From assembly GCA_963726315.1 (NCBI GenBank), contig CAVSBZ010000005.1:1930947-1994946 (forward strand): 64,000 nt of DNA, written 5' to 3'. Below the pieces are notes generated by a model. That model ran no database searches and was not told where the DNA came from. It saw only the letters and a list, made by a program, of their open reading frames with translations. A program made the translations under genes and the position numbers. The stretch is from an uncultured Chloroflexia bacterium (lineage in GTDB: Bacteria > Chloroflexota > Anaerolineae > Anaerolineales > UBA4823). Below are positions 1-64,000 of the stretch, one piece after another (the stretch's first letter is position 1; each line of letters starts with the position of its first letter).

Positions 1-2
1 GA

Positions 3-1437
3 GCGTATGTCAGTACCCACAATAAAGACCATTCCAAGCTGATCGTCATCGATGGCTACACCGCTGGTGATAACGTACTCTATTTATGGGAGAAGAATTC
101 AAACCAGCGACAGCTGATTTATGGTACTCCGCTTGAGGCTCGAAAGCCCGATCAGGTTATTCCTTTCAACGCAATCGATGCAGTCCAATTTGTAGACCAT
201 GATCGAGGTTTATTAGTTTTATCAGCGATTTTTGAGGACACATTCGGGTTTGGATATCTGCGTCTAAAACACCCGGAGGAGGTAAAACCGGTTAAAGTAA
301 AAGGTGTTAAACATCACGGAAACGGTGAGCTCAACCGATGTGAATTCATTCGAAAGAACATATATCTGGTCGAATACAATATTGATGGGTGCTCGTGGCT
401 TTATGAGGGCAGAATTCGACGAAGAGAAGTTAACTATGCGGCTTGGAAATGTCCTGGTCGGTAAGGGTCCGATCTCCAATGGAGTTTTGGAATTGGTCAG
501 TTATGACAAGAAAAGTGATACATATATATTAAGCCACTCAACTGCCACTTCGCCAACCCAGATTTTTGCCATCTTCGGCAAGAACAGGGACCAGATCCTG
601 ATCCATACCAACGAACGTGTGCTCGGTTTGGCAGAGTCTCAGCTTTCTGCGGGAGAAGATGCATCGTTTATTTCGTATGATGGTTTACGGGTATCAGCGC
701 GCTTATATCTGCCGGCAAAAGATTCGAAGTTCCAACCGCCGTTCCCGCTAGTTTATTATATTCACGGTGGTCCACAGGGTCAGGAACGTCCAGATTTCGC
801 CTGGTTCTCCATGCCACTGATCCAATTCTTGACTCTGAACGGGTTCGCTGTTTTCGTTCCCAACGTGCGTGGCAGTATGGGATATGGATTGAGTTATATG
901 AAACAAGTGGATCATGATTGGGGTGGTCTTGACCGGCTGGATCACGTCCATGCGATGAAAGTGTTGAAGAAAGATACCCGGATCGATATTTCCCGATCTG
1001 CAGTGGTTGGGCGTTCTTATGGTGGCTACATGACCCTCACCATGGCGTCCAGGCACCCGGAACTATGGTCTGCTGCAGTGGATATGTTTGGTCCATATGA
1101 TTTGATCACCTTCAGCAACCGCCTGCCTGAGACGTGGAAACCCTATTTTAAGGTCTCCCTCGGTGACCCGGTCGAAGACCGGGAATTTTTAACCGAGCGT
1201 TCTCCCCGCACCTATATTGATCAGATCAAATGCCCGCTGCTCGTTATCCAGGGGAAAAACGATCCCAGGGTGATCGAGCAGGAATCACATGACCTGGTTG
1301 AACACCTGCGTGGAATTGGCAAACAGGTAGAGTACCTGATGTTCGAGAATGAAGGTCATGATGTGCTCAAGCTGGAGAATCGCGTCACCTGTTACAACGC
1401 CATCACAGATTTCTTCAAAAAGCAACTGATGAAATAA
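3..1437 (+). pseudogene. S9 family serine peptidase (prolyl oligopeptidase/acylaminoacyl-peptidase type); 5' end lies outside the window and the frame is broken near 405-412
   Basis: ORF 304..1437 holds the alpha/beta-hydrolase part (GRSYGG nucleophile elbow, C-terminal GHDV). A stop-free frame-3 reading from 3 to 464 (...YNIDGCSWLYEG) joins frame 1 (EFDEEKLTMRLG...) if one base near 411 is removed. Confidence 0.8.
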
Positions 1438-2300
1438 TGGAAACTAAAATAAATACAGAGGCGCAAGCTGGCGATATTGCTCAACTGATCAGCGCACAAA
1501 ATAAACGCTTTATTTTCCGCATCGTGCCTGACGGGAAATTTGAGACGCACCGTGGGTATATCAGCCATAATGAGCTGATCGGAAAACCCTGGGGGACCAC
1601 GGTATTGAGCCACATGGGTAGCCCTTTCGTACTGCTCCAGCCTTCCCTGGCTGATATCCTGGTGGAGACACGCCGGAATACCCAGATCATGTATCCCAAG
1701 GATATCGGTTATATCCTGGTAGCCATGGATATTGGTCCTGGAAAGCATATTTTAGAAGCCGGCACAGGCTCAGGCTCGTTCACTACCGCCCTGGCTTATG
1801 CAGTCGGTCCACAGGGGCAAGTGACAACCTACGAATCCCGCCAGGAGTTCCAAAACCTGGCGCAAAAAAACCTGGACCGGCTTGGTCTTGCTGATCGCGT
1901 CGATTTCAAACTGCGCGATATCGTCGAGGGTTTCGATGAAGTAAATGTCGACGCTGTTTTCCTCGACCTGCCCAACCCTCAGGATTATCTCCCGCAAGCC
2001 AAGAAAGCTTTGAAACCCGGGGGTCACCTGGGATGTATTTTACCGACCACCAACCAGGTTTCCACGCTCCTGGTTGCGCTCAGGCGGTCAAATTTTGCAT
2101 TCATCGAGGTGTGTGAAATCCTGGTACGTTATTACAAGGCGATTGCAGATCGCTTACGACCCACAGATAGGATGATTGCCCATACCGGGTACCTGGTATT
2201 TGCACGGTCTGTTCTTCCAGAAATTGTTAACTTTATTAGCACCGACCGGAAACGTAGAGCAGAAACCGATGAGCGCGATGAAGATATAGCACCTCCCTAA
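1437..2300 (+). CDS. trmI: tRNA (adenine(58)-N(1))-methyltransferase, TrmI/GCD14 family
   Basis: SAM-binding motif ILEAGTGSGSFT and GCD14-like overall layout. TAATG stop/start overlap with the upstream gene. Confidence 0.8.
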   Translation: METKINTEAQAGDIAQLISAQNKRFIFRIVPDGKFETHRGYISHNELIGKPWGTTVLSHMGSPFVLLQPSLADILVETRRNTQIMYPKDIGYILVAMDIGPGKHILEAGTGSGSFTTALAYAVGPQGQVTTYESRQEFQNLAQKNLDRLGLADRVDFKLRDIVEGFDEVNVDAVFLDLPNPQDYLPQAKKALKPGGHLGCILPTTNQVSTLLVALRRSNFAFIEVCEILVRYYKAIADRLRPTDRMIAHTGYLVFARSVLPEIVNFISTDRKRRAETDERDEDIAPP

Positions 2301-2319
2301 TAATATTCCCAGGAAAAAT

Positions 2320-2973
2320 ATGCCTGTGATTACTGATGAATATATCACCCGACAGTTGGCAGAAGTCCTGCAGCCTGGGATTGATTATCCAAATTGGTCC
2401 GAGTCGCTTTCGGGTTCAGCCCGTCCTGCGGCAGTATTAATTCCCCTCTTCCATGCCACAGAAGAAGATAGGCAGAACCATATCTGGCAGGTTTTACTTA
2501 CCCGCCGAACGGAGGTGGTCGCCGAACACCAGGGGCAGGTAGCTTTCCCTGGCGGACGGGCAGATCCTACCGATTTATCGCCTAAATCGACTGCCTTGCG
2601 CGAGGCATACGAAGAGATTGGGATTGATCCAATTCAGGTGAGACTATTGGGACGGATGAACAGGCTGCGCACCATCACGAATTACTGCGTCACTCCGATC
2701 GTCGGAGTGATCCCGTGGCCTTTTCCGATACAGATTGAGGAAATAGAAGTAAGCCGGGTCTTCTCGATCCCGTTGGAATGGCTGGCAAATCCGGATAACC
2801 ACGAGATCCGTCAACGCAACGTCCCGGAAGCCTTTTTAAAAATATTGAAATCATCAACGCATCCAGTAATCTATTTCAAAACCTACCAGGATGAGCTGTT
2901 ATGGGGAGTTAGCGCAGAGATCACGCTTAATTTTGTGAATATTCTATATAATAAAAAACTGGCGGGCGATTGA
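2320..2973 (+). CDS. NUDIX hydrolase (CoA pyrophosphatase-like)
   Basis: Nudix box GGRADPTDLSPKSTALREAYEEIGI fits GX5EX7REUXEEXGU. Confidence 0.8.
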   Translation: MPVITDEYITRQLAEVLQPGIDYPNWSESLSGSARPAAVLIPLFHATEEDRQNHIWQVLLTRRTEVVAEHQGQVAFPGGRADPTDLSPKSTALREAYEEIGIDPIQVRLLGRMNRLRTITNYCVTPIVGVIPWPFPIQIEEIEVSRVFSIPLEWLANPDNHEIRQRNVPEAFLKILKSSTHPVIYFKTYQDELLWGVSAEITLNFVNILYNKKLAGD

Positions 2974-2985
2974 CTCGCCCGCCAG
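2959..2985. terminator. Hairpin between convergent genes, probable bidirectional terminator
   Basis: Perfect 10-bp stem CTGGCGGGCG/CGCCCGCCAG with a 7-nt loop. An A-run on the left gives a U-tract for the minus-strand rplY transcript. The hairpin overlaps the Nudix stop codon. Confidence 0.6.
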
Positions 2986-2988
2986 TGA

Positions 2989-3651
2989 TTACTTGGCTTC
3001 TTCCTCTTCCCCCTCTTCCTCTTTCTTGCCGTGTTCAATGATCTCCGGCTCTTCCGTCAAAACTTCTTCTACTACAGGAGCGACCTCGACCTCTTCAGCT
3101 GCCTGGGCAGTGATGAGTGCGATCATGGTATCCGGATCCTCTAGGATTTTAACCCCATCCGGTACAGTAAGATCACGGACGTAAATCCCATCCCCGATTT
3201 TCGTCAACCCCGAGACGTCTACCACAAATCGTTCCGGTAGATCCTGAGGCAAACATTCAACTTCGACTTCATCGGAACCGGTCATCAGGACTCCGCTGAA
3301 ATCCTTGATTGCGGGAGCGACACCAACAATCTCCATATATACCTGTGAGCGCAGCTTCTCCTTCATGGAAACTGCCAGGAAATCTATGTGCAGCAAGGTT
3401 CCGCTGATTTTATTGCGTTGTTTTTCGCGCACCAACGCTCGATGTGTTTCTCCTTCCACATCGACGGTCACCAATGCCGACGGAGCCAGTCCTGCCAGGA
3501 TCTTGGCGGTATCGCGTAGATCCATCAGGATAGAAATTGGGTCGATATTGTGACCATAAATCACCGCGGGAAGCTGACCTTCCCTACGCATCGCCTTAAC
3601 TTGTTTGCCGATTAGAGTGCGGCGATTCGCCTTCAATATAATTTCTTCCAT
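2989..3651 (-). CDS. rplY: 50S ribosomal protein L25 / general stress protein Ctc
   Basis: N-terminus ANRRTLIGKQVKAMRREGQLPAVIYG is typical of L25/Ctc, with an acidic C-terminal tail. Start moved to MEEIILK (3651), which follows GGAAGGG; the ORF track extends to 3684. Confidence 0.9.
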   Translation of the reverse strand: MEEIILKANRRTLIGKQVKAMRREGQLPAVIYGHNIDPISILMDLRDTAKILAGLAPSALVTVDVEGETHRALVREKQRNKISGTLLHIDFLAVSMKEKLRSQVYMEIVGVAPAIKDFSGVLMTGSDEVEVECLPQDLPERFVVDVSGLTKIGDGIYVRDLTVPDGVKILEDPDTMIALITAQAAEEVEVAPVVEEVLTEEPEIIEHGKKEEEGEEEEAK

Positions 3652-3910
3652 TATTCCCTTCCTCGAGCGCCTCTCACCTCTCAAGGCAATGATGCCTGAG
3701 GATTACCTTCGCTCTATTGGTTGTTCCGGTATCCACCGGTTGGAAATTTGCCTCAGGATATGCGCTGAGCAAGATACATCCTGTGATGCACACCAATCCT
3801 TGGGCAAAAAAATCGCCTCAGCCTCGGAGACGTCTCAAAAGCAGGCTGAATTTTAGCCGCGTTGCACACTTTCGTCAATCCATAAACGCAGAGGAAGTTA
3901 TAATTCCACC

Positions 3911-4513
3911 ATGAATGCCATCAAGGATTTACCTACCAACTATCATCACCGAAAGACACTGGATCTATCTGGTTCTCGGACAGTGCTTTGGTTAAACCTG
4001 GCTACTATCCCGCTCCTTTTCTTTTTTGGTTGGTTATTCAACCGTATTATCGTATACCTGCGGTCATTCAATCCATTTCAAAATGGGTTTTGGGGTCTGG
4101 TGAGCACTTTTTCGGGTTGGGGTTTGATTGTGATCCTGGTTGCTGTCATCTTAATGCTGGTTGTCCACGAGCTCATCCATGGGTTGTTTTTTTGGTTATT
4201 CACCCGCGAACGACCGAAGTTTGCCTTGAGATCGGGATATGCCTTTGCTGCTGCACCTGAGTGGTACTTGCCAAAGGCGCAATATATCATCGTGGGTTTA
4301 TCTCCGTTAATCGTAATTTCTGTTGTGTGTATCGTCATCGCATCATTTGTGCCAGCCTCCATTGCCCCCTACCCATTGTTTATTGCTACATTCAATGCTG
4401 CCGGGGCACTCGGAGATATGCTTGTGGTTGCCTGGGTATCAAAACAAACCGGTTCAGTTCTGGTAAGAGACCTCGGAGATAGATTTTCATCTTTTGTCCC
4501 GGAAATCGAATGA
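3911..4513 (+). CDS. DUF3267-like polytopic membrane protein (putative zincin, HELIH motif)
   Basis: Several hydrophobic helices and the motif VHELIHG, as in the DUF3267 family. Confidence 0.55.
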   Translation: MNAIKDLPTNYHHRKTLDLSGSRTVLWLNLATIPLLFFFGWLFNRIIVYLRSFNPFQNGFWGLVSTFSGWGLIVILVAVILMLVVHELIHGLFFWLFTRERPKFALRSGYAFAAAPEWYLPKAQYIIVGLSPLIVISVVCIVIASFVPASIAPYPLFIATFNAAGALGDMLVVAWVSKQTGSVLVRDLGDRFSSFVPEIE

Positions 4514-5745
4514 CCGAGCAATCCAGCTTTTCCGCGCCTGCTACCTTCCTGGCTAGCCAAAAATTTATGGTGAAACTTGGGGATAAGCAAATTCAGGTCT
4601 GTTCACAGCTTGGTCTGCCAGATTGGGAGCAGGTTTACCCATCAGCACGGCTGTGTGCTGACAATATCAATTTTTCCAATGAAGATCAGGTGCTCTTGTT
4701 TGGCTGCCACCAGGGTGCACTGGCCGCTTACCTGTCACTGGTTATACCAGCAGGTCAGTTAACGATAACAGATCATAACGTCACTGCATTAGAGGTTACG
4801 AAGCAAACTTTGTCTGCCAACAATGCTCCTCCCCTCAATATCCTGACCGATATTGAGTTGCCTCCAGAATACGCTCATCAATTTACCGTAGCCATCATCC
4901 AAATTCCAAAAGGCAGGCTGCTCGCTCGCAGATGGCTCGTACGGGCATTCGATGCCCTGGCTGCGAATGGAAATCTGTATCTCGTGGGCTCCAACCATTG
5001 GGGAATCCAGTCAATCATCAAAGATGCCCAGGCCTTATTTGGAACGGGAAGGATAGTGGCGTATAAAAAAGGCAATCGTTTGGCGCATTTCATAAAAAAA
5101 TCCGGCGATGATCTGAAACCTGACTGGACCCATGCTGCCGGTATAGAAACCCACACCTGGGTCGAGTTTTCAATCACAATTGGTGAACACCCTTATACAA
5201 TTCGCAGCCTGCCAGGAATATTTTCATTTGATCACCTGGATGAGGGAACGGAGATGCTTTTATCCACTGCTCAAATTTCACCACATGCGAAAGTGCTGGA
5301 TGCAGGCTGTGGTTTTGGGATTATCGGCTTGTTTGCTGCAATCAATGGTGCAGAAACGGTGCACTTGGTGGATAATAATCTGCTTGCCATAGCCGCAAGC
5401 CAGGAAACACTATCATTAAATGGGATCAAGAACGCACAAGTGTTTGCAGGAGATTTACTCAACCCCGTTCTCCCTGATCATTATGACCTGATCCTATCCA
5501 ATCCACCTTTCCATACTGGAATGGCAGTAGATTATCAGGTAGCCCATGCGTTGATTGAAGCTTCCTTCCTGGCGCTCAACCCGGGTGGTCAGTTAGTTAT
5601 CGTTGCAAACCGCTTTATTCGGTATGACCGCCTGATAAAGGAAATTTTTGGAAATATAGCCATCCTGTCTGAATCAGGAAAATTTCACCTCCTTTCTGGA
5701 TTAAAATCAAGCCAAGAAATTATGCTGACGAAAATGGGAGGCTGA
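4510..5745 (+). CDS. Class I SAM-dependent methyltransferase, RsmC/RlmG-like (rRNA guanine-N2 type, tandem domains)
   Basis: VLDAGCGFGIIG SAM motif and SNPPFH catalytic motif in the C-terminal half, with a degenerate MTase-like N-terminal half. ATGA overlap with the upstream gene. Confidence 0.7.
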   Translation: MTEQSSFSAPATFLASQKFMVKLGDKQIQVCSQLGLPDWEQVYPSARLCADNINFSNEDQVLLFGCHQGALAAYLSLVIPAGQLTITDHNVTALEVTKQTLSANNAPPLNILTDIELPPEYAHQFTVAIIQIPKGRLLARRWLVRAFDALAANGNLYLVGSNHWGIQSIIKDAQALFGTGRIVAYKKGNRLAHFIKKSGDDLKPDWTHAAGIETHTWVEFSITIGEHPYTIRSLPGIFSFDHLDEGTEMLLSTAQISPHAKVLDAGCGFGIIGLFAAINGAETVHLVDNNLLAIAASQETLSLNGIKNAQVFAGDLLNPVLPDHYDLILSNPPFHTGMAVDYQVAHALIEASFLALNPGGQLVIVANRFIRYDRLIKEIFGNIAILSESGKFHLLSGLKSSQEIMLTKMGG

Positions 5746-6654
5746 ATGGATAGTCCCATAATCCATACTATCGACCTGAATTTTAAGGGGAGAACTGGTA
5801 CCATCGGAGCCTACCTGGTGCCACATTCAGACGGGGCGATCCTGGTGGAAACAGGTCCAGGCTCAACCATCCAAAACCTGATGGCGGGAATGAAACAAGT
5901 CGGATTTGACGTCGGAAATATAAGCGGAGTATTTCTCACCCATATCCATCTCGATCATGCCGGTGCCGCGGGGTGGCTGGCGCAACAAGGCTGCCAGATT
6001 TATGTCCATGAGAATGGTGCTCCTCATCTGGTCAATCCTGAGAAATTGCTCGCCAGCGCCGGCCGGTTGTATGGAGATAAAATGGACAGCCTGTGGGGAG
6101 AATTTTTACCTGTGCACGGAGATAAGATCACCATCCTTCACGATAACGATGTGGTTAATGCTGGCGATTTAGCGATCCGTGCCATGGATGTTCCCGGTCA
6201 TGCCAGCCATCACCTGGCCTACCTCATAGGAGATGCGTGTTTCAGTGGTGATATTGGAGGTATCCGCCTCAATGCTCGTCAATATATCAGTCTACCGATG
6301 CCGCCACCCGATCTAAACCTGGAAACGTGGCGGAAAAGTATAAATCATATCCAGAACTTCAATCCCTCACGCATCGTGCCAACCCATTTCGGGGTTTATG
6401 CAGACGCCAGGTGGCATCTCCAGGCAGTTTTGGATGGGCTGGATGAAGTGGAAACCTGGATGCAAGAAAGATTACTCCTAAATCCCTCGTTGGATGAACT
6501 ACGCCAACAATTCATTGAGTTTGAGCAGCTGCGCGCCCAGAAATATCATGTAGAGAAGACCGCGGTAGAGAACCAGCAGATCGCCAATCCATCCTCCATG
6601 TCAGCAGATGGCATCTTCAGATACTGGAACAAATTTAGAAAACCGGAAATTTAA
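5746..6654 (+). CDS. MBL-fold metallo-hydrolase
   Basis: THIHLDHAG metal-binding motif (HxHxDH). Confidence 0.8.
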   Translation: MDSPIIHTIDLNFKGRTGTIGAYLVPHSDGAILVETGPGSTIQNLMAGMKQVGFDVGNISGVFLTHIHLDHAGAAGWLAQQGCQIYVHENGAPHLVNPEKLLASAGRLYGDKMDSLWGEFLPVHGDKITILHDNDVVNAGDLAIRAMDVPGHASHHLAYLIGDACFSGDIGGIRLNARQYISLPMPPPDLNLETWRKSINHIQNFNPSRIVPTHFGVYADARWHLQAVLDGLDEVETWMQERLLLNPSLDELRQQFIEFEQLRAQKYHVEKTAVENQQIANPSSMSADGIFRYWNKFRKPEI

Positions 6655-6801
6655 AATGTTGCATGTCTCAGCGCTTTTGTTCGATCAAATGACTATACGA
6701 TATCGATATGTCCAATATTGGATTTCTTTCTCACCACTATCGATGAACTTTTATATAGCTACATAAATCAAAATATACAAAGATAAAAATCGGAGATTCT
6801 C

Positions 6802-8475
6802 ATGGATTTTGATCATTACTTTACCAACGAAGAGTTATCCCAGCTTCTAACAGAATGGGGTGCAAAATATCCTGATCTCATTAATGTGAGCTCGATTGGG
6901 ACCAGTCATGAAGGGAGTCCCATCCAGCTGTTAACCATAACCAACCAGTCAACCGGGTCGGATTTGGAAAAACCAGCCATATGGATTGACGCTAATCTGC
7001 ACGCCACTGAGATCACCGGCACCACCTCAGCCTTGTACATTGCATATAACTTATTAGTCGGATACGGTACTGATAAGCACATCACCCGCCAGCTGGATCA
7101 GAGCGTGTATTATATCGTCCCACGTGCGAACCCTGATGGGGCTCACTGGGCGATGGCACCCAATCCACGTTACGTGCGTTCGGGAGTGAGGCCTTATCCG
7201 TGGGAGGAAAAAGACGAAGGCTTGTTCACCCAGGATATCAATGGTGATGGAAAAATACTCCAGATGAGATTGCAAGATCCCAACGGCGATTGGAAGGTCA
7301 GCTCATTAGACCCACGCTTGATGGAGAAGCGTTCAATAGATGAGAGCGGTGGTAATTATTACCGCTTATTTACTGAGGGGCTACTCGAGGATTATGATGG
7401 CTATGTCATCAAATTAGCCAGACCGTTGGAAGGTCTTGATTTCAACCGTAATTTCCCCTTCGAATGGCGTACTGAAGGAGAACAGAACGGTGCTGGTCCA
7501 TACCCCACCTCTGAACCAGAGACGCGTGCCCTGACAGATTTTGTGATTACACACCCGAATATCAATGTAGCGATTACATTTCATACTTTCAGCCGGGTCA
7601 TTCTACGCCCGTATAGCACAAAATCAGATGATGACATGAACACCGAAGACCTGTGGGTGTTCAAGAAGATCGGTGAGATCGGCACAAAAATCAGTGGCTA
7701 TCGCAGTGTGTCCACTTTCCATGATTTCAAATACCACCCCAAGGAAGTAACTACCGGTGCATTTGATGATTGGATGTATGACCACCATGGAGTTTTTACC
7801 TATACCATTGAGCTGTGGGACCTGCCCACTGAGGCTGGGATTAAAGACCGCAAGTGGATTGAATGGTGGCGGGAGCATCCGCATGAAGAGGACCTGCAGA
7901 TATTGAAATGGATTGATGAACATGGCGCACCGGATGCCTATATGCCATGGCAGCCTTTCGATCACCCCCAGCTGGGAAAAATCGAGCTGGGTGGTTGGAA
8001 TAATATGTACACCTGGCGTAATCCACCGTTAGGTTTTGTTGAGGCGGAAGTAAAAAAGCATTACCCCTTCATCCTCACCCTGGGAGATCTGCTGCCTCAT
8101 CTCTCGATTCACACGATTAAGGTTGAGAAGATAAATCCAGATAAGTATCACCTCAATTTAGTCGTCGAAAATAGCGGCTTTTTACCCAGCTATACCAGCC
8201 AGCAAAGTAAAACGCGAAAATCGTGCCGCCCGGTCAGAGTGGTGATCGAGCTACCTGACGGCGCATTGCTGACCAGTGGAAAACACCGCCAGGAGTTAGG
8301 TCATCTCGAAGGTCGAAGTAATAAATTGGAAGTAGCGGCACTATCTGCAGATAGCCCCACAGACAACCGTGCTCGTCTCGAGTGGGTGATTGAGGCACAG
8401 CCAGGGACAACAGTCAAGCTTAAGGTGCTGAGTGAACGTGCTGGGTCAATCTCTCAAGAAGTTGTCCTGCAATAA
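6802..8475 (+). CDS. M14 family zinc carboxypeptidase
   Basis: DANLHATEITG (HxxE zinc ligands) and a layout typical of bacterial M14 carboxypeptidases. Confidence 0.8.
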   Translation: MDFDHYFTNEELSQLLTEWGAKYPDLINVSSIGTSHEGSPIQLLTITNQSTGSDLEKPAIWIDANLHATEITGTTSALYIAYNLLVGYGTDKHITRQLDQSVYYIVPRANPDGAHWAMAPNPRYVRSGVRPYPWEEKDEGLFTQDINGDGKILQMRLQDPNGDWKVSSLDPRLMEKRSIDESGGNYYRLFTEGLLEDYDGYVIKLARPLEGLDFNRNFPFEWRTEGEQNGAGPYPTSEPETRALTDFVITHPNINVAITFHTFSRVILRPYSTKSDDDMNTEDLWVFKKIGEIGTKISGYRSVSTFHDFKYHPKEVTTGAFDDWMYDHHGVFTYTIELWDLPTEAGIKDRKWIEWWREHPHEEDLQILKWIDEHGAPDAYMPWQPFDHPQLGKIELGGWNNMYTWRNPPLGFVEAEVKKHYPFILTLGDLLPHLSIHTIKVEKINPDKYHLNLVVENSGFLPSYTSQQSKTRKSCRPVRVVIELPDGALLTSGKHRQELGHLEGRSNKLEVAALSADSPTDNRARLEWVIEAQPGTTVKLKVLSERAGSISQEVVLQ

Positions 8476-8501
8476 TCTATTAGAATGATTAAGAGGCTGC
8501 G

Positions 8502-9686
8502 ATGAATCCGATTCTGGTTCAGGAAAAAGTACAACAAGCCATTGGAATATTACAGGAAATGGGCGTTGATATGTGGCTGACCTTCGTCAGAGAGACTACC
8601 GCTGGCGGCGATCCTGTCCTTCCACTTATTTATGGTCTCGACCTGACCTGGCAAAGCGCGCTGATATTATGCAGGACAGGAGAGCGTATCGCGATCGTCG
8701 GCAGACTTGAAGCTGAAGCAGCACGCCGTACTGGTGCCTATGACGAGATTATCCATTACGATCAGTCTATTCAGTCGGCGTTATTGGGTGTTCTTGAACG
8801 ATTGAACCCAAACCAAATTGCCATCAACTATTCGATCGACGATGTTCATGCCGATGGGCTGTCTTTTGGGATGTACCAACTTTTATCCAGGTATCTGGGC
8901 ACACCATATCGATCCAGGTTGGTCAGCGCAGAAAAACTGCACAGCGCCCTGCGTGGGCGTAAAACAGTGCAGGAAATCGAGCTTATTCGGGCTGCCATTC
9001 GTACGACTGCGAGAATTTTTCAGAATACGTTTGATTTTATCCAAGTTGGTATGACTGAGGTCGAAATCAGCGATTTCATGCATGCCCAGCTGGACGAATC
9101 CCGTGTGCAACCCGCCTGGGAGCTGATCAATTGTCCAACCGTAAACAACGGACCTGATTCACCCATCGGGCATGTGGGACCGACCGAGTTAAAAATCTCG
9201 CCTGGGCAAATCGTTCATTTTGACTTCGGTGTGCTGCAGGACGATTATTGCTCCGACATCCAGCGCGTGGTCTATTTCCGCCGTCGGGGTGAGCAAGCAC
9301 CTCCTGCTGAGGTCCAACGTGCATTTAACACTGTCAGGAAAGCCATCCAGGCTGCATTTCAGTCCATGAAACCTGGAGTCACCGGTAAATCAATTGACCA
9401 AATTGCCCGCCAGACGATCCTGGAAGCAGGCTATCCGGAATTCCCTTATGCTACCGGTCACCAGGTGGGACGCGTGGTGCATGATGGTGCTGCCATCCTT
9501 GGACCGGAGTGGGAGCGATATGGAGACACGCCGAATTACCCGCTCGAAGCTGGTCAGGTTTATACTCTTGAGCCTGGGTTGGCAGTGCCGGGGTTTGGCT
9601 ACCTTGGGCTAGAAGAAGATGTACTGGTCACTGATAATGGAGCCGAATACCTGGGTGACCCCCAGACCGAATTAATCGTCAAGTAA
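8502..9686 (+). CDS. M24 family Xaa-Pro aminopeptidase/dipeptidase
   Basis: Creatinase-like N-terminal domain plus a pita-bread C-terminal domain (HFDFG...CSDIQR, GHQVGR, LEPG, GLEEDVLVT). Confidence 0.8.
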   Translation: MNPILVQEKVQQAIGILQEMGVDMWLTFVRETTAGGDPVLPLIYGLDLTWQSALILCRTGERIAIVGRLEAEAARRTGAYDEIIHYDQSIQSALLGVLERLNPNQIAINYSIDDVHADGLSFGMYQLLSRYLGTPYRSRLVSAEKLHSALRGRKTVQEIELIRAAIRTTARIFQNTFDFIQVGMTEVEISDFMHAQLDESRVQPAWELINCPTVNNGPDSPIGHVGPTELKISPGQIVHFDFGVLQDDYCSDIQRVVYFRRRGEQAPPAEVQRAFNTVRKAIQAAFQSMKPGVTGKSIDQIARQTILEAGYPEFPYATGHQVGRVVHDGAAILGPEWERYGDTPNYPLEAGQVYTLEPGLAVPGFGYLGLEEDVLVTDNGAEYLGDPQTELIVK

Positions 9687-9709
9687 TTTGTAATGTAAGA
9701 TAGAGGGAT

Positions 9710-11026
9710 TTATAACAAGGATATCGCCTGGGCAATCGTCTGGCGGAAGTCAGGACGGTTGAATTTCCTCCATAATTCGGGGAACGAGGCGGTTAATCGG
9801 AAGCGTTCTGCATTTAAGTACGCCAGGTAACTGACAATAGGCTCAGGGTTTAAACGCTCAGCGATGGGTATTTGGGTTTGTTGTTTATCCCATTTCTTCA
9901 AAAACCCACTGACCAGCTGGCAGGCTACATCCGCATCGTGCAGCTCACCCAGGCGGTCTTGCAGTTGTTTTATTTCGTTGACAGCCTGGTTGGCACCTTC
10001 CCCGAGAATTTCCTTGAAGTATTCAAGTGTATAGCGGAATTTCTTGAATTCGATCCGAAGTGCATGCAGCTGAGTGACCGAGGCGGTGGGCAGGATGCCT
10101 TCGTAGGACCTGACCGCCGCGTAGCGGCTATAGACCAATACCGGGACAGCATCTCGCAGGAGTGAATTCCTGCCTCCATTTTGGACCAGCGGAGAATCAA
10201 GCTGTTCAGGTGCCTGTAAGAAGAGGTTGAAATTATATTTAAAGTTAGCGTATTGCTCACTTTGCAGGTGCTTTAGCATTTTGGTGCGCTGCTGGTCAAT
10301 TGTGCTCTGCCAGTCAGCTAACAAGGGTCCCAAACCAGGGCGTTGGTCCTCTTTGAGTTTCCTCTGATAGTTCACAGCATTTTCCACGATAACATCCAAA
10401 TCCCGTACCTGACCTAACACCCTCCCAACTGTACGTAGTCCCTTGAGATGACGCTTCATAATTTTTGGCTCAAAAGCGGAGCTAAAAATATCAAAAGCAG
10501 ATCGCATGCGGCGTGTGGCTACACGCATATCATGCAATTCTTCAATGTTCTCGCCCACCAAAGTGCCTGGCTCATGGCACAGCATCTCCGCAAAGTAAAA
10601 CGACCATACTTTTTTACCGGCTGACGCAAGGCTATCATCAGGATTGATCCCAATGGTCTCCCTGGGCTGTGGTACCGGTATTTCCAAGCTGGCGGGTACT
10701 TCTATCGATGGTTCAGCTACTACAGTATCCAATCCCAAACTATCCTGTGGTAAATTTTGTTCTGCTACCACTGGTTCTGTTGGTGATGCAGTCTCCGAAT
10801 CCGGGCTAAAGATGCCCATTCCTTTAGCAATAAACTGACGCTTCCAGAAGCGTGCTCTACCACGTGAAATCCCGGCATCCATCGCTGCCTTGATCGTTGG
10901 TTTTCCATCTGCATAACCTAATATCAGACTAGCGCGGTGGCTTAGCAATTCTGTACCGCTTTGAGACAATTCAACCAATTGCAGTCGTTCCTCGTCAGAG
11001 AGCATGATAATGGGCATGGAATTCAT
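9710..11026 (-). CDS. CHAD domain protein with N-terminal helix-turn-helix region
   Basis: HDMRVATRRMRSAFDIF and LHALRIEFKKFRYTLEYF are typical CHAD helices. The N-terminal ~75 aa look HTH-like. Confidence 0.75.
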   Translation of the reverse strand: MNSMPIIMLSDEERLQLVELSQSGTELLSHRASLILGYADGKPTIKAAMDAGISRGRARFWKRQFIAKGMGIFSPDSETASPTEPVVAEQNLPQDSLGLDTVVAEPSIEVPASLEIPVPQPRETIGINPDDSLASAGKKVWSFYFAEMLCHEPGTLVGENIEELHDMRVATRRMRSAFDIFSSAFEPKIMKRHLKGLRTVGRVLGQVRDLDVIVENAVNYQRKLKEDQRPGLGPLLADWQSTIDQQRTKMLKHLQSEQYANFKYNFNLFLQAPEQLDSPLVQNGGRNSLLRDAVPVLVYSRYAAVRSYEGILPTASVTQLHALRIEFKKFRYTLEYFKEILGEGANQAVNEIKQLQDRLGELHDADVACQLVSGFLKKWDKQQTQIPIAERLNPEPIVSYLAYLNAERFRLTASFPELWRKFNRPDFRQTIAQAISLL

Positions 11027-11045
11027 TATAGCATACCGGTATACA

Positions 11046-12029
11046 TTAATTATTTAGCTTCTTTGCATCTACCAAACCTTTGATCTCGGCATCGACCATG
11101 ATCTGCACTAATTGTTCAAAAGATGTCTCCGTTTGCCAATTTAACATTTGTTTTGCTTTTCTGGGGTTCCCTACCAACAGCTCGACGTCTGCAGGGCGCA
11201 TATAGAGTGGGTCTTGAAGTACATAATCTCTATAATCCAATCCCAGGCAGCCAAATGCAAGCTCGGTGAATTCCCTGACTGAGTGGGTATGCCCTGTAGC
11301 CAGCACGAAATCTTCCGGCTGTTCCTGTTGCAGGATCATCCACATTCCCCGTACATAATCTGGCGCAAATCCCCAGTCTCGCTGTGCATCAAGATTCCCA
11401 AGACGTAATTCCTTCTCCAGATTTTGCTTGATCCTCGCAGCTCCCCGGGCAATTTTCCGGGTGACAAACTCGTGGCCACGTCGTGGGCTTTCATGGTTAA
11501 AACAGATCCCAGAGCAAGCAAACAGGTTGTAACTTTCACGGTAATTCACCGTAATCCAATGACCATACAGCTTGGCAACTCCATATGGGCTGCGTGGATA
11601 GAAAGGTGTGCTCTCAGATTGAGGCGATTCATGTACCTTGCCAAACATCTCGCTCGTGCTTGCCTGATAGAATTTGATATCCGGGTCGACCAGTCTGATT
11701 GCATCCAATACCCGGGTAACCCCCAATGCGGTCACTTCTCCGGTGAACACCGGTTGGACCCACGAAGTTTGGACGAATGACTGCGCTGCCAGGTTATACA
11801 CTTCGCTGGGGCGGTGTGTTTTGATGATGTCAATTACGGAAATCTGGTCCATCAGGTCGCCGGAGACGATGGTGATCTTATCTTGAATGTGCTCAATACG
11901 CTCGAAATTAATCGTGCTTGAGCGTCGCACCATACCGATGACCTCATAACCCTGTTCGAGTAAAAATTCTGCCAGGTACGACCCATCCTGACCAGTTATC
12001 CCCGTAATTAACGCCCGTTTATTCGCCAT
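11046..12029 (-). CDS. gmd: GDP-mannose 4,6-dehydratase
   Basis: ALITGITGQDGSYLAEFLLEQGYEV Rossmann start and SDR-extended family motifs (YGVAKLY). Confidence 0.9.
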   Translation of the reverse strand: MANKRALITGITGQDGSYLAEFLLEQGYEVIGMVRRSSTINFERIEHIQDKITIVSGDLMDQISVIDIIKTHRPSEVYNLAAQSFVQTSWVQPVFTGEVTALGVTRVLDAIRLVDPDIKFYQASTSEMFGKVHESPQSESTPFYPRSPYGVAKLYGHWITVNYRESYNLFACSGICFNHESPRRGHEFVTRKIARGAARIKQNLEKELRLGNLDAQRDWGFAPDYVRGMWMILQQEQPEDFVLATGHTHSVREFTELAFGCLGLDYRDYVLQDPLYMRPADVELLVGNPRKAKQMLNWQTETSFEQLVQIMVDAEIKGLVDAKKLNN

Positions 12030-12597
12030 TCAGTACTCCTTTCTTTCGCTTAAGCATAACAGGTCGTCTCGAATTTGTCTGCTGATTGGATTAGCAAATT
12101 TTACTTCCATTTGGGATATATTGAACCTGTAAGGTTGAGACAACCGTGATCCATCTTGCATATCTACGCCAAAAGCATAATTAGACCTGGCACAGCTTGT
12201 ATAACTGGTTAGCTATGTTGCAGGTCGCGTTTTCACATAGTGCGATGGATATGACCATCCCCATTAAGCCCAGCATTTCATAAATATCCGGACCTTTCAA
12301 GGTATCACCATTCGTTCTTGTCGAGGGTAGGACTACCCAAAGGCTATAGCCGAGCGTCTTCCCAGGCTGGCTAACCTATGGGTGTAACTTGAACTTGGTC
12401 TGGCGTTGTAAAAGAACGACGCAAATAGGCTTGCGAGGTTGGATGTCCCTGGTATTAAATTGAAAGACGCGATAGAAATTCGATAAAAAATCCTCATCTC
12501 ATCTTGAAGCGTGTAACAATTCTTATCTTGATGAATAAGAAAGAAGTGTTTTATTAAGCATAAAACAGATCCTGGTCGAAATAAACGATCAAATCCC

Positions 12598-13863
12598 TCA
12601 TCTGCCAGCATAGCCGTTCGATAAAGCTGCGGATAAATCAGCACCGTTCTTGACAATTCTCGTAGGCACGCCGAGCAAAGTAATACTCTCCACCAGCTGA
12701 CCAGACCCCTCGGGAGCACCAAATGTAGATGCATCCAGGATGATAACGATGGGTTTCAAACCCCGTTGTAATAGAAAATCCACGATCAAGGCTATTTCTC
12801 TCGACGACGAAGGGGTGATGAGCACCACAGTGCTGCCTCGCACCATGTGTTTTACCTGGGTTTCGATCAATGCGCGTAATGGAAGGTTTCCTTCTGCCTG
12901 GGTCAATGCCAAGGCTTCCAGGATTTTTCCCAATTGGCGGGCTCCCCGGTCTGGTGAAATCAAAGCCAGGTGCTTGCCTGAACATACGAAACCCACAGCC
13001 CTACCCCGGCGTAAATAATCCCTTACCAATGAGGCTGCGATACATACCCCATATTCCTCTGTCGAAGGGGGTAATGCTACCTTACCCGTATGGCTCCACA
13101 AATCCTTTACATGCATCTCTTGAGGCGGTTGTGGCAATGATGCCTGGACCGATTCAGCAGCGTCTAAAAATATCCAAACATCTGCCAGAGGATCGAGCTC
13201 GAACTCCTTTACAATTAACCTTCCCCTCCTTGCGGTGCTGAGCCAATGGATGCGGTTGAGTGGATCTCCCGTAGAGTATTCTCGCACACCGGCCGCGTTC
13301 GGTGTTACCTGGTGAGTCCGCCGTCGTAATGCTTCACCGCCAGGCAGCAAACCGGGTGGGTTGGGAAATCCGCGCACATCCACCATCATGGGATAAACCA
13401 GCAAGGAATCTTCTTCCTGGATGGAGTGCTCGACTGGAAACAGTCCAAACAAATCACCAGTGGCAATGACCGTTGGGCCAAGAGGAAACACTCCCCGGCG
13501 AGTAAGGCGCACGCGGGCAACATAGGATCTACCTTGCTTACCTTTCAGCATGGTAAGAACCCGCGATCCATCACCGCCAGGTAGGGTTGATTCGTCTCTC
13601 ACTTCCAGCCATAGGCGGGGAAAACGATTTTGGTTTTGTACCTCAAATTTTTCTTCAAATATTTGACCCACTTGCGCCCGCAACGTCCGCGCTGAACGTG
13701 AGAATTTCAATCCGCTCAAGGAGAAAACGGACCAAAGCCATGAGCCAAAGAACAGCAAAGCCCAAAAAATTGACAGCCTATAATAAAGCTTTCCCCCAGT
13801 CGCGAGTCCCGCGATTAGGCTGAGGGCGAATAAGGCCAGTACAACTTTTTGCCCAGTAGTCAT
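12598..13863 (-). CDS. DUF58 domain protein (MoxR partner)
   Basis: [14 protein letters not shown] motif, N-terminal TM helices, and a 4-nt overlap with the upstream MoxR gene. Confidence 0.8.
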
Positions 13864-14834
13864 ACTTCAGATCTGGCCTTTAAATCTCCCCCAGGTACGG
13901 GAACAAGACCGATGATCTCATCGAGCACCTGGTCGCTGCTAAGATCGCGTAGTCGGGCAGCTGGACCCAGGATCACCCGGTGAGATAGCGCGGGCTTGAT
14001 CAGAGCCTTGATATCATCTGGCAAGACAAAATCACGTCCCTGCATGGCTGCCATTGCCTGGCCTGTCCTGAATAACGCCAGACTGCCTCGTGGGCTGGCG
14101 CCCAGGTATACATCTGCGTGCTTGCGGGTCTGGTGGGTTAATTCAACGATATAGTGCTTTACCCCAGGAGCTACATAAACAGACTTAATTGCTTCCTGTG
14201 CTTGTATAAGCTCCTCGGCTGAGGCAACTTGCTGTAAATCATTTACCGGGTGTTGGAATTGCTGCCTTTCAAGGATATTAATCTCATCATTGAGATCCGG
14301 GTATCCCAACCTTAACCGCATCAAGAAACGATCCAATTGTGCTTCAGGTAGTGGGAAAGTCCCTTCATACTCGATTGGATTCTGGGTTGCCAACACCATG
14401 AACGGTTTCGGCAGAATATGGGTGACGCCATCTGCAGTCACTTGATGTTCTTCCATGGCTTCCAACAAGGCTGCTTGTGTCTTAGGCGTCGCCCGGTTGA
14501 TTTCATCAGCCAGCACAATTTGAGCCATGATGGGTCCGGGGCGAAACTCAAACTGCGTGCTCACCTGGTTATAAATGGATACACCTGTGACATCGCTGGG
14601 GAGCATGTCTGGTGTAAACTGGATCCGGCTGAATTCGCAGCCTAATGATTTTGCCAAGCTGCGGGCAAGAACTGTTTTTCCTACCCCGGGGACGTCCTCT
14701 ATCAGCAAATGCCCCTGGCAAATCAAACTAATGATTGCCAGCTCAACGGGGCCACGTTTACCCACGATCACTTTTTCAATATTATTGACAATTTTCTCGG
14801 TAAAGGTCTGTATATCTGTCATGCTAAACTCCAA
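13860..14834 (-). CDS. MoxR-family AAA+ ATPase
   Basis: Walker A DVPGVGKT, Walker B VLADEINR, and the typical MoxR length. Confidence 0.9.
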
Positions 14835-14990
14835 TTGCCAATTTATAGGTGAAATTACCTACCCCATGCAAATATTATCATAGATTCAGAGGCGGGCACC
14901 TATACATCTACTCAGGCTTGCAGCACCAGGTTCACTCTCAGCCTCTCTTCTTAGGTTTTATGCTAAAATGCAAAAGGAGGAAAACTGCCA

Positions 14991-15938
14991 ATGCCAACCA
15001 AGGTCATCCTAAACCCTTATGCAGGCCGGTGGAAAGGCCTGCAGAAACGTGAAGAAGTCGAGCAATCCTTAAAATCTGCGGGGATTGAGTTTGACCTGGT
15101 GATGACGGAAGCACCCAATCATGGAACCGAGCTGGCTTTCCAGGCTGCGAAAAATAGTTTTTCTCCCATCGTATCAGCCGGGGGAGATGGAAGTGTGAGC
15201 GAGGTGATGAACGGAATCGTGTCTGCTGCCCAGGAAAGTGGAACTGAACCCACACCGCTGGGAATTCTACCGTTGGGATCAGCCAATGATCTGATGGTCA
15301 ACCTGGGTATCTCGACGAATATCCAGGAGGCTGTCGGGGTAATAGCTTCCGGGCACACCAGGCGGATCGACCTGGGTGAAGTAACCGCCCGTGAAATCGC
15401 CGGTGGTGAACCGAAGCGGAGATACTTCGATAATAACAGTGCGATTGGGTTGGAGCCCTGCATTACCCTGATCCAGCAGCGAATTTTCTGGTTACGCGGC
15501 AACCTTCGATATGTCGTTGCTGCACTGCTCGGTGTAGCGCAGAATCCACAGTGGGAGATGCACTTACAATGGGAAGGCGGAGAATACAATGGCCCCGCCA
15601 CCCTGGTAACGGCTGGTAATAATCCTCTCACCGGCGGTGTCTTTTATATGGCGCCGCATGCCGATCCATTTGATGGAAAATTGGATTGCGTGTTTGGATC
15701 CATGCCTTCCAGGTTGAAAATATTAAACCTGCTCCCAAGGACGATGAAATCTGGACCAGGCAGCTATGTGGAACACCCCGCGATTCATGAAATCAAGGTT
15801 AGCTGGTTAAAGATCCACACTGACCAACCAACTCCTCTGCATGCCGACGGTGAAATCCAATTCGAAGCCACCCAGGATATTGAATATCACATCCTGCCTG
15901 ATTACCTGCCGGTGCTGATGAATGCAGAACCCCGCTAA
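14991..15938 (+). CDS. Diacylglycerol/lipid kinase family protein (YegS/BmrU type)
   Basis: SAGGDGSVSEVMNG catalytic-domain motif. Confidence 0.85.
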   Translation: MPTKVILNPYAGRWKGLQKREEVEQSLKSAGIEFDLVMTEAPNHGTELAFQAAKNSFSPIVSAGGDGSVSEVMNGIVSAAQESGTEPTPLGILPLGSANDLMVNLGISTNIQEAVGVIASGHTRRIDLGEVTAREIAGGEPKRRYFDNNSAIGLEPCITLIQQRIFWLRGNLRYVVAALLGVAQNPQWEMHLQWEGGEYNGPATLVTAGNNPLTGGVFYMAPHADPFDGKLDCVFGSMPSRLKILNLLPRTMKSGPGSYVEHPAIHEIKVSWLKIHTDQPTPLHADGEIQFEATQDIEYHILPDYLPVLMNAEPR

Positions 15939-16614
15939 TCTGGGGAGCAGAACCCCTTTATCTCCTGGAATTCGCCTCCTCGCATCTTTCTTACGCTTGT
16001 TTTTCAAGCTTCTATATCACCAGTTAGCGTGGACGTATGATTGGGTAGCTTGGATTGTATCTTTAGGCTCATGGCAAAAATGGGTTTTATCTGTTGTACC
16101 CTACCTGGAAGGTCCGAGAACGCTTGAGATTGGCTTTGGACCAGGTCACCTGCAGGAAGCGTTGAGCCGGAAGGGGATTACTATCTTCGGGCTTGATGAA
16201 AGTGTTCAGATGGGGCAAACTGCGCAGCGACGACTGATAAGATTAGGGTTCCATCCGAATTTAATCCGTGGTGATGCACTGGCGATACCGTTTGCGGCAT
16301 GTAGTTTTCACCACGTGGTCATGACTTTCCCTTCGGAATATATACTAAATCCGGTCTCCCTGGCAGAGATCCACCGTGTTTTAACGGATGGTGGGACGGC
16401 GATCATGCTCCCGCTAGCCTGGATCACAGGAAAAAAGCCGCTTGAACGCACCGCTGCCTGGATTAACCGGATCACAGGGGAAGCTCCCGAATGGAATGAG
16501 AAATCCCTCGAACCTTTGAAAAATGCTGGATTTACCGTCAGCTGGGAGATGATTGAATTCGATTCGAGTAAAGCATTGCTGATCCGAATGGATAAACCCA
16601 TTCCCGCTGCCTGA
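15922..16614 (+). CDS. Class I SAM-dependent methyltransferase
   Basis: LEIGFGPGHL SAM motif. The start is uncertain (17-nt overlap with the upstream gene). Confidence 0.7.
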   Translation: MQNPANLGSRTPLSPGIRLLASFLRLFFKLLYHQLAWTYDWVAWIVSLGSWQKWVLSVVPYLEGPRTLEIGFGPGHLQEALSRKGITIFGLDESVQMGQTAQRRLIRLGFHPNLIRGDALAIPFAACSFHHVVMTFPSEYILNPVSLAEIHRVLTDGGTAIMLPLAWITGKKPLERTAAWINRITGEAPEWNEKSLEPLKNAGFTVSWEMIEFDSSKALLIRMDKPIPAA

Positions 16615-16658
16615 GGTCTGTTGCCATTCAAGCGGGATATTGTTGTAAAATGTAGGGT

Positions 16659-17363
16659 ATGGAAATCAAGCTGGCGGTTGCTAAAATCAATAAATATGCT
16701 ACCTCCGAGAGCGGCAACTCAGTGGAAGTGGTAGAGCGCCCAAATGGGGGAATTTCAGTGGTCATGGCTGATGGGCAGAGCTCGGGTAAAGGTGCCAAGC
16801 ATATTTCTTCATTGGTGGTTAGAAAGGTTATCTCACTGTTATCCGAGGGTGTGCGCGATGGTGCAGCAGCCAGGGCAGCTTCGGATTATCTCTTCACCGA
16901 GCGTAAAGGGAAAGTATCTGCAACGCTTAATATCGTCTCCATCGATTTGCAGACTGCCACCATGGTGATCACACGCAACAATCCGCTGCCAGTACTCATT
17001 GCCTCTAATGAAGAAGTATGCGCCTTTGATGATGAATGTAATCCCATCGGTATCTATCGCGATACTCGCCCATTGATTAATGAAATGCCGCTCGAGCCCG
17101 GACTGACCGTGGTATTGTTTACCGATGGTTTGATCCATGCAGGTTCGCGGAGTGGGGAAAGCCTGGATGTGAAAACTTTTTTAGAAGCTCACATCGAGGA
17201 GGAGCTCACCGAACCGCAGATCATTGCAGACCAGCTCCTGTCTGATGCGATGCAGCTTGACCGGGGACGACCGGTGGATGATATTTCCGTAGTTGTCATC
17301 CAGGTGACCAGCCAGAACGTGGATTCGGTCCGGCGCATGACGGTTCAGCTCCCCCTTAATTAA
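16659..17363 (+). CDS. PP2C/SpoIIE-family protein phosphatase
   Basis: ADGQSSG...FTDGLIHAG...DDISVVVIQV pattern of SpoIIE-like phosphatases. Confidence 0.65.
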   Translation: MEIKLAVAKINKYATSESGNSVEVVERPNGGISVVMADGQSSGKGAKHISSLVVRKVISLLSEGVRDGAAARAASDYLFTERKGKVSATLNIVSIDLQTATMVITRNNPLPVLIASNEEVCAFDDECNPIGIYRDTRPLINEMPLEPGLTVVLFTDGLIHAGSRSGESLDVKTFLEAHIEEELTEPQIIADQLLSDAMQLDRGRPVDDISVVVIQVTSQNVDSVRRMTVQLPLN

Positions 17364-17371
17364 ATATTCAA

Positions 17372-18448
17372 ATGCCAGACATCGCCTATCCCGCCTCTTC
17401 CTATCGAAACCGATCCCGAGCCAGGGAAATAAAAGCTGCCTGGCGCGACATTTGGTTATTATTAGGAAGATTTGCATCGCCGTTATTGATCTTTACCCTC
17501 GCAATTTTCGGGGGAGGGATTGCTTTCTATCTGTTGTCATTGGAAGCGGGAGAACCATTGGGGAACCTGCTTGAAGGTATTTACCTGGTCTTGTCGATGA
17601 CATTCTTGCAAACCAGCGGCGATTTTCCACATACCTGGTACCTCGGAATTTTTTATTTCATAATGCCTGTGATTGGTCTTATCATACTGGCACAGGGTGT
17701 AGCAGAGTTTAGTGTGATGTTATTCAACCGCCGGGCACGTGGTAAAGAATGGGAGATAGCCGTGGCCTCTACATATAACAATCATATCATCCTGGTCGGT
17801 TTAGGGCACCTGGGATTTCGGGTGGCAGAAGAATTGATCAATATGGAGCAAGACATCGTCATTATTGAGACTAATCCAAAAGCCGATTTAACTGCCACAG
17901 TGAAAAAGATGGGCATCCCGGTGATCCAGGATGATGCCAGCCATGAGCTGACGCTGGAATCCGCGGGTGTCGAGCGAGCGAGGGCAATAATCCTCTGCAT
18001 CCAAAATGACAGCCTGAACCTCAAGATTGCGCTTAAAGCCCAACGGCTAAATCCTAATATCCACGTAATCTTGCGAATATTTGATGATGATTTTGCCCAG
18101 GGGCTGCAAGAACAATTCGGGTACTCAGCTTTCAGTGCTACGGGGATGGCAGCACCGGCTTTCGCGGCTGCGGCCTCAGGTGTAGACATGACCCGACCGA
18201 TTACCGTCGAAGGTCAATCGATGAGCCTAGCTCATTTAAAGATTGAGCGGGAATCGGTAATCAATAACCAGACGATCAGTGAAGTGGAACAAAAATATAA
18301 GCTCAGTGTGGTGTTCATCCGTAGAAACAGCAACTCAGATTTCCACCCACCTGCCGATTGCCGCTTGTCTGCTGAGGATGAGCTGGCGGTCTTGGGTGGG
18401 TTGAGTGAGATCAGAACACTGGCTATTGATAATCACTCCACCAGTTGA
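17372..18448 (+). CDS. Potassium channel protein with TrkA-N/RCK domain
   Basis: N-terminal TM/pore region followed by the HIILVGLGHLGFRVAEEL Rossmann-type RCK domain. Confidence 0.75.
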   Translation: MPDIAYPASSYRNRSRAREIKAAWRDIWLLLGRFASPLLIFTLAIFGGGIAFYLLSLEAGEPLGNLLEGIYLVLSMTFLQTSGDFPHTWYLGIFYFIMPVIGLIILAQGVAEFSVMLFNRRARGKEWEIAVASTYNNHIILVGLGHLGFRVAEELINMEQDIVIIETNPKADLTATVKKMGIPVIQDDASHELTLESAGVERARAIILCIQNDSLNLKIALKAQRLNPNIHVILRIFDDDFAQGLQEQFGYSAFSATGMAAPAFAAAASGVDMTRPITVEGQSMSLAHLKIERESVINNQTISEVEQKYKLSVVFIRRNSNSDFHPPADCRLSAEDELAVLGGLSEIRTLAIDNHSTS

Positions 18449-18466
18449 GATTGAGAGCACAAGGAT

Positions 18467-18814
18467 ATGTTAATCGGGGTGGTAGGCTCATGTGGCGCCG
18501 GAAAATCCTCCCTGGTGGCGGGTTTAGTGGCGCACGGTTACACCGTCAGGCACATAGCACAGGAACATTCATACGTGCCCGACATGTGGAAACGGCTGAC
18601 CAACCCTGATATATTGATCTACCTGGATGTTACCTACGAAAACACCATCCTTAGGCGAAAATTGGATTGGAACATTGATGAATATGCTGAACAACAGCGC
18701 AGATTGAGGCACGCCCGCCAATATGCCGACTTGTACATGGATACAAACCCGATGACTGTCCAGGAAGTCAGAGACAAGGCGCTGGCATTTATTGAGGCTT
18801 TTGCCCAGACATAA
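18467..18814 (+). CDS. Small P-loop NTPase/kinase-like protein
   Basis: Walker A GSCGAGKSS at the N-terminus. No further assignment is possible. Confidence 0.5.
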   Translation: MLIGVVGSCGAGKSSLVAGLVAHGYTVRHIAQEHSYVPDMWKRLTNPDILIYLDVTYENTILRRKLDWNIDEYAEQQRRLRHARQYADLYMDTNPMTVQEVRDKALAFIEAFAQT

Positions 18815-18931
18815 ATCTATTAATAGACATTCCCATAGATAGGGAGTATAATTCGACCCGCCAGTCGATTTTGGCATCGTAGCCAGCATTCGGCTGGCGT
18901 TTGCGTGAATCATGGAGGTTGATACCAGTAA

Positions 18932-20332
18932 ATGAACCGGACTTATCGATTACTTATCCCTATCGCATTAATATTGATCTTCGCGATCTATATTGACCTG
19001 CCGAAAAGCCCTGGCATCCATCTTGCCGGCATAAACCGTGATTTCAGCACCCGCCTCGGACTGGACCTCGTGGGGGGATTACAGGCACTGTTGGAGGCGG
19101 ACGTCCCTGCTACAACAAATATCAATCCTAGCGACATGAATATCGCCCAGCAGATAGTCAGTAACCGTGTGAATGCTCTAGGCGTCTCGGAACCCGTCGT
19201 CCAACAAGCCGGCTCACGCCGCATTGTGGTGGAGCTTCCTGGTGCGACGGACACTGAAAAGGCATTAGCCCTCATCAAGCAGACCGGTTTACTTGAGTTT
19301 GTGGACATGACCGCACTAACGAACGCAGAAGCAGCTTCGCTCATGGGCAAGAAGATCAATACCGATTGGACACCCGGAGGCAGCCAACCATCTCCAGCGA
19401 TTACACCATCTGCCACACCATCATCCACAATCACTTCAACGCTGCCCCTGGTGACTGGTCCAACTTTCCATACCGTGATGACCGGAGCTGATTTAACCAA
19501 CGTCGGCGTTCAAACCAACCCAGGTGGTGGTTACGTGGTCGGATTTGAGTTAAACTCGGAAGGCACCCAGATTTTTAAGGATTTCACTACCGCGCACGTC
19601 GGTCAAATCCTGGGAATTGCATTAGATAAACAGGTAATCTCTGTCCCTGGCATCAATAGCCCCATCACCGGGGGCAAAGGGGTAATTGAGGGAAAATTCA
19701 CTTCTGATGAAGCTAACAACCTGGCATTGCAATTAAAGTATGGCTCCTTGCCCATCCCACTCAAGGTGATCACCAGCGAGACCGTCGGCCCCACCCTGGG
19801 GCAGGACTCGTTGCGGGCGAGCTTAATTGCCGGTGGGATCGGTATGATGGTTGTGATATTGTTCATGGGGTTATATTATCGTCTTCCCGGTGTGGTAGCC
19901 GACCTGGCATTGCTGTGTTATGCCCTGCTTACCTACGCAATATTCCGTTGGATCCCGGTCACGCTTACGTTACCCGGTATTGCTGGGTTTATTTTGAGCG
20001 TGGGAGTGGCTGTAGATGCTAATGTCTTGATCTTTGAACGGTTAAAAGAAGAGCTTCGTTCGGGTAAAACTCTCAAGAATTCGATAGATCTTGGATGGAA
20101 AAATGCCTGGCCATCCATCAGGGATTCTAACTTCTCGACCCTGATCACATGCGGAATCCTGTTTTGGTTCGGGAATACATTTGGGGCGAGCATTGTTAAA
20201 GGGTTCTCCCTAACCCTTGCGATCGGTGTGTTGGTGAGCATGTTTACCGCCATAGTTGTCACGCGTACCTTCCTGCATTTAATCCTGGATAGAATCGACT
20301 TCACCGAGCACGCACGTTGGTTCGGTATTTAG
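18932..20332 (+). CDS. secD: Protein translocase subunit SecD
   Basis: Typical SecD periplasmic domain and C-terminal 6-TM block (DANVLIFERLKEE), directly upstream of secF. Confidence 0.9.
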   Translation: MNRTYRLLIPIALILIFAIYIDLPKSPGIHLAGINRDFSTRLGLDLVGGLQALLEADVPATTNINPSDMNIAQQIVSNRVNALGVSEPVVQQAGSRRIVVELPGATDTEKALALIKQTGLLEFVDMTALTNAEAASLMGKKINTDWTPGGSQPSPAITPSATPSSTITSTLPLVTGPTFHTVMTGADLTNVGVQTNPGGGYVVGFELNSEGTQIFKDFTTAHVGQILGIALDKQVISVPGINSPITGGKGVIEGKFTSDEANNLALQLKYGSLPIPLKVITSETVGPTLGQDSLRASLIAGGIGMMVVILFMGLYYRLPGVVADLALLCYALLTYAIFRWIPVTLTLPGIAGFILSVGVAVDANVLIFERLKEELRSGKTLKNSIDLGWKNAWPSIRDSNFSTLITCGILFWFGNTFGASIVKGFSLTLAIGVLVSMFTAIVVTRTFLHLILDRIDFTEHARWFGI

Positions 20333-20341
20333 GAGCCTTGG

Positions 20342-21259
20342 ATGATTGATATTGTAAAACGGCGATATTTATACTTTGGGATTTCATTATTGGTCATCAT
20401 TCCCGGGATGATTGCATTATTGTTATGGGGATTACCGCTGGCGATCGACTTTAAAGGCGGCAGTCTGCTTGACCTACGCTTCGACACCGGCGCAGTTCCA
20501 CAGCCTGCACAAATCAGTGCTATCTACACGGAGAATGGCTTTATCGATACAATTGTGCAAACTTCCGGCACAAATGGGCTGATCATACGATCATTGGATA
20601 TGACTGACGCTCAGCGCAACCAAATCGTATCTCAAATTGAATCTCGTTTTGGAACAACCATCACGGTGAACCGCTTTAAATCAGTCGGACCATCGGTCGG
20701 ACAGGAAGTTGCTAAGCGAGCTGCCGGAGCGGTTGGTTTGGCTGCCCTTGGTATCCTGTTATACATCACCCTCGCTTTCAGAGGCGTGTCGCATGCCTTC
20801 CGCTATGGTGTTGCCGCGATCATCGCCATGCTACACGATGTTGCTGTGGTCATTGGCGTAGAAGCGATCATTGCACACTTTTTCCATTGGGAAGTTGATG
20901 CCCTCTTCCTTACCGCTCTCCTGACTGTGATTGGCTTTTCGGTCCACGATACCATCGTGGTGTTTGACCGAATCAGGGAAAACCTGAACATATATCGAAA
21001 ACTGCCATATGAGACCGTGGTCAACCACTCCATCGTCCAGACCCTGGTGAGATCGGTGAACACACAGCTGACGGTGATGCTCACTCTACTCTCACTGGCA
21101 CTGTTCGGTGGGATAACCATCCGTCATTTTGTGGTTATCCTGTTGGTGGGTGTTTTTAGTGGCACGTACTCCTCGATCTTCAATGCTTCTCCCATTCTCG
21201 TTGTGTGGGAGAACCAGGAATGGAAAACATGGTTCCGGCGGAGTGCTAAGTCAGCTTAA
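20342..21259 (+). CDS. secF: Protein translocase subunit SecF
   Basis: IDFKGGS start and HDTIVVFDRIREN motif. Confidence 0.9.
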   Translation: MIDIVKRRYLYFGISLLVIIPGMIALLLWGLPLAIDFKGGSLLDLRFDTGAVPQPAQISAIYTENGFIDTIVQTSGTNGLIIRSLDMTDAQRNQIVSQIESRFGTTITVNRFKSVGPSVGQEVAKRAAGAVGLAALGILLYITLAFRGVSHAFRYGVAAIIAMLHDVAVVIGVEAIIAHFFHWEVDALFLTALLTVIGFSVHDTIVVFDRIRENLNIYRKLPYETVVNHSIVQTLVRSVNTQLTVMLTLLSLALFGGITIRHFVVILLVGVFSGTYSSIFNASPILVVWENQEWKTWFRRSAKSA

Positions 21260-21376
21260 CATGCAATTCTGAACCCAGTAGATCTTCGTTGGGTTGAATA
21301 ATTATTATTTAGGGGAGGCGTGGGTAAGGAAACCAGACTGGTTTATGATTAAATTCCTCGCTTCGGTTCTAAGAAT

Positions 21377-21400
21377 GGGCGTGACAGTTACGCCCTTTCT
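21377..21400 (+). terminator. Possible rho-independent terminator downstream of secF
   Basis: GGGCGT/ACGCCC stem with a 7-nt loop, followed by TTTCTTGTT. It lies ~118 nt after the secF stop. Confidence 0.4.
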
Positions 21401-21709
21401 TGTTGTGCAAATACAAAAGCTCCAATTGCAGTTTCCTAATTAAGATCCAGTTTATATATTAATCCACCCATTCCGGCGGGGTAAAGCGGTGGACGCTGGA
21501 ATTCTGGGTGCCTTTGCGAACATAAATCACTTCCAAAAAATACGCCACACATTGACAGAATGGGTAACCATCTACCTGTTATATAAGTAATAGATCTCTG
21601 CCACAACGCAACTTATCAGATTTTTTGCATTCCAATTCAATGTGAAATATTAATAAAGAGCTTAGGTATATACCATATTGTGAAGACAATCAATTAGACC
21701 CAGACGAAA

Positions 21710-22483
21710 TCAACCCCCGACCATTTTTGCAACCAGATCCTGGAAATAAATCAATAAAACCGCCCCCATCACCAGGAAGGGACCATAGGGCAAGGCAGCA
21801 AATGCCTGGTACTTTCGGGTGACCAACATTACCAAAATATACACCAAGCTGACCAATCCCCCGATCAATACTGCTACGACCAACCCAACCAAAATCAGAG
21901 GCCATCCGAGCATCAGCCCCAGTACTCCACTCAGGTTTACGTCGCCGAAACCGAAAGCGACGTCATTGACCGGCTGACCCCGACGGCGATTGATAAGCTT
22001 CATGATCAGTACCCCCAGCATGTAGATCAGCCACATGATCACAAATCCAGCAATCCCGCCCTCCAGGGTGCGCATCCACCCGACGCGCAGGAAACCGACG
22101 ATCAGTCCCAATGCCACGCCGAACAAGCTCACCGGGTGCATGATCAAGCGATACTCAAGGTCAATCAAGACCACCACACCAAAGTAAGCCAGGACGACCA
22201 TTCCAAGCCAATATCCGAGCTTATTGGGTGGTGAATAGCTGATGAAAACTGAGGCAACAATGAAAAATGCCTCGGTGATCCACACCCGCATGCTCCTTCG
22301 CCGGTGACAGTTGATACACCGCCTCGGCCAAAAGAGGTAGTTCATCCACTTCTGGTCCGTGTCACAGGCAATACAAAATGGTCGGGTAAGCCGACGACGA
22401 AGTGGTAGAACATCCGCCAAATAATTAACCAACATCCCAAACAGCCAGCCAGGAATTATCGCCAGAAGGTTGTATGTTATCAT
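21710..22483 (-). CDS. Prepilin peptidase (A24 family)
   Basis: N-terminal Cys-rich region (CIAC...CINC), polytopic membrane body and FGFGDV active-site Asp motif. Confidence 0.8.
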   Translation of the reverse strand: MITYNLLAIIPGWLFGMLVNYLADVLPLRRRLTRPFCIACDTDQKWMNYLFWPRRCINCHRRRSMRVWITEAFFIVASVFISYSPPNKLGYWLGMVVLAYFGVVVLIDLEYRLIMHPVSLFGVALGLIVGFLRVGWMRTLEGGIAGFVIMWLIYMLGVLIMKLINRRRGQPVNDVAFGFGDVNLSGVLGLMLGWPLILVGLVVAVLIGGLVSLVYILVMLVTRKYQAFAALPYGPFLVMGAVLLIYFQDLVAKMVGG

Positions 22484-22558
22484 AGAGGAAATTATAGCAA
22501 GTATTTTTCGTTTCGAGGCATCACCTGGAGCTATTATCGATATTGTAAGGAGGCTGTG

Positions 22559-23851
22559 ATGGAAAAGTTGATCATCCAGGGGGGATACCCGTTGAATGGA
22601 GAAGTGACTCCTTCAGGAAATAAGAATGCCGCCTTGCCCTTACTGGCAGCCTGCTTGCTGACGGATGAACCAGTCATTCTGCACAATGTTCCGAATATAC
22701 GCGACGTGCACGATATGATTGCGCTGCTGCAAAGCCTGGGAGCAGATGCAGACAGGCTAGATAACCATACATGGAAGATTCGAGCAGCCAACCTGTGCCC
22801 GGCTGAATTAAAACCTGAGTTGTGCCGCCGAATACGGGCATCGATCTTGCTGGCAGGTCCGATGGTGGCGAGGATGGGGGAGCTAAGGCTGCCTCCTCCG
22901 GGCGGCGATGTGATCGGAAGGCGAAGAGTCGATACCCATATCCTCGCCATCCGTTCTTTGGGTGCCCAGGCTGATTTCGACCGTGCCAACCGGATGTTCG
23001 TATTCTCAGCCCGAAAGCTGACCGGCGCAGATATCCTCCTGGATGAAGCCAGTGTGACTGCCACAGAAAACGCCATCATGGCTGCCGTTACAGCTGAAGG
23101 AACCACCATTCTTAGGAACGCAACCTCCGAACCCCACGTCCAGGAATTATGCCACTTCCTCAACTCCCTAGGTGCAAATATAGAAAATATCAGCTCCAAC
23201 ACCTTACATATCGAAGGGGTTAAAAAATTGCATGGAGGTGAATTTACCATCGGCCCCGATTATCTCGAGGTGGTGAGCTTCATCGGTGCAGCCGCGCTTA
23301 CGCGTGGATCGATCACCATCAACAATGCCGGAGCACACTACTTGAGCATGATCAGGCTGGTATTAGGTAGATTGGGCGTTGAGTGGCAGGTGGATGGAGA
23401 TAAAATCATGGTCCACGCACCCCAAAAACTGGTAGTCGAGCCAGACTTGGGGGATGCCATACCGGTGATCAACGTCATGCCATGGCCATCGTTTCCCACT
23501 GATCTGATGAGCATCGCCATCGTAATCGGCACACAGTCCAAAGGCAGTGTGCTGTTCCACGATTGGATGTATCCGAGCCGCATGTTCTTTACCGATAAGC
23601 TGGTCGGAATGGGTGCACAAATCGTATTGTGTGACCCGCACCGCTGCATCGTACAAGGTCCGACCCAGCTCTACGGCGAGGTGCTCGAGAGCCCAGACAT
23701 CCGCGCTGGTATGGCTCTTGTTCTGGCCGCGCTGACAGCTGAAGGACAATCTGTCATCCGAAACCTGGGGCAGATCGATCGAGGTTACGAACGGATAGAC
23801 GAGAAACTGCGCCTTCTGGGCGCTAAAATTGAGAGAACGGCTGAATTGTGA
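22559..23851 (+). CDS. murA: UDP-N-acetylglucosamine 1-carboxyvinyltransferase
   Basis: Full-length MurA-like sequence (SGNKNAALPLLAA..., GGDVIGRRRVDTH). ATG 22559 sits 5 nt after AGGAGG; the ORF track starts at GTG 22556. Confidence 0.95.
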   Translation: MEKLIIQGGYPLNGEVTPSGNKNAALPLLAACLLTDEPVILHNVPNIRDVHDMIALLQSLGADADRLDNHTWKIRAANLCPAELKPELCRRIRASILLAGPMVARMGELRLPPPGGDVIGRRRVDTHILAIRSLGAQADFDRANRMFVFSARKLTGADILLDEASVTATENAIMAAVTAEGTTILRNATSEPHVQELCHFLNSLGANIENISSNTLHIEGVKKLHGGEFTIGPDYLEVVSFIGAAALTRGSITINNAGAHYLSMIRLVLGRLGVEWQVDGDKIMVHAPQKLVVEPDLGDAIPVINVMPWPSFPTDLMSIAIVIGTQSKGSVLFHDWMYPSRMFFTDKLVGMGAQIVLCDPHRCIVQGPTQLYGEVLESPDIRAGMALVLAALTAEGQSVIRNLGQIDRGYERIDEKLRLLGAKIERTAEL

Positions 23852-23863
23852 CCTAACCGGGAT

Positions 23864-24220
23864 TTAATTCCTGGAGACCTGACCAATTACTTCTAAAAAT
23901 TGGGTAACGATGGTGCGCAGCATCGGTTCAGGCAGCGCTCCAACCTGACGATGGACAATCTTACCTGCTGACACGAAAAGCATCGTCGGAATTCCCTGTA
24001 CACCGTATTTCATCGCCCATTCTGGATTTTCATCCGTGTTAACCTTCGCAACAATCACCCTGCCGGCATTTTCCTTGGCAATTTTTTCCAGGGTCGGAGC
24101 AATCATTTTACATGGCGTACACCAGGGTGCCCAAAAATCTACAATAACCGGCATGCTTGAATTCAAAACGGTTTTTTCGAATGCTGCATCGGTTACATGA
24201 ATGGGTTCGTCGATTATCAT
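23864..24220 (-). CDS. trxA: Thioredoxin
   Basis: WAPWCTPCK active site (a WCGPC variant) and the typical ~110-aa fold pattern. Confidence 0.85.
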   Translation of the reverse strand: MIIDEPIHVTDAAFEKTVLNSSMPVIVDFWAPWCTPCKMIAPTLEKIAKENAGRVIVAKVNTDENPEWAMKYGVQGIPTMLFVSAGKIVHRQVGALPEPMLRTIVTQFLEVIGQVSRN

Positions 24221-24287
24221 TAATATTTCTCCAGTAATGGTTTCTAAGTTAGATGCAGCCCTAATAAATTAGTTGCACAATCATAAT

Positions 24288-24722
24288 TTACTCTGCTGGC
24301 GTTCCAGGGGAGAGGATCTGGTAGGAGGATCTGATCTGGGCGGCTTGACACAGCATAGCTCTAACCGAGCAATATTTTTCTTCAGATAACTGGATGGCAC
24401 GCTCAACCGAAGTTGGAGAAATCCCTTCTCCCCAAATCAAATAGGTGACTTCGATCTCATTATAGATTTTGGGGAAATCCTCAGCCTTTTTTCCGCGCAC
24501 TTTTACCTTTAAAGCCTCCAGAAGCTCACGCTTCTTGATTAATATATCGACAATATCCACACCCGTGCAGCCTGCCAAACCCACCAGGAGCAATTCCATC
24601 GGGGAGACACCGGGTACTTCATCAAGGTTGCCCATCTGAACCCTCCCACCCAAATCATTAGTACCAATGAAAACACCCCCGCCTTTCCACTCGGCTTCGA
24701 TCTCACGCCATTGATCTGTCAT
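24288..24722 (-). CDS. OsmC family protein
   Basis: Both conserved Cys contexts are present (LAGCTGVDI and EKYCSV). Start moved to MTDQW (24722), which removes the overlap with divergent scpA. Confidence 0.75.
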   Translation of the reverse strand: MTDQWREIEAEWKGGGVFIGTNDLGGRVQMGNLDEVPGVSPMELLLVGLAGCTGVDIVDILIKKRELLEALKVKVRGKKAEDFPKIYNEIEVTYLIWGEGISPTSVERAIQLSEEKYCSVRAMLCQAAQIRSSYQILSPGTPAE

Positions 24723-24795
24723 ATTTTTATCCTGAAATGAATTTAAACCAAGTATAGCATGAGCCATTACAATTGTCAGGTATAATCTCGCCATA

Positions 24796-25572
24796 ATGTT
24801 CAACCCAGCCAATCAACAGGTTTCGAATTACACCATCGCCACACCAGTTTATGAAGGACCGCTGGACTTGCTACTGCAGCTGATTGAACGCGCAGAGCTT
24901 GACATCACAAAGTTATCTTTAGCCCTGATCACTGACCAATACCTCGCCTATATCCATAATCTTACCGAACTGGTGGCAGATGAAGTATCTGCTTTCCTGG
25001 TGATTGCAGCCAAACTTCTGCAGATCAAGTCTGAAGCCTTATTACCGCGCCCACCACAACGAGAACCGGGTGAGGAAGACCCCGGTGAGGCGTTGGCGAA
25101 GCAGCTGATCATGTATAAGCGCTTTCGGGAAATCGCCTCCATCCTCGACCAACGCGAGTCGGAAGGGTTAAAGACCTACTTGAGGGTGGCACCACCACCA
25201 AGAATTGAGGGAAGTTATGACCTCACAGGGATCACGATAGAAGATATCGCTGCAGCCGCCCAGGAAATATTTTCTGATCTCAACCTGCCAGATGCACTCA
25301 GCACGGTGGTTCCACCCTCACGGGTGACAATCCGTGAAAAAATCACATTGATCACCAATTCGCTCCACCGTCAGAAGACTGTTTCATTCCGTTCGCTTGT
25401 GAGCCATGAAAATTCACGCCTGGATATCGTCGTCACGTTTTTAGCCATGCTCGAGCTGATCAAACGGCACCTGGTACGCGTCTCTCAGGATGGTCTGTTC
25501 GGTGATATCTCGATGGAGATATCTGAAGCCTGGGATGAGATGGATGACCTAGAAACCGAATTCGGTGAATAG
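24796..25572 (+). CDS. scpA: Segregation and condensation protein A
   Basis: YEGPLDLLLQLIERAELDITKLSLALITDQYL is the canonical ScpA N-terminus. Confidence 0.85.
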   Translation: MFNPANQQVSNYTIATPVYEGPLDLLLQLIERAELDITKLSLALITDQYLAYIHNLTELVADEVSAFLVIAAKLLQIKSEALLPRPPQREPGEEDPGEALAKQLIMYKRFREIASILDQRESEGLKTYLRVAPPPRIEGSYDLTGITIEDIAAAAQEIFSDLNLPDALSTVVPPSRVTIREKITLITNSLHRQKTVSFRSLVSHENSRLDIVVTFLAMLELIKRHLVRVSQDGLFGDISMEISEAWDEMDDLETEFGE

Positions 25573-25600
25573 CAATAGGAATCGGCTGTGGTTAAGGAGC

Positions 25601-26368
25601 TTAATCCTCAATGACCAGGCTCACCGGGCAGTGATCTGAGCCAAGGATATCCGAATGAATTTTCACATCCATCACTGAAGGTACCAGTGCCTCCGAGATC
25701 AAAAAATAATCTAATCGCCAGCCAGTATTGTTTTTACGGGCGTTCGCCAGATATGTCCACCAGGTATATTCAACTCGGTCGGGGAATAACAACCGGTAGA
25801 TATCCACAAAGCCATGTGAAAGATAGGTATCAACCCAGGCGCGTTCTTCTGGCAGGAAGCCCGATGTATTCCGGTTCGCTTTTGGATGACGCAAGTCGAT
25901 CTCATTGTGAGCGGTGTTAAAATCCCCGCAGATGATCATGCGCTCACCCGTATTATGCAGCTGGTCGCACAGATTCAATAATTGTGAATAAAACTGAAGT
26001 TTAAAATCGACCCGATCCATGCCGCGCTGACCACTGGGGAAATAGACATTGTATAAATAGAAACCCGGGAATTTCGTCCGGATCACCCGGCCTTCCTGGT
26101 CGAATTCATCCTTGCCAATGCCGTAATCCACCGCAACCGTAGAAACACTGGTGAACGTCGCCACCCCGCTGTAACCGGGTTTTACCGCTGGATTCCAATA
26201 GACCTGGTGAGAATTGAAGCGCTGCTGGTAGTCAGCAGGGATCTGCTCCGGACGAGCTTTGACCTCCTGCAAGCAAAGGACATCCGGCTGCTCCTGCTGC
26301 ACCCAATCCCAGGCACCCTTGCTAAGAGCTGCCCTCAGCCCATTGACATTCCAGGTAGTGATCTTCAC
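25601..26368 (-). CDS. xth: Exodeoxyribonuclease III
   Basis: MKITTWNVNGLRA start and GSDHCPV C-terminal motif. Confidence 0.9.
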   Translation of the reverse strand: MKITTWNVNGLRAALSKGAWDWVQQEQPDVLCLQEVKARPEQIPADYQQRFNSHQVYWNPAVKPGYSGVATFTSVSTVAVDYGIGKDEFDQEGRVIRTKFPGFYLYNVYFPSGQRGMDRVDFKLQFYSQLLNLCDQLHNTGERMIICGDFNTAHNEIDLRHPKANRNTSGFLPEERAWVDTYLSHGFVDIYRLLFPDRVEYTWWTYLANARKNNTGWRLDYFLISEALVPSVMDVKIHSDILGSDHCPVSLVIED

Positions 26369-27229
26369 GCCAACCCATCCATCAATTCAATCGGAACCGC
26401 TGCAAGACCGACCAATCCGGGACCGGTGTGAACACCCAGGACTGGTGAAATCCGGAGGACTTCCATTTTCCCAACCTTAACTTTGCCTTTCATCATCTCA
26501 GCCAGATTATTCGCTTCTTCTGCCAGCTGACCATGCAGGACTGATACCCACAATGATGTATCTTTTCCGTACAGGCTTTCAATGTGGTTGGCAATCGATT
26601 CCAATGCTTTGGGTATAGTCCGTGCCCTACCCATGGTTGAATATTTACCATCCGTCTTTTCCACCCGGATGAGCGGTTTGATACCCAGCAATGAGCCTGC
26701 CAACGCCTGGACTCTACCGATGCGACCCCCGCGCTGAAGATATTCAAGCGTCTCAAGGGTATAGATCACCTCGGTGGAACTCACGGATTTTTGAAAGCTT
26801 ATCCAGGATAAACTCTTTACTGCGACCTGCCTTTGCACCTAACGCGGCAGCTAGCACCTGAAAGCGCTCACCGCCGGAGAGGGTAAAACTATCCACGATG
26901 GTAATCACTTTCCCGGGAAGCTGGGCTGCACCCGACCGGGCTGACTCGATCGTCCCACTCAATCCGGATGATATATGGATCGATATAACTTCCTCTCCCT
27001 GCTCAACCAGCTTCTGATATATTACCGCGAATATTCCAGAAGATGGTTGCGAGGTGGTGGGTATCTGCGGCGCAATCCTTACCAGCCGTTGGTAGAAATC
27101 ATCGGGGGTGATATCATTCGAGTTAACTTCACCTTCAGGAAACTGGATAAAAAGGGGTGCAACTTGAATATCCAATGCTGCTGCTTCTTCCTTGGGTAAA
27201 TCGGCAGCGCAATCAGTCACAATTTTCAT
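26365..27229 (-). pseudogene. DegV family fatty-acid-binding protein, frame broken near 26775-26800
   Basis: ORF 26753..27229 gives the DegV N-terminal half (MKIVTDCAADLP...). ORF 26365..26838 gives the C-terminal half (TLETLEYLQRGGRIG...). They join across a T5/A5 run at 26788-26792. Confidence 0.8.
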
Positions 27230-27405
27230 AAATTTTTTCTCCTTGGCTCAACCTAATTATGGGTTTATAGCCCTTTATCTAGTCTAGGATGTATCAGTTA
27301 TGCGGCTATTATACAAGACCTGAATAGAAAATTGTGTTAAAATCATCCATCGTTATTACAGAGTGGGATCATCAATGAGTTAACCGTGAAAGGTAAGAAT
27401 TTAAT

Positions 27406-28695
27406 ATGAAGCAAATCATTCCCCCGGTCAAAGGTACACGTGATTACTACCCCGAGAAAATGGCAGTCCGGAACTGGTTGTATCAGACCATACGCCAGGT
27501 CTCGACGTCATTCGGATACCAGGAGTGGGAAGCTCCCATACTGGAAAGCATCACCCTGTACGCAGCAAAATCTGGTGAGGAATTGGTCAACCAGCAGTCG
27601 TTTATTTTCCCAGACCGCGGTGGAGACATGCTCACCCTGCGCCCAGAACTGACTCCCAGCCTGGCACGGATGGTAGCCCAGCGCCAGAACCAGCTGGTGT
27701 TTCCCCTGCGCTGGTGGTCTTGGGGACCCTTCTGGCGCTATGAACGCCCTGCGCGTGCCCGGACACGGGAATTTTTCCAATGGAATATTGATTTACTGGG
27801 TGTGGATACGCCTGAAGCGGATGCAGAGCTGATCGCCATTGCAGCCAGGTTTTTTGAACACGTTGGGATTTCCGCTGAAAAAGCAGTCATCAATGTAAAC
27901 GATCGACAATTGACCAACTCAGAGCTGGCCGCACTGGGCGTGCCTGCTGACAAACAGCCTGATTATTTGAACCTGATCGATCGCCGGGCAAAAATGGAGA
28001 CAGCTGAATGGGAAGCGAATGCACTGGACCTGGGGATGAATGCGCAGCAATTGGAAGGAATGAAAGCATTCCTGAGTAACCCTGACCTGTGGAGGAAGTC
28101 CGCCACACTGGTAAGGGTGTTCGACGCTCTCGAAGCCTTGGGTGTTCGGGAATATGTCTGCTATGACCCAAACACCATCCGCGGCTTGCTCTACTATACC
28201 AGCACGGTCTTCGAAGCATACGCCTTGAATAGTGATATCAAGCGCGCCATCCTGGGTGGCGGGCGATATGATAATTTAATGTCCCAGGTAGGTGGTGAGC
28301 CACTGCCAGCGGTCGGTTTTGCGATGGGTGACCTGGCGATTGGCTTGCTGCTTGAGACAACTGGGTTAATCCCCAGTGAGATCGCCAGTCCGCCTGCACA
28401 GGTGTTGGTGACCGTGTTCGATATTGACAGGCAGCCAGCCTCAATGGCGTTGGCAGCTGAGTTACGTAAGGCAGGCTTGACCGTGATTTGCAGTCCTGAA
28501 GCCTCTAAATTGCCCAAGCAGTTCAAGTATGCTGACCGGATGGGAATTCGGGTTGCCGTTGTAATCGGCCCGGATGAAGCTGCCAATCACCAGGTGACCA
28601 TCAAGGACCTCTCAAACAGTAGCCAACAAACCGTTTTCTGGGTGCAAGCAGTTGCAGAAATAGCTAAATTGCTTGAAAGCCACCGCCCCATGTGA
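27406..28695 (+). CDS. hisS: Histidine--tRNA ligase
   Basis: Class II aaRS motifs (LRPELT, FWRYERPARARTREFFQWNIDLLG) and a C-terminal anticodon-binding domain. Confidence 0.95.
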   Translation: MKQIIPPVKGTRDYYPEKMAVRNWLYQTIRQVSTSFGYQEWEAPILESITLYAAKSGEELVNQQSFIFPDRGGDMLTLRPELTPSLARMVAQRQNQLVFPLRWWSWGPFWRYERPARARTREFFQWNIDLLGVDTPEADAELIAIAARFFEHVGISAEKAVINVNDRQLTNSELAALGVPADKQPDYLNLIDRRAKMETAEWEANALDLGMNAQQLEGMKAFLSNPDLWRKSATLVRVFDALEALGVREYVCYDPNTIRGLLYYTSTVFEAYALNSDIKRAILGGGRYDNLMSQVGGEPLPAVGFAMGDLAIGLLLETTGLIPSEIASPPAQVLVTVFDIDRQPASMALAAELRKAGLTVICSPEASKLPKQFKYADRMGIRVAVVIGPDEAANHQVTIKDLSNSSQQTVFWVQAVAEIAKLLESHRPM

Positions 28696-28713
28696 TAAAA
28701 TCAGCCCGCTCAT

Positions 28714-28789
28714 GGTGCCTGTAGCTCAATGGCAGAGCACTTGACTGTGGATCAAGTGGTTGCGGGTTCGACCCCCGTCAGGCACCCCA
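28714..28789 (+). tRNA. tRNA-His (anticodon GTG) with encoded G-1 and CCA
   Basis: Cloverleaf folded by hand: acceptor GTGCCTG/CAGGCAC, D stem GCTC/GAGC, anticodon stem CTTGA/TCAAG with loop CTGTGGA, T arm GCGGG-TTCGACC-CCCGT. An extra 5' G pairs with C73. Confidence 0.95.
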
Positions 28790-28797
28790 ACAATTGT

Positions 28798-28826
28798 AGG
28801 ACTTTCTGAGAAGGAAGTCCTTTTTG
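28798..28826 (+). terminator. Rho-independent terminator after tRNA-His
   Basis: AGGACTT/AAGTCCT stem followed by TTTTTGTTT. Confidence 0.7.
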
Positions 28827-29171
28827 TTTATAACAGTTATATAAACATTCTGATCCTGCACTATCGTTACTTTTTTATATATATGAGAGTAATGGTCAAT
28901 TTGTTGAGGTAATTTTTCTGAAAGACTTTACTTACGGGGTTCCATTTTAATTTTACTGAGTCAAATCCTACGCTACAGCAAACTCTTCCGTTACTTTGCA
29001 ACATTCACAATTGGCTATGCGCATGATGCCTTAATTGTCCTCAGCTAGAATGATACATAGGCAATTTTGCTTGTATCCGTCACTCTATGATCGGGGTAAC
29101 ATCACCCAATCGCCAAATTTTCGGCATCTTACAAGCTCAGGTACATTATCACTAAATTGGAGGAAATATTC

Positions 29172-29435
29172 ATGAAGAAATTGCTGTCTGCATTATTGGT
29201 TGTGGCTATGCTATCCATCGTATTTACATTCCCGGCTTTTGCTGCTGGATCTCAACCCGTTAGCGGCTGCCCAACAGGGTTTACCCTCACAAATTACATG
29301 GATCACAGCGGAGATTCAATGGATATGCGCCACATTGGTGTCCAGGTAGACCTAAACGGAAATGGATTGATATGTATGAAAATGGTGACCCCTGATTTCT
29401 GCTTGCACGTGGATGATACAATCTCCCTGCCCTGA
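29172..29435 (+). CDS. Small secreted hypothetical protein
   Basis: GGAGG RBS before ATG 29172. Signal peptide MKKLLSALLVVAMLSIVFTFPAFA. No recognisable family. Confidence 0.5.
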   Translation: MKKLLSALLVVAMLSIVFTFPAFAAGSQPVSGCPTGFTLTNYMDHSGDSMDMRHIGVQVDLNGNGLICMKMVTPDFCLHVDDTISLP

Positions 29436-29492
29436 GCGATAAGGATAAACGAAAAAAGTCCAGATATTTTATTATCGATACACTTATTAATC

Positions 29493-29530
29493 ACACCTCT
29501 GCCGATAATCATTGGCTGAGGTGTTTTTTA
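29493..29530 (+). terminator. Rho-independent terminator
   Basis: ACACCTC/GAGGTGT stem with an inner GCC/GGC pairing, followed by TTTTTTA. Confidence 0.7.
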
Positions 29531-29909
29531 TCTATATTGCAAATACTTTTATCTATCTAATCGCTCAGCACTTTAGTAACTCGTTTTATCATGTTACATC
29601 TCAGCTCAATACACACCAGAAAATTCGAAGTCATCTCAACGCTGCCGTATAATAATCGAACATCAATAATCCGAACCTGTAATCAGCATTTCAATTAAAA
29701 AATTAATCTATCGATATACCAGGCTAATCCTGGCACTCACCGCTGAAGGCTCGGGGATGGAAATTGGATAAAGACGGCGAAATCCCATTTGCTGTCTCTA
29801 AAACAACTGCCTATACTTCCGATGTGTTAAATTCGATCCTTATAAGGGAACATTTTCGAGGATAATATCGTTAACCACTAATATCCAGTAAGAAAAAATA
29901 CGGAGGAAT

Positions 29910-30686
29910 TTGATGAAAAAGTTATTTTTAGGGTTTGGATTATCGATCGCCATCATCGCATTATCGGCGTGCTCCGCTTCGCAACAAGGCAGTGGCGGAG
30001 ACCTGACCGGTAGTGTTTGGTCGCTAACAGAGCTGGCGGGAAAACCGCTTGTGTCTGGTTCAGGTATCACAGCTCAATTTAGCTCAGATGGAAAAGTGTC
30101 CGGTTCTACTGGCTGCAACCGGTATTCAGGCAGCTATACCGCTTCAGGAAATTCGATCGCCTTTCCATCACCATTAGCTACAACGATGATGATGTGTGAT
30201 GCGCCAGTGATGGAACAGGAGACTGCCTACCTCAATGCATTAAGCCAGGCGAAAACCTATTCTGTTAAAAGCGACCAGCTCACCTTGTTCGATGATTCTG
30301 GATCAATACTTGGGGTTTATCAGGCTCAATCCCAGGATCTATCGGGCAGCTCTTGGGAAGTGATCGCTTATAACAATGGCAAGCAAGCGGTGACCAGTGT
30401 GATCATCGGCACCACTGTCGATGCCACTTTTGGCACGGATGGCACTCTTTCAGGCAGCAGTGGCTGCAACTCTTACAGCGGCTCTTATAAATTAAGTGGG
30501 AGCCAGATAACTGTCGGTCCACTTGCCTCGACCAAAAAGTTCTGCGGTGAGCCAGCCGGTGTGATGGACCAGGAGTCCCAGTACTTAACTGCTCTACAAA
30601 CCGCTGCAACTTACCAGGTGGAAGGGAACGTGCTCGAGTTACGCACTCAAGACGGTGCGTTGGCGGTTCAATTCAATAAAAAGTAA
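29910..30686 (+). CDS. Lipoprotein with two META (HslJ-like) domains
   Basis: Lipobox LSAC after the signal peptide. Two repeats carry the GCN(R/S)YSGSY... META signature. Confidence 0.8.
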   Translation: MMKKLFLGFGLSIAIIALSACSASQQGSGGDLTGSVWSLTELAGKPLVSGSGITAQFSSDGKVSGSTGCNRYSGSYTASGNSIAFPSPLATTMMMCDAPVMEQETAYLNALSQAKTYSVKSDQLTLFDDSGSILGVYQAQSQDLSGSSWEVIAYNNGKQAVTSVIIGTTVDATFGTDGTLSGSSGCNSYSGSYKLSGSQITVGPLASTKKFCGEPAGVMDQESQYLTALQTAATYQVEGNVLELRTQDGALAVQFNKK

Positions 30687-30746
30687 TATCATCTATGGTT
30701 TAGATAAATCGTAACACCCAGCTTGATACGATAATTTTTCAACCAC

Positions 30747-30790
30747 ACTGCCGCCCCATTATTCAATGTTGGCGGCAGTATTTATTTAAG
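30747..30790 (+). terminator. Rho-independent terminator
   Basis: 9-bp stem ACTGCCGCC/GGCGGCAGT followed by a T-rich tract. Confidence 0.7.
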
Positions 30791-30982
30791 TATTTCGCAT
30801 TTTTTCTGCTGGGAGATCGTTTTATTTTCGACCTTTAAAGCATTAATCCAAAAATCTCAAACAACTGAGCGGGAAAACAGTATAATATAGCTACAGATAA
30901 TCGCGCGGTATGACGAGGGATATTTTTATATCAGTAGCTGTAGATCGAGTAACAAAAAATCACTTTTTACACTCTAAGGAGA

Positions 30983-31540
30983 ATGACAATGACAACTGCA
31001 GTACAAACGCAAACCAAGCAACGCCCTTGGTGGCTGACACTGATCACAGGTATTATGGCAGTGATCGTGGGAGCAATCATGCTTTGGGCTCCTGCTGCGA
31101 CCAAGGTAGATGTTTACAAAGGCCTGGTTGTAATACTGGGCATCTATTGGCTGGTTGAGGGTATTTTCGAGATCGTCGCCATCTTTGTGGACCATTCCAT
31201 GTGGGGATGGAAGCTCTTCCTTGGCATCATCAGCATCGGCGCGGGAATATACATCCTCTCCTACCCGATCATCGCCGGAGTTGCTCTGCCTCAGATTTTC
31301 GCGCTGGTCTTGGGCATCTGGGGATTGATGTATGGCATCTCCCTGTTGATCATGGCTTTCAGCGGTGCCGGTTGGGGTGCAGGTATCCTGGGCGTCCTTG
31401 GTATCATCTTCGGTATCGCTCTGATGGCCAATTATTATAAACTCGGGATGGGGCTGGCCATGGTATGGTCTGCCGCAGTGCTTGCCGTCATCGGTGGGAT
31501 TGGTCTCATCTTCCAGGCTTTCCGGCAGCGGTCTGCATAA
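30983..31540 (+). CDS. HdeD/DUF308-like membrane protein
   Basis: Six glycine-rich hydrophobic helices with a repeating G-I-x-x-I-x-x-G pattern, typical of DUF308. Confidence 0.6.
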   Translation: MTMTTAVQTQTKQRPWWLTLITGIMAVIVGAIMLWAPAATKVDVYKGLVVILGIYWLVEGIFEIVAIFVDHSMWGWKLFLGIISIGAGIYILSYPIIAGVALPQIFALVLGIWGLMYGISLLIMAFSGAGWGAGILGVLGIIFGIALMANYYKLGMGLAMVWSAAVLAVIGGIGLIFQAFRQRSA

Positions 31541-31957
31541 GGTTACTTCGGAATGTGTGGGCAGAATCCTGGATGAGCATCAGGTTTGTGATATCTTCCT
31601 CGTCGGATTGGAAAAGAAATCATGAATCATGATAGCTATAAAACCGGTTTAAAATTGACGACGCCGCGCGGGTGATAATCGCCGATTAAAGGTTTTTAGG
31701 TTTTCTCACTTCCAACCTGGTGCTCGTCCGGATTTCCCTTTTAACTGTTTGATTCTGGAGGGAAATTCTCTCCAGAGGATTGATTTCATATCCACCCATT
31801 ATTTGCCTATCAATGATGGGATTTTTTCTAATCCCAAGACATGTTAAGCTCCAATGGATCGGCCAATAAGCTTCAACAACTGCCAAAATATTTGATTTGA
31901 TAGGAACATTTTCCACCTCGCTACACCAGATTCCATCACTCCGCTCAAGGAGAAATC

Positions 31958-32623
31958 ATGCCCGCCTCAAATAATAAAGACAAGGAAATTGCCATTATTG
32001 GACTGGACCGTTTTGGCAGCTGCCTGGCGCGCCGGCTCGAAAGCCTGGGGCACAAAGTCCTGGCAATCGATATCGACCCTGCCGCGGTGAAACAGATTGC
32101 TGATGAAATCACCGAGGCGGTCATCCTGGATGCGAATGACGAAGATGCTCTCCGCGAGGTGGACATCACTTCTTTTAACACTGTTGTGGTTGGTATATCG
32201 CGTGATTTTGAAGCCAGTGCCCTGATCACCTCCACGCTAAAAAAATTGGGGATACCCCAGGTGATTTGTGAGTCCAACTCGGACCGCCATCGGGAAATTT
32301 TATTGCGTATTGGCGCAGACCGGGTGATCTTGCCGGAAGAAGACAGCGGATACGGGTTAGCGGATGAGCTCAGCATTCCCGGCATGTTGGACCAGCTGCA
32401 TTTAAGTCAGGATTACAGCCTGATCGAGATAAAACCTCCCCACTGGCTGGTTGGCGAGGGGATTGAAGCGTTTGATGAATATCATATCGTCGTGGTTCTC
32501 ATCCTGCGCGGCGATGATATGATCATCAACCCCGACCAGGATACACGATTTTTTCAGGATGATATCCTGGTGATTGTGGGTGAAAAACGTCACCTGGCAA
32601 ATTTCACCAACCGAGATGAATAA
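31958..32623 (+). CDS. trkA: K+ uptake system NAD-binding subunit (TrkA/KtrA-like)
   Basis: IAIIGLDRFGSCLARRLESLGHKVLAIDID Rossmann motif (RCK-N) plus an RCK-C domain. Confidence 0.85.
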   Translation: MPASNNKDKEIAIIGLDRFGSCLARRLESLGHKVLAIDIDPAAVKQIADEITEAVILDANDEDALREVDITSFNTVVVGISRDFEASALITSTLKKLGIPQVICESNSDRHREILLRIGADRVILPEEDSGYGLADELSIPGMLDQLHLSQDYSLIEIKPPHWLVGEGIEAFDEYHIVVVLILRGDDMIINPDQDTRFFQDDILVIVGEKRHLANFTNRDE

Positions 32624-34046
32624 GCCGCAATCCTCGGATAAGCCAAAACGTATCTTGGGAGCTTCAGCCCGCAATCAGCGGTTGATTCGCATTAGCAGAA
32701 AAACTGAATCAGAGCATAAACGGCAATTCCCGGTTGCGATGCAATTGGTGACAGGATTGATCGTGCTCATCGCCATTGGGACCGCCTTGTTGATGCTCCC
32801 TGGCGCCAGCACGCACAAGCTGTCGTTGATGGAGGCCTTGTTCACATCGACCTCAGCTTCCGCAGTGACCGGTTTGAGTCTGTTCGCCATCAGTACAGAC
32901 CTAACCATCTGGGGGCAACTTATCCTGATGTTGCTGATCCAGGTTGGTGGGGTTGGTTTTATCGTCACTGTTGTGATGATTTTCCGCATGATCGGACACC
33001 AGCTAACCCTGGGTGAAAGATTGACTGTCACCAGCTCGCTGGGATTGGATCGCCCAGAAGAGATCGCCAGGGTCATGGTGAGGGCGATTGGTCTGATGTT
33101 AGTTATTGAGGCGATAGGCGCCACCTTGCTCTTTCTCCATTGGAGGATTTCCGGGATCGTGCCACCGGGTAAAGCTGTCTTCTATGCTATCTTCCATGCA
33201 GTCACTGCATATTGCAACGCAGGATTTGACCTGTTCTTTGGTCTTCCCCAATATCCCAATGGCATACCCACCGATCCAATCAGTCTGATTATCCTCGGTG
33301 GATTGATCATCCTGGGGGGGCTGGGAATACCGGTCTATATGGATTTGATCTTTCGGCGCAGGCGCCCTTTTTCACTCCACACGCGCCTGACTGTTGCCAT
33401 TGCTATAATCCTCATTCTATTTGGCTGGGCTGGATTGCTGATATCCGAGTACCGCCAGACAGGCGTCTTAAGCAGTATGCCGTTCGATCAGCGCGCCATC
33501 CTAACCTGGTTTCAGTCCGTCTCTGCCCGCACAGCCGGATTCCCAGGTTTACCCGGTTTTAGTGAACTTAATTTCCCCAGCATATGGATGTTGATCACAT
33601 TAATGTTTATTGGTACCGCACCTGCTTCCACGGGCGGCGGGATTACGACTGGAACACTGGTCGTCCTATTGCTGGCAGTTATTAGTTATGCGCGCGGGTT
33701 GGATAAAATCCGCATCGGAAAACATACCCTTCCATCAGCATTAATATTGCGGGCGTTGGTGGTCTTTGTGATCAGTTTAAGCCTGGTAATCCTGGCGACA
33801 TGGCTGCTAATGTTGACCAATCCATTCTCCATGGATCAATCCTTATTTGAAGTCGTGTCTGCTTACTCGACAACCGGGTTATCCCTTGGTATCACCACGG
33901 GTTTGAATACAATCGGTCGGCTGATCATTATTTTCACCATGTTTGCCGGTCGCCTGGGAGCAATCACCATTATGATTTCATTAATGGGACGGGATAAGAG
34001 CAGGAAATTGGTCGATTATCCGGAAGAATCCATTTTAATTGGTTGA
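32616..34046 (+). CDS. K+ transporter membrane subunit (TrkH/KtrB-like)
   Basis: Polytopic protein with repeated pore-loop-like TGLS/NAGF/TAGF/TTGLS segments. Start set at ATG 32616, overlapping the trkA stop; the ORF track starts at 32574. Confidence 0.85.
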   Translation: MNKPQSSDKPKRILGASARNQRLIRISRKTESEHKRQFPVAMQLVTGLIVLIAIGTALLMLPGASTHKLSLMEALFTSTSASAVTGLSLFAISTDLTIWGQLILMLLIQVGGVGFIVTVVMIFRMIGHQLTLGERLTVTSSLGLDRPEEIARVMVRAIGLMLVIEAIGATLLFLHWRISGIVPPGKAVFYAIFHAVTAYCNAGFDLFFGLPQYPNGIPTDPISLIILGGLIILGGLGIPVYMDLIFRRRRPFSLHTRLTVAIAIILILFGWAGLLISEYRQTGVLSSMPFDQRAILTWFQSVSARTAGFPGLPGFSELNFPSIWMLITLMFIGTAPASTGGGITTGTLVVLLLAVISYARGLDKIRIGKHTLPSALILRALVVFVISLSLVILATWLLMLTNPFSMDQSLFEVVSAYSTTGLSLGITTGLNTIGRLIIIFTMFAGRLGAITIMISLMGRDKSRKLVDYPEESILIG

Positions 34047-34126
34047 ACCATCGTAGATATTGGATTAGGTTTGCCCATGCGCTTTCTGATAGAATTAAGT
34101 TAGTCAATCCCTAAGGAGGGAACTCC

Positions 34127-35998
34127 ATGCGTCGAGTCATCATAATTATCGTCCTGCTGACCATTATCTTGGTCATACCGTTGAGCATTGTCGAGGCACA
34201 GGGCAATCCTCCTGTTCAAGAAATCATCGGCTCTCTTGCGGCTGATCAAACTGATGTTTTTCTCATATCGGGTTTGAAGAAAGGTCAGACCCTGGATGCG
34301 TTGATGGAAAATAGCTCCGGGAACTTGGACCCGATTCTATCGATCCTCTCAGGTGACATAGATCTCCCGGCGACATTGGCTAGTTTTAAAAAGGATCTCG
34401 ATAACCTGATCGCTAGCTCAGCCAATCCGCTGCTTGACCTGCCAGCATTACGGGATAAGTACACATTAGTCTGGAATGATGATAGCGGCACCGGTCATAA
34501 CGCTGCCCTGAAGTTCACCGTACCAAACGACGGTAACTATTACTTGTTGGTAGGTGCCTCTCTTTCTGCCGCAGGACGTTCGACCACCGGCAATTACCGC
34601 CTGCTCCTCGGTTTGGATGCACCAAAAGTATTGGATGGAACCGCAACTTCAACCGGTGCGGTCATCGCAGTCCAAAACCAGGAAGCGATCGGTGCTCACC
34701 TGATGCAGGAGCTTAACGGAAGCATAACCACTAATATTCCTTCTGTTTCAATCAGGCTGAACGATTTCAACCGGGGAGACACCTTGTTTGTATACTTACA
34801 GACCACCTCAGGTGATCTCAAGCCTATTCTAATTCTGCGGGATTATGCCGATAAACCTGTACAGGTGAGCAATATAAACGGGCAAGATAGTACGGTTACA
34901 TTACAGCAGGCATTCCCTGATGGAGGTTCGAACTTTACCCTGGACATCACACCAGCCGTTCAAAATGGGCAGTCCACCAGTGGGGATTTCAAGTTGCAGG
35001 TAGGCATCAACGCTCCTGAGGTCCTTGAAGGGCTGGGGCAACCCATCAGTGATAATGTAATGATCTTGGCTATCCCGGTGAAAGTAGGCCTTAAACTTCA
35101 GCAGATTATTAATATCGACCAGCCGAATGAGATCATGAACGATGTGGGTACATTGAGGTTGGATTGGACCGATCCAGCGCTGGCTTTCAATCCTGATAGC
35201 TGCAGATGCAATTCCAAGCTGTATACAGAGAACGATTTCAACCAGTTCCTCTCAGACGTCGATGGCAAATGGCCAGATTTTACTTTCTTCAACCAGCAAG
35301 GCAATCGTTGGATACTAAACCGCATTATCCAGGTGGAATCGAACGGGCATGTGAATTACCTGGAGCGCTTCTCAACCAATTTCCAGATCGATTTCGACTG
35401 GACTGCGTATCCATTTGACACCCAGGATTTTTATATAAAGGTCGATATGCTTTTCGCAGAAGACCAATATGTGTTCGTCCCACTGGAAAATTATTCTGAG
35501 ATCGACCCCCTCAATGGTGAAGATGAATTTATCTTGACTGGCTTTGATACGAAGATCAGCACTGAGACTTCAAGCCGCTTGGTGCCAACCAGTCGGTTCT
35601 CTTTCCATTTTTCAGCGCCGCGCCACCTCAGTTATTACATCTTTCGCTTTTTTGTGCCCATCTTATTGATCATCATCGTTTCCTACATCACCTTCTTCCT
35701 CAAGGATTACACCCGGCGTATCGAGATTGCAACTGGCAACCTGCTGTTATTCATCGCCTTCAGCTTCAGCCTGGGTGATAACTACCCGCGCATGGGCTAC
35801 CTGACTTTCATGGACGCCATTATGGCGATCACATTTATCATAAATACGGTGGTGGTAGTGTTGAATGTGTACTTTAAGTGGCTGGAGCAGAAGGACCAGC
35901 GTGAGAAAGCTGACCGTCTGGAGGCACCATTTAATTATCTCTACCCGCTGGCTTATCTGATCTCATTCGGTCTGGCTGCATTTATTTTCTTGCGCTAA
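34127..35998 (+). CDS. Pentameric ligand-gated ion channel (pLGIC/Cys-loop family) with a ~300-aa N-terminal extension of two PPC-like beta-sandwich modules
   Basis: Signal peptide. Two internal repeats end in GNYRLLLGLDAPKVLDG and GDFKLQVGINAPEVLEG. A pLGIC ligand-binding domain follows, with the YPFDTQ loop signature and four C-terminal TM helices. Confidence 0.8.
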   Translation: MRRVIIIIVLLTIILVIPLSIVEAQGNPPVQEIIGSLAADQTDVFLISGLKKGQTLDALMENSSGNLDPILSILSGDIDLPATLASFKKDLDNLIASSANPLLDLPALRDKYTLVWNDDSGTGHNAALKFTVPNDGNYYLLVGASLSAAGRSTTGNYRLLLGLDAPKVLDGTATSTGAVIAVQNQEAIGAHLMQELNGSITTNIPSVSIRLNDFNRGDTLFVYLQTTSGDLKPILILRDYADKPVQVSNINGQDSTVTLQQAFPDGGSNFTLDITPAVQNGQSTSGDFKLQVGINAPEVLEGLGQPISDNVMILAIPVKVGLKLQQIINIDQPNEIMNDVGTLRLDWTDPALAFNPDSCRCNSKLYTENDFNQFLSDVDGKWPDFTFFNQQGNRWILNRIIQVESNGHVNYLERFSTNFQIDFDWTAYPFDTQDFYIKVDMLFAEDQYVFVPLENYSEIDPLNGEDEFILTGFDTKISTETSSRLVPTSRFSFHFSAPRHLSYYIFRFFVPILLIIIVSYITFFLKDYTRRIEIATGNLLLFIAFSFSLGDNYPRMGYLTFMDAIMAITFIINTVVVVLNVYFKWLEQKDQREKADRLEAPFNYLYPLAYLISFGLAAFIFLR

Positions 35999-36047
35999 GA
36001 CCGAACACCGGTTAGCTCTGTCGTTCACAGTCCTCTTCACAGTGGGC

Positions 36048-39000
36048 TTATTTGCGATATACACTCGGTAGATAGGTCCACATTCCGGTTTTGACCGTGA
36101 TCGAGCTGCCAACATCATTCCCGATAACCCGGCTATCCACATGGCGGAAGCGCAAATAGACCTGTTCATTTCTGTCTGAAGTCCACACCAGCAGCGTGTT
36201 TTCCCCAAATTCCGCCGGAGCAGACTCAGCCAAAAGTGTAGTTCCATCCTGGGCGTATAAGCTAATCAATGTTGCAGCTGGCTGGCTTTTCGCAATGCTA
36301 TTCACGAGATAATGCTCCCCTTCAGCCACAGTGAATTTCGTCCAATCTTCGTCACTCTGATAATCCGGCGTAAGGGGGTTGCAAAAATTATGGTACTGGC
36401 TGGCGCCATTCGGAAATATCATGCTGGCGTTGGCAGGAGTATTATCGTTCCCTGAAGTATCGTAACTATCAGGGGCAAAACAGATCACATCTGCGTCCGG
36501 GATGGAGGTGCTCACCTCGGCATCTGCAGGATATGTCTCGGTATTACCTGAATGGTCGACCGCATGCATACGGTAGGAATGGCTATTCCCGGGCTCGCCG
36601 ATGATCCAGTAATAAGTATTCGACCCATCGATGGGCGGTAGGGTGATCCAATTGCCGGCGATCCCTTTCTCTTGTATCTCAACAAAATCGATCCCTGATA
36701 AATTATCCAATCCGATCCATTTAAGTTGGAAGGCATTGCTGGGTTGAGTTGCTGCCAATGGTTCCATGGATGTGGAGGGTGCTGTTTTATCGATCCCTAC
36801 GCCCCAGGCACCATTGCCAGTCCAATTTCCAGCCTTATCATAAACCTGAACAAACACCGCACCATCATTCCCCTCAGGCTGCCCAACCGGGCTAAAGGTC
36901 ATGCCCCAGCCATCCGAACCATCATAGTCGATCCCTATTTCTTCCCAAATTCCAGACACCCAATTCGTTGAATGCCAATAAAACTCCACCCGATCAACCC
37001 CATTGTTAATATCATTGGCATCCGCCGTCAGGAGCATATCCGAGTCTGGCAGGTAGGTGTTCGAGGTTGGCCAGGTAAGTTCTGCAGATGGTGTGATATG
37101 GTCTTCGAATAACCGGATGGTATAGGCATAACCTTCCCCACCTACCAGCGGGTGTTTCCAGGCTTTGAGCTTCAGGTAATACATGCCATCTGCAGGCAAT
37201 GTGTAACCAATCAGCGGGTCACGTTGTTCAGGGAAAACTTCATCGTCGTTCTCAGCCAGGACAGAGCTACCATCTGTATCCAATAGGTACAGGTAAGAAT
37301 CCAATGGTGAGCCGTCAACCATCGCGTCAATGTCGGCCACAATACGGTCGCCAGAGTGTCCATAAAACTTATAAAAGTCATAATCCCCGTTCGGGCAAAT
37401 TTCTCCAGGAACCTTGATAGTGGGATCATAAGCCAGTAAAAATGCCTGAGCTGGAGATTCATCCTGCCGATTATCGGTACAATTTCCAGGTGGTGTGGCT
37501 GTGATGCTGAAATCATCGATCCCCCACCCAGGATAATTATTGGCAGACGTATCTAGGGTCGCAAATTGGAATCGGACCCGAATATTGTGTCCATTATAGG
37601 CACTCAGGTCGATCGGTTTATTCCTCAACCAGCTGGACGTCTCAGGCATTTGCGGATCATCAGCCATTTGAACCAGGTTCTGGAATGGACCTCTGTCCAC
37701 CGAGATTTGCACCCAACGCTGGTCCCATATCGTGCCTGTCGATTCGGTCTGGTAGCGGTAATAGAATCTTAAGAAGTAACCAGGAGCTGTAATATCTGTC
37801 GGTGGTGAGGTTAAATTGCCTGAATTTGCTTGATCACCAGCGTAATCGCCGAATTCATTCTGGTACCACCAGCTGTTAGAACCGCTGTGAGCCATTCCAG
37901 GGTCGCCCTTGTAAGTCCACAATCCATCATGCGCCCATTTTGATTCGCTGTATTCCATCGTGTCGCTGTAAGGTATTGTCTCCAATGGTGGAAAGATGAT
38001 CGGTGATTCTATGGTGAAATTAGATTTTGCAGTCCATGGGCTTAATCCGGCAGCATTCCTTGCCTGCACCCTCCAGCTATACGCACCCAATATCATCGAG
38101 ATCAACATAGCGCATAGGGTCAGTCTGCCATGGATATGTCTTGTATAAATTCGAATCTAAATAGATCTCAAGTTTATATTCAGCGGCTCCGCCACCATTT
38201 CGCCACGAAAACGGGATAATATCTCCAGCTCTGAATTGGGATATCTCTACAGGCATGACCAAAACTGGAGCCAATGGTGCTGCGTCACGCGGAGCAACTT
38301 TTATTGACGACAGACTGTTTCCGGGCACCGGTGCGTACTGCATGTAAGCGCTGTCTTCAGATAAAACCTGGGAATGCCCAGAGTAATTTTCGTCAGAATA
38401 CAGGGTGGCAATGACATTCTCTCCTACCAGCACTAAATCGGCATCATCATTCCCAAGTGGGTTCAGCGATTGTCCGGTGGGGTAATCTCCAATCCCGAAT
38501 TTTACACATCCCCCCAGGTAATATGGATCTTCAAATAATGTCACCTGGTCTGCCCCAGGGATGCAGCTCGGTGGTGGGATTGGACAGGTATAATTTTTTA
38601 TAAAGTGGGTCAGACCGACCCGCGGGGCAGGATTACCTGCTACGTCATACAGAAGCAGAGCTACACTCACCGGTCCATTCTCTACCGGTAGGGCTGGGTT
38701 ACACAAATCCCATTGATATGTAAAATCGGGGTTGAAATGAGATCCTAGATTGTGCCAGGATCCATTGAAATTTGCCACCACTTGCCCGTAATCCAGACCC
38801 GATAGGTCATCCACGCCCGACCCGGTCAGGGTAATGGTTTGTGTCTCGACGAGCTCACCACTGACCACTCCCGCCAATTCGCCCGTCGGTGGCGTTGAGT
38901 CACCCAGGTAGTAATTCCCAGATAAGTATGTTTGCTGAAAGACGTCACAGATATCACTATCACGGCAGTACGCATCATCCAATGGATGTACCCGCGGCCT

Positions 39001-40001
39001 GCCACCGTTGATGCTTACATCGTCGAAGGTCATATCCAGGGCTGTATTCCAATATGGGTTCCCCGTAGGCCAAATAGGCTGGTGTTCAACCTGAAAGTGA
39101 AGGTGGGAGCCTGTGCTGGCTCCGGTATTATCCGCCAGGGCAATAAATTGACCCCTGGCAACAGGCGCACCGACCGATTTCAATGCCGGTGGGATAGTGC
39201 CTTGGGATAAATGCATATACAGTTGGAAGATGGATCGGATCATCGATGTTCCTGATCACAATGAAATTGACTTTGCTGTGATCACAATCCTGTACCGAAT
39301 CATCCCATCCCCACACTGTGCCGGCTCGCGAAGCGTAGATGCTAAAATTATAACCTTCCGTACCAGAAAGATTCTGAATTACCTCCCCCGGCTGGGCAAA
39401 CTTGAGTACCCGGGTAATAGAAATCGAAAGCATAATGTGCAGTGTCGAAATCAGCATCGTGACCCACGCTGCGGGATAGATAACCAGTTTGACCCCCGTG
39501 CCAGGGAAGGAAGTATCCGCTCTGGGTCGGGTAAGCTTCTACCGTTCCCTGATCCATCGCCAGCCACATATCTTTTTCGTCCGCAGACATCAGGTCATCC
39601 GGAAGCGACTTTAAAGCCTCCTGCCAGCCAGCATCGGAAGGTAGGAGAACCGTCCATTGTCCATTCGTCAGGTGAGTGATCGCCAATCCTGGTTCGATGG
39701 GTACTACAGACTGGGTTTGGGGGTCATAATATACTACCCAGGCAGTTGCCCACTGCTCATCCTGGGATATTTTGATATCGGTGACTTGCAGGTCGCTCGC
39801 CAATCCACTTTGAACGTAGTTTTTGCTCGCTGCGATGGCATCAATAACAGCTTGCTCGATTTGATCTTCGAGCACCTGTGTATCGCCGGAAGATGGTTTT
39901 GGCTCGGCATATAGCGCTGAAGAGGATGCCGTGGGGAGCGAGAAAATGAATAAGCAGACGATAACGGTGATAGAAACAAGAATTACTTTTTTATATTTCA
40001 T
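36048..40001 (-). pseudogene. Very large secreted M23 (LytM-type) metallopeptidase with FN3/Ig-like, MAM-like and PPC domains; frame broken at three places
   Basis: Four overlapping ORFs (39348..40001, 39128..39457, 38077..39243, 36048..38108) read as one protein. It has a signal peptide, M23 motifs HDADFD ... GSHLHFQV, and PPC-type segments (DYDFYKFYG...AENDDE). The joins are at 39385-39389 (C5), ~39221-39245 and ~38085-38100. Confidence 0.75.
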
Positions 40002-40356
40002 TACCCATTCTCCAAACAGTCAACACCAGTGTAATCAGGCAAATTTCCACGCCACACTACCATTTTACACGAAACTACAAAACTGGAAGCTAGCCAGTAG
40101 AATTTTACCTGGCAACCTTCCCGTTGCAAGTTCTCCGCCAGCTCACATGCAGGCTTATCCGTCTGTTTCGATCTCAAAATCAGTATTTCTACCTTGTATA
40201 TATGGTAGATTCTCGTCGATCCACCAATCAACAGGATACAGCTAGCAATCCTTCTTCACAGTAATTAGATAAATTGGAGTTAATTCATAATCTATGGTAA
40301 AATTTACTAAGGCCTAATGTAACCCCTGGTCAAATTAATAATATATGAGGGAATGT

Positions 40357-42852
40357 ATGAACAAATATAGCCGATTTACACAAACCTTATCACTTGTAGT
40401 GATCCTTTCGATTACTCTTGCTTTCCTTAACTCCTCTTTAGCATTTGCCCAACCAACTCCGGCTGTAAATGAAGATTGGCGCGACAGTGATTATGCTTTC
40501 AATGCAAGCATGATGGACACGGATCAAAACGGTAACGTCTTTGTCCTTGGTGATACAGCCGCAGGCAATTATCTGCAAATAAAAAAATTCAGCCCATCTG
40601 GCTCTTTGCTCTGGCAGACAACATATAATCCTCCAGAAAGACTGGTAGGCACCTGGATGGCTGTCGACAGTAACGGAGATGCCATCATGCTGGCGTCCAT
40701 GGTCTCTGGTGGTAATAATACCCCCTCTGGATGGCTGACCCTGAAATACGATTCAAATGGCAACCTGCTATGGTTAAATAGTCTGCCTGGTCCATTCTAT
40801 TACGCTAGTAGGGTGAAAGTTGACAACAGTAATAATATTTATGTAGCCGGGAGTATGTGGTTGACCAATCCCTTCGGCGATACCACCCATGACTCGGTCT
40901 TGATCAAATATTCTCCCACCGGATCGACCCTATGGACAGCAGTCTTCGACAACAACGGTGCCGTCGATAGACCTACATCTCTGGTTATCTCACCGGATAA
41001 TAGCCGAGTTGGAATCGCCGGTGTTAGCGGCAACCTGTTCATGGCACTCATGTATGACTCTGACGGCAACCAGTTGTGGGCAAATACAGACAGTAATCTA
41101 TACCCTGCAAATGACCTGGCATTTGGCACCGGAAATATCGCCTATTTTTCCACAGGCAGTTATTTTCCACAGGATCCAAATCCTTATCAGATGGCAATCG
41201 TGAAATTTGACGCCTCGGGAAATCAGTCCTGGATACATAGCTACAACGTCGGTGATCGCGCATTATATATCGGGGTAGATTACCAGGGGAATATCTTGGC
41301 TACAGGCATAGACGGGATATATATGGATTGGATGACGATCAAGACAGATGCCGATGGTAATCTGCTTTGGTCTCAGAGATATGATGGTGGAAAGAATAAT
41401 GATGAAACCCCCAATATGCTGGCAATCGACTCTTCAGGTGCGGTTTATATAACCGGTAAAGGTGGACCTAATCCAAGTTCCGGGAATATTTCCTACGTCA
41501 AAGGTGTGATGGTTAAATACAATCCGGATGGTTCACCTGGATGGGCAGTGTGGGATGATTATGCAAACGGTAAAGCATTCCGGCTTGGTACGGGTGACAC
41601 ACTCGCAACCCTCGCCTGGGCTTATCTTGTAACCACGCATTATACCCAGACGGGTCTACCAGATCTCACCCCGAACGCACCGACCAATCTAACCGGTTAT
41701 GCGTCGTTCGATGGTTTCCATTATGATGTAATATTAACCTTCAACGATAATTCTAATAATGAGTTTTGGGTTGAGGCTGAACGCTGTACGGGCGTAGGAT
41801 GCACAGACTTTACCAAGGTTGCCCAGACACGCGGCGAAAACAGTACGACAACGTCTGATCTTAATGTCCCTGAAGGCGTTACTTATACTTACCGGGTGCA
41901 GGCGAAAGGTTTCATGGGTGGTTCAGATTATTCAAATACGATCGAGATTACCGTACCCAATTCGCCTCCCATTGCCGAACCGGATGCTTATATTACCGGG
42001 GAAAACACTCCCCTAGTGGTTCCTGTTCCTGGGGTACTCAGTAATGACACCGATCCAAATAGTGATCCGCTGGTAGCATTCCTTGATTTAAGTGTCAGTC
42101 ACGGAATATTAGTACTGGAGCCAAACGGCTCATTCGTCTACACACCGACCCTCAGTTACATCGGTTCCGATAGCTTCACTTACCACGCTAATGATGGCAT
42201 CGACAACTCCAATCTTGTTAGCGTTTCCCTCACCATAACCGGCACCAACACGTCGCCAGTTGCGTTGCATGATACTTCCACGACACCCGAAGACATCCCT
42301 GTGACCATAGATGTATTGGCGAATGATAGTGATGCAGATGGCGACACGCTGAGTGTATCCGGGATTACTCAACCAGCGCATGGTACTGCCATCATCCAGG
42401 ATAACAAAATTCTATTTTCCTCATATTTGAATTATTTCGGAACCGATAGCTTCGGTTACACCATCAGCGATGGTCGTGGTGGAATTGCTTCAGCCAACGT
42501 TAACATCGAAGTGACACCTATAAGTGATCCTCCGATTGCCAATAGTGATACATACACCACCACCCAGGGGAGCACCTTGATCATAAATCCTCCTGGAGTT
42601 TTGCAAAATGATATGGATGTTGATGGAGACCCGCTTACGTCCGTCCTTATAACAGATGTTAGTCAAGGAACCCTGGCACTCGCATTAGATGGCTCATTCA
42701 CATATACCCCTGCATCAGGTTTCAATGGGACCGATCAATTTACCTATCTGGTCAACGATGGATCAGGCAACTCAGCTCCCGTCACCGTCTCAATCGATGT
42801 TATTGCTGTACCTCCGGTATATCAGGTATTTATAGCTTTGCTGATAAGGTAG
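40357..42852 (+). CDS. Secreted beta-propeller-repeat protein with FN3-like domain and four cadherin/VCBS-like Ig domains
   Basis: Signal peptide ending AFAQP. Repeated D-x-x-G-N-hydrophobic blades, then four repeats of the type P(I/V)A..D.Y.T....L.V...GVL.ND.D.DGD.L. Confidence 0.7.
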   Translation: MNKYSRFTQTLSLVVILSITLAFLNSSLAFAQPTPAVNEDWRDSDYAFNASMMDTDQNGNVFVLGDTAAGNYLQIKKFSPSGSLLWQTTYNPPERLVGTWMAVDSNGDAIMLASMVSGGNNTPSGWLTLKYDSNGNLLWLNSLPGPFYYASRVKVDNSNNIYVAGSMWLTNPFGDTTHDSVLIKYSPTGSTLWTAVFDNNGAVDRPTSLVISPDNSRVGIAGVSGNLFMALMYDSDGNQLWANTDSNLYPANDLAFGTGNIAYFSTGSYFPQDPNPYQMAIVKFDASGNQSWIHSYNVGDRALYIGVDYQGNILATGIDGIYMDWMTIKTDADGNLLWSQRYDGGKNNDETPNMLAIDSSGAVYITGKGGPNPSSGNISYVKGVMVKYNPDGSPGWAVWDDYANGKAFRLGTGDTLATLAWAYLVTTHYTQTGLPDLTPNAPTNLTGYASFDGFHYDVILTFNDNSNNEFWVEAERCTGVGCTDFTKVAQTRGENSTTTSDLNVPEGVTYTYRVQAKGFMGGSDYSNTIEITVPNSPPIAEPDAYITGENTPLVVPVPGVLSNDTDPNSDPLVAFLDLSVSHGILVLEPNGSFVYTPTLSYIGSDSFTYHANDGIDNSNLVSVSLTITGTNTSPVALHDTSTTPEDIPVTIDVLANDSDADGDTLSVSGITQPAHGTAIIQDNKILFSSYLNYFGTDSFGYTISDGRGGIASANVNIEVTPISDPPIANSDTYTTTQGSTLIINPPGVLQNDMDVDGDPLTSVLITDVSQGTLALALDGSFTYTPASGFNGTDQFTYLVNDGSGNSAPVTVSIDVIAVPPVYQVFIALLIR

Positions 42853-42875
42853 GCCTTTCAACCCTATTGAATTCC

Positions 42876-42910
42876 AAAGCCACCTGGATCGTCGTCAGGT
42901 GGCTTTTTGA
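42876..42910 (+). terminator. Rho-independent terminator
   Basis: 11-bp stem AAAGCCACCTG/CAGGTGGCTTT followed by a T-run. Confidence 0.8.
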
Positions 42911-43120
42911 TTCCCAGGTACTCAGGACGAATCTGCTCACCTGATATATACTATTCTCACTTCACTATCGATCGAGCTCAAATCCCCTGGGATTGACCAT
43001 AAAAATTCATCGTCATATAATTGATAATTAGACTGATAATATCTAGATTTTCCACTCGCTTTCCCAAGACGCGCTTATCAGGATGAGTGTGTATCGAATA
43101 GTGTCAGGAGGGACAGATAA

Positions 43121-44074
43121 ATGATGATTGATCCACTAAAGCAACAGTTCACCAAACCAAAGCCAGCGGTCATCAAATGGCTGCTTGATTCCGATCCTTC
43201 AATTCGCTGGCAAGTCATGCGTGACTTGACCACAGAGTCTAATGAGTTAGTTGTAGCCGAGCGCCAGCGGGTAGCCACGCAAGGTTGGGGTGCCCAGCTG
43301 CTTGCCCTCCAGCGTCCAGATGGCAAGTGGGATGGAGAGATCTTTTTAGCTAAGTGGGCTACCACATTTTACGCCCTGCTATTGCTGAAGGATATGGGTC
43401 TTGACCCGAAAAGTGAGCAAGCCCGGATGGCAATAAGTCTCGTGCGCGACAGGGTCACCTGGGGTCAAGAATTCGGAAACCCTCCGTTTTTCGAAGGCGA
43501 GGTTGAGCCTTGTATCAATGGAAGGGTTCTGGCGTTAGGAGCTTACTTCGATGAGCCGAGCGATCGTCTGGTTGACAGGCTCCTCAGCGAGCAGCTTGAG
43601 GATGGAGGTTGGAATTGCGAAGCTCCCCCCAGCCGGCGATCCTCGTTTCACACTACCATCTGCGTTCTGGAAGGGCTGCTAGCGTACGAAAAAGCCAAGG
43701 GAGCCAGTCGAGCGGTGACGGATGCACGCCTCCGAGCACAGGAGTATCTCCTGGTGCGTGGATTGTTCCGCAGGTTGTCAACCGGAGAGGTGATCGACCG
43801 CAACTGGCTGCGCTTTTCGTATCCCCCCACCTGGCACTACGATGTGCTGCGCGGACTGGATTACTTACGCAGTGCCGGTGTTGATCCGGACGAACGAGTT
43901 GTTGAAGCCGTTGCCCTAGTGGCGAAAAAACAGCACCAAAACGGGCGATGGCCGCTTCAGAATCCCCACCTCGATCAAGTCAACTTCAGCATGGAAGGTC
44001 CACCAGGCACTGCCAGCCGGTGGAACACACTGCGCGCCTTACGCGTGTTGGACTGGTATTCCAGGCAAGAATAA
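43121..44074 (+). CDS. Hypothetical protein, possibly alpha/alpha-toroid (prenyltransferase/squalene-cyclase-repeat-like)
   Basis: Repeated DG(K/G)W and NGRW motifs spaced as in terpenoid-cyclase-type repeats. GC is visibly higher than in the flanks. Confidence 0.4.
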   Translation: MMIDPLKQQFTKPKPAVIKWLLDSDPSIRWQVMRDLTTESNELVVAERQRVATQGWGAQLLALQRPDGKWDGEIFLAKWATTFYALLLLKDMGLDPKSEQARMAISLVRDRVTWGQEFGNPPFFEGEVEPCINGRVLALGAYFDEPSDRLVDRLLSEQLEDGGWNCEAPPSRRSSFHTTICVLEGLLAYEKAKGASRAVTDARLRAQEYLLVRGLFRRLSTGEVIDRNWLRFSYPPTWHYDVLRGLDYLRSAGVDPDERVVEAVALVAKKQHQNGRWPLQNPHLDQVNFSMEGPPGTASRWNTLRALRVLDWYSRQE

Positions 44075-44185
44075 CCCAACAGTATGATGCATTACTCTCT
44101 CAATTCAGCCATTTTTTTCATGTAGAAGAGAACTGCCCAACGATTTAAGCCTAGAAGGAAATAGGAACACCGCAACTGAAGATGA

Positions 44186-44216
44186 GTCCGCTGCAGAGTG
44201 CTGTCAGGCAGCGGAC
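44186..44216. terminator. GC-rich hairpin between convergent genes (possible non-canonical terminator)
   Basis: 9-bp stem GTCCGCTGC/GCAGCGGAC with a 13-nt loop. No clear U-tract on either strand. Confidence 0.35.
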
Positions 44217-44233
44217 GGGTTAGACGTCAGGTC

Positions 44234-44578
44234 TCAGCTGACCCTGACTACATCGACCGAGATCTCCACTGCCGGCGTCGTTTCTCTATTCTCAAGCCAG
44301 TGTGTGGCATTCCTATCCTCAGGCCAGCCCACTCCCGGACCGTACTCCTTAGCAATTCCATCTCGATGGTCAGTGATCGTTCCTTCCAGTATATAGACCA
44401 TCCCCGGTCTATCTTTATGGTCGTGAATCGGGCCGAAAACGCCTCCAGGTTCGAATGTCACCATACGCATTCGAAGTTGGCGACCTGCCATGCCCTCGAT
44501 TTCAAGGCCAAGGTCAAGCGCTGCTAGCAGTTTCACCGTGACACCTTTCGTTTCAAGTGCTGTCTTTTCATTTTTCAT
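44234..44578 (-). CDS. Cupin domain protein
   Basis: MVTFEPGGVFGPIHDHKDRPGMVYILEG cupin motif. Start set at MKNEK after AAGGAAA; the ORF track extends to 44608. Confidence 0.7.
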   Translation of the reverse strand: MKNEKTALETKGVTVKLLAALDLGLEIEGMAGRQLRMRMVTFEPGGVFGPIHDHKDRPGMVYILEGTITDHRDGIAKEYGPGVGWPEDRNATHWLENRETTPAVEISVDVVRVS

Positions 44579-44627
44579 CGTAATTTCCTTTCTATACGTT
44601 CTGGCCACCTGACGCTTGGCCTCATGC

Positions 44628-45299
44628 TCATCTGACAGTCAGATCCTTGTCTTGCATTTCCCAAGCGTGATCGAGCGCGTGATACGCGGTGTGGCGAATC
44701 AGGTACCGGAGTGGCCAGGTGCGCGCCATTTTGTTCTGGGAATGCAAGGCCCGAATTTCGTTGCAATAGCTGTCGCGATGCGCGTTCAATCCCTCTTCGA
44801 TCAGCATCACCTCCGGAGGTGTACGCATGCCGAGCTTCTTCTCCCAGTCCCGCTCCGCGCCAAATGTATGACGAACGATGTGGTCCCGATCTCGCCCTCC
44901 ACCTCGCGGACCCTTTTGCATTTCAGCCGAGACGTACGAACGCACATTGTCGAAAAACGCCCAGCACGCACGCATCAGAGTCAAATCACGTTCCAATGCT
45001 TCGTCAGACATAGCTTGCTGGTCGATGCTCGAAAATCCGAATGAGATACCCCAAAAGTCGGTTGAGCCTGTGCCCTGATATTTCTCGACCACGTCGATGA
45101 CGCTGCTTGGTGCAAACGCAGTTTCCAACCCGGCTAGCTTCGCCACCTTTGCGTAACGTGGAACATAGGAGAGCAAGCGTTCGATTGCAGCCTGCGGGGT
45201 CGTTGCTCCCCGCTCGAGCCCGGGCCAGTCTGGTGCCACTGCCACCACCTTCTTGCCCTTCGGTCCGATTTCTAGCGTCACCCGAATAAGGTCAGCCAT
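44628..45299 (-). CDS. DinB-like four-helix-bundle family protein
   Basis: C-terminal LRYLIRHTAYHALDHAWEM His-rich helix typical of the DinB/YfiT-like fold. Start set at MADLIRV after GGAGGAG; the ORF track extends to 45329. Confidence 0.5.
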   Translation of the reverse strand: MADLIRVTLEIGPKGKKVVAVAPDWPGLERGATTPQAAIERLLSYVPRYAKVAKLAGLETAFAPSSVIDVVEKYQGTGSTDFWGISFGFSSIDQQAMSDEALERDLTLMRACWAFFDNVRSYVSAEMQKGPRGGGRDRDHIVRHTFGAERDWEKKLGMRTPPEVMLIEEGLNAHRDSYCNEIRALHSQNKMARTWPLRYLIRHTAYHALDHAWEMQDKDLTVR

Positions 45300-45970
45300 A
45301 GCTCCTCCACTCATAATAGTTCCTGCCATCGCCCACCTATGATGGAGCGCGGTGGTAGCTTTTCAATCCCACAAGCCTCCGATGTTCATTTCAGGGTCAA
45401 GAACGCCTGCACCCGCGTGTTTGATGCCGTGAGTTGTCTTTCCGGGTTGCCGTTCATATGCTCCAACCACACAGACACGATGGGTGTTCTTGCATCGTGA
45501 TTGCCACATCACGTACGAAAATAGAATTGTCAATCGCCTTACCACTGACATCTTACACTTAATTATATAGATTATTTACATTATATCCAGACAATTTTGC
45601 TGGTTTTACGGATTCAATATAAGTGTGATTATTGAAAGCTATCATCGGAACCCAGCAATTTATGGTTAAATTTCAGTTATGTGATAATTTCAATTACTGG
45701 TCGATCATAAAGGATTCAGCTGGACGGAGTTTACACGATATCCTGGATATTCCTGGAGGGACCGGTAAACAGTAAAAATTGGAGACCGATCGGATTATTC
45801 TTACTTGGTATCAGCTGCGTTCCAGCATATATTCATAAGGCTTTGGAGATGGATTTAATGAGGGCATCGTATCATTGATGTTTCCCCAAAGGAATCCCTC
45901 TCTTTGCGAGTCCCGTTTTAGCCCAATTCTTCTTTGATAGCGAACCCTTCTTGTGACAGCTGTTCATTAA

Positions 45971-47241
<1,271 letters not shown>

Positions 47242-47453
47242 TTTTTCTCTGATGTTTCTGTTGTATCACTGAATTTTATATTTGTCTCCGTCACCTCGAA
47301 CGAGATTTTAACATCTGGAGTTCACTCCAAGTCAAGGGTTTTGCATGTGCGTTCTGACTGGGAGCTCAACGCTTGTACTTTTAATAATGCTTTAAGTCAA
47401 ATTCATTACTTGTAAATTGTGTGTAGGATTGAGTACGGCGAATTCCCGTACAT

Positions 47454-47560
47454 AACCCAACATCGAAATTCTGCGCTCACATATCTAGAAATATCATTCT
47501 CTCCACGGAACTCCACCTGTGATCGTGGACGGGCTCACGCCACTCCGTTCTATGGATCCG
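47454..47560 (+). repeat. Copy A of a ~107-bp diverged direct repeat (partner at 49431..49538)
   Basis: Hand alignment to copy B gives about 19 mismatches plus 1 gap over ~108 positions. The right half is the better conserved (...CACGGAA(C/T)TCCACC..GATCGTGG.C.GG..TCAC.CCACT.CGTTCTATGGATCCG). Confidence 0.7.
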
Positions 47561-47631
47561 TGGAAATTACTCACCCATTTTATGAATAGTAAAAATAACT
47601 CGACCATCACACAGCTCATACCTCAATACTC

Positions 47632-47666
47632 CTCCCCTAAAAACATGTTTTTTGTTTTTGGGGGAG
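47632..47666. other. Strong orphan hairpin
   Basis: 13-bp stem CTCCCCTAAAAAC/GTTTTTGGGGGAG (one G.U pair) with a 9-nt loop. A T-run follows ~20 nt downstream, and no gene ends nearby on the plus strand. Confidence 0.5.
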
Positions 47667-47983
47667 TCGGGAGGGGGGTATTCTTTTTTTGTGCATCTGA
47701 ATAACAGGATTTATCACCTCAAATTTTGAATGTGTCGAGGATAATTTTCGATCGGTGAGTAATTACGATCCGGCTGTTCTTCCCGGGTTGCCTGATTTCT
47801 AGGCGGCTGCCCGAATTTTGGGCGGATGCTTGATCATTCGATCTCGATCCTGCTAAATGCTCACAGTCATTTCATCCCGACAATTCAGGGCGAAGCAGCT
47901 CAGCTAATAAGTGATCTGTTCATTCCGGTCCAGATCGAGCTCAAGGATCTGGAAAATAAATAAGAACTGTCTTCCAGGCTGTA

Positions 47984-48012
47984 TTGACATCCCCATACCA
48001 GTGAAGTACAAT
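47984..48012 (+). promoter_or_regulatory. Sigma-70-type promoter for the flavoprotein gene
   Basis: TTGACA (47984-47989), a 17-nt spacer, then TACAAT (48007-48012). A GGGAGG RBS precedes ATG 48065. Confidence 0.55.
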
Positions 48013-48064
48013 TATATCGATAATATTTATCTTTTTTATATAATTATTATCCTAGGGAGGATTT

Positions 48065-49297
48065 ATGATGGAGCGCATCGAAACCGTGATTATAGGTGCA
48101 GGACAGGCTGGATTAGCCACTAGTTACGCTCTCAAGCAGCACGGGAGAGAGCATATAATCCTGGATAAGGCTAGTAAACCAGGTAATTCATGGCGCAGTG
48201 AACGCTGGGATTCGTTCACCTTCGTATCGCCAAATTGGACTTTTCTCCTTCCGGGGGGAGAATACAATGGCTCTGAACCCGACGGTTTTATGTCCCGGAA
48301 TGAGCTTGTCAACCGCTTCGAACAATACGCTGAGAAGTACCAACTTCCAATAGAATATAATACCGAGGTCATTTCCGTCCAACCGGAAGAGGGCAGCGGT
48401 TATATCATCAAGGCACGCGATAAGGTATACCTCGCCCGCAACGTTGTGGCTGCAACCGGTTGGTTCCAGCTTGGTAAAACACCGCCTTTTGCGGACAAGA
48501 TTCCACCGTCTATCATCCAATTTCACACGAACAGATACCGCAACCCGCAGTCACTCCCTCCAGGCGCGGTGCTCGTGGTAGGCTCCGGGCAATCTGGCGC
48601 TCAGATCGCCGAAGAGCTGTACCAGAGTGGGCGTAAGGTGTTCCTGGCCACCGGTGTTGCCCCACATTCACCTCGAAGTTACCGCGGCAAAGACTTTTTC
48701 AAATGGGCGTATGAATCCGGGTTTATAGATCAAACCTTTGAACAAATTAGGTTATTTGGTAAGGAATTTGTAGCCCCGATGATCAGCGGAAAAGATGGCG
48801 GTCACGCCCTTAACCTGCACAAGTTTTACCGCGAGGGCGCCATTCTGCTTGGCCATGCCCAGGATGTTGTGGATGGTAAGCTGTACCTTGCCCCAGATTT
48901 GAAAGAAAACCTTGGCAAAGCTGACCAGGCTCAGAAAATGATCCTTAATAGATTTGATGAATACATCCGGCTCGCGGGGGTGGATGCACCGCTGGAAGAT
49001 CCCCCCGCGATAATGGACGGGTACCAGGCTCCGCAGATCACCTCACTGGATTTGCATGCTGAAGGAATCAATACCGTGATCTGGGCTTGCGGTTACACAT
49101 ATGACTCATCGATCTTCAAATTCCCTTTCCTTGACCAGTTTGGCATTCCCAAAGCTCCATACGGAGTCAGCAGCACCAATCCCAGACTGTATTTCGTCGG
49201 TTTACCTTTTCTTCCGATCTTAGGTTCAGGCTTTTTTGCTGGCATAGCAAAAAGTACAGGGCTGGTCGTAGAGCGGGTGATAGAGGCCAATCAGTAG
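48065..49297 (+). CDS. FAD/NAD(P)-binding oxidoreductase, flavin-containing monooxygenase-like
   Basis: Two dinucleotide-binding motifs, GAGQAG (N-terminal) and GSGQSG (central). Confidence 0.8.
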   Translation: MMERIETVIIGAGQAGLATSYALKQHGREHIILDKASKPGNSWRSERWDSFTFVSPNWTFLLPGGEYNGSEPDGFMSRNELVNRFEQYAEKYQLPIEYNTEVISVQPEEGSGYIIKARDKVYLARNVVAATGWFQLGKTPPFADKIPPSIIQFHTNRYRNPQSLPPGAVLVVGSGQSGAQIAEELYQSGRKVFLATGVAPHSPRSYRGKDFFKWAYESGFIDQTFEQIRLFGKEFVAPMISGKDGGHALNLHKFYREGAILLGHAQDVVDGKLYLAPDLKENLGKADQAQKMILNRFDEYIRLAGVDAPLEDPPAIMDGYQAPQITSLDLHAEGINTVIWACGYTYDSSIFKFPFLDQFGIPKAPYGVSSTNPRLYFVGLPFLPILGSGFFAGIAKSTGLVVERVIEANQ

Positions 49298-49430
49298 GAA
49301 CACAAATGAAACCAAGACAGCGCTTCGCTTCAGGCATTTTTGTTACTTTTTGGGGTGAGAAAATATCAGATACACCGATGCAGGAGTTCTGGGTAGCGCG
49401 GGACGTTTATTGCTTGGATAAGCTTTACGA

Positions 49431-49538
49431 AACCCAACATTGAGATTCTACAGTCACACTTCTACGAACATCGTGCTCTCCCACGGAATTCCACCCATGA
49501 TCGTGGCCGGGGTCACACCACTACGTTCTATGGATCCG
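49431..49538 (+). repeat. Copy B of the ~107-bp diverged direct repeat (partner at 47454..47560)
   Basis: See copy A. The two copies bracket the flavoprotein gene in the same orientation. Confidence 0.7.
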
Positions 49539-49947
49539 GGTGTTTTCCCCACGGTCCATCTCAAGAGTTAATTAATGGCGCTAAAATGGCGCTAAAATGT
49601 ATGGTCACTTATCTGAATATGGCTATATGTGAGGGTATATTGAGTTCTATCCCCCTTATATAGGCGCCCCCGGCGGGGCTACCTGTCGTGTTCTTCGACG
49701 GGGACCTGCTGTGCTCTCCAGCGGATTCGAACCGGACACCCGTCAAGGGTGCACAACCGTCTGATCCGAAGTCTTAGGACTGGCATTCTACACGCTTGTT
49801 TATGGTGTTTTATCGTCCACAGAATCCTATTTATGCGGCTAAATTTCTCCAGCATGTCTTTTGAATCCACTGCTTAACAGCCCATCTGCACCACATCTGC
49901 ATCGTTTTAAGATGAATGCTTAGAACCGTTATTACTAATTATCAACG

Positions 49948-50009
49948 AGGGAAGGCAGCCTGCAGACCTGTCCAAAGGGGGAAAAAATCACTTGATCCGC
50001 AGTCAAGTG
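49948..50009 (+). repeat. Dispersed repeat R1 (3' module only)
   Basis: GGGAAGGCAGCCTGCAGACCTGTCCAAAGGGGGAAAAAATC followed by hairpin CACTTGA/TCAAGTG. It parallels the right part of R3. Confidence 0.6.
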
Positions 50010-50132
50010 AGAAGGAATTTATTGGCTGTCGATTAAGTCCAGCACCTATTTTTAGTGCTAATATGTACAAAAATGCGACTAAATTGGTAATGGTTTAGTC
50101 CATTAAGTCCACGATTACCATACTGTATCGGG

Positions 50133-50219
50133 ATATTTGCACCGAAATTGCACGGAATCTACACCCGAATTGCACCACAGTATGTAGCAAGGAATGGCGA
50201 CCCGCTGAGGGGTAAAAGG
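50133..50219 (+). repeat. Dispersed repeat R2
   Basis: ATATTTGCACCGAAATTGCAC...GTATGTAGCAAGGAATGGCGACC... aligns with R3. It contains two GCACC(G/C)AA(A)TTGCAC-like submotifs. Confidence 0.6.
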
Positions 50220-50322
50220 TTTATATAAATTGGGATTACGATTTGTTTGACTAAATATATTATACTGGAAGTGGAGGACTGGTCCATCAACACATTTTGT
50301 GGTAATACCAGTTGGAGTCCTG

Positions 50323-51070
50323 ATGCGATCCTGTATATTCTGTGGAAAGTATAGTTTAACAGAGAAGATGCATGGCCATTATGGTTAATGCGCAAATTTC
50401 CTAAAAAATCAACCGGGATCATGGAGGGTCAGATTGGTACTATACATCTTCCACCCTGGCGCCAAATAAGCCCCGAATTGAAGGTTAAGTATATTTGTAA
50501 AGAATGCAATAATGGATGGATGAGTCGACTTGAGGATCAAGTAAAACCCATTTTCAGAGCCCATTTTTAACGATGAGACTATCCTTATTAGTTCTCAGCA
50601 ACAGTCCATTTTGAGCGCCTGGGCAGTAAAGACCGCAATGGTTCTTGAGGCAATTTATAGTAGTAAGTTTTGGTTTTACCTCCCAGTGGAGCGCAGATTT
50701 CTTATGGAAACATTACATCCACCAGCTCTAACCTTTGTTTGGATAGCGAAATGTGTTGATCCTACGGGCTGTTATAGTAAAGCATCGAAACTTACTGGAA
50801 GGACTAATGATTTGACAAGCAACGATACTGGTTATTGTTCAACGATCGGATTCGGTCCTTTAGCTCTGCAGGTATTAACATGCGGATATTCGATCCAACA
50901 CCGGCAAATCCGTAATAATCCCCACCTCGCAAGATGAACGATGGAGCCAAGCAACGATCTGTGTTTGGCCTATTCAAATGGCAAAGCAACGGTGGCCTCC
51001 GTCACTCGGGTTATCGGGAGAATTCGGATTAGAGGAACTGATGAAGCGGTGGGTACCTCACGGAGCCTGA
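50323..51070 (+). pseudogene. Degraded gene for a CxxC / CxxCN zinc-finger (HNH-like) protein, at least 3 frame breaks
   Basis: GGAG RBS plus ATG 50323 (MRSCIFCGK...), then EEDAWPLWLMRKF...YICKECNNGWMSRLE, SAWAVKTAMVLE... and ...RWPPSLGLSGEFGLEELMKRW in three different frames. Confidence 0.55.
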
Positions 51071-51116
51071 CATAGGCTCCAACCATAGGATAATCCATTA
51101 TTCATACCGGTAGAGC

Positions 51117-51225
51117 ATATCTGCACCCAAATTGTACCTAAACTACTCTCGATCTGCATCGGTATGAAGCAAGGAAAGGCGACCAGGAGCCCGTCCAAAG
51201 GGGGAAATATCTTCACGAGGTGAAT
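51117..51225 (+). repeat. Dispersed repeat R3 (full-length copy)
   Basis: ATATCTGCACCCAAATTGTACC...GTATGAAGCAAGGAAAGGCGACCAGGAGCCCGTCCAAAGGGGGAAATATC followed by hairpin TTCAC/GTGAA. Confidence 0.6.
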
Positions 51226-51373
51226 TTGCGATCGGTTTTTTCGCTATGAAAATCAAAAAGCACCCAAATATTTTCGAGCTAGCTTACAAAATAATGGAGT
51301 CTCGTAATCGTATTCGATGTTATTAGGCTAAATAGTTTTCGATCAAACAACCAAGCAAAGTAGCTTGGACTTA

Positions 51374-51874
51374 TCAAATTAAAGGTAAAGTTTTGAGGTA
51401 ACCGATCAGGTCCGAGATGTCTCCATCGCTCATCTTCCAGCGTGGCATGTCTGTGCTCAGCTGAGTACCATCAGGATCCTTCCCTTCCTCAACTGCGAGC
51501 TTAAATTTTTCGGTATCAAACTCATCATCCAAAGTTTTCCAACGAATATCTTTCGCGTCCATCTCTTGCATCATCCCCATGCTGTGTACACCGCCGCGTC
51601 CATCGGGTCCATGACAAGAAACACAGGCGAGTTGACCATTCATCATCATCCACCCGTTGGATGAAGGACCACCTGAATAGCTTATATCAATCCCATCGTC
51701 ACTGGTGGCAGTGAAATAGATGCGTTCACCATTCGAATCGAAAACACCGTTTCCCCAACCTGTCCCATTTGAACTCTTTATCGGTTTTATAAGACCACAT
51801 GCTGCGAGCAGCAACGTCGTCATCAGAAGAAATGATGCTATGATAATTCCTTTATATCTGTTCATGGTATCCAT
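51374..51874 (-). CDS. Lipoprotein c-type cytochrome (monohaem)
   Basis: Signal peptide with lipobox LLAAC and haem-binding motif CVSCHG. Confidence 0.75.
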   Translation of the reverse strand: MDTMNRYKGIIIASFLLMTTLLLAACGLIKPIKSSNGTGWGNGVFDSNGERIYFTATSDDGIDISYSGGPSSNGWMMMNGQLACVSCHGPDGRGGVHSMGMMQEMDAKDIRWKTLDDEFDTEKFKLAVEEGKDPDGTQLSTDMPRWKMSDGDISDLIGYLKTLPLI

Positions 51875-51983
51875 CCCATTTTGTCATTGTCAAATTGTCA
51901 GAGCCGGAAACATGCGTCCTTCTCCAATAATAATCCTACCGATTGATGACAGGCATTATATAGCAATTTACCTTGATGTGATT

Positions 51984-52463
51984 TCATTTGAAGCGGGTGT
52001 CTGACTTTTGAGTTTGAATTTGTCCTTTTACCTGTTCAAGCCATCCTATCCGAACGTTCTGTGTGTGTTCAAAATCAGGTACATATGGCTTGATATCCAG
52101 AAGAGGAGTTTCATTTAGCACATCCAATCGATCAATATAAATGAGGTTGTTTTCGATGCGTACAAGGTCAACTAAGGAGAGACCGATCGGATTTGGACGG
52201 CTGGGTGCGCGGGTAGCAAAGATACCCCGTGGTTCTTTGTCGAGGAAGGGGGTCACGATCAGATTGGATTGGCGCATCTTATGTAAGTGATACAGTAAAT
52301 AGATGTGGGAGAAGCCTTCCAAATCCTTCAAGCCATCTATAAATTGAGGAAAGATTTCGACAATACCCGATCCGCTTATGTCACTCGTAGGCTGGATCGG
52401 CATATCTTCCAAGTTATTGAAGGGGCTATGTATAATGCCAATAGGTCTATAAATAATATCCAT
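51984..52463 (-). CDS. trmO: tRNA (N6-threonylcarbamoyladenosine(37)-N6)-methyltransferase TrmO (TsaA/YaeB family)
   Basis: GIIHSPF, FSHIYLLYHLH, RPNPIGLSLV and LLDIKPY motifs. Confidence 0.8.
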   Translation of the reverse strand: MDIIYRPIGIIHSPFNNLEDMPIQPTSDISGSGIVEIFPQFIDGLKDLEGFSHIYLLYHLHKMRQSNLIVTPFLDKEPRGIFATRAPSRPNPIGLSLVDLVRIENNLIYIDRLDVLNETPLLDIKPYVPDFEHTQNVRIGWLEQVKGQIQTQKSDTRFK

Positions 52464-52772
52464 GAAGTTCTAGATCCTTGCTAATTAGTATATATCAACC
52501 CTATACATTTCAATAAGGGAAAATAACGATATTTCCATGATTGGATTTTCGCTTATTTTCATTCACCCTCATTAACCACACAATATGAAAGTGAGTATCG
52601 CACCCGTAATACGATTACGGAGGTCAAAGACTTTTCTTCTCGCATGCGAGGACATCGGTCAATTGGAATGAAATCAATTTATCAACGACTAATTCTCCAT
52701 CCATCGGTTCAATAGAATGACAGGCTCTCAGAAAGATGAATGACATTCGTCACTTTGAATGTGATGAATAAA

Positions 52773-52810
52773 AGATAAAATATATTCGGTGTCTTGAATA
52801 TATTTTATCT
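52773..52810. promoter_or_regulatory. Perfect 15-bp inverted repeat (candidate operator) 12 nt upstream of the AbrB-radical SAM start
   Basis: AGATAAAATATATTC (52773-52787), an 8-nt spacer, then GAATATATTTTATCT (52796-52810). The arms are exact reverse complements. Confidence 0.5.
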
Positions 52811-52822
52811 TAGGTATGTAGA

Positions 52823-54077
52823 ATGACTTCCAATCATAGCCAGCGAGCTCGAGTCAATGATAATGGTAATCCGATAATCCCAGCTGATGTTGCCAGGCAG
52901 TACGGGATTCAACCAGGGGGAGAGCTTTTCCTGGACGAAAAAGATGATGGTATTTTCTTGCGCCGAGCCGATTTCGCATTTGGCAAAAGTTTACATCGAG
53001 CCAACCAGTAAATGCAATCTCTCCTGCCGGACTTGTATCAGAAATTCTTGGGATGAGCCGATGGGTCAAATGACTGATGCAACCTTCGACCGGGTAATAA
53101 GCGGTATCCAAGAGTTAAACTCAAGCCCCTTGATCTTCTTTGGAGGTTTTGGCGAACCGCTCTCACATCCTAAGATTGTTGATATGGTGGCACGAGCAAA
53201 GAAATTAGTCCCAAGGTAGAGTTGATCACAAATGGTATGTTGCTAGACCGAAGAACGCTCGCGTTCTTTACACCAGGCTGGATTGAGTTTTTTATGGGTG
53301 TCGGTTGATGGAGCTTCGCCTGAAAGTTATGCGGATATTCGCATCGGAGCAGCACTCCCAGATATTTTCCGGAATATTGCACATTATCGCTATTTATATC
53401 TGGATATGACTGGCAGGGATCCTGGGATTGGTTTGGCATTCGTTGCCATGAAACGCAACATTGCTGATTTGCCTGAACTACTAAAAATGAGTACCAGACT
53501 TGGAGTGTCACGCTATTTGGTGACCAACGTCATCCCTTATACACGCGAGATGTGTGAAGAAAGACTTTACGGTCGTGCTATGGATACGCTCGCAGGTGTT
53601 CCTTCGTCATGGGTTCCGCGGTTGGATTTTCCCCCGATGGATACCAACCGATACACTCGTGATCCGTTAATTCGGATAATGAGTGCCAATCCGCAATATT
53701 ATCAAATGGATAGTAGTTTAGCAGAACTTAGAGGACGTTGTCCGTTCATCCGTCAAGGTTCGACAGCGATTGCATGGGATGGAAGTGTAAGCCCTTGTTT
53801 ACCATTGATGCACCAATACGAGAGTTATTTAATGGATATATCCAGAAGTGTAAAGCGATATGTAATCGGTAATATCGCAGAACAAGGCATTAAGGATTTA
53901 TGGGAGTCAAGAGAATATGTGGATTTTCGCAAGCGGGTGGATGAATTCGATTTTTCCCCCTGTACCGTTTGTGCAAGCTGCCAGATGGCTGAATCGAACG
54001 AGGAAGACTGTTATGGGAATATATTTCCAACTTGCGGGGGATGCTTGTGGGCACAAGGTTTCATCCGCTGTCCCTAA
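52823..54077 (+). pseudogene. Radical SAM/SPASM-domain protein with N-terminal AbrB/SpoVT-like domain; three frame breaks
   Basis: ORF 52823..53011 has an AbrB-like swapped-hairpin sequence (RVNDNGNPIIPADVARQYGIQPGGELFL). ORF 52887..53219 has the CNLSCRTC radical SAM cluster motif. 53210..53273 is in another frame (PKVELITNGMLL). ORF 53283..54077 has a Cys-rich SPASM-like C-terminus (CPF...CxPL...CTVCASC...CGGC). Confidence 0.75.
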
Positions 54078-54103
54078 TTCTATTGACGAACTTGATTAAT
54101 TTC

Positions 54104-54153
54104 TTGACAGCTAATGAGAAAGGCGATAAAATCATATTCAATCCGTTGAATGT
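54104..54153 (+). promoter_or_regulatory. Putative promoter plus ArsR-type operator upstream of the first arsR
   Basis: TTGACA (54104-54109), a 17-nt spacer, then TAAAAT (54127-54132). The imperfect inverted repeat ATATTCAA-TCCG-TTGAATGT (54134-54153) follows directly. Confidence 0.45.
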
Positions 54154-54172
54154 AATAAACTAAGAGGTATAT

Positions 54173-54598
54173 ATGGAAACATATCAAACTCAAGCTCAAT
54201 TATTCAAGGTCTTGATGCACCCCACCCGCTTGGCCATCCTGGATGAGTTACGCCATGGTGAGCAGTGTGTCTGCCACATGGAGGCTAAATTCGGCTTACG
54301 CCAGGCGTATATTTCACAACATCTCATGGTGCTGCGCGATGCTGGATTAGTTACTGATCGACGTGATGGCTGGAATATTTATTATCAAGTGGATAAACCG
54401 GAGATCTTCCAGGTCATTGATGCAATGAAAAACATGACCGACACATCGAATAGCATTCAAACTGGCAGTACTCAATCCAATATTAGTTCATCAGAAAAAC
54501 AGCGTCCTTGTCCCTGCCCCAAGTGCAATGCCGGCTCAGAGGCAAATCACAATGAATCACAGGACTTAGCGCTAAATGAGGTTGTGGCTACAGTTTGA
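54173..54598 (+). CDS. arsR: ArsR/SmtB family transcriptional regulator with Cys-rich C-terminal tail
   Basis: LFKVLMHPTRLAILDEL...CVCH...ISQHLMVLRDAGLV winged-helix core, with CPCPKC in the tail. Confidence 0.85.
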   Translation: METYQTQAQLFKVLMHPTRLAILDELRHGEQCVCHMEAKFGLRQAYISQHLMVLRDAGLVTDRRDGWNIYYQVDKPEIFQVIDAMKNMTDTSNSIQTGSTQSNISSSEKQRPCPCPKCNAGSEANHNESQDLALNEVVATV

Positions 54599-54654
54599 AG
54601 GAAACAGTAAAACACATTGATATATCTAGCCTATTGAAAAACAGTGAGGAACCC

Positions 54655-55103
54655 ATGCCTAATTTTCTTGAAACTACAATCGATAAATTTACTTTCAAAG
54701 TTGCTGATGATCGCTTCTACACACCAGCAGGTATATGGGCGCTAGCAGAAGGCAACCGAATCCGGATCGGCCTTTCTGATTTCCAACAGCAACGCAGCGG
54801 CGACGTGGCGTTTGCAGAGATCAAACCAGTCGGCACGCAGCTTGCTTTTGATGATGAAGTGGCGGTGATCGAGACGATCAAAGTCAATATCAGCCTGGGT
54901 TCTCCTGTCGCTGGGAGTGTTGTTGAAGTCAATCCAGCTATGACTGATGCTCCCGAAGTAATAAACCAGGATCCTTATGGGCTGGTTGGATGGCTGTGAT
55001 CGAGGCAGAAGATTGGAAAGCCGATCGACCACGCCTGATGGATCCCCAGGCTTACTTTGCGCACATGAAATCTCTGGCACAAGAGGAGTTGAATAAAGGA
55101 TGA
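54655..55103 (+). pseudogene. Glycine-cleavage H-protein-like lipoyl carrier, frame break at GGG 54979-54981
   Basis: VIETIKVNISLGSPVAGSVVEVN aligns by eye with the GcvH lipoyl-lysine motif (VESVKAASD...). DPYG then continues as (A)GWMAVIEAEDW... in the next frame. GAGGA RBS before ATG 54655. Confidence 0.7.
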
Positions 55104-55534
55104 GCGACACAAATTTGCCGCGCAAGGTCGCAATTGTACCTTGCAGCGGGATCGGTAAAACCTACGGCTCTGTCAGCCGTGAGGCTGCATATGATGTCAC
55201 CGAAGATTTACGTCCCGAGAAAACCCAATTGGTTTCCCTGGCTATGCTCGTCCTGGGTGATGAAAGTGCACGGGCTGCCCTGGCTGGAGCTCCAGCTGTG
55301 ACCATTGACGGATGCAAGTTAGCCTGTGCTACCAAAATGGTCCTCGAAAGCGGTGGGACGGTCGCCCAGGATTATGCCGTGCTGGATGTCTATCGACGGT
55401 ATAAGCAGTTCAAGCCGCAGGGGATTGCTGAGCTCAACGAAGGTGGCCAGCAGCTGGCGCATGCGTTGGCAGAAGAGATTGCCACGGTCGTGGACAGTAC
55501 TCTGGCTGGGACCGGAGGAGAAAAGAATGGTTGA
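55100..55534 (+). CDS. DGC-domain (putative zinc-binding) protein 1
   Basis: VAIVPCSG near the N-terminus and TIDGCKLAC, the name-giving DGC motif. ATGA overlap with the upstream gene. Confidence 0.7.
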   Translation: MSDTNLPRKVAIVPCSGIGKTYGSVSREAAYDVTEDLRPEKTQLVSLAMLVLGDESARAALAGAPAVTIDGCKLACATKMVLESGGTVAQDYAVLDVYRRYKQFKPQGIAELNEGGQQLAHALAEEIATVVDSTLAGTGGEKNG

Positions 55535-56272
55535 TCTTCCCAAGAAAAAAGTTGGGATTGTGGCTTGTTCTGGCGAAGAACTGGCTGAAGGACAGTAACA
55601 CGCCTGGCGGCCTTGAAGGTACTAGAGCAGCTTCGCCCGGCTGAAACGGTCACCATCTGCCTGCCGCTTTTTCTGGCCGGCGGTGAGGGCGACCGAGCAT
55701 TTGCCCGCTTTTATCCGACGATTGCCGTAGATGGCTGCAATTTACGCTGCGCTGCACAAGGAACCGAGATGTATTCCGGAAAACCAGCTGCAAGCCTGGT
55801 AGTAAGTGATCTGGTGCAGCAAAAAGGTTTGGAGCAACCCAAAGGGTTGCGCCGGTTGAACAATGCTGGAAAGCAGGCTGTGGATTTAATGGCAGAACAA
55901 ATTGCGGACCAAGTTGACCAGATCCTTGGCTTGCAGTGGGATCGGCGCAAAGGTGAATTTACATTACCTGTCCAGAGAGATGATGCATCCGCTCCATCAA
56001 TTCAAGAAACAGTCCAGGCTACCTGTTCCTGCGGATCAGGAATCCCAATCCAAAAGGTGATGATCAATGGGCAGAGCGTAACCCTGATCGCCCTGCCGGT
56101 GATGCTCCAGCAGTTCAAAGAGGCTGGTAAAGCTCCTGGAGCAGAGACTGTCACAGAGCTACTGGATCTACTCAAGATCTATAATCCGATCCCAGCCGGA
56201 GAAGAACCAATCTACCGTGAGATGCTGCAAAAAGAATATTCGGCTTACTTCGAGAAGGAGCCTTCCCAATGA
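55527..56272 (+). pseudogene. DGC-domain protein 2 with ~100-aa C-terminal extension; frame break at GG 55590-55591
   Basis: MVDLPKKKVGIVACSGEELAEG continues as TVTRLAALKVLEQL...AVDGCNLRC in the adjacent frame. The C-terminal extension carries CSCGSG. GGAGGAG RBS before ATG 55527. Confidence 0.7.
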
Positions 56273-56719
56273 GTCGCACAGCCACCTACAATACGACTGT
56301 AGCCTGGAAAGGCGAGCATTGGGGCCATATCGTGATGGGCAATGGTCCAGAAATGGATTTCTCAGCCCCGCCCGATGCTCAGGGTCATCCCGGTGTGCTG
56401 ACGCCCGAAGATGCGTTTGTAGCTGCAGCCAATACCTGCATCATGATGATGTTTATCTGGGCGTCTGAGCGATTCAAGCTGAACCTGATTTCTTATGATT
56501 GCCGGGCTGAGGGGACCAAGCTGATCGAGCTGGACCGCACAGAGATTTTCACCCATTTACGTTTCTACCCGGTAATCCACATTGCAGCAGGTGGTGAAGA
56601 AGAAAAAGTCAGTCGAAGGGCGTGCTCGTCGAGCCTTACAGTCGGCACAAAAATACAGCCTTGTAGCAAACTCGGTGAAATCCGAGATTATCATCGAACC
56701 GCAAATTAAGGTTAGCTAA
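56269..56719 (+). pseudogene. OsmC-like protein, frame break at A5 56603-56607
   Basis: OsmC-type N-terminal half (AFVAAANTCIMMMF). After GGEEEK the plausible C-terminus RRALQSAQKYSLVANSVKSEIIIEPQIKVS is in the next frame. ATGA overlap upstream and TAATG overlap downstream. Confidence 0.6.
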
Positions 56720-56922
56720 TGAAACCAGTTCTCAACGAAGAAAAATGCCCGGCCATCGGGCAATATTGCCCAGCTATTCCGGCATGCACGGAAAACGCGA
56801 TGTCGTATGTTATTGATAAAAGTATCCGTAAGGGCGGTCGAATTGTTTTCAATTATGAAAAATGTAATGAGTGTGGTATTTGTGTCACCAAATGCTGCGG
56901 ATCTGCTATTGAACTCAATTAA
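56719..56922 (+). CDS. Small 4Fe-4S ferredoxin-like protein
   Basis: CNECGICVTKCC (CxxCxxCxxxC) plus an N-terminal Cys triplet, CPAIGQYCPAIPAC. Confidence 0.65.
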   Translation: MKPVLNEEKCPAIGQYCPAIPACTENAMSYVIDKSIRKGGRIVFNYEKCNECGICVTKCCGSAIELN

Positions 56923-56942
56923 CCATATTTTAGAGAAGGAGA

Positions 56943-57194
56943 ATGAAAATGCTTACCATCAAAGTTCTGGGTCCCGGTTGTGAAAATTGTAAAAATGTGG
57001 AGGCCATAACTCGCAAGGCACTTGCTATGTTTGGCATTGAAGCTCAGGTCATCAAAGTGACCGATTGGGCGGAAATCAAAAAATATCCCATCCTGGGTAC
57101 GCCTGGTTTGGTGATTAATGAAAAAGTTGTCTGCGCCGGCCGTATTCCAACCGAATTGGAAGTGACCACCTGGTTGGCCAATGCCATGTCTTGA
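56943..57194 (+). CDS. Thioredoxin_3-type small redox-active disulfide protein (MTH895-like)
   Basis: KVLGPGCENCK active site and ...TPGLVINEKVVCAGRIP. The start could be ATG 56949, which has better spacing from GAAGGAG. Confidence 0.75.
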   Translation: MKMLTIKVLGPGCENCKNVEAITRKALAMFGIEAQVIKVTDWAEIKKYPILGTPGLVINEKVVCAGRIPTELEVTTWLANAMS

Positions 57195-57221
57195 TAAATC
57201 AGCTATCTCTAAGAGGTGTAT

Positions 57222-57569
57222 ATGACGACCAATTATGTTGAATATCACCAACACCTCGAAGAGGGCTTGGCCAGGTTGGGCCAGGATCTACCCGGACCGA
57301 TGAGCGGTTTTACCCGCTTGCATAGAAAGTCCATTGAGGATGGGGCATTAAGCCGGAAGGTTAAGGAAATGATGGCAGTGGCCATTAGTATTGTGGTAGG
57401 TTGTGAAGGCTGTATTGCCTATCATGTGCACGATGCCATTGAAGCAGGGGCTACGCGTGCAGAGCTTCTGGAAGCCGTCAGTGTAGGCTTGATGATGGGG
57501 GGTGGACCGGGATCAATTTACGCTACCCATGCTCTGGAGGCCATCGACCAATTCCTGGCTAAAGAATAA
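57222..57569 (+). CDS. Carboxymuconolactone decarboxylase/AhpD-like family protein
   Basis: VGCEGCIAYHV (CxxCxxxH). AAGAGG RBS 5 nt before ATG 57222. Confidence 0.75.
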   Translation: MTTNYVEYHQHLEEGLARLGQDLPGPMSGFTRLHRKSIEDGALSRKVKEMMAVAISIVVGCEGCIAYHVHDAIEAGATRAELLEAVSVGLMMGGGPGSIYATHALEAIDQFLAKE

Positions 57570-57607
57570 TCGGGATATTTATCCATTATTAAGTGAGGGA
57601 ACGCACC

Positions 57608-57814
57608 ATGTCTGTACCATCTGACCGCCAACGCTTCGCGTGGGTAACACTGGAAGCCCAGGAGATCATTGAGCTGAAGGAAGCGATCATGGATCGCGAT
57701 TCCCATGACGTGGTTGATTTTTTCTGGCGCATCGTCCTACCACGTGCGAAGGATGCTGCCGAAAAGCGCGGCATTTCCTTGAATGAGGATAGCAATGAGC
57801 ATTTATCTGGATAA
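57608..57814 (+). CDS. Small helical protein, paralog C of a three-member family
   Basis: GAGGGAA RBS. The sequence AWVTLEAQEIIELKEAIMDRDSHDVVDFFWRIV aligns with the two small ORFs at 58940 and 59120. It overlaps the cysteine desulfurase start by 20 nt. Confidence 0.55.
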   Translation: MSVPSDRQRFAWVTLEAQEIIELKEAIMDRDSHDVVDFFWRIVLPRAKDAAEKRGISLNEDSNEHLSG

Positions 57815-58931
57815 CGCTGCTACCAGCTGGCCCAAGCCGGAGACAGTATATCTGGCAATTGATCAATTCATGCGAGAGGTGGGAGCATCCCCGGGGCGAG
57901 GCGGTTACCAGCAAGAGGAAGAGGCGTTAAGGATTGCTGATGCAACCCGGACAGCAATCGCCGAGCTCTTTCATGCACCAGATCCACAGCGTATCGTTTT
58001 CACACTCAATGCCACTTACGCGATCAACATGGCATTAAAGGGAATGTTGCAGGCTGGTGACCATGTTGTCACTTCTTCGATTGAACATAATGCCATGTGG
58101 CGTCCATTGAAGGCATTGGAGAAACATGGTGTGCAGATTACCGCAGTTCCGTGTAATTCAGATGGATTACTCGACCCAGATGATGTAGAAAAAGCTGTGC
58201 GTCCGAATACCCGGTTAATTGCCATGCTACATGGATCAAACGTATTGGGTACTATTTTACCTATTGTAGAGATCGGCCATATCACCCGTGAACATGGGAT
58301 ACCCTTTCTTGTAGATGCGGCGCAAACGGCTGGAAATGTACCCATTGACATGCAAGCAATGGGAATTAATCTTTTAGCTTTTGCTGGCCATAAAGGCACC
58401 TATGGACCTCAAGGGACAGGAGGGTTGGTCGTATCACCTGACCTCCACCTTGAAACCTGGGTGGAAGGGGGTACAGGGTTCCCATCTCGCCCCGAAACCA
58501 TGCCGGATGAACTGCCTATACGGTTGGAAGCTGGTACCCAAAACTCAGCCGGCATCGCAGGGCTGCTGGCGGGTGTGCAATTCGTGCTGGAGCAGGGGGT
58601 CGAGAAAATCCATGCTCATGAGATGACATTAGCGAAGCGGTTAATCGACCAGCTTCAAGCAATTCCAGGCCTTAGGACACTCGGTCCGGCAAGCCTTGGG
58701 CAGCGCACCGCGGTAGTCTCGGTCACTGTGGAGAACTACATCCCTGACCAATTAGCGTCTGTTTTGGATAAGGTATTTGGGATCGCGACCCGGGCTGGTT
58801 TGCATTGCGCCCCCCAAGCCCACAATGCAGCTGGTACCCTGGAAGATGGAGCCTTGCGTTTCAGTCCTGGATATTTTAATACAGCCGAAGAGATCGATGA
58901 TGCAGTCAGCGCTTTGAAGGATATCTTGTAG
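57795..58931 (+). CDS. Cysteine desulfurase (class V aminotransferase; NifS/CsdA/selenocysteine-lyase type)
   Basis: MSIYLDNAATSWP start, PLP-lysine context FAGHKGTYGPQGTGG, and catalytic Cys context RAGLHCAPQAH. Confidence 0.85.
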   Translation: MSIYLDNAATSWPKPETVYLAIDQFMREVGASPGRGGYQQEEEALRIADATRTAIAELFHAPDPQRIVFTLNATYAINMALKGMLQAGDHVVTSSIEHNAMWRPLKALEKHGVQITAVPCNSDGLLDPDDVEKAVRPNTRLIAMLHGSNVLGTILPIVEIGHITREHGIPFLVDAAQTAGNVPIDMQAMGINLLAFAGHKGTYGPQGTGGLVVSPDLHLETWVEGGTGFPSRPETMPDELPIRLEAGTQNSAGIAGLLAGVQFVLEQGVEKIHAHEMTLAKRLIDQLQAIPGLRTLGPASLGQRTAVVSVTVENYIPDQLASVLDKVFGIATRAGLHCAPQAHNAAGTLEDGALRFSPGYFNTAEEIDDAVSALKDIL

Positions 58932-58939
58932 GCGGTCAA

Positions 58940-59104
58940 ATGGCGAAACAGCGCATCGAAAAGACGTTGGTCATTCTGAACGAAGATGAGTTAAGGCAAG
59001 TAATGCGCCTGGCTCAACAGAATGATCCGGAGGCAATCTATAAGTTTGTGAAGGAAGTGATTGCGAAAAGAGTAGAAGAAGCAATCCGCAGGCGCTGTGG
59101 ATAA
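58940..59104 (+). CDS. Small helical protein, paralog A (54 aa, below the ORF-track cut-off)
   Basis: Hand translation: MAKQRIEKTLVILNEDELRQVMRLAQQNDPEAIYKFVKEVIAKRVEEAIRRRCG. It starts 9 nt after the desulfurase stop. Confidence 0.5.
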   Translation: MAKQRIEKTLVILNEDELRQVMRLAQQNDPEAIYKFVKEVIAKRVEEAIRRRCG

Positions 59105-59119
59105 CTCAACGGAGGAAAA

Positions 59120-59293
59120 ATGCTAAAAGTGAGTGTGGTTTTGGACGAGCAGCAGCAGGTAGAGTTGCAGATGATCCTTACGGATGAGGATAGAGAGGCT
59201 GCTTTGCGCTACCTGAAAGAGGTCATCTGGTCTCAGGTCCAGGCGACCCATCAAAAAGAATTACGCAGTCACCTGGAACAAGGAGCTATGTAA
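59120..59293 (+). CDS. Small helical protein, paralog B (57 aa, below the ORF-track cut-off)
   Basis: GGAGGAAAAATG RBS/start. Hand translation: MLKVSVVLDEQQQVELQMILTDEDREAALRYLKEVIWSQVQATHQKELRSHLEQGAM. Confidence 0.55.
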   Translation: MLKVSVVLDEQQQVELQMILTDEDREAALRYLKEVIWSQVQATHQKELRSHLEQGAM

Positions 59294-59343
59294 GTAAGCT
59301 CGAGCAACGCTGTAAAACATAATTTGGAGCTTTCCGGATTTAT

Positions 59344-59799
59344 ATGCCAAAGCCACATCACCGTACACAATCACGTTTGCCTCAGCTTTTTGCAATTGGA
59401 GGTGTGGTGATATTAGTCCTGGCTATTTTATTAATCAAAGGAAAACCACAAGCTGCAGCTCCGAGTGTCGATCCGAGCCAATTAGCTGAACACCAACTCG
59501 ACCGCGCTTTGGCAGATCACAAACCCATTCTGGCGTTCTTCCACTCCAATAATTGTAAACAATGTCTCATCATGATCGACACGGTCAACCAGGTCTACCC
59601 CGAATTCTCTGCATCCATCGAATTGGTGGATGTCAATGTTTATGATCAAAACAACGCTCAACTACTAAAACGGGTAGGATTGCAGTATATTCCAACACTC
59701 ATATTCTATGACCATGCAGGCAAACAGCACGTTATCGTAGGTGTGATCGAAGCCGACCAACTTCACCAAACACTTTCAGACCTAGTGGCTGGAGAATAA
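59344..59799 (+). CDS. Membrane-anchored thioredoxin-family protein (CxxC)
   Basis: N-terminal TM anchor and active site FHSNNCKQC in a thioredoxin-fold pattern (...IPTLIFYD...). Confidence 0.75.
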   Translation: MPKPHHRTQSRLPQLFAIGGVVILVLAILLIKGKPQAAAPSVDPSQLAEHQLDRALADHKPILAFFHSNNCKQCLIMIDTVNQVYPEFSASIELVDVNVYDQNNAQLLKRVGLQYIPTLIFYDHAGKQHVIVGVIEADQLHQTLSDLVAGE

Positions 59800-59800
59800 T

Positions 59801-60475
59801 ATGATTTTCGATCCAGCCTTCCTGCAAACCGCTTCAATACTAGGTTTTATCCTTGTCTTTCTAGGTGGGATAGCCACCAGCCTGGGTCCTTGTAATATTG
59901 CTACGATCCCCCTCATTGTTGGCTATGTAGGCGGTAGCCATGATCTCAGCCGTAATCGTTCTTTTGTTCTTTCTTTAGCTTTTGCTGTCGGGTTGGCGCT
60001 CACTTTCATGTTTTTAGGTGTGATTGCTGCCTTAATCGGTGGGTTGATTGGGGCGAATACGCGTTGGTGGTATTACCTTGTCGCTGCAGTCTGCTTGGTC
60101 CTTGGACTAAAGATGCTCGGGGTGATCCGGGTCAATCTACCAATGGTATTTGGCGGGCTGCGTGAACGTGTTGGTCTAAAAGGTATCCCCGGAGCATTAG
60201 CCCTGGGGCTGGTCTCTGGCTTGGTAGCCTCCCAGTGCGCCACCCCAGTGCTGGTTGCCATCCTGACTTTTGTGATGGCGAAGGGTGCAATACTTTATGG
60301 TGCTGCATTGCTTTTCGTTTATGCGATGGGTCGTGGTGTACCAGTCGTATTGGCGGGTACATTTACAGGTGCTCTGAAAAACTTTCAAAAAATGGAACGG
60401 TGGTCAGGTGTCATAGAAAAAGCTAGTGGTGTGATCATAATCGGGGTCGGGATATATTTTTTGTGGATTGCTTAA
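59801..60475 (+). CDS. ccdA: CcdA/DsbD-family transmembrane thiol:disulfide electron transporter
   Basis: Six TM helices with the two conserved Cys contexts, LGPCNIATIPL and ASQCATPVL. Confidence 0.85.
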   Translation: MIFDPAFLQTASILGFILVFLGGIATSLGPCNIATIPLIVGYVGGSHDLSRNRSFVLSLAFAVGLALTFMFLGVIAALIGGLIGANTRWWYYLVAAVCLVLGLKMLGVIRVNLPMVFGGLRERVGLKGIPGALALGLVSGLVASQCATPVLVAILTFVMAKGAILYGAALLFVYAMGRGVPVVLAGTFTGALKNFQKMERWSGVIEKASGVIIIGVGIYFLWIA

Positions 60476-60478
60476 GTG

Positions 60479-60928
60479 ATGAAATCTAAACGGTCTCCAT
60501 TTTCAGCAAATCGCAGGCGCATGGCCACGCTGATGTTAGTGGCAGTGATTGTATTTGCTGTTTTAGCAATTAAATCGATTAACGACAATTGGTTTGAACC
60601 ACGGATACCTCTTGCACTGAATGGACAACCAGCCCTGGTGTTTTTCACGCTGGGGAAAGGTTGCGAATGCCAGATGAAAGTCATCCACAATGCAGAAAAG
60701 CAACTGGCAGAATGGAAGGTTGTTGTCGATAGTAAGATCCCCTTATTCACAGTGGATTTTAGCCGAAGACCTGACTTAGCCAAGCAATATGGAGTTGCGC
60801 GCTCACCTGCCTTGGTTTTGCTAAATGCTGCTGGAGAAGTAATATGGAAACAGGACTTGGGGCTGAGTGATGAAGCACCACTCGATATAAATGCTGCCAG
60901 TATACAAATAGAGAACATTATAAAATGA
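60479..60928 (+). CDS. Membrane-anchored thioredoxin-like protein with CxC motif
   Basis: TM anchor and a thioredoxin-fold pattern (ALVFFTLGKGCECQ ... SPALVLLNAAGEVIW). The usual CxxC position is occupied by C-E-C. Confidence 0.6.
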   Translation: MKSKRSPFSANRRRMATLMLVAVIVFAVLAIKSINDNWFEPRIPLALNGQPALVFFTLGKGCECQMKVIHNAEKQLAEWKVVVDSKIPLFTVDFSRRPDLAKQYGVARSPALVLLNAAGEVIWKQDLGLSDEAPLDINAASIQIENIIK

Positions 60929-60944
60929 TCAACAGGAGCTCGGC

Positions 60945-61208
60945 ATGAAAGATATGGATGATAATATCGAACCAAAACAAAATCAGGAGTTAGAGAAACC
61001 CCTTTGCTCTTGCCTGACCGATCCATTCACCAGCCTGCCACCAGAATTGAGACCCCGGAACACGGATGTCATGAAAGGGTTGCGCAAGGTAAAATGTCCA
61101 GCCTGTGGTTTCGAGTATTGGACAAACCGTGATACCGATATGTGTATTGATTGCGAGAAAAAAGGCGTTCATCTACAGAGATGTCGAATTATAATTAATC
61201 ACAAGTGA
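60945..61208 (+). CDS. Small zinc-ribbon protein
   Basis: CPACG...CIDC pair plus an upstream CSC. No family recognised. Confidence 0.45.
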   Translation: MKDMDDNIEPKQNQELEKPLCSCLTDPFTSLPPELRPRNTDVMKGLRKVKCPACGFEYWTNRDTDMCIDCEKKGVHLQRCRIIINHK

Positions 61209-61274
61209 TCGATATTCTCAAAAGTCACTCAAAGAATAAATAACTAATGATTGAGATTATTAAGAAGGAATATA

Positions 61275-61496
61275 ATGCCTGTAATTATTCATCCATTAGG
61301 TCAATTAAAGAGTTTTTTTAACAACCAATCAACGATTACAGTCGAGGCGGGCAAGCAATCCGGCAATTCTATCACAGCTCAAATAGTACCTGAAATGGTG
61401 GCTGGCGTAGTTGTCAATGGTGATTTACAGACGAAGGATTATATCCTTCAGGATAATGACGATGTCAAGTTAATCGCCGTAATGAGTGGTGGGTAA
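61275..61496 (+). CDS. ThiS/MoaD-like ubiquitin-fold sulfur-carrier candidate (C-terminal GG)
   Basis: ~73 aa ending ...DDVKLIAVMSGG directly before the stop. AAGAAGGAA RBS before ATG 61275; the ORF track starts at 61251. Confidence 0.6.
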   Translation: MPVIIHPLGQLKSFFNNQSTITVEAGKQSGNSITAQIVPEMVAGVVVNGDLQTKDYILQDNDDVKLIAVMSGG

Positions 61497-61540
61497 GCTC
61501 GATCAATCGATTAATAAATTTCGTTATGTAGAGACGAATT

Positions 61541-61810
61541 ATGGTTAATGTCAAGATTTTAAGTTATAAAAAACCTCAACGTTATATCGTGCGACAGACA
61601 TTAATTGCCGCGCGAAATGAACTACGCAAAACCTATCCTGATTTTGATATTACGATTTCAGAAGTCAAAACACTCGAAGAGATAGAAGAATTCACTCCTG
61701 TGCTCGTTTGTCCTAGTCTGGTAATCAATGAAAAGTTATTCTGCACGGGATGGTTCCCAAAAAAAGAAGAAATTACTGAGTGGTTTAAGCAATATATTGA
61801 TCGAAATTAG
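61541..61810 (+). CDS. Thioredoxin_3-like protein lacking the N-terminal CxxC
   Basis: It aligns by eye with the 56943 protein (…VCPSLVINEKLFCTGWFP vs …TPGLVINEKVVCAGRIP). SYKKPQRY sits where GPGCENCK would be. Confidence 0.55.
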   Translation: MVNVKILSYKKPQRYIVRQTLIAARNELRKTYPDFDITISEVKTLEEIEEFTPVLVCPSLVINEKLFCTGWFPKKEEITEWFKQYIDRN

Positions 61811-61815
61811 GAATA

Positions 61816-62407
61816 ATGAGCCAGAAATCCGATTTTATGTTAAGCAAGCTATCGGTACGTTTCGGTGCACAATCGCTTACGGAGTTATGGATGTATCTCG
61901 AATCCATCAGACTCACTAAAATACTGCCATGCCTGGCAGAACCAGGCAAGATCATCGTGATCGGAGATCCATCACGCAAATTGGATGAGGTGCTGCCTTA
62001 TCTGGCAACACTACCTAATGTGATCTCCTATAACCCGGATAGCTTGCACACTTACCCTGCGACGGCAGCCTGGTTTTATCTCGCTGTATTCAGAAAAAGC
62101 ATATATCACCAAGGTCAAGGATACTGAAGAAGGGTTGGAATTGTTCAAAGCGCTAGTGGATGCGATCAATGCGACCTGGGATCATCGGGAAGAGCTGGTG
62201 GCAATGACTGCTCGAAAACACGCTCCACGTCCCCTGGATATATGGACGTTACTACCCCAAACCAATTGTAAACAATGTGGTGAGGCTACCTGCATGGCAT
62301 TTGCTTGTAAATTATTGCTTCAAGAGCGAGAACTACCCGAATGCACTCCACTACAAGCGGATGCGGCATTTGCCGAACGTCGAGCAACCTTGGAAGCGAT
62401 GCTTTAG
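61816..62407 (+). pseudogene. Fe-S-binding protein with CxxCGxxxCxxFA (RnfB/CdhD N-terminal type) domain; frame break ~62024-62050
   Basis: ORF 61816..62127 and ORF 62135..62407 join as ...NVISYNPD / LTLRRQPGFISLYSEKAYITKVKDTEEGLELFKALV...TNCKQCGEATCMAFAC. Confidence 0.65.
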
Positions 62408-62502
62408 GTTATTGGTAATAGTCTGTTGCCCACAATCCATCATATAATTTTCATGATTATTGTCACTGTATAATTATCGTAAATCCCAATATAATTCAAT
62501 GT

Positions 62503-62895
62503 ATGTTGAACTATTTACCTGATCCAGCAACCCCTCCAGTTGACTTAAATCAATTGGCTAATTGGCTCAAGGTTTTAGCCGAGCCAAACCGATTGCTGAT
62601 CTTCCACTTTCTGATGGAAGGCGTCCAGTGCAACTGCGAGCTCGGGGACGGCCTGCAAATAGCTCCCAACCTGATCTCCCACCACCTGAGGGTTTTACGC
62701 GAGGCAGGTCTTGTTGATGTCGAACGCGATTCCCTGGATGGCCGCTGGATGTACTATTCAATAAACCGTAAGGCACTCGAAGCAATTAATTTCGCTTGGG
62801 GCACTTTTTTTGACCCACAACGAATTAAACCACGCCGGCTCACCTGTGGTCCACAGGGTGAGTTTATCCGCCTGGATATTAAGCAAGAGGGTTAG
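62503..62895 (+). CDS. arsR: ArsR/SmtB family transcriptional regulator (second copy)
   Basis: LKVLAEPNRLLIFHFL...CNCE...ISHHLRVLREAGLV. Confidence 0.85.
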   Translation: MLNYLPDPATPPVDLNQLANWLKVLAEPNRLLIFHFLMEGVQCNCELGDGLQIAPNLISHHLRVLREAGLVDVERDSLDGRWMYYSINRKALEAINFAWGTFFDPQRIKPRRLTCGPQGEFIRLDIKQEG

Positions 62896-62933
62896 TTTTT
62901 TTATCGAAATACTTCAATGGAGACTGAATTACT

Positions 62934-63293
62934 ATGACCGAATTTATACCTATCACTGATATATTGCCTTCCAACGCTAAAACAGCAGAAGTGGAAATTT
63001 TTGATCCACCCATGTGCTGCCCGACCGGAATGTGCGGTCCAACTATCGATCAGACTCTTTTGGATCTCAACGAGATGGTCCTGGCACTTCAAGCCCAGGG
63101 AGTCGTTGTGGCACGTTATCAAATGACCAGCCATCCGAATGCTTTCCTTAATAATCCTGAAGTCATGAAAATTGTTATGGAAAAGCAGATGGAGGCTCTA
63201 CCGATTACGGTGGTACATGGAAAAGTGATCAAAACGCAGAATTACCCTTCCCTCGATGAAGTAAACACATATCTCAATGGAGCCCATTCATGA
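62934..63293 (+). CDS. arsD: Arsenical resistance metallochaperone/repressor ArsD
   Basis: EIFDPPMCCPTGMCGP carries the ArsD Cys-Cys-x4-Cys As(III)-binding signature. Confidence 0.9.
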   Translation: MTEFIPITDILPSNAKTAEVEIFDPPMCCPTGMCGPTIDQTLLDLNEMVLALQAQGVVVARYQMTSHPNAFLNNPEVMKIVMEKQMEALPITVVHGKVIKTQNYPSLDEVNTYLNGAHS

Positions 63294-64000
63294 CCCAATA
63301 CATCTTCTTTTCCGGCAAAGGCGGAGTTGGCAAGACCAGCATGGCATGCACGCATGCGGTCCGCTACGCTGATGAAGGAAAACGCACCCTCATCGTCACC
63401 ACTGACCCGGCATCCAATCTCTCCGACACGTTTGAGCAGCCCATCGGACACCAAATCACCCCCATTACCGATGTACCCAATTTATGGGCGATGGAGATCG
63501 ACCCTGATAAAGCCACCCAGGAATATATCGATCGTGCAATGGCACCTATCCGTGCTGCTTTTCCGCCCCAGATCGTCCAGGTGATGGAAGAGCAGATGAG
63601 CGGTCCCTGCACTGCAGAAGTAGCTGCTTTTGACCGCTTTACTGATTTTCTGGAAGTTTCAACCAGTTCTGATAAAGTTTTCGATGTCGTGATCTTTGAT
63701 ACCGCTCCTACTGGACATACGATTCGCCTATTGGAGCTGCCCGCCGAGTGGAGCCAATCGATCAATGCGGCGAGCTCGGGCAATGGGCAGACCTGTATTG
63801 GTCCAGCAGCAGCCATCCAGGAAGCCAAGAATAAGTACGAGCGTGCCTTAGCTGCCATGCGGGATAGACGCCAGACCACATTCTTTTTCGTTCTGCATCC
63901 GGAAGCTATTTCAATCAAGGAAACCCGGCGTGCAATCACCGAGCTGAGTAAATTGGGCATCCAAAATTATCGCCTGATCATCAACGGCATTATTTCACTC
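63290..64000 (+). CDS. arsA: Arsenite-transporting ATPase ArsA, 3'-truncated by the window edge
   Basis: Hand translation from ATG 63290 (ATGA overlap with arsD): MTQYIFFSGKGGVGKTS... with DTAPTGHT. Absent from the ORF track because no stop lies in the window. The antisense ORF 63364..63960 is spurious. Confidence 0.9.
   Translation, partial: MTQYIFFSGKGGVGKTSMACTHAVRYADEGKRTLIVTTDPASNLSDTFEQPIGHQITPITDVPNLWAMEIDPDKATQEYIDRAMAPIRAAFPPQIVQVMEEQMSGPCTAEVAAFDRFTDFLEVSTSSDKVFDVVIFDTAPTGHTIRLLELPAEWSQSINAASSGNGQTCIGPAAAIQEAKNKYERALAAMRDRRQTTFFFVLHPEAISIKETRRAITELSKLGIQNYRLIINGIISL

Follow-up and report, generated by a model that had tools for sequence, protein, structure and literature searches.

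The Microflora Danica MAG catalogue was built from Nanopore reads only, using Flye --meta and one round of Medaka, and its authors reported Nanopore-associated errors at lower coverage (PMC12313526). Another study assigns the indels of earlier Nanopore data to homopolymer regions (PMC9262707). Bacterial frameshift pseudogenes offer a natural counterpart, with ORFs disrupted relative to intact orthologs, multiple lesions per gene, and an enrichment of non-essential genes; natural indel-to-substitution ratios range from 0.10 to 0.36 across seven bacterial mutation-accumulation estimates (PMC4978911, Table 1). A third point of reference is provided by the artefacts found at polymorphic sites in collapsed long-read assemblies. 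The 64,000-nt stretch of Anaerolineae DNA analyzed here (the window) shares features with each of these. Its indels are private, clustered, located outside homopolymers, and found in genes that otherwise look fully functional. As with the split genes of Nanopore-only MAGs, they are single-base events private to one assembly, the affected genes are intact in relatives with short-read-style contigs, and sibling contigs carry the same type of lesion. Published Nanopore-only errors concentrate in homopolymers, however, whereas those of the window do not, and the latter form pronounced patches along the 64 kb rather than being spread over its length. We consider it probable that the frame breaks are local consensus errors in a long-read MAG and not mutations in the organism. 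The source would be a long-read assembly, most probably a Nanopore-only one.

Frame breaks and the genes that carry them

Alignment to intact orthologs or homologs located 16 coding breaks in the window, each a 1-nt indel, across nine genes (Table 1). The initial annotation had named the same nine genes as split, which was borne out for all of them, and had counted at least 15 breaks; the breaks are real and total 16, although several had been placed at displaced positions. The gene it described as HNH-like with three breaks is indeed split, but by four, and the sites it gave as 53208-10, 53270-75, and 50930-45 lie 10-50 nt away from the actual breaks.

Table 1. Broken genes, private non-coding indels, and the control region of the window (+1, inserted base; -1, deleted base).
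Feature	Coordinates	Strand	Indels and basis
S9 prolyl-oligopeptidase-family gene, 5'-truncated at window edge	1..1437	+	+1 at 407-411; Pfam Peptidase_S9
Housekeeping block, 25 contiguous genes, intact; control region	1437..26368		ORF map, Pfam
DegV gene	26365..27229	-	+1 at about 26781 (26779-26783); alignment to intact L004 ortholog
~1,320-aa secreted M23 peptidase gene, PPC and Big_7 domains	36048..40001	-	+1 at 38100, 39235, 39378; four pieces; Pfam
249-aa conserved hypothetical gene ('HNH-like')	50323..51075	+	-1 at 50361, +1 at 50555, -1 at 50880, -1 at 50907
Private non-coding 2-nt deletion	51103		Available relatives unanimous against window
Private non-coding 1-nt indels	52571 (-1), 52619 (-1), 52723 (+1), 54092 (-1)		Available relatives unanimous against window at each
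Radical SAM/SPASM maturase-like gene	52887..54077	+	+1 at 52967, -1 at 53197, +1 at 53246; Pfam, NCBIfam
GcvH-like gene, truncated	54595..55100	+	-1 at 54979-54981; Pfam GCV_H match ends at profile 95 of 122
Second DGC-domain gene	55540..56272	+	-1 at 55591-55592; Pfam DGC match begins at profile 14
OsmC-like gene	56269..56730	+	+1 at 56611; Pfam OsmC match ends at profile 75 of 100
171-aa protein gene, putative Fe-S cluster (PF04060) domain	61891..62407	+	+1 at 62043

For the S9 gene, residues 159-297 of a 640-aa homolog (P0242) align by tblastn to frame 3 (nt 6-410) and residues 296-636 to frame 1 (nt 406-1431); the insertion likely converted GG to GGG, the original reading being GAG GCA GAA. 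The DegV fragments match positions 2-152 and 151-279 of the Pfam DegV profile, which is thus continuous over the break, and with respect to gene orientation the inserted base is found 4-12 nt downstream from a T5/A5 run, not within it. The M23 gene is a single ORF of 1321-1327 aa in each of four related contigs (L001-L004). The 249-aa gene yields no significant Pfam hit in searches of Pfam and NCBIfam, the HNH_5 hit being faint, while its reconstructed protein is 90% identical over 100% coverage to an intact 249-aa protein (P0121), and at least 120 intact homologs are present among the matches listed. Its breaks were placed by nucleotide alignment to L088 and L090, and synteny places the gene on a 1.2-kb segment (50193-51384) that is missing from another relative, L087. 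The radical SAM gene has an intact 420-aa ortholog (stop to stop) in both L007 and L009, and the GcvH-like ORF is 139 aa in the window vs 174 aa in L007, L009, and L087; its corrected reading, PYGxGWMAVIE, appears to restore the family motif. The OsmC-like insertion falls directly past an A5 run of conserved length. For the putative Fe-S protein, for which L087 is the sole comparator, the intact L087 protein matches frame 1 with 50/51 identities and frame 2 with 120/121 (tblastn). The protein is 99% identical to that of L087 at a nucleotide identity of just 86-90%, which points to intense constraint.

Non-coding DNA adjacent to the broken genes carries at least five more private indels, four of 1 nt and one of 2 nt. 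Between 52.5 and 56.7 kb, there are 4 private 1-nt indels in ~0.6 kb of non-coding DNA (an estimated length) vs 6 in ~3.6 kb of coding sequence; within this patch, indels affect coding and non-coding DNA alike.

Clustering and lesion spectrum

The breaks are significantly clustered, being concentrated in a small number of short patches. All 16 lie outside the 23 kb of coding sequence of the housekeeping genes (P = 1.5e-4), only nine distinct genes are affected (P = 0.002), and the median nearest-neighbor distance is 230 nt (P = 7e-4), with 16 events, coding and non-coding, inside 50.2-56.6 kb. The absence of breaks from ~25 kb of housekeeping genes between 1.4 and 26.3 kb had already been remarked upon in the initial annotation, together with the argument that a uniform error rate would make it unlikely, and both statements agree with the long contiguous ORFs of this block and with the three tests above. 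A three-way alignment of the block to L093 and L094 similarly detected no mid-gene private indel, only gene-end or intergenic ones. An overlap at 12.3-12.7 kb in the DUF58 gene was considered as a candidate frame break and rejected, as the protein is an intact 421 aa, as in all homologs. A uniform error rate is unlikely, which argues for non-uniform error rather than biology. Simple genome-wide low coverage likewise fits badly because the 25-kb block is clean, and a local cause is needed.

Residual Nanopore consensus errors are expected to prefer homopolymers. The window contains 256 runs of 5 nt or more, all of them untouched by an indel, and a single indel borders a run of 4. Three runs previously proposed as break sites, T5 (26788-92), C5 (39385-89), and A5 (56603-07), retain a conserved length or reading frame, the breaks being 4-12 nt off. 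Thus, the earlier suggestion of indel-prone sequencing acting through homopolymers is supported for the indel-prone sequencing but not for the homopolymers, since most events are single-base indels outside of runs. All coding events are of 1 nt, insertions and deletions are balanced, and the inserted base differs from both of its neighbors in at least 7 of the 10 coding insertions. Because the errors avoid homopolymers, very low local depth or mixed pile-ups have to be assumed. At two synonymous sites, both alleles of the relatives stand side by side in the window, as in the artefacts of collapsed long-read assemblies: at 52967, the window has AG against A in L009 and G in L007/L008, and at 38100, it has TC against T in L001, L002, and L004 and C in L003. 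In contrast to those artefacts, the excess of insertions next to third codon positions lacks statistical significance here (8/9 vs 6 expected), and the comparison covers insertions, not deletions. Insertion at synonymous polymorphic sites is only a lead.

Related contigs and selection on the corrected genes

The initial annotation had proposed orthologs in sister genomes as a check, and this comparison found every indel private to the window, with the relatives agreeing with one another against it. This applies to the M23 gene vs L001-L004, to 52.5-56.7 kb, including the radical SAM and second DGC genes, vs L007, L008, L009, and L087 (L009, L007, and L087 for the OsmC-like gene), and to the 249-aa gene vs L088 and L090. 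Contigs of short-read style, judged by name (JGI Ga03152xx; L003, L091, and L092 with MEGAHIT 'k141_' names), have intact genes and no private indels in coding sequence. When the window, L087, L009, and L007 were aligned together over 52.7-57.55 kb, the counts of private 1-nt indels relative to private substitutions were 7/84, 4/121, 0/74, and 1/244, respectively. The window value becomes 8/84 with the deletion at 54092, which MAFFT placed as not fully private, and at 8/84 it differs from the two JGI metagenome contigs (Fisher's test, P = 3.6e-5). The contigs of the Nanopore assembly ERZ25039554 (= MFD05942) served as siblings for comparison; a protein 100% identical to the DUF58 protein of the window is encoded on a 2.0-Mb NCBI/ENA contig, its 90% cluster includes proteins from ERZ25039554 contigs, and its relatives are MFD Nanopore MAGs. 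These siblings bear the same type of lesion, in at least one case within a housekeeping gene. In L087, private insertions occur at 53121, 56250, 56764, 57206, and 57718, the first of which splits its own radical SAM gene and the second of which fuses DGC2 to OsmC; L094 has a housekeeping M14 peptidase gene split by a private indel, and L005 has a split M23 gene.

We also weighed whether the M23 gene, the 249-aa gene, and the radical SAM-GcvH-DGC-OsmC cluster by ars might have undergone genuine and very recent pseudogenization, with substitutions yet to accumulate. The breaks are confined to accessory or niche genes, several genes are multiply hit as expected of dead genes, and the 249-aa gene sits on the segment missing from L087. 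With the indels removed, however, the eight broken genes that could be aligned to an ortholog have their full length, contain no in-frame stops, and share 80-99% identity with it. Nor is there any sign of relaxed selection. Window-private substitutions comprise 49 synonymous and 23 non-synonymous changes (codon positions 17:6:49), close to the intact relatives, and the non-synonymous fraction of 32-38% is as in relatives with intact genes, whereas ~77% would be expected under neutrality. For the M23 gene, the non-synonymous share is 38% in the window vs 37% in L001; in the four broken genes of the ars patch, it is 18/56 (P = 7e-11 against neutrality), which limits neutral substitutions to <15 at 95% confidence. 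It should be noted that the power of this test to detect a very recent event is limited, and by our own rough normal approximation, the M23 gene would allow up to about 28 neutral substitutions, which is compatible with a short neutral phase.

The lesion spectrum is a further obstacle to genuine decay. No nonsense mutation, larger deletion, or IS insertion accompanies the 16 frameshifts in the broken genes, unlike known bacterial frameshift pseudogenes; at ratios of 0.10-0.36, 1.8-6.6 nonsense mutations would be expected, and the probability of observing none is 0.16-0.001. The ratio implied for the ars patch, >0.4, lies above all seven natural estimates, and insertions that are neither in runs nor duplications of a neighboring base are atypical of replication slippage. 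Decay also sits poorly with the intense constraint on the Fe-S protein and with long-read sibling contigs that bear the same private lesions. Consequently, we regard recent pseudogenization as unlikely, and the earlier proposal that the ars-linked cluster is largely pseudogenized is not supported, given unrelaxed selection, the lack of nonsense mutations, the private indels, and the intact genes on short-read-style contigs of relatives.

Remaining alternatives and implications

An equally doubtful possibility is a mixture, in which the dense patches (50.2-56.6 kb and the M23 gene) are errors, while at least one isolated break (S9, DegV, or Fe-S) is a real frameshift or a minority-strain allele. 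Single breaks do resemble a recently fixed or segregating loss-of-function allele, and the possible GG to GGG change in the S9 gene is of a natural slippage type. Against this, the isolated sites match the patches in lesion type and private status, with nothing to set them apart, and the corrected DegV and Fe-S proteins are full length and conserved. Were the indels real, they would represent an unusual, indel-dominated burst of gene inactivation. We judge quite improbable the scenario of a very recent, local, indel-biased mutational burst in one Anaerolineae population (e.g., through a transient mutator state or error-prone repair of breaks) that knocked out the surface M23 protease, the small inserted gene, and the radical SAM-GcvH-DGC-OsmC redox cluster by the ars operon. 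Programmed ribosomal frameshifting or phase variation by slipped-strand mispairing, whose sole argument is that a surface protease gene contains frame changes, can be practically dismissed: orthologs are single-frame at every site with no conserved frame change, simple repeats and runs of at least 5 nt are free of indels, the shifts go in both directions and number three or four per gene, and non-coding DNA is hit as well.

For consensus error, the reading we favor, the course of events may be envisaged as follows. Random single-base insertions and deletions would have escaped removal during assembly and polishing at a handful of places, namely the short stretches of about 38.1-39.4 kb and 50.2-56.6 kb and the isolated positions 0.4, 26.8, and 62.0 kb, with the remaining contig polished clean. 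These patches most likely correspond to locally thin or mixed read support over strain-variable accessory segments, where close relatives co-occurring in the sample could leave a consensus built on few or conflicting reads; several close relatives are indeed present in a sample that gave closely related assemblies. The patchiness seems best explained by low coverage or strain heterogeneity, an alternative that the initial annotation had already raised.

The window also illustrates that the errors left in long-read MAGs may be strongly patchy and independent of homopolymers, and such errors would escape both genome-wide quality metrics (e.g., coding density) and homopolymer-based error filters. 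Pseudogene counts and inferences of gene loss from such MAGs need read-level checks. In automatic annotation, about nine accessory genes of the window would appear as fragments or pseudogenes and need correction; left uncorrected, the annotation could imply decay of an ars-linked redox cluster, whereas the nine split genes are almost certainly intact in the organism.

Single-nucleotide breaks and their distribution

Orthologs and homologs were compared with every gene that the initial annotation had reported as disrupted, and indeed all of these genes are intact in relatives and truly split in the window. In total, 16 coding breaks were found, every one of which is a single nucleotide (see table). 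The S9 peptidase join was resolved by running tblastn with representative homologs: residues 159-297 of P0242 align in frame 3 as far as nt 410, and residues 296-636 align in frame 1 from nt 406. A PDB search with the N-terminal fragment returned only noise. The DegV fragments span Pfam profile positions 2-152 and 151-279, the M23 peptidase is one ORF of 1321-1327 aa in the related loci L001-L004, and the two halves of the FeS-domain protein share 98% and 99% identity with the unbroken counterpart in L087. When stitched across three frames, the 249-aa protein matches its intact homolog P0121 with 90% identity over its full length, and its family includes at least 120 intact homologs among the matches listed. 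Between 52.5 and 56.7 kb, there are ten sites at which all of the JGI contigs L007-L009 (86-93% nucleotide identity to the window) and L087 (91%) oppose the window. For the site at 54981, an alternative alignment combining a +3 insertion with a -4 deletion in the GGATGGATGG repeat was rejected, because the 1-nt model is more parsimonious and restores the GcvH PYGxGW motif.

Frame breaks, comparator lesions, and neighboring features (window coordinates unless stated)
Feature	Position	Basis or remark
S9 peptidase	+1 at 407-411	tblastn with the 640-aa homolog P0242
DegV	+1 at ~26781	alignment to the intact L004 ortholog
M23 peptidase	+1 at 38100, 39235, 39378	four pieces in the window
249-aa gene (50323-51075, frame-corrected)	-1 at 50361, +1 at 50555, -1 at 50880, -1 at 50907	nucleotide alignment to L088, L090
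Radical SAM/SPASM	52967, 53197, 53246	420-aa ORF intact in L007, L009
GcvH-like gene	54981	L007-L009 and L087 agree against window
Second DGC gene	55592	L007-L009 and L087 agree against window
OsmC-like gene	56611	L007-L009 and L087 agree against window
FeS-domain gene	+1 at 62043	L087 is the single comparator
Non-coding private indels, 52.5-56.7 kb	52571, 52619, 52723, 54092	L007-L009 and L087 agree
Insertions unlike both neighbors	38100, 39235, 50555, 52967, 53246, 56611, 62043	
L094 M14 peptidase	L094 15276-16950	equivalent to window 6802-8475
L093 methyltransferase	L093 18126-19362	equivalent to window 4510-5745
L087 DGC-OsmC fusion	L087 7729-8925	equivalent to window 55540-56730
PF02931 protein, 623 aa	34127-35998	
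Cadherin-like/Big_9 protein, 835 aa	40345-42852	next to the broken M23 gene
Direct repeats, ~20-55 nt	49877-49984, 50161-50215, 51112-51207	flank the 249-aa gene
Conserved gene cluster	52887-64000	order kept in L087, partly in L009, L007

The clustering of the breaks is real and statistically sound, as none of the 16 falls within housekeeping coding sequence, which totals 22,950 nt (P = 1.5e-4), only nine distinct genes are struck (P = 0.002), and the median nearest-neighbor distance is 230 nt (P = 7e-4). The reported absence of breaks from the housekeeping block likewise held up. Its lone suspicious ORF overlap (12333-12734 and 12598-13863) is not a hidden frameshift, since the DUF58 protein is 421 aa as in all homologs, and when 2.6-24.1 kb is aligned jointly with L093 and L094, the window-private indels are all intergenic or within ~15 nt of a stop codon. 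The proposed division between accessory and core genes did not stand, because the accessory interval at 29.9-36.0 kb is clean versus L001 and L002 and that at 56.7-60.9 kb contains no frame-breaking window-private indel versus L009 and L087. Thus, the pattern is one of short bursts rather than accessory versus core.

Several of the breaks had also been attributed to homopolymers, which proved incorrect. None of the 256 runs of ≥5 nt in the window (73 of them ≥6 nt) coincides with an indel, a single indel lies next to a run of four, and the inserted base differs from both neighbors in at least 7 of the 10 coding insertions. The DegV frame is still correct through the suspected T5/A5 run and the next Arg codon, and the C5 run proposed for the M23 gene does not differ in length from that in L001 and L002. 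The deletions at 54981, 55592, and 50907 could have originated in short runs of 3-4 nt, as the deleted bases are not readable from the window. The indels showed a tendency to sit at third codon positions, where collapsed SNPs would place them, but this fell short of significance. Inspection by eye of the surrounding sequence revealed no motif, for instance a methylation site, common to the indels; GATC is created by two of the M23 insertions and by none of the others. Indels outside homopolymers are not what polished Nanopore data usually show, and they imply that local read support was very low or contradictory. Two independent assemblies, the window and L087 (at 53121), carry private indels in one 280-nt stretch of the radical SAM gene (52967-53246), a coincidence that could reflect chance or a locally error-prone template.

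Selection and coding capacity of the interrupted genes

Purifying selection on the broken genes is not relaxed. In the genes at 52.5-56.7 kb beside the ars genes, window-private substitutions comprise 49 synonymous and 23 non-synonymous changes (codon positions 17:6:49), and the synonymous to non-synonymous counts in intact relatives are 46:14, 129:73, and 70:33. Compared with a neutral expectation of ~77% non-synonymous, the four broken genes of this patch have 18 of 56 (neutrality rejected, P = 7e-11). For M23, the non-synonymous share is 38% on the window branch and 37% on the L001 branch. Once the indels are removed, eight genes translate at full length with no in-frame stop and are 80-99% identical to their orthologs at the amino-acid level. 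Accordingly, with selection unrelaxed, corrected genes stop-free, and relatives intact, the suggested decay of accessory genes is unsupported. Within the GcvH-like gene, window-private substitutions pile up at 54750-55000 (20 synonymous and 6 non-synonymous in ~500 nt), where identity falls to 0.88 versus all three relatives, compared with 0.93-0.97 in the flanks; recombination with a more distant relative may have introduced this segment.

Genuine but very recent pseudogenisation would require the lesions to have arisen within a brief neutral phase, which in the four broken ars-patch genes amounts to <15 substitutions versus six coding indels; in bacteria, indel-to-substitution ratios have been measured at 0.10-0.36 (PMC4978911 Table 1). 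Alongside 15 natural indels, 1.8-6.6 nonsense mutations would be expected and none was observed (P = 0.16-0.001), and none of the broken genes carries a larger deletion or an IS insertion. For the 4-kb M23 gene, the dN/dS test is compatible with a few dozen neutral substitutions. We regard very recent pseudogenisation as improbable, and a mixture of consensus errors and real breaks also seems unlikely. Neither programmed frameshifting nor phase variation passes the tests that define it.

Lesions and assembly type

When species-representative genomes were searched using the largest fragment of the M23 gene, five syntenic loci were identified in uncultured Chloroflexota (Chloroflexia/Anaerolineae) MAGs, four of which come from the Microflora Danica (MFD) project. 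The closest, L001 (MFD05942.bin.1.129), has 85% nucleotide identity to the window at 29.6-40.1 kb. The window DUF58 protein has a 100% identical counterpart on an NCBI/ENA contig of 2,001,094 nt, and the 90%-identity cluster of this counterpart includes proteins from contigs of the ENA assembly ERZ25039554, among them contig_12090, the contig of MFD05942.bin.1.129. Sample MFD05942 harbors at least five related populations and may or may not be the sample of the window's genome. The MFD long-read catalogue employed Nanopore reads only, Flye --meta --nano-hq, and one Medaka round, and its authors note that lower-coverage MAGs carry Nanopore-associated errors (PMC12313526). We strongly infer that the window belongs to a long-read MAG. 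Its G+C ranges from 42 to 52% in 2-kb windows, and its genes are densely packed with one tRNA-His.

The lesions follow assembly type. In a four-way alignment of 52.7-57.55 kb, the ratios of private 1-nt indels to private substitutions are 7/84 for the window, 4/121 for L087, 0/74 for L009, and 1/244 for L007; adding the 54092 deletion raises the window to 8/84, which differs from the two JGI contigs (Fisher's test, P = 3.6e-5). L087, which belongs to the Nanopore assembly ERZ25039554, carries private insertions of its own. That at 53121 splits its radical SAM gene, and another, a +1 change corresponding to window position 56250, joins DGC2 and OsmC in an apparent protein of 398 aa. As the fusion arises from this L087-private insertion, and DGC2 and OsmC are two overlapping genes in the window as well as in L007 and L009, it too is probably artefactual. 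In L094, from the same assembly, a private 1-nt insertion in a housekeeping M14 peptidase gene leaves pieces of 349 and 224 aa, and the M23 gene is split in L005. The genes are intact in contigs with MEGAHIT-style names (L003, L091, and L092) and in JGI contigs. In L093, a sibling from ERZ25039554, a private 1-nt insertion divides another housekeeping product, a two-domain methyltransferase, into 213 and 200 aa; this split could be genuine, as the site lies in a diverged linker. From the tracking with assembly type, the unrelaxed selection, the functional-looking corrected genes, the absence of larger lesions, and an indel density in the non-coding DNA of the patch similar to that of coding DNA, we conclude that the frame breaks are probably consensus errors, to be mended by polishing at the level of reads.

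Genomic setting of the affected stretches

The affected stretches are strain-variable, which may account for the patchiness of these probable consensus errors. The 1.2-kb segment between the repeats around the 249-aa gene (50193-51384) is an insertion relative to L087, and the M23 gene adjoins a cadherin-like gene missing from L001 and L002. At two insertion sites, each a single synonymous site, the two alternative alleles of the relatives stand side by side in the window: AG at 52967 versus A in L009 and G in L007/L008, and TC at 38100 versus T or C in relatives. A collapsed, mixed pile-up could yield such an arrangement. Cross-mapping from the L087 population alone was rejected as the cause of the patch, since the most L087-like stretch (57.75-60.75 kb, mostly 96-98% identical, range 88-98%) is without a private frameshift.

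The description of the 249-aa gene as HNH-like could not be established, as it has no significant Pfam or NCBIfam family and its sole match is a faint HNH_5 (E = 0.46). The protein belongs to a widespread family of ~245-260 aa and carries two CxxC motifs (CIFCGK..., CKECNNGWMS). The flanking direct repeats are exemplified by GTATGNAGCAAGGAANGGCGACC ... CCNGTCCAAAGGGGGAAA, and in L090 the same gene adjoins an apparent tRNA 3' end. Near 49.7 kb in the window, Rfam yielded no credible match to a broken tRNA. The segment may be a small integrated cassette.

The gene for the 835-aa cadherin-like protein is missing from the corresponding position of L001 and L002, with the synteny alignment skipping 40143-42902, and is a strain- or species-variable surface gene. 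The 623-aa protein is conserved and intact in both loci and, because it contains a neurotransmitter-gated ion-channel ligand-binding domain, is a prokaryotic homolog of Cys-loop receptors, extended by a long N-terminal region. The conserved cluster encodes the radical SAM/SPASM maturase (best NCBIfam match a tungsten-cofactor oxidoreductase maturase, below cut-off), ArsR, the GcvH-like protein, two DGC-domain proteins, an OsmC-like protein, a small thioredoxin-like protein, CMD, cysteine desulfurase, thioredoxin, DsbD, the FeS-domain protein, ArsR, ArsD, and ArsA. For the genes interrupted here, the breaks are best handled as an assembly-quality artefact.
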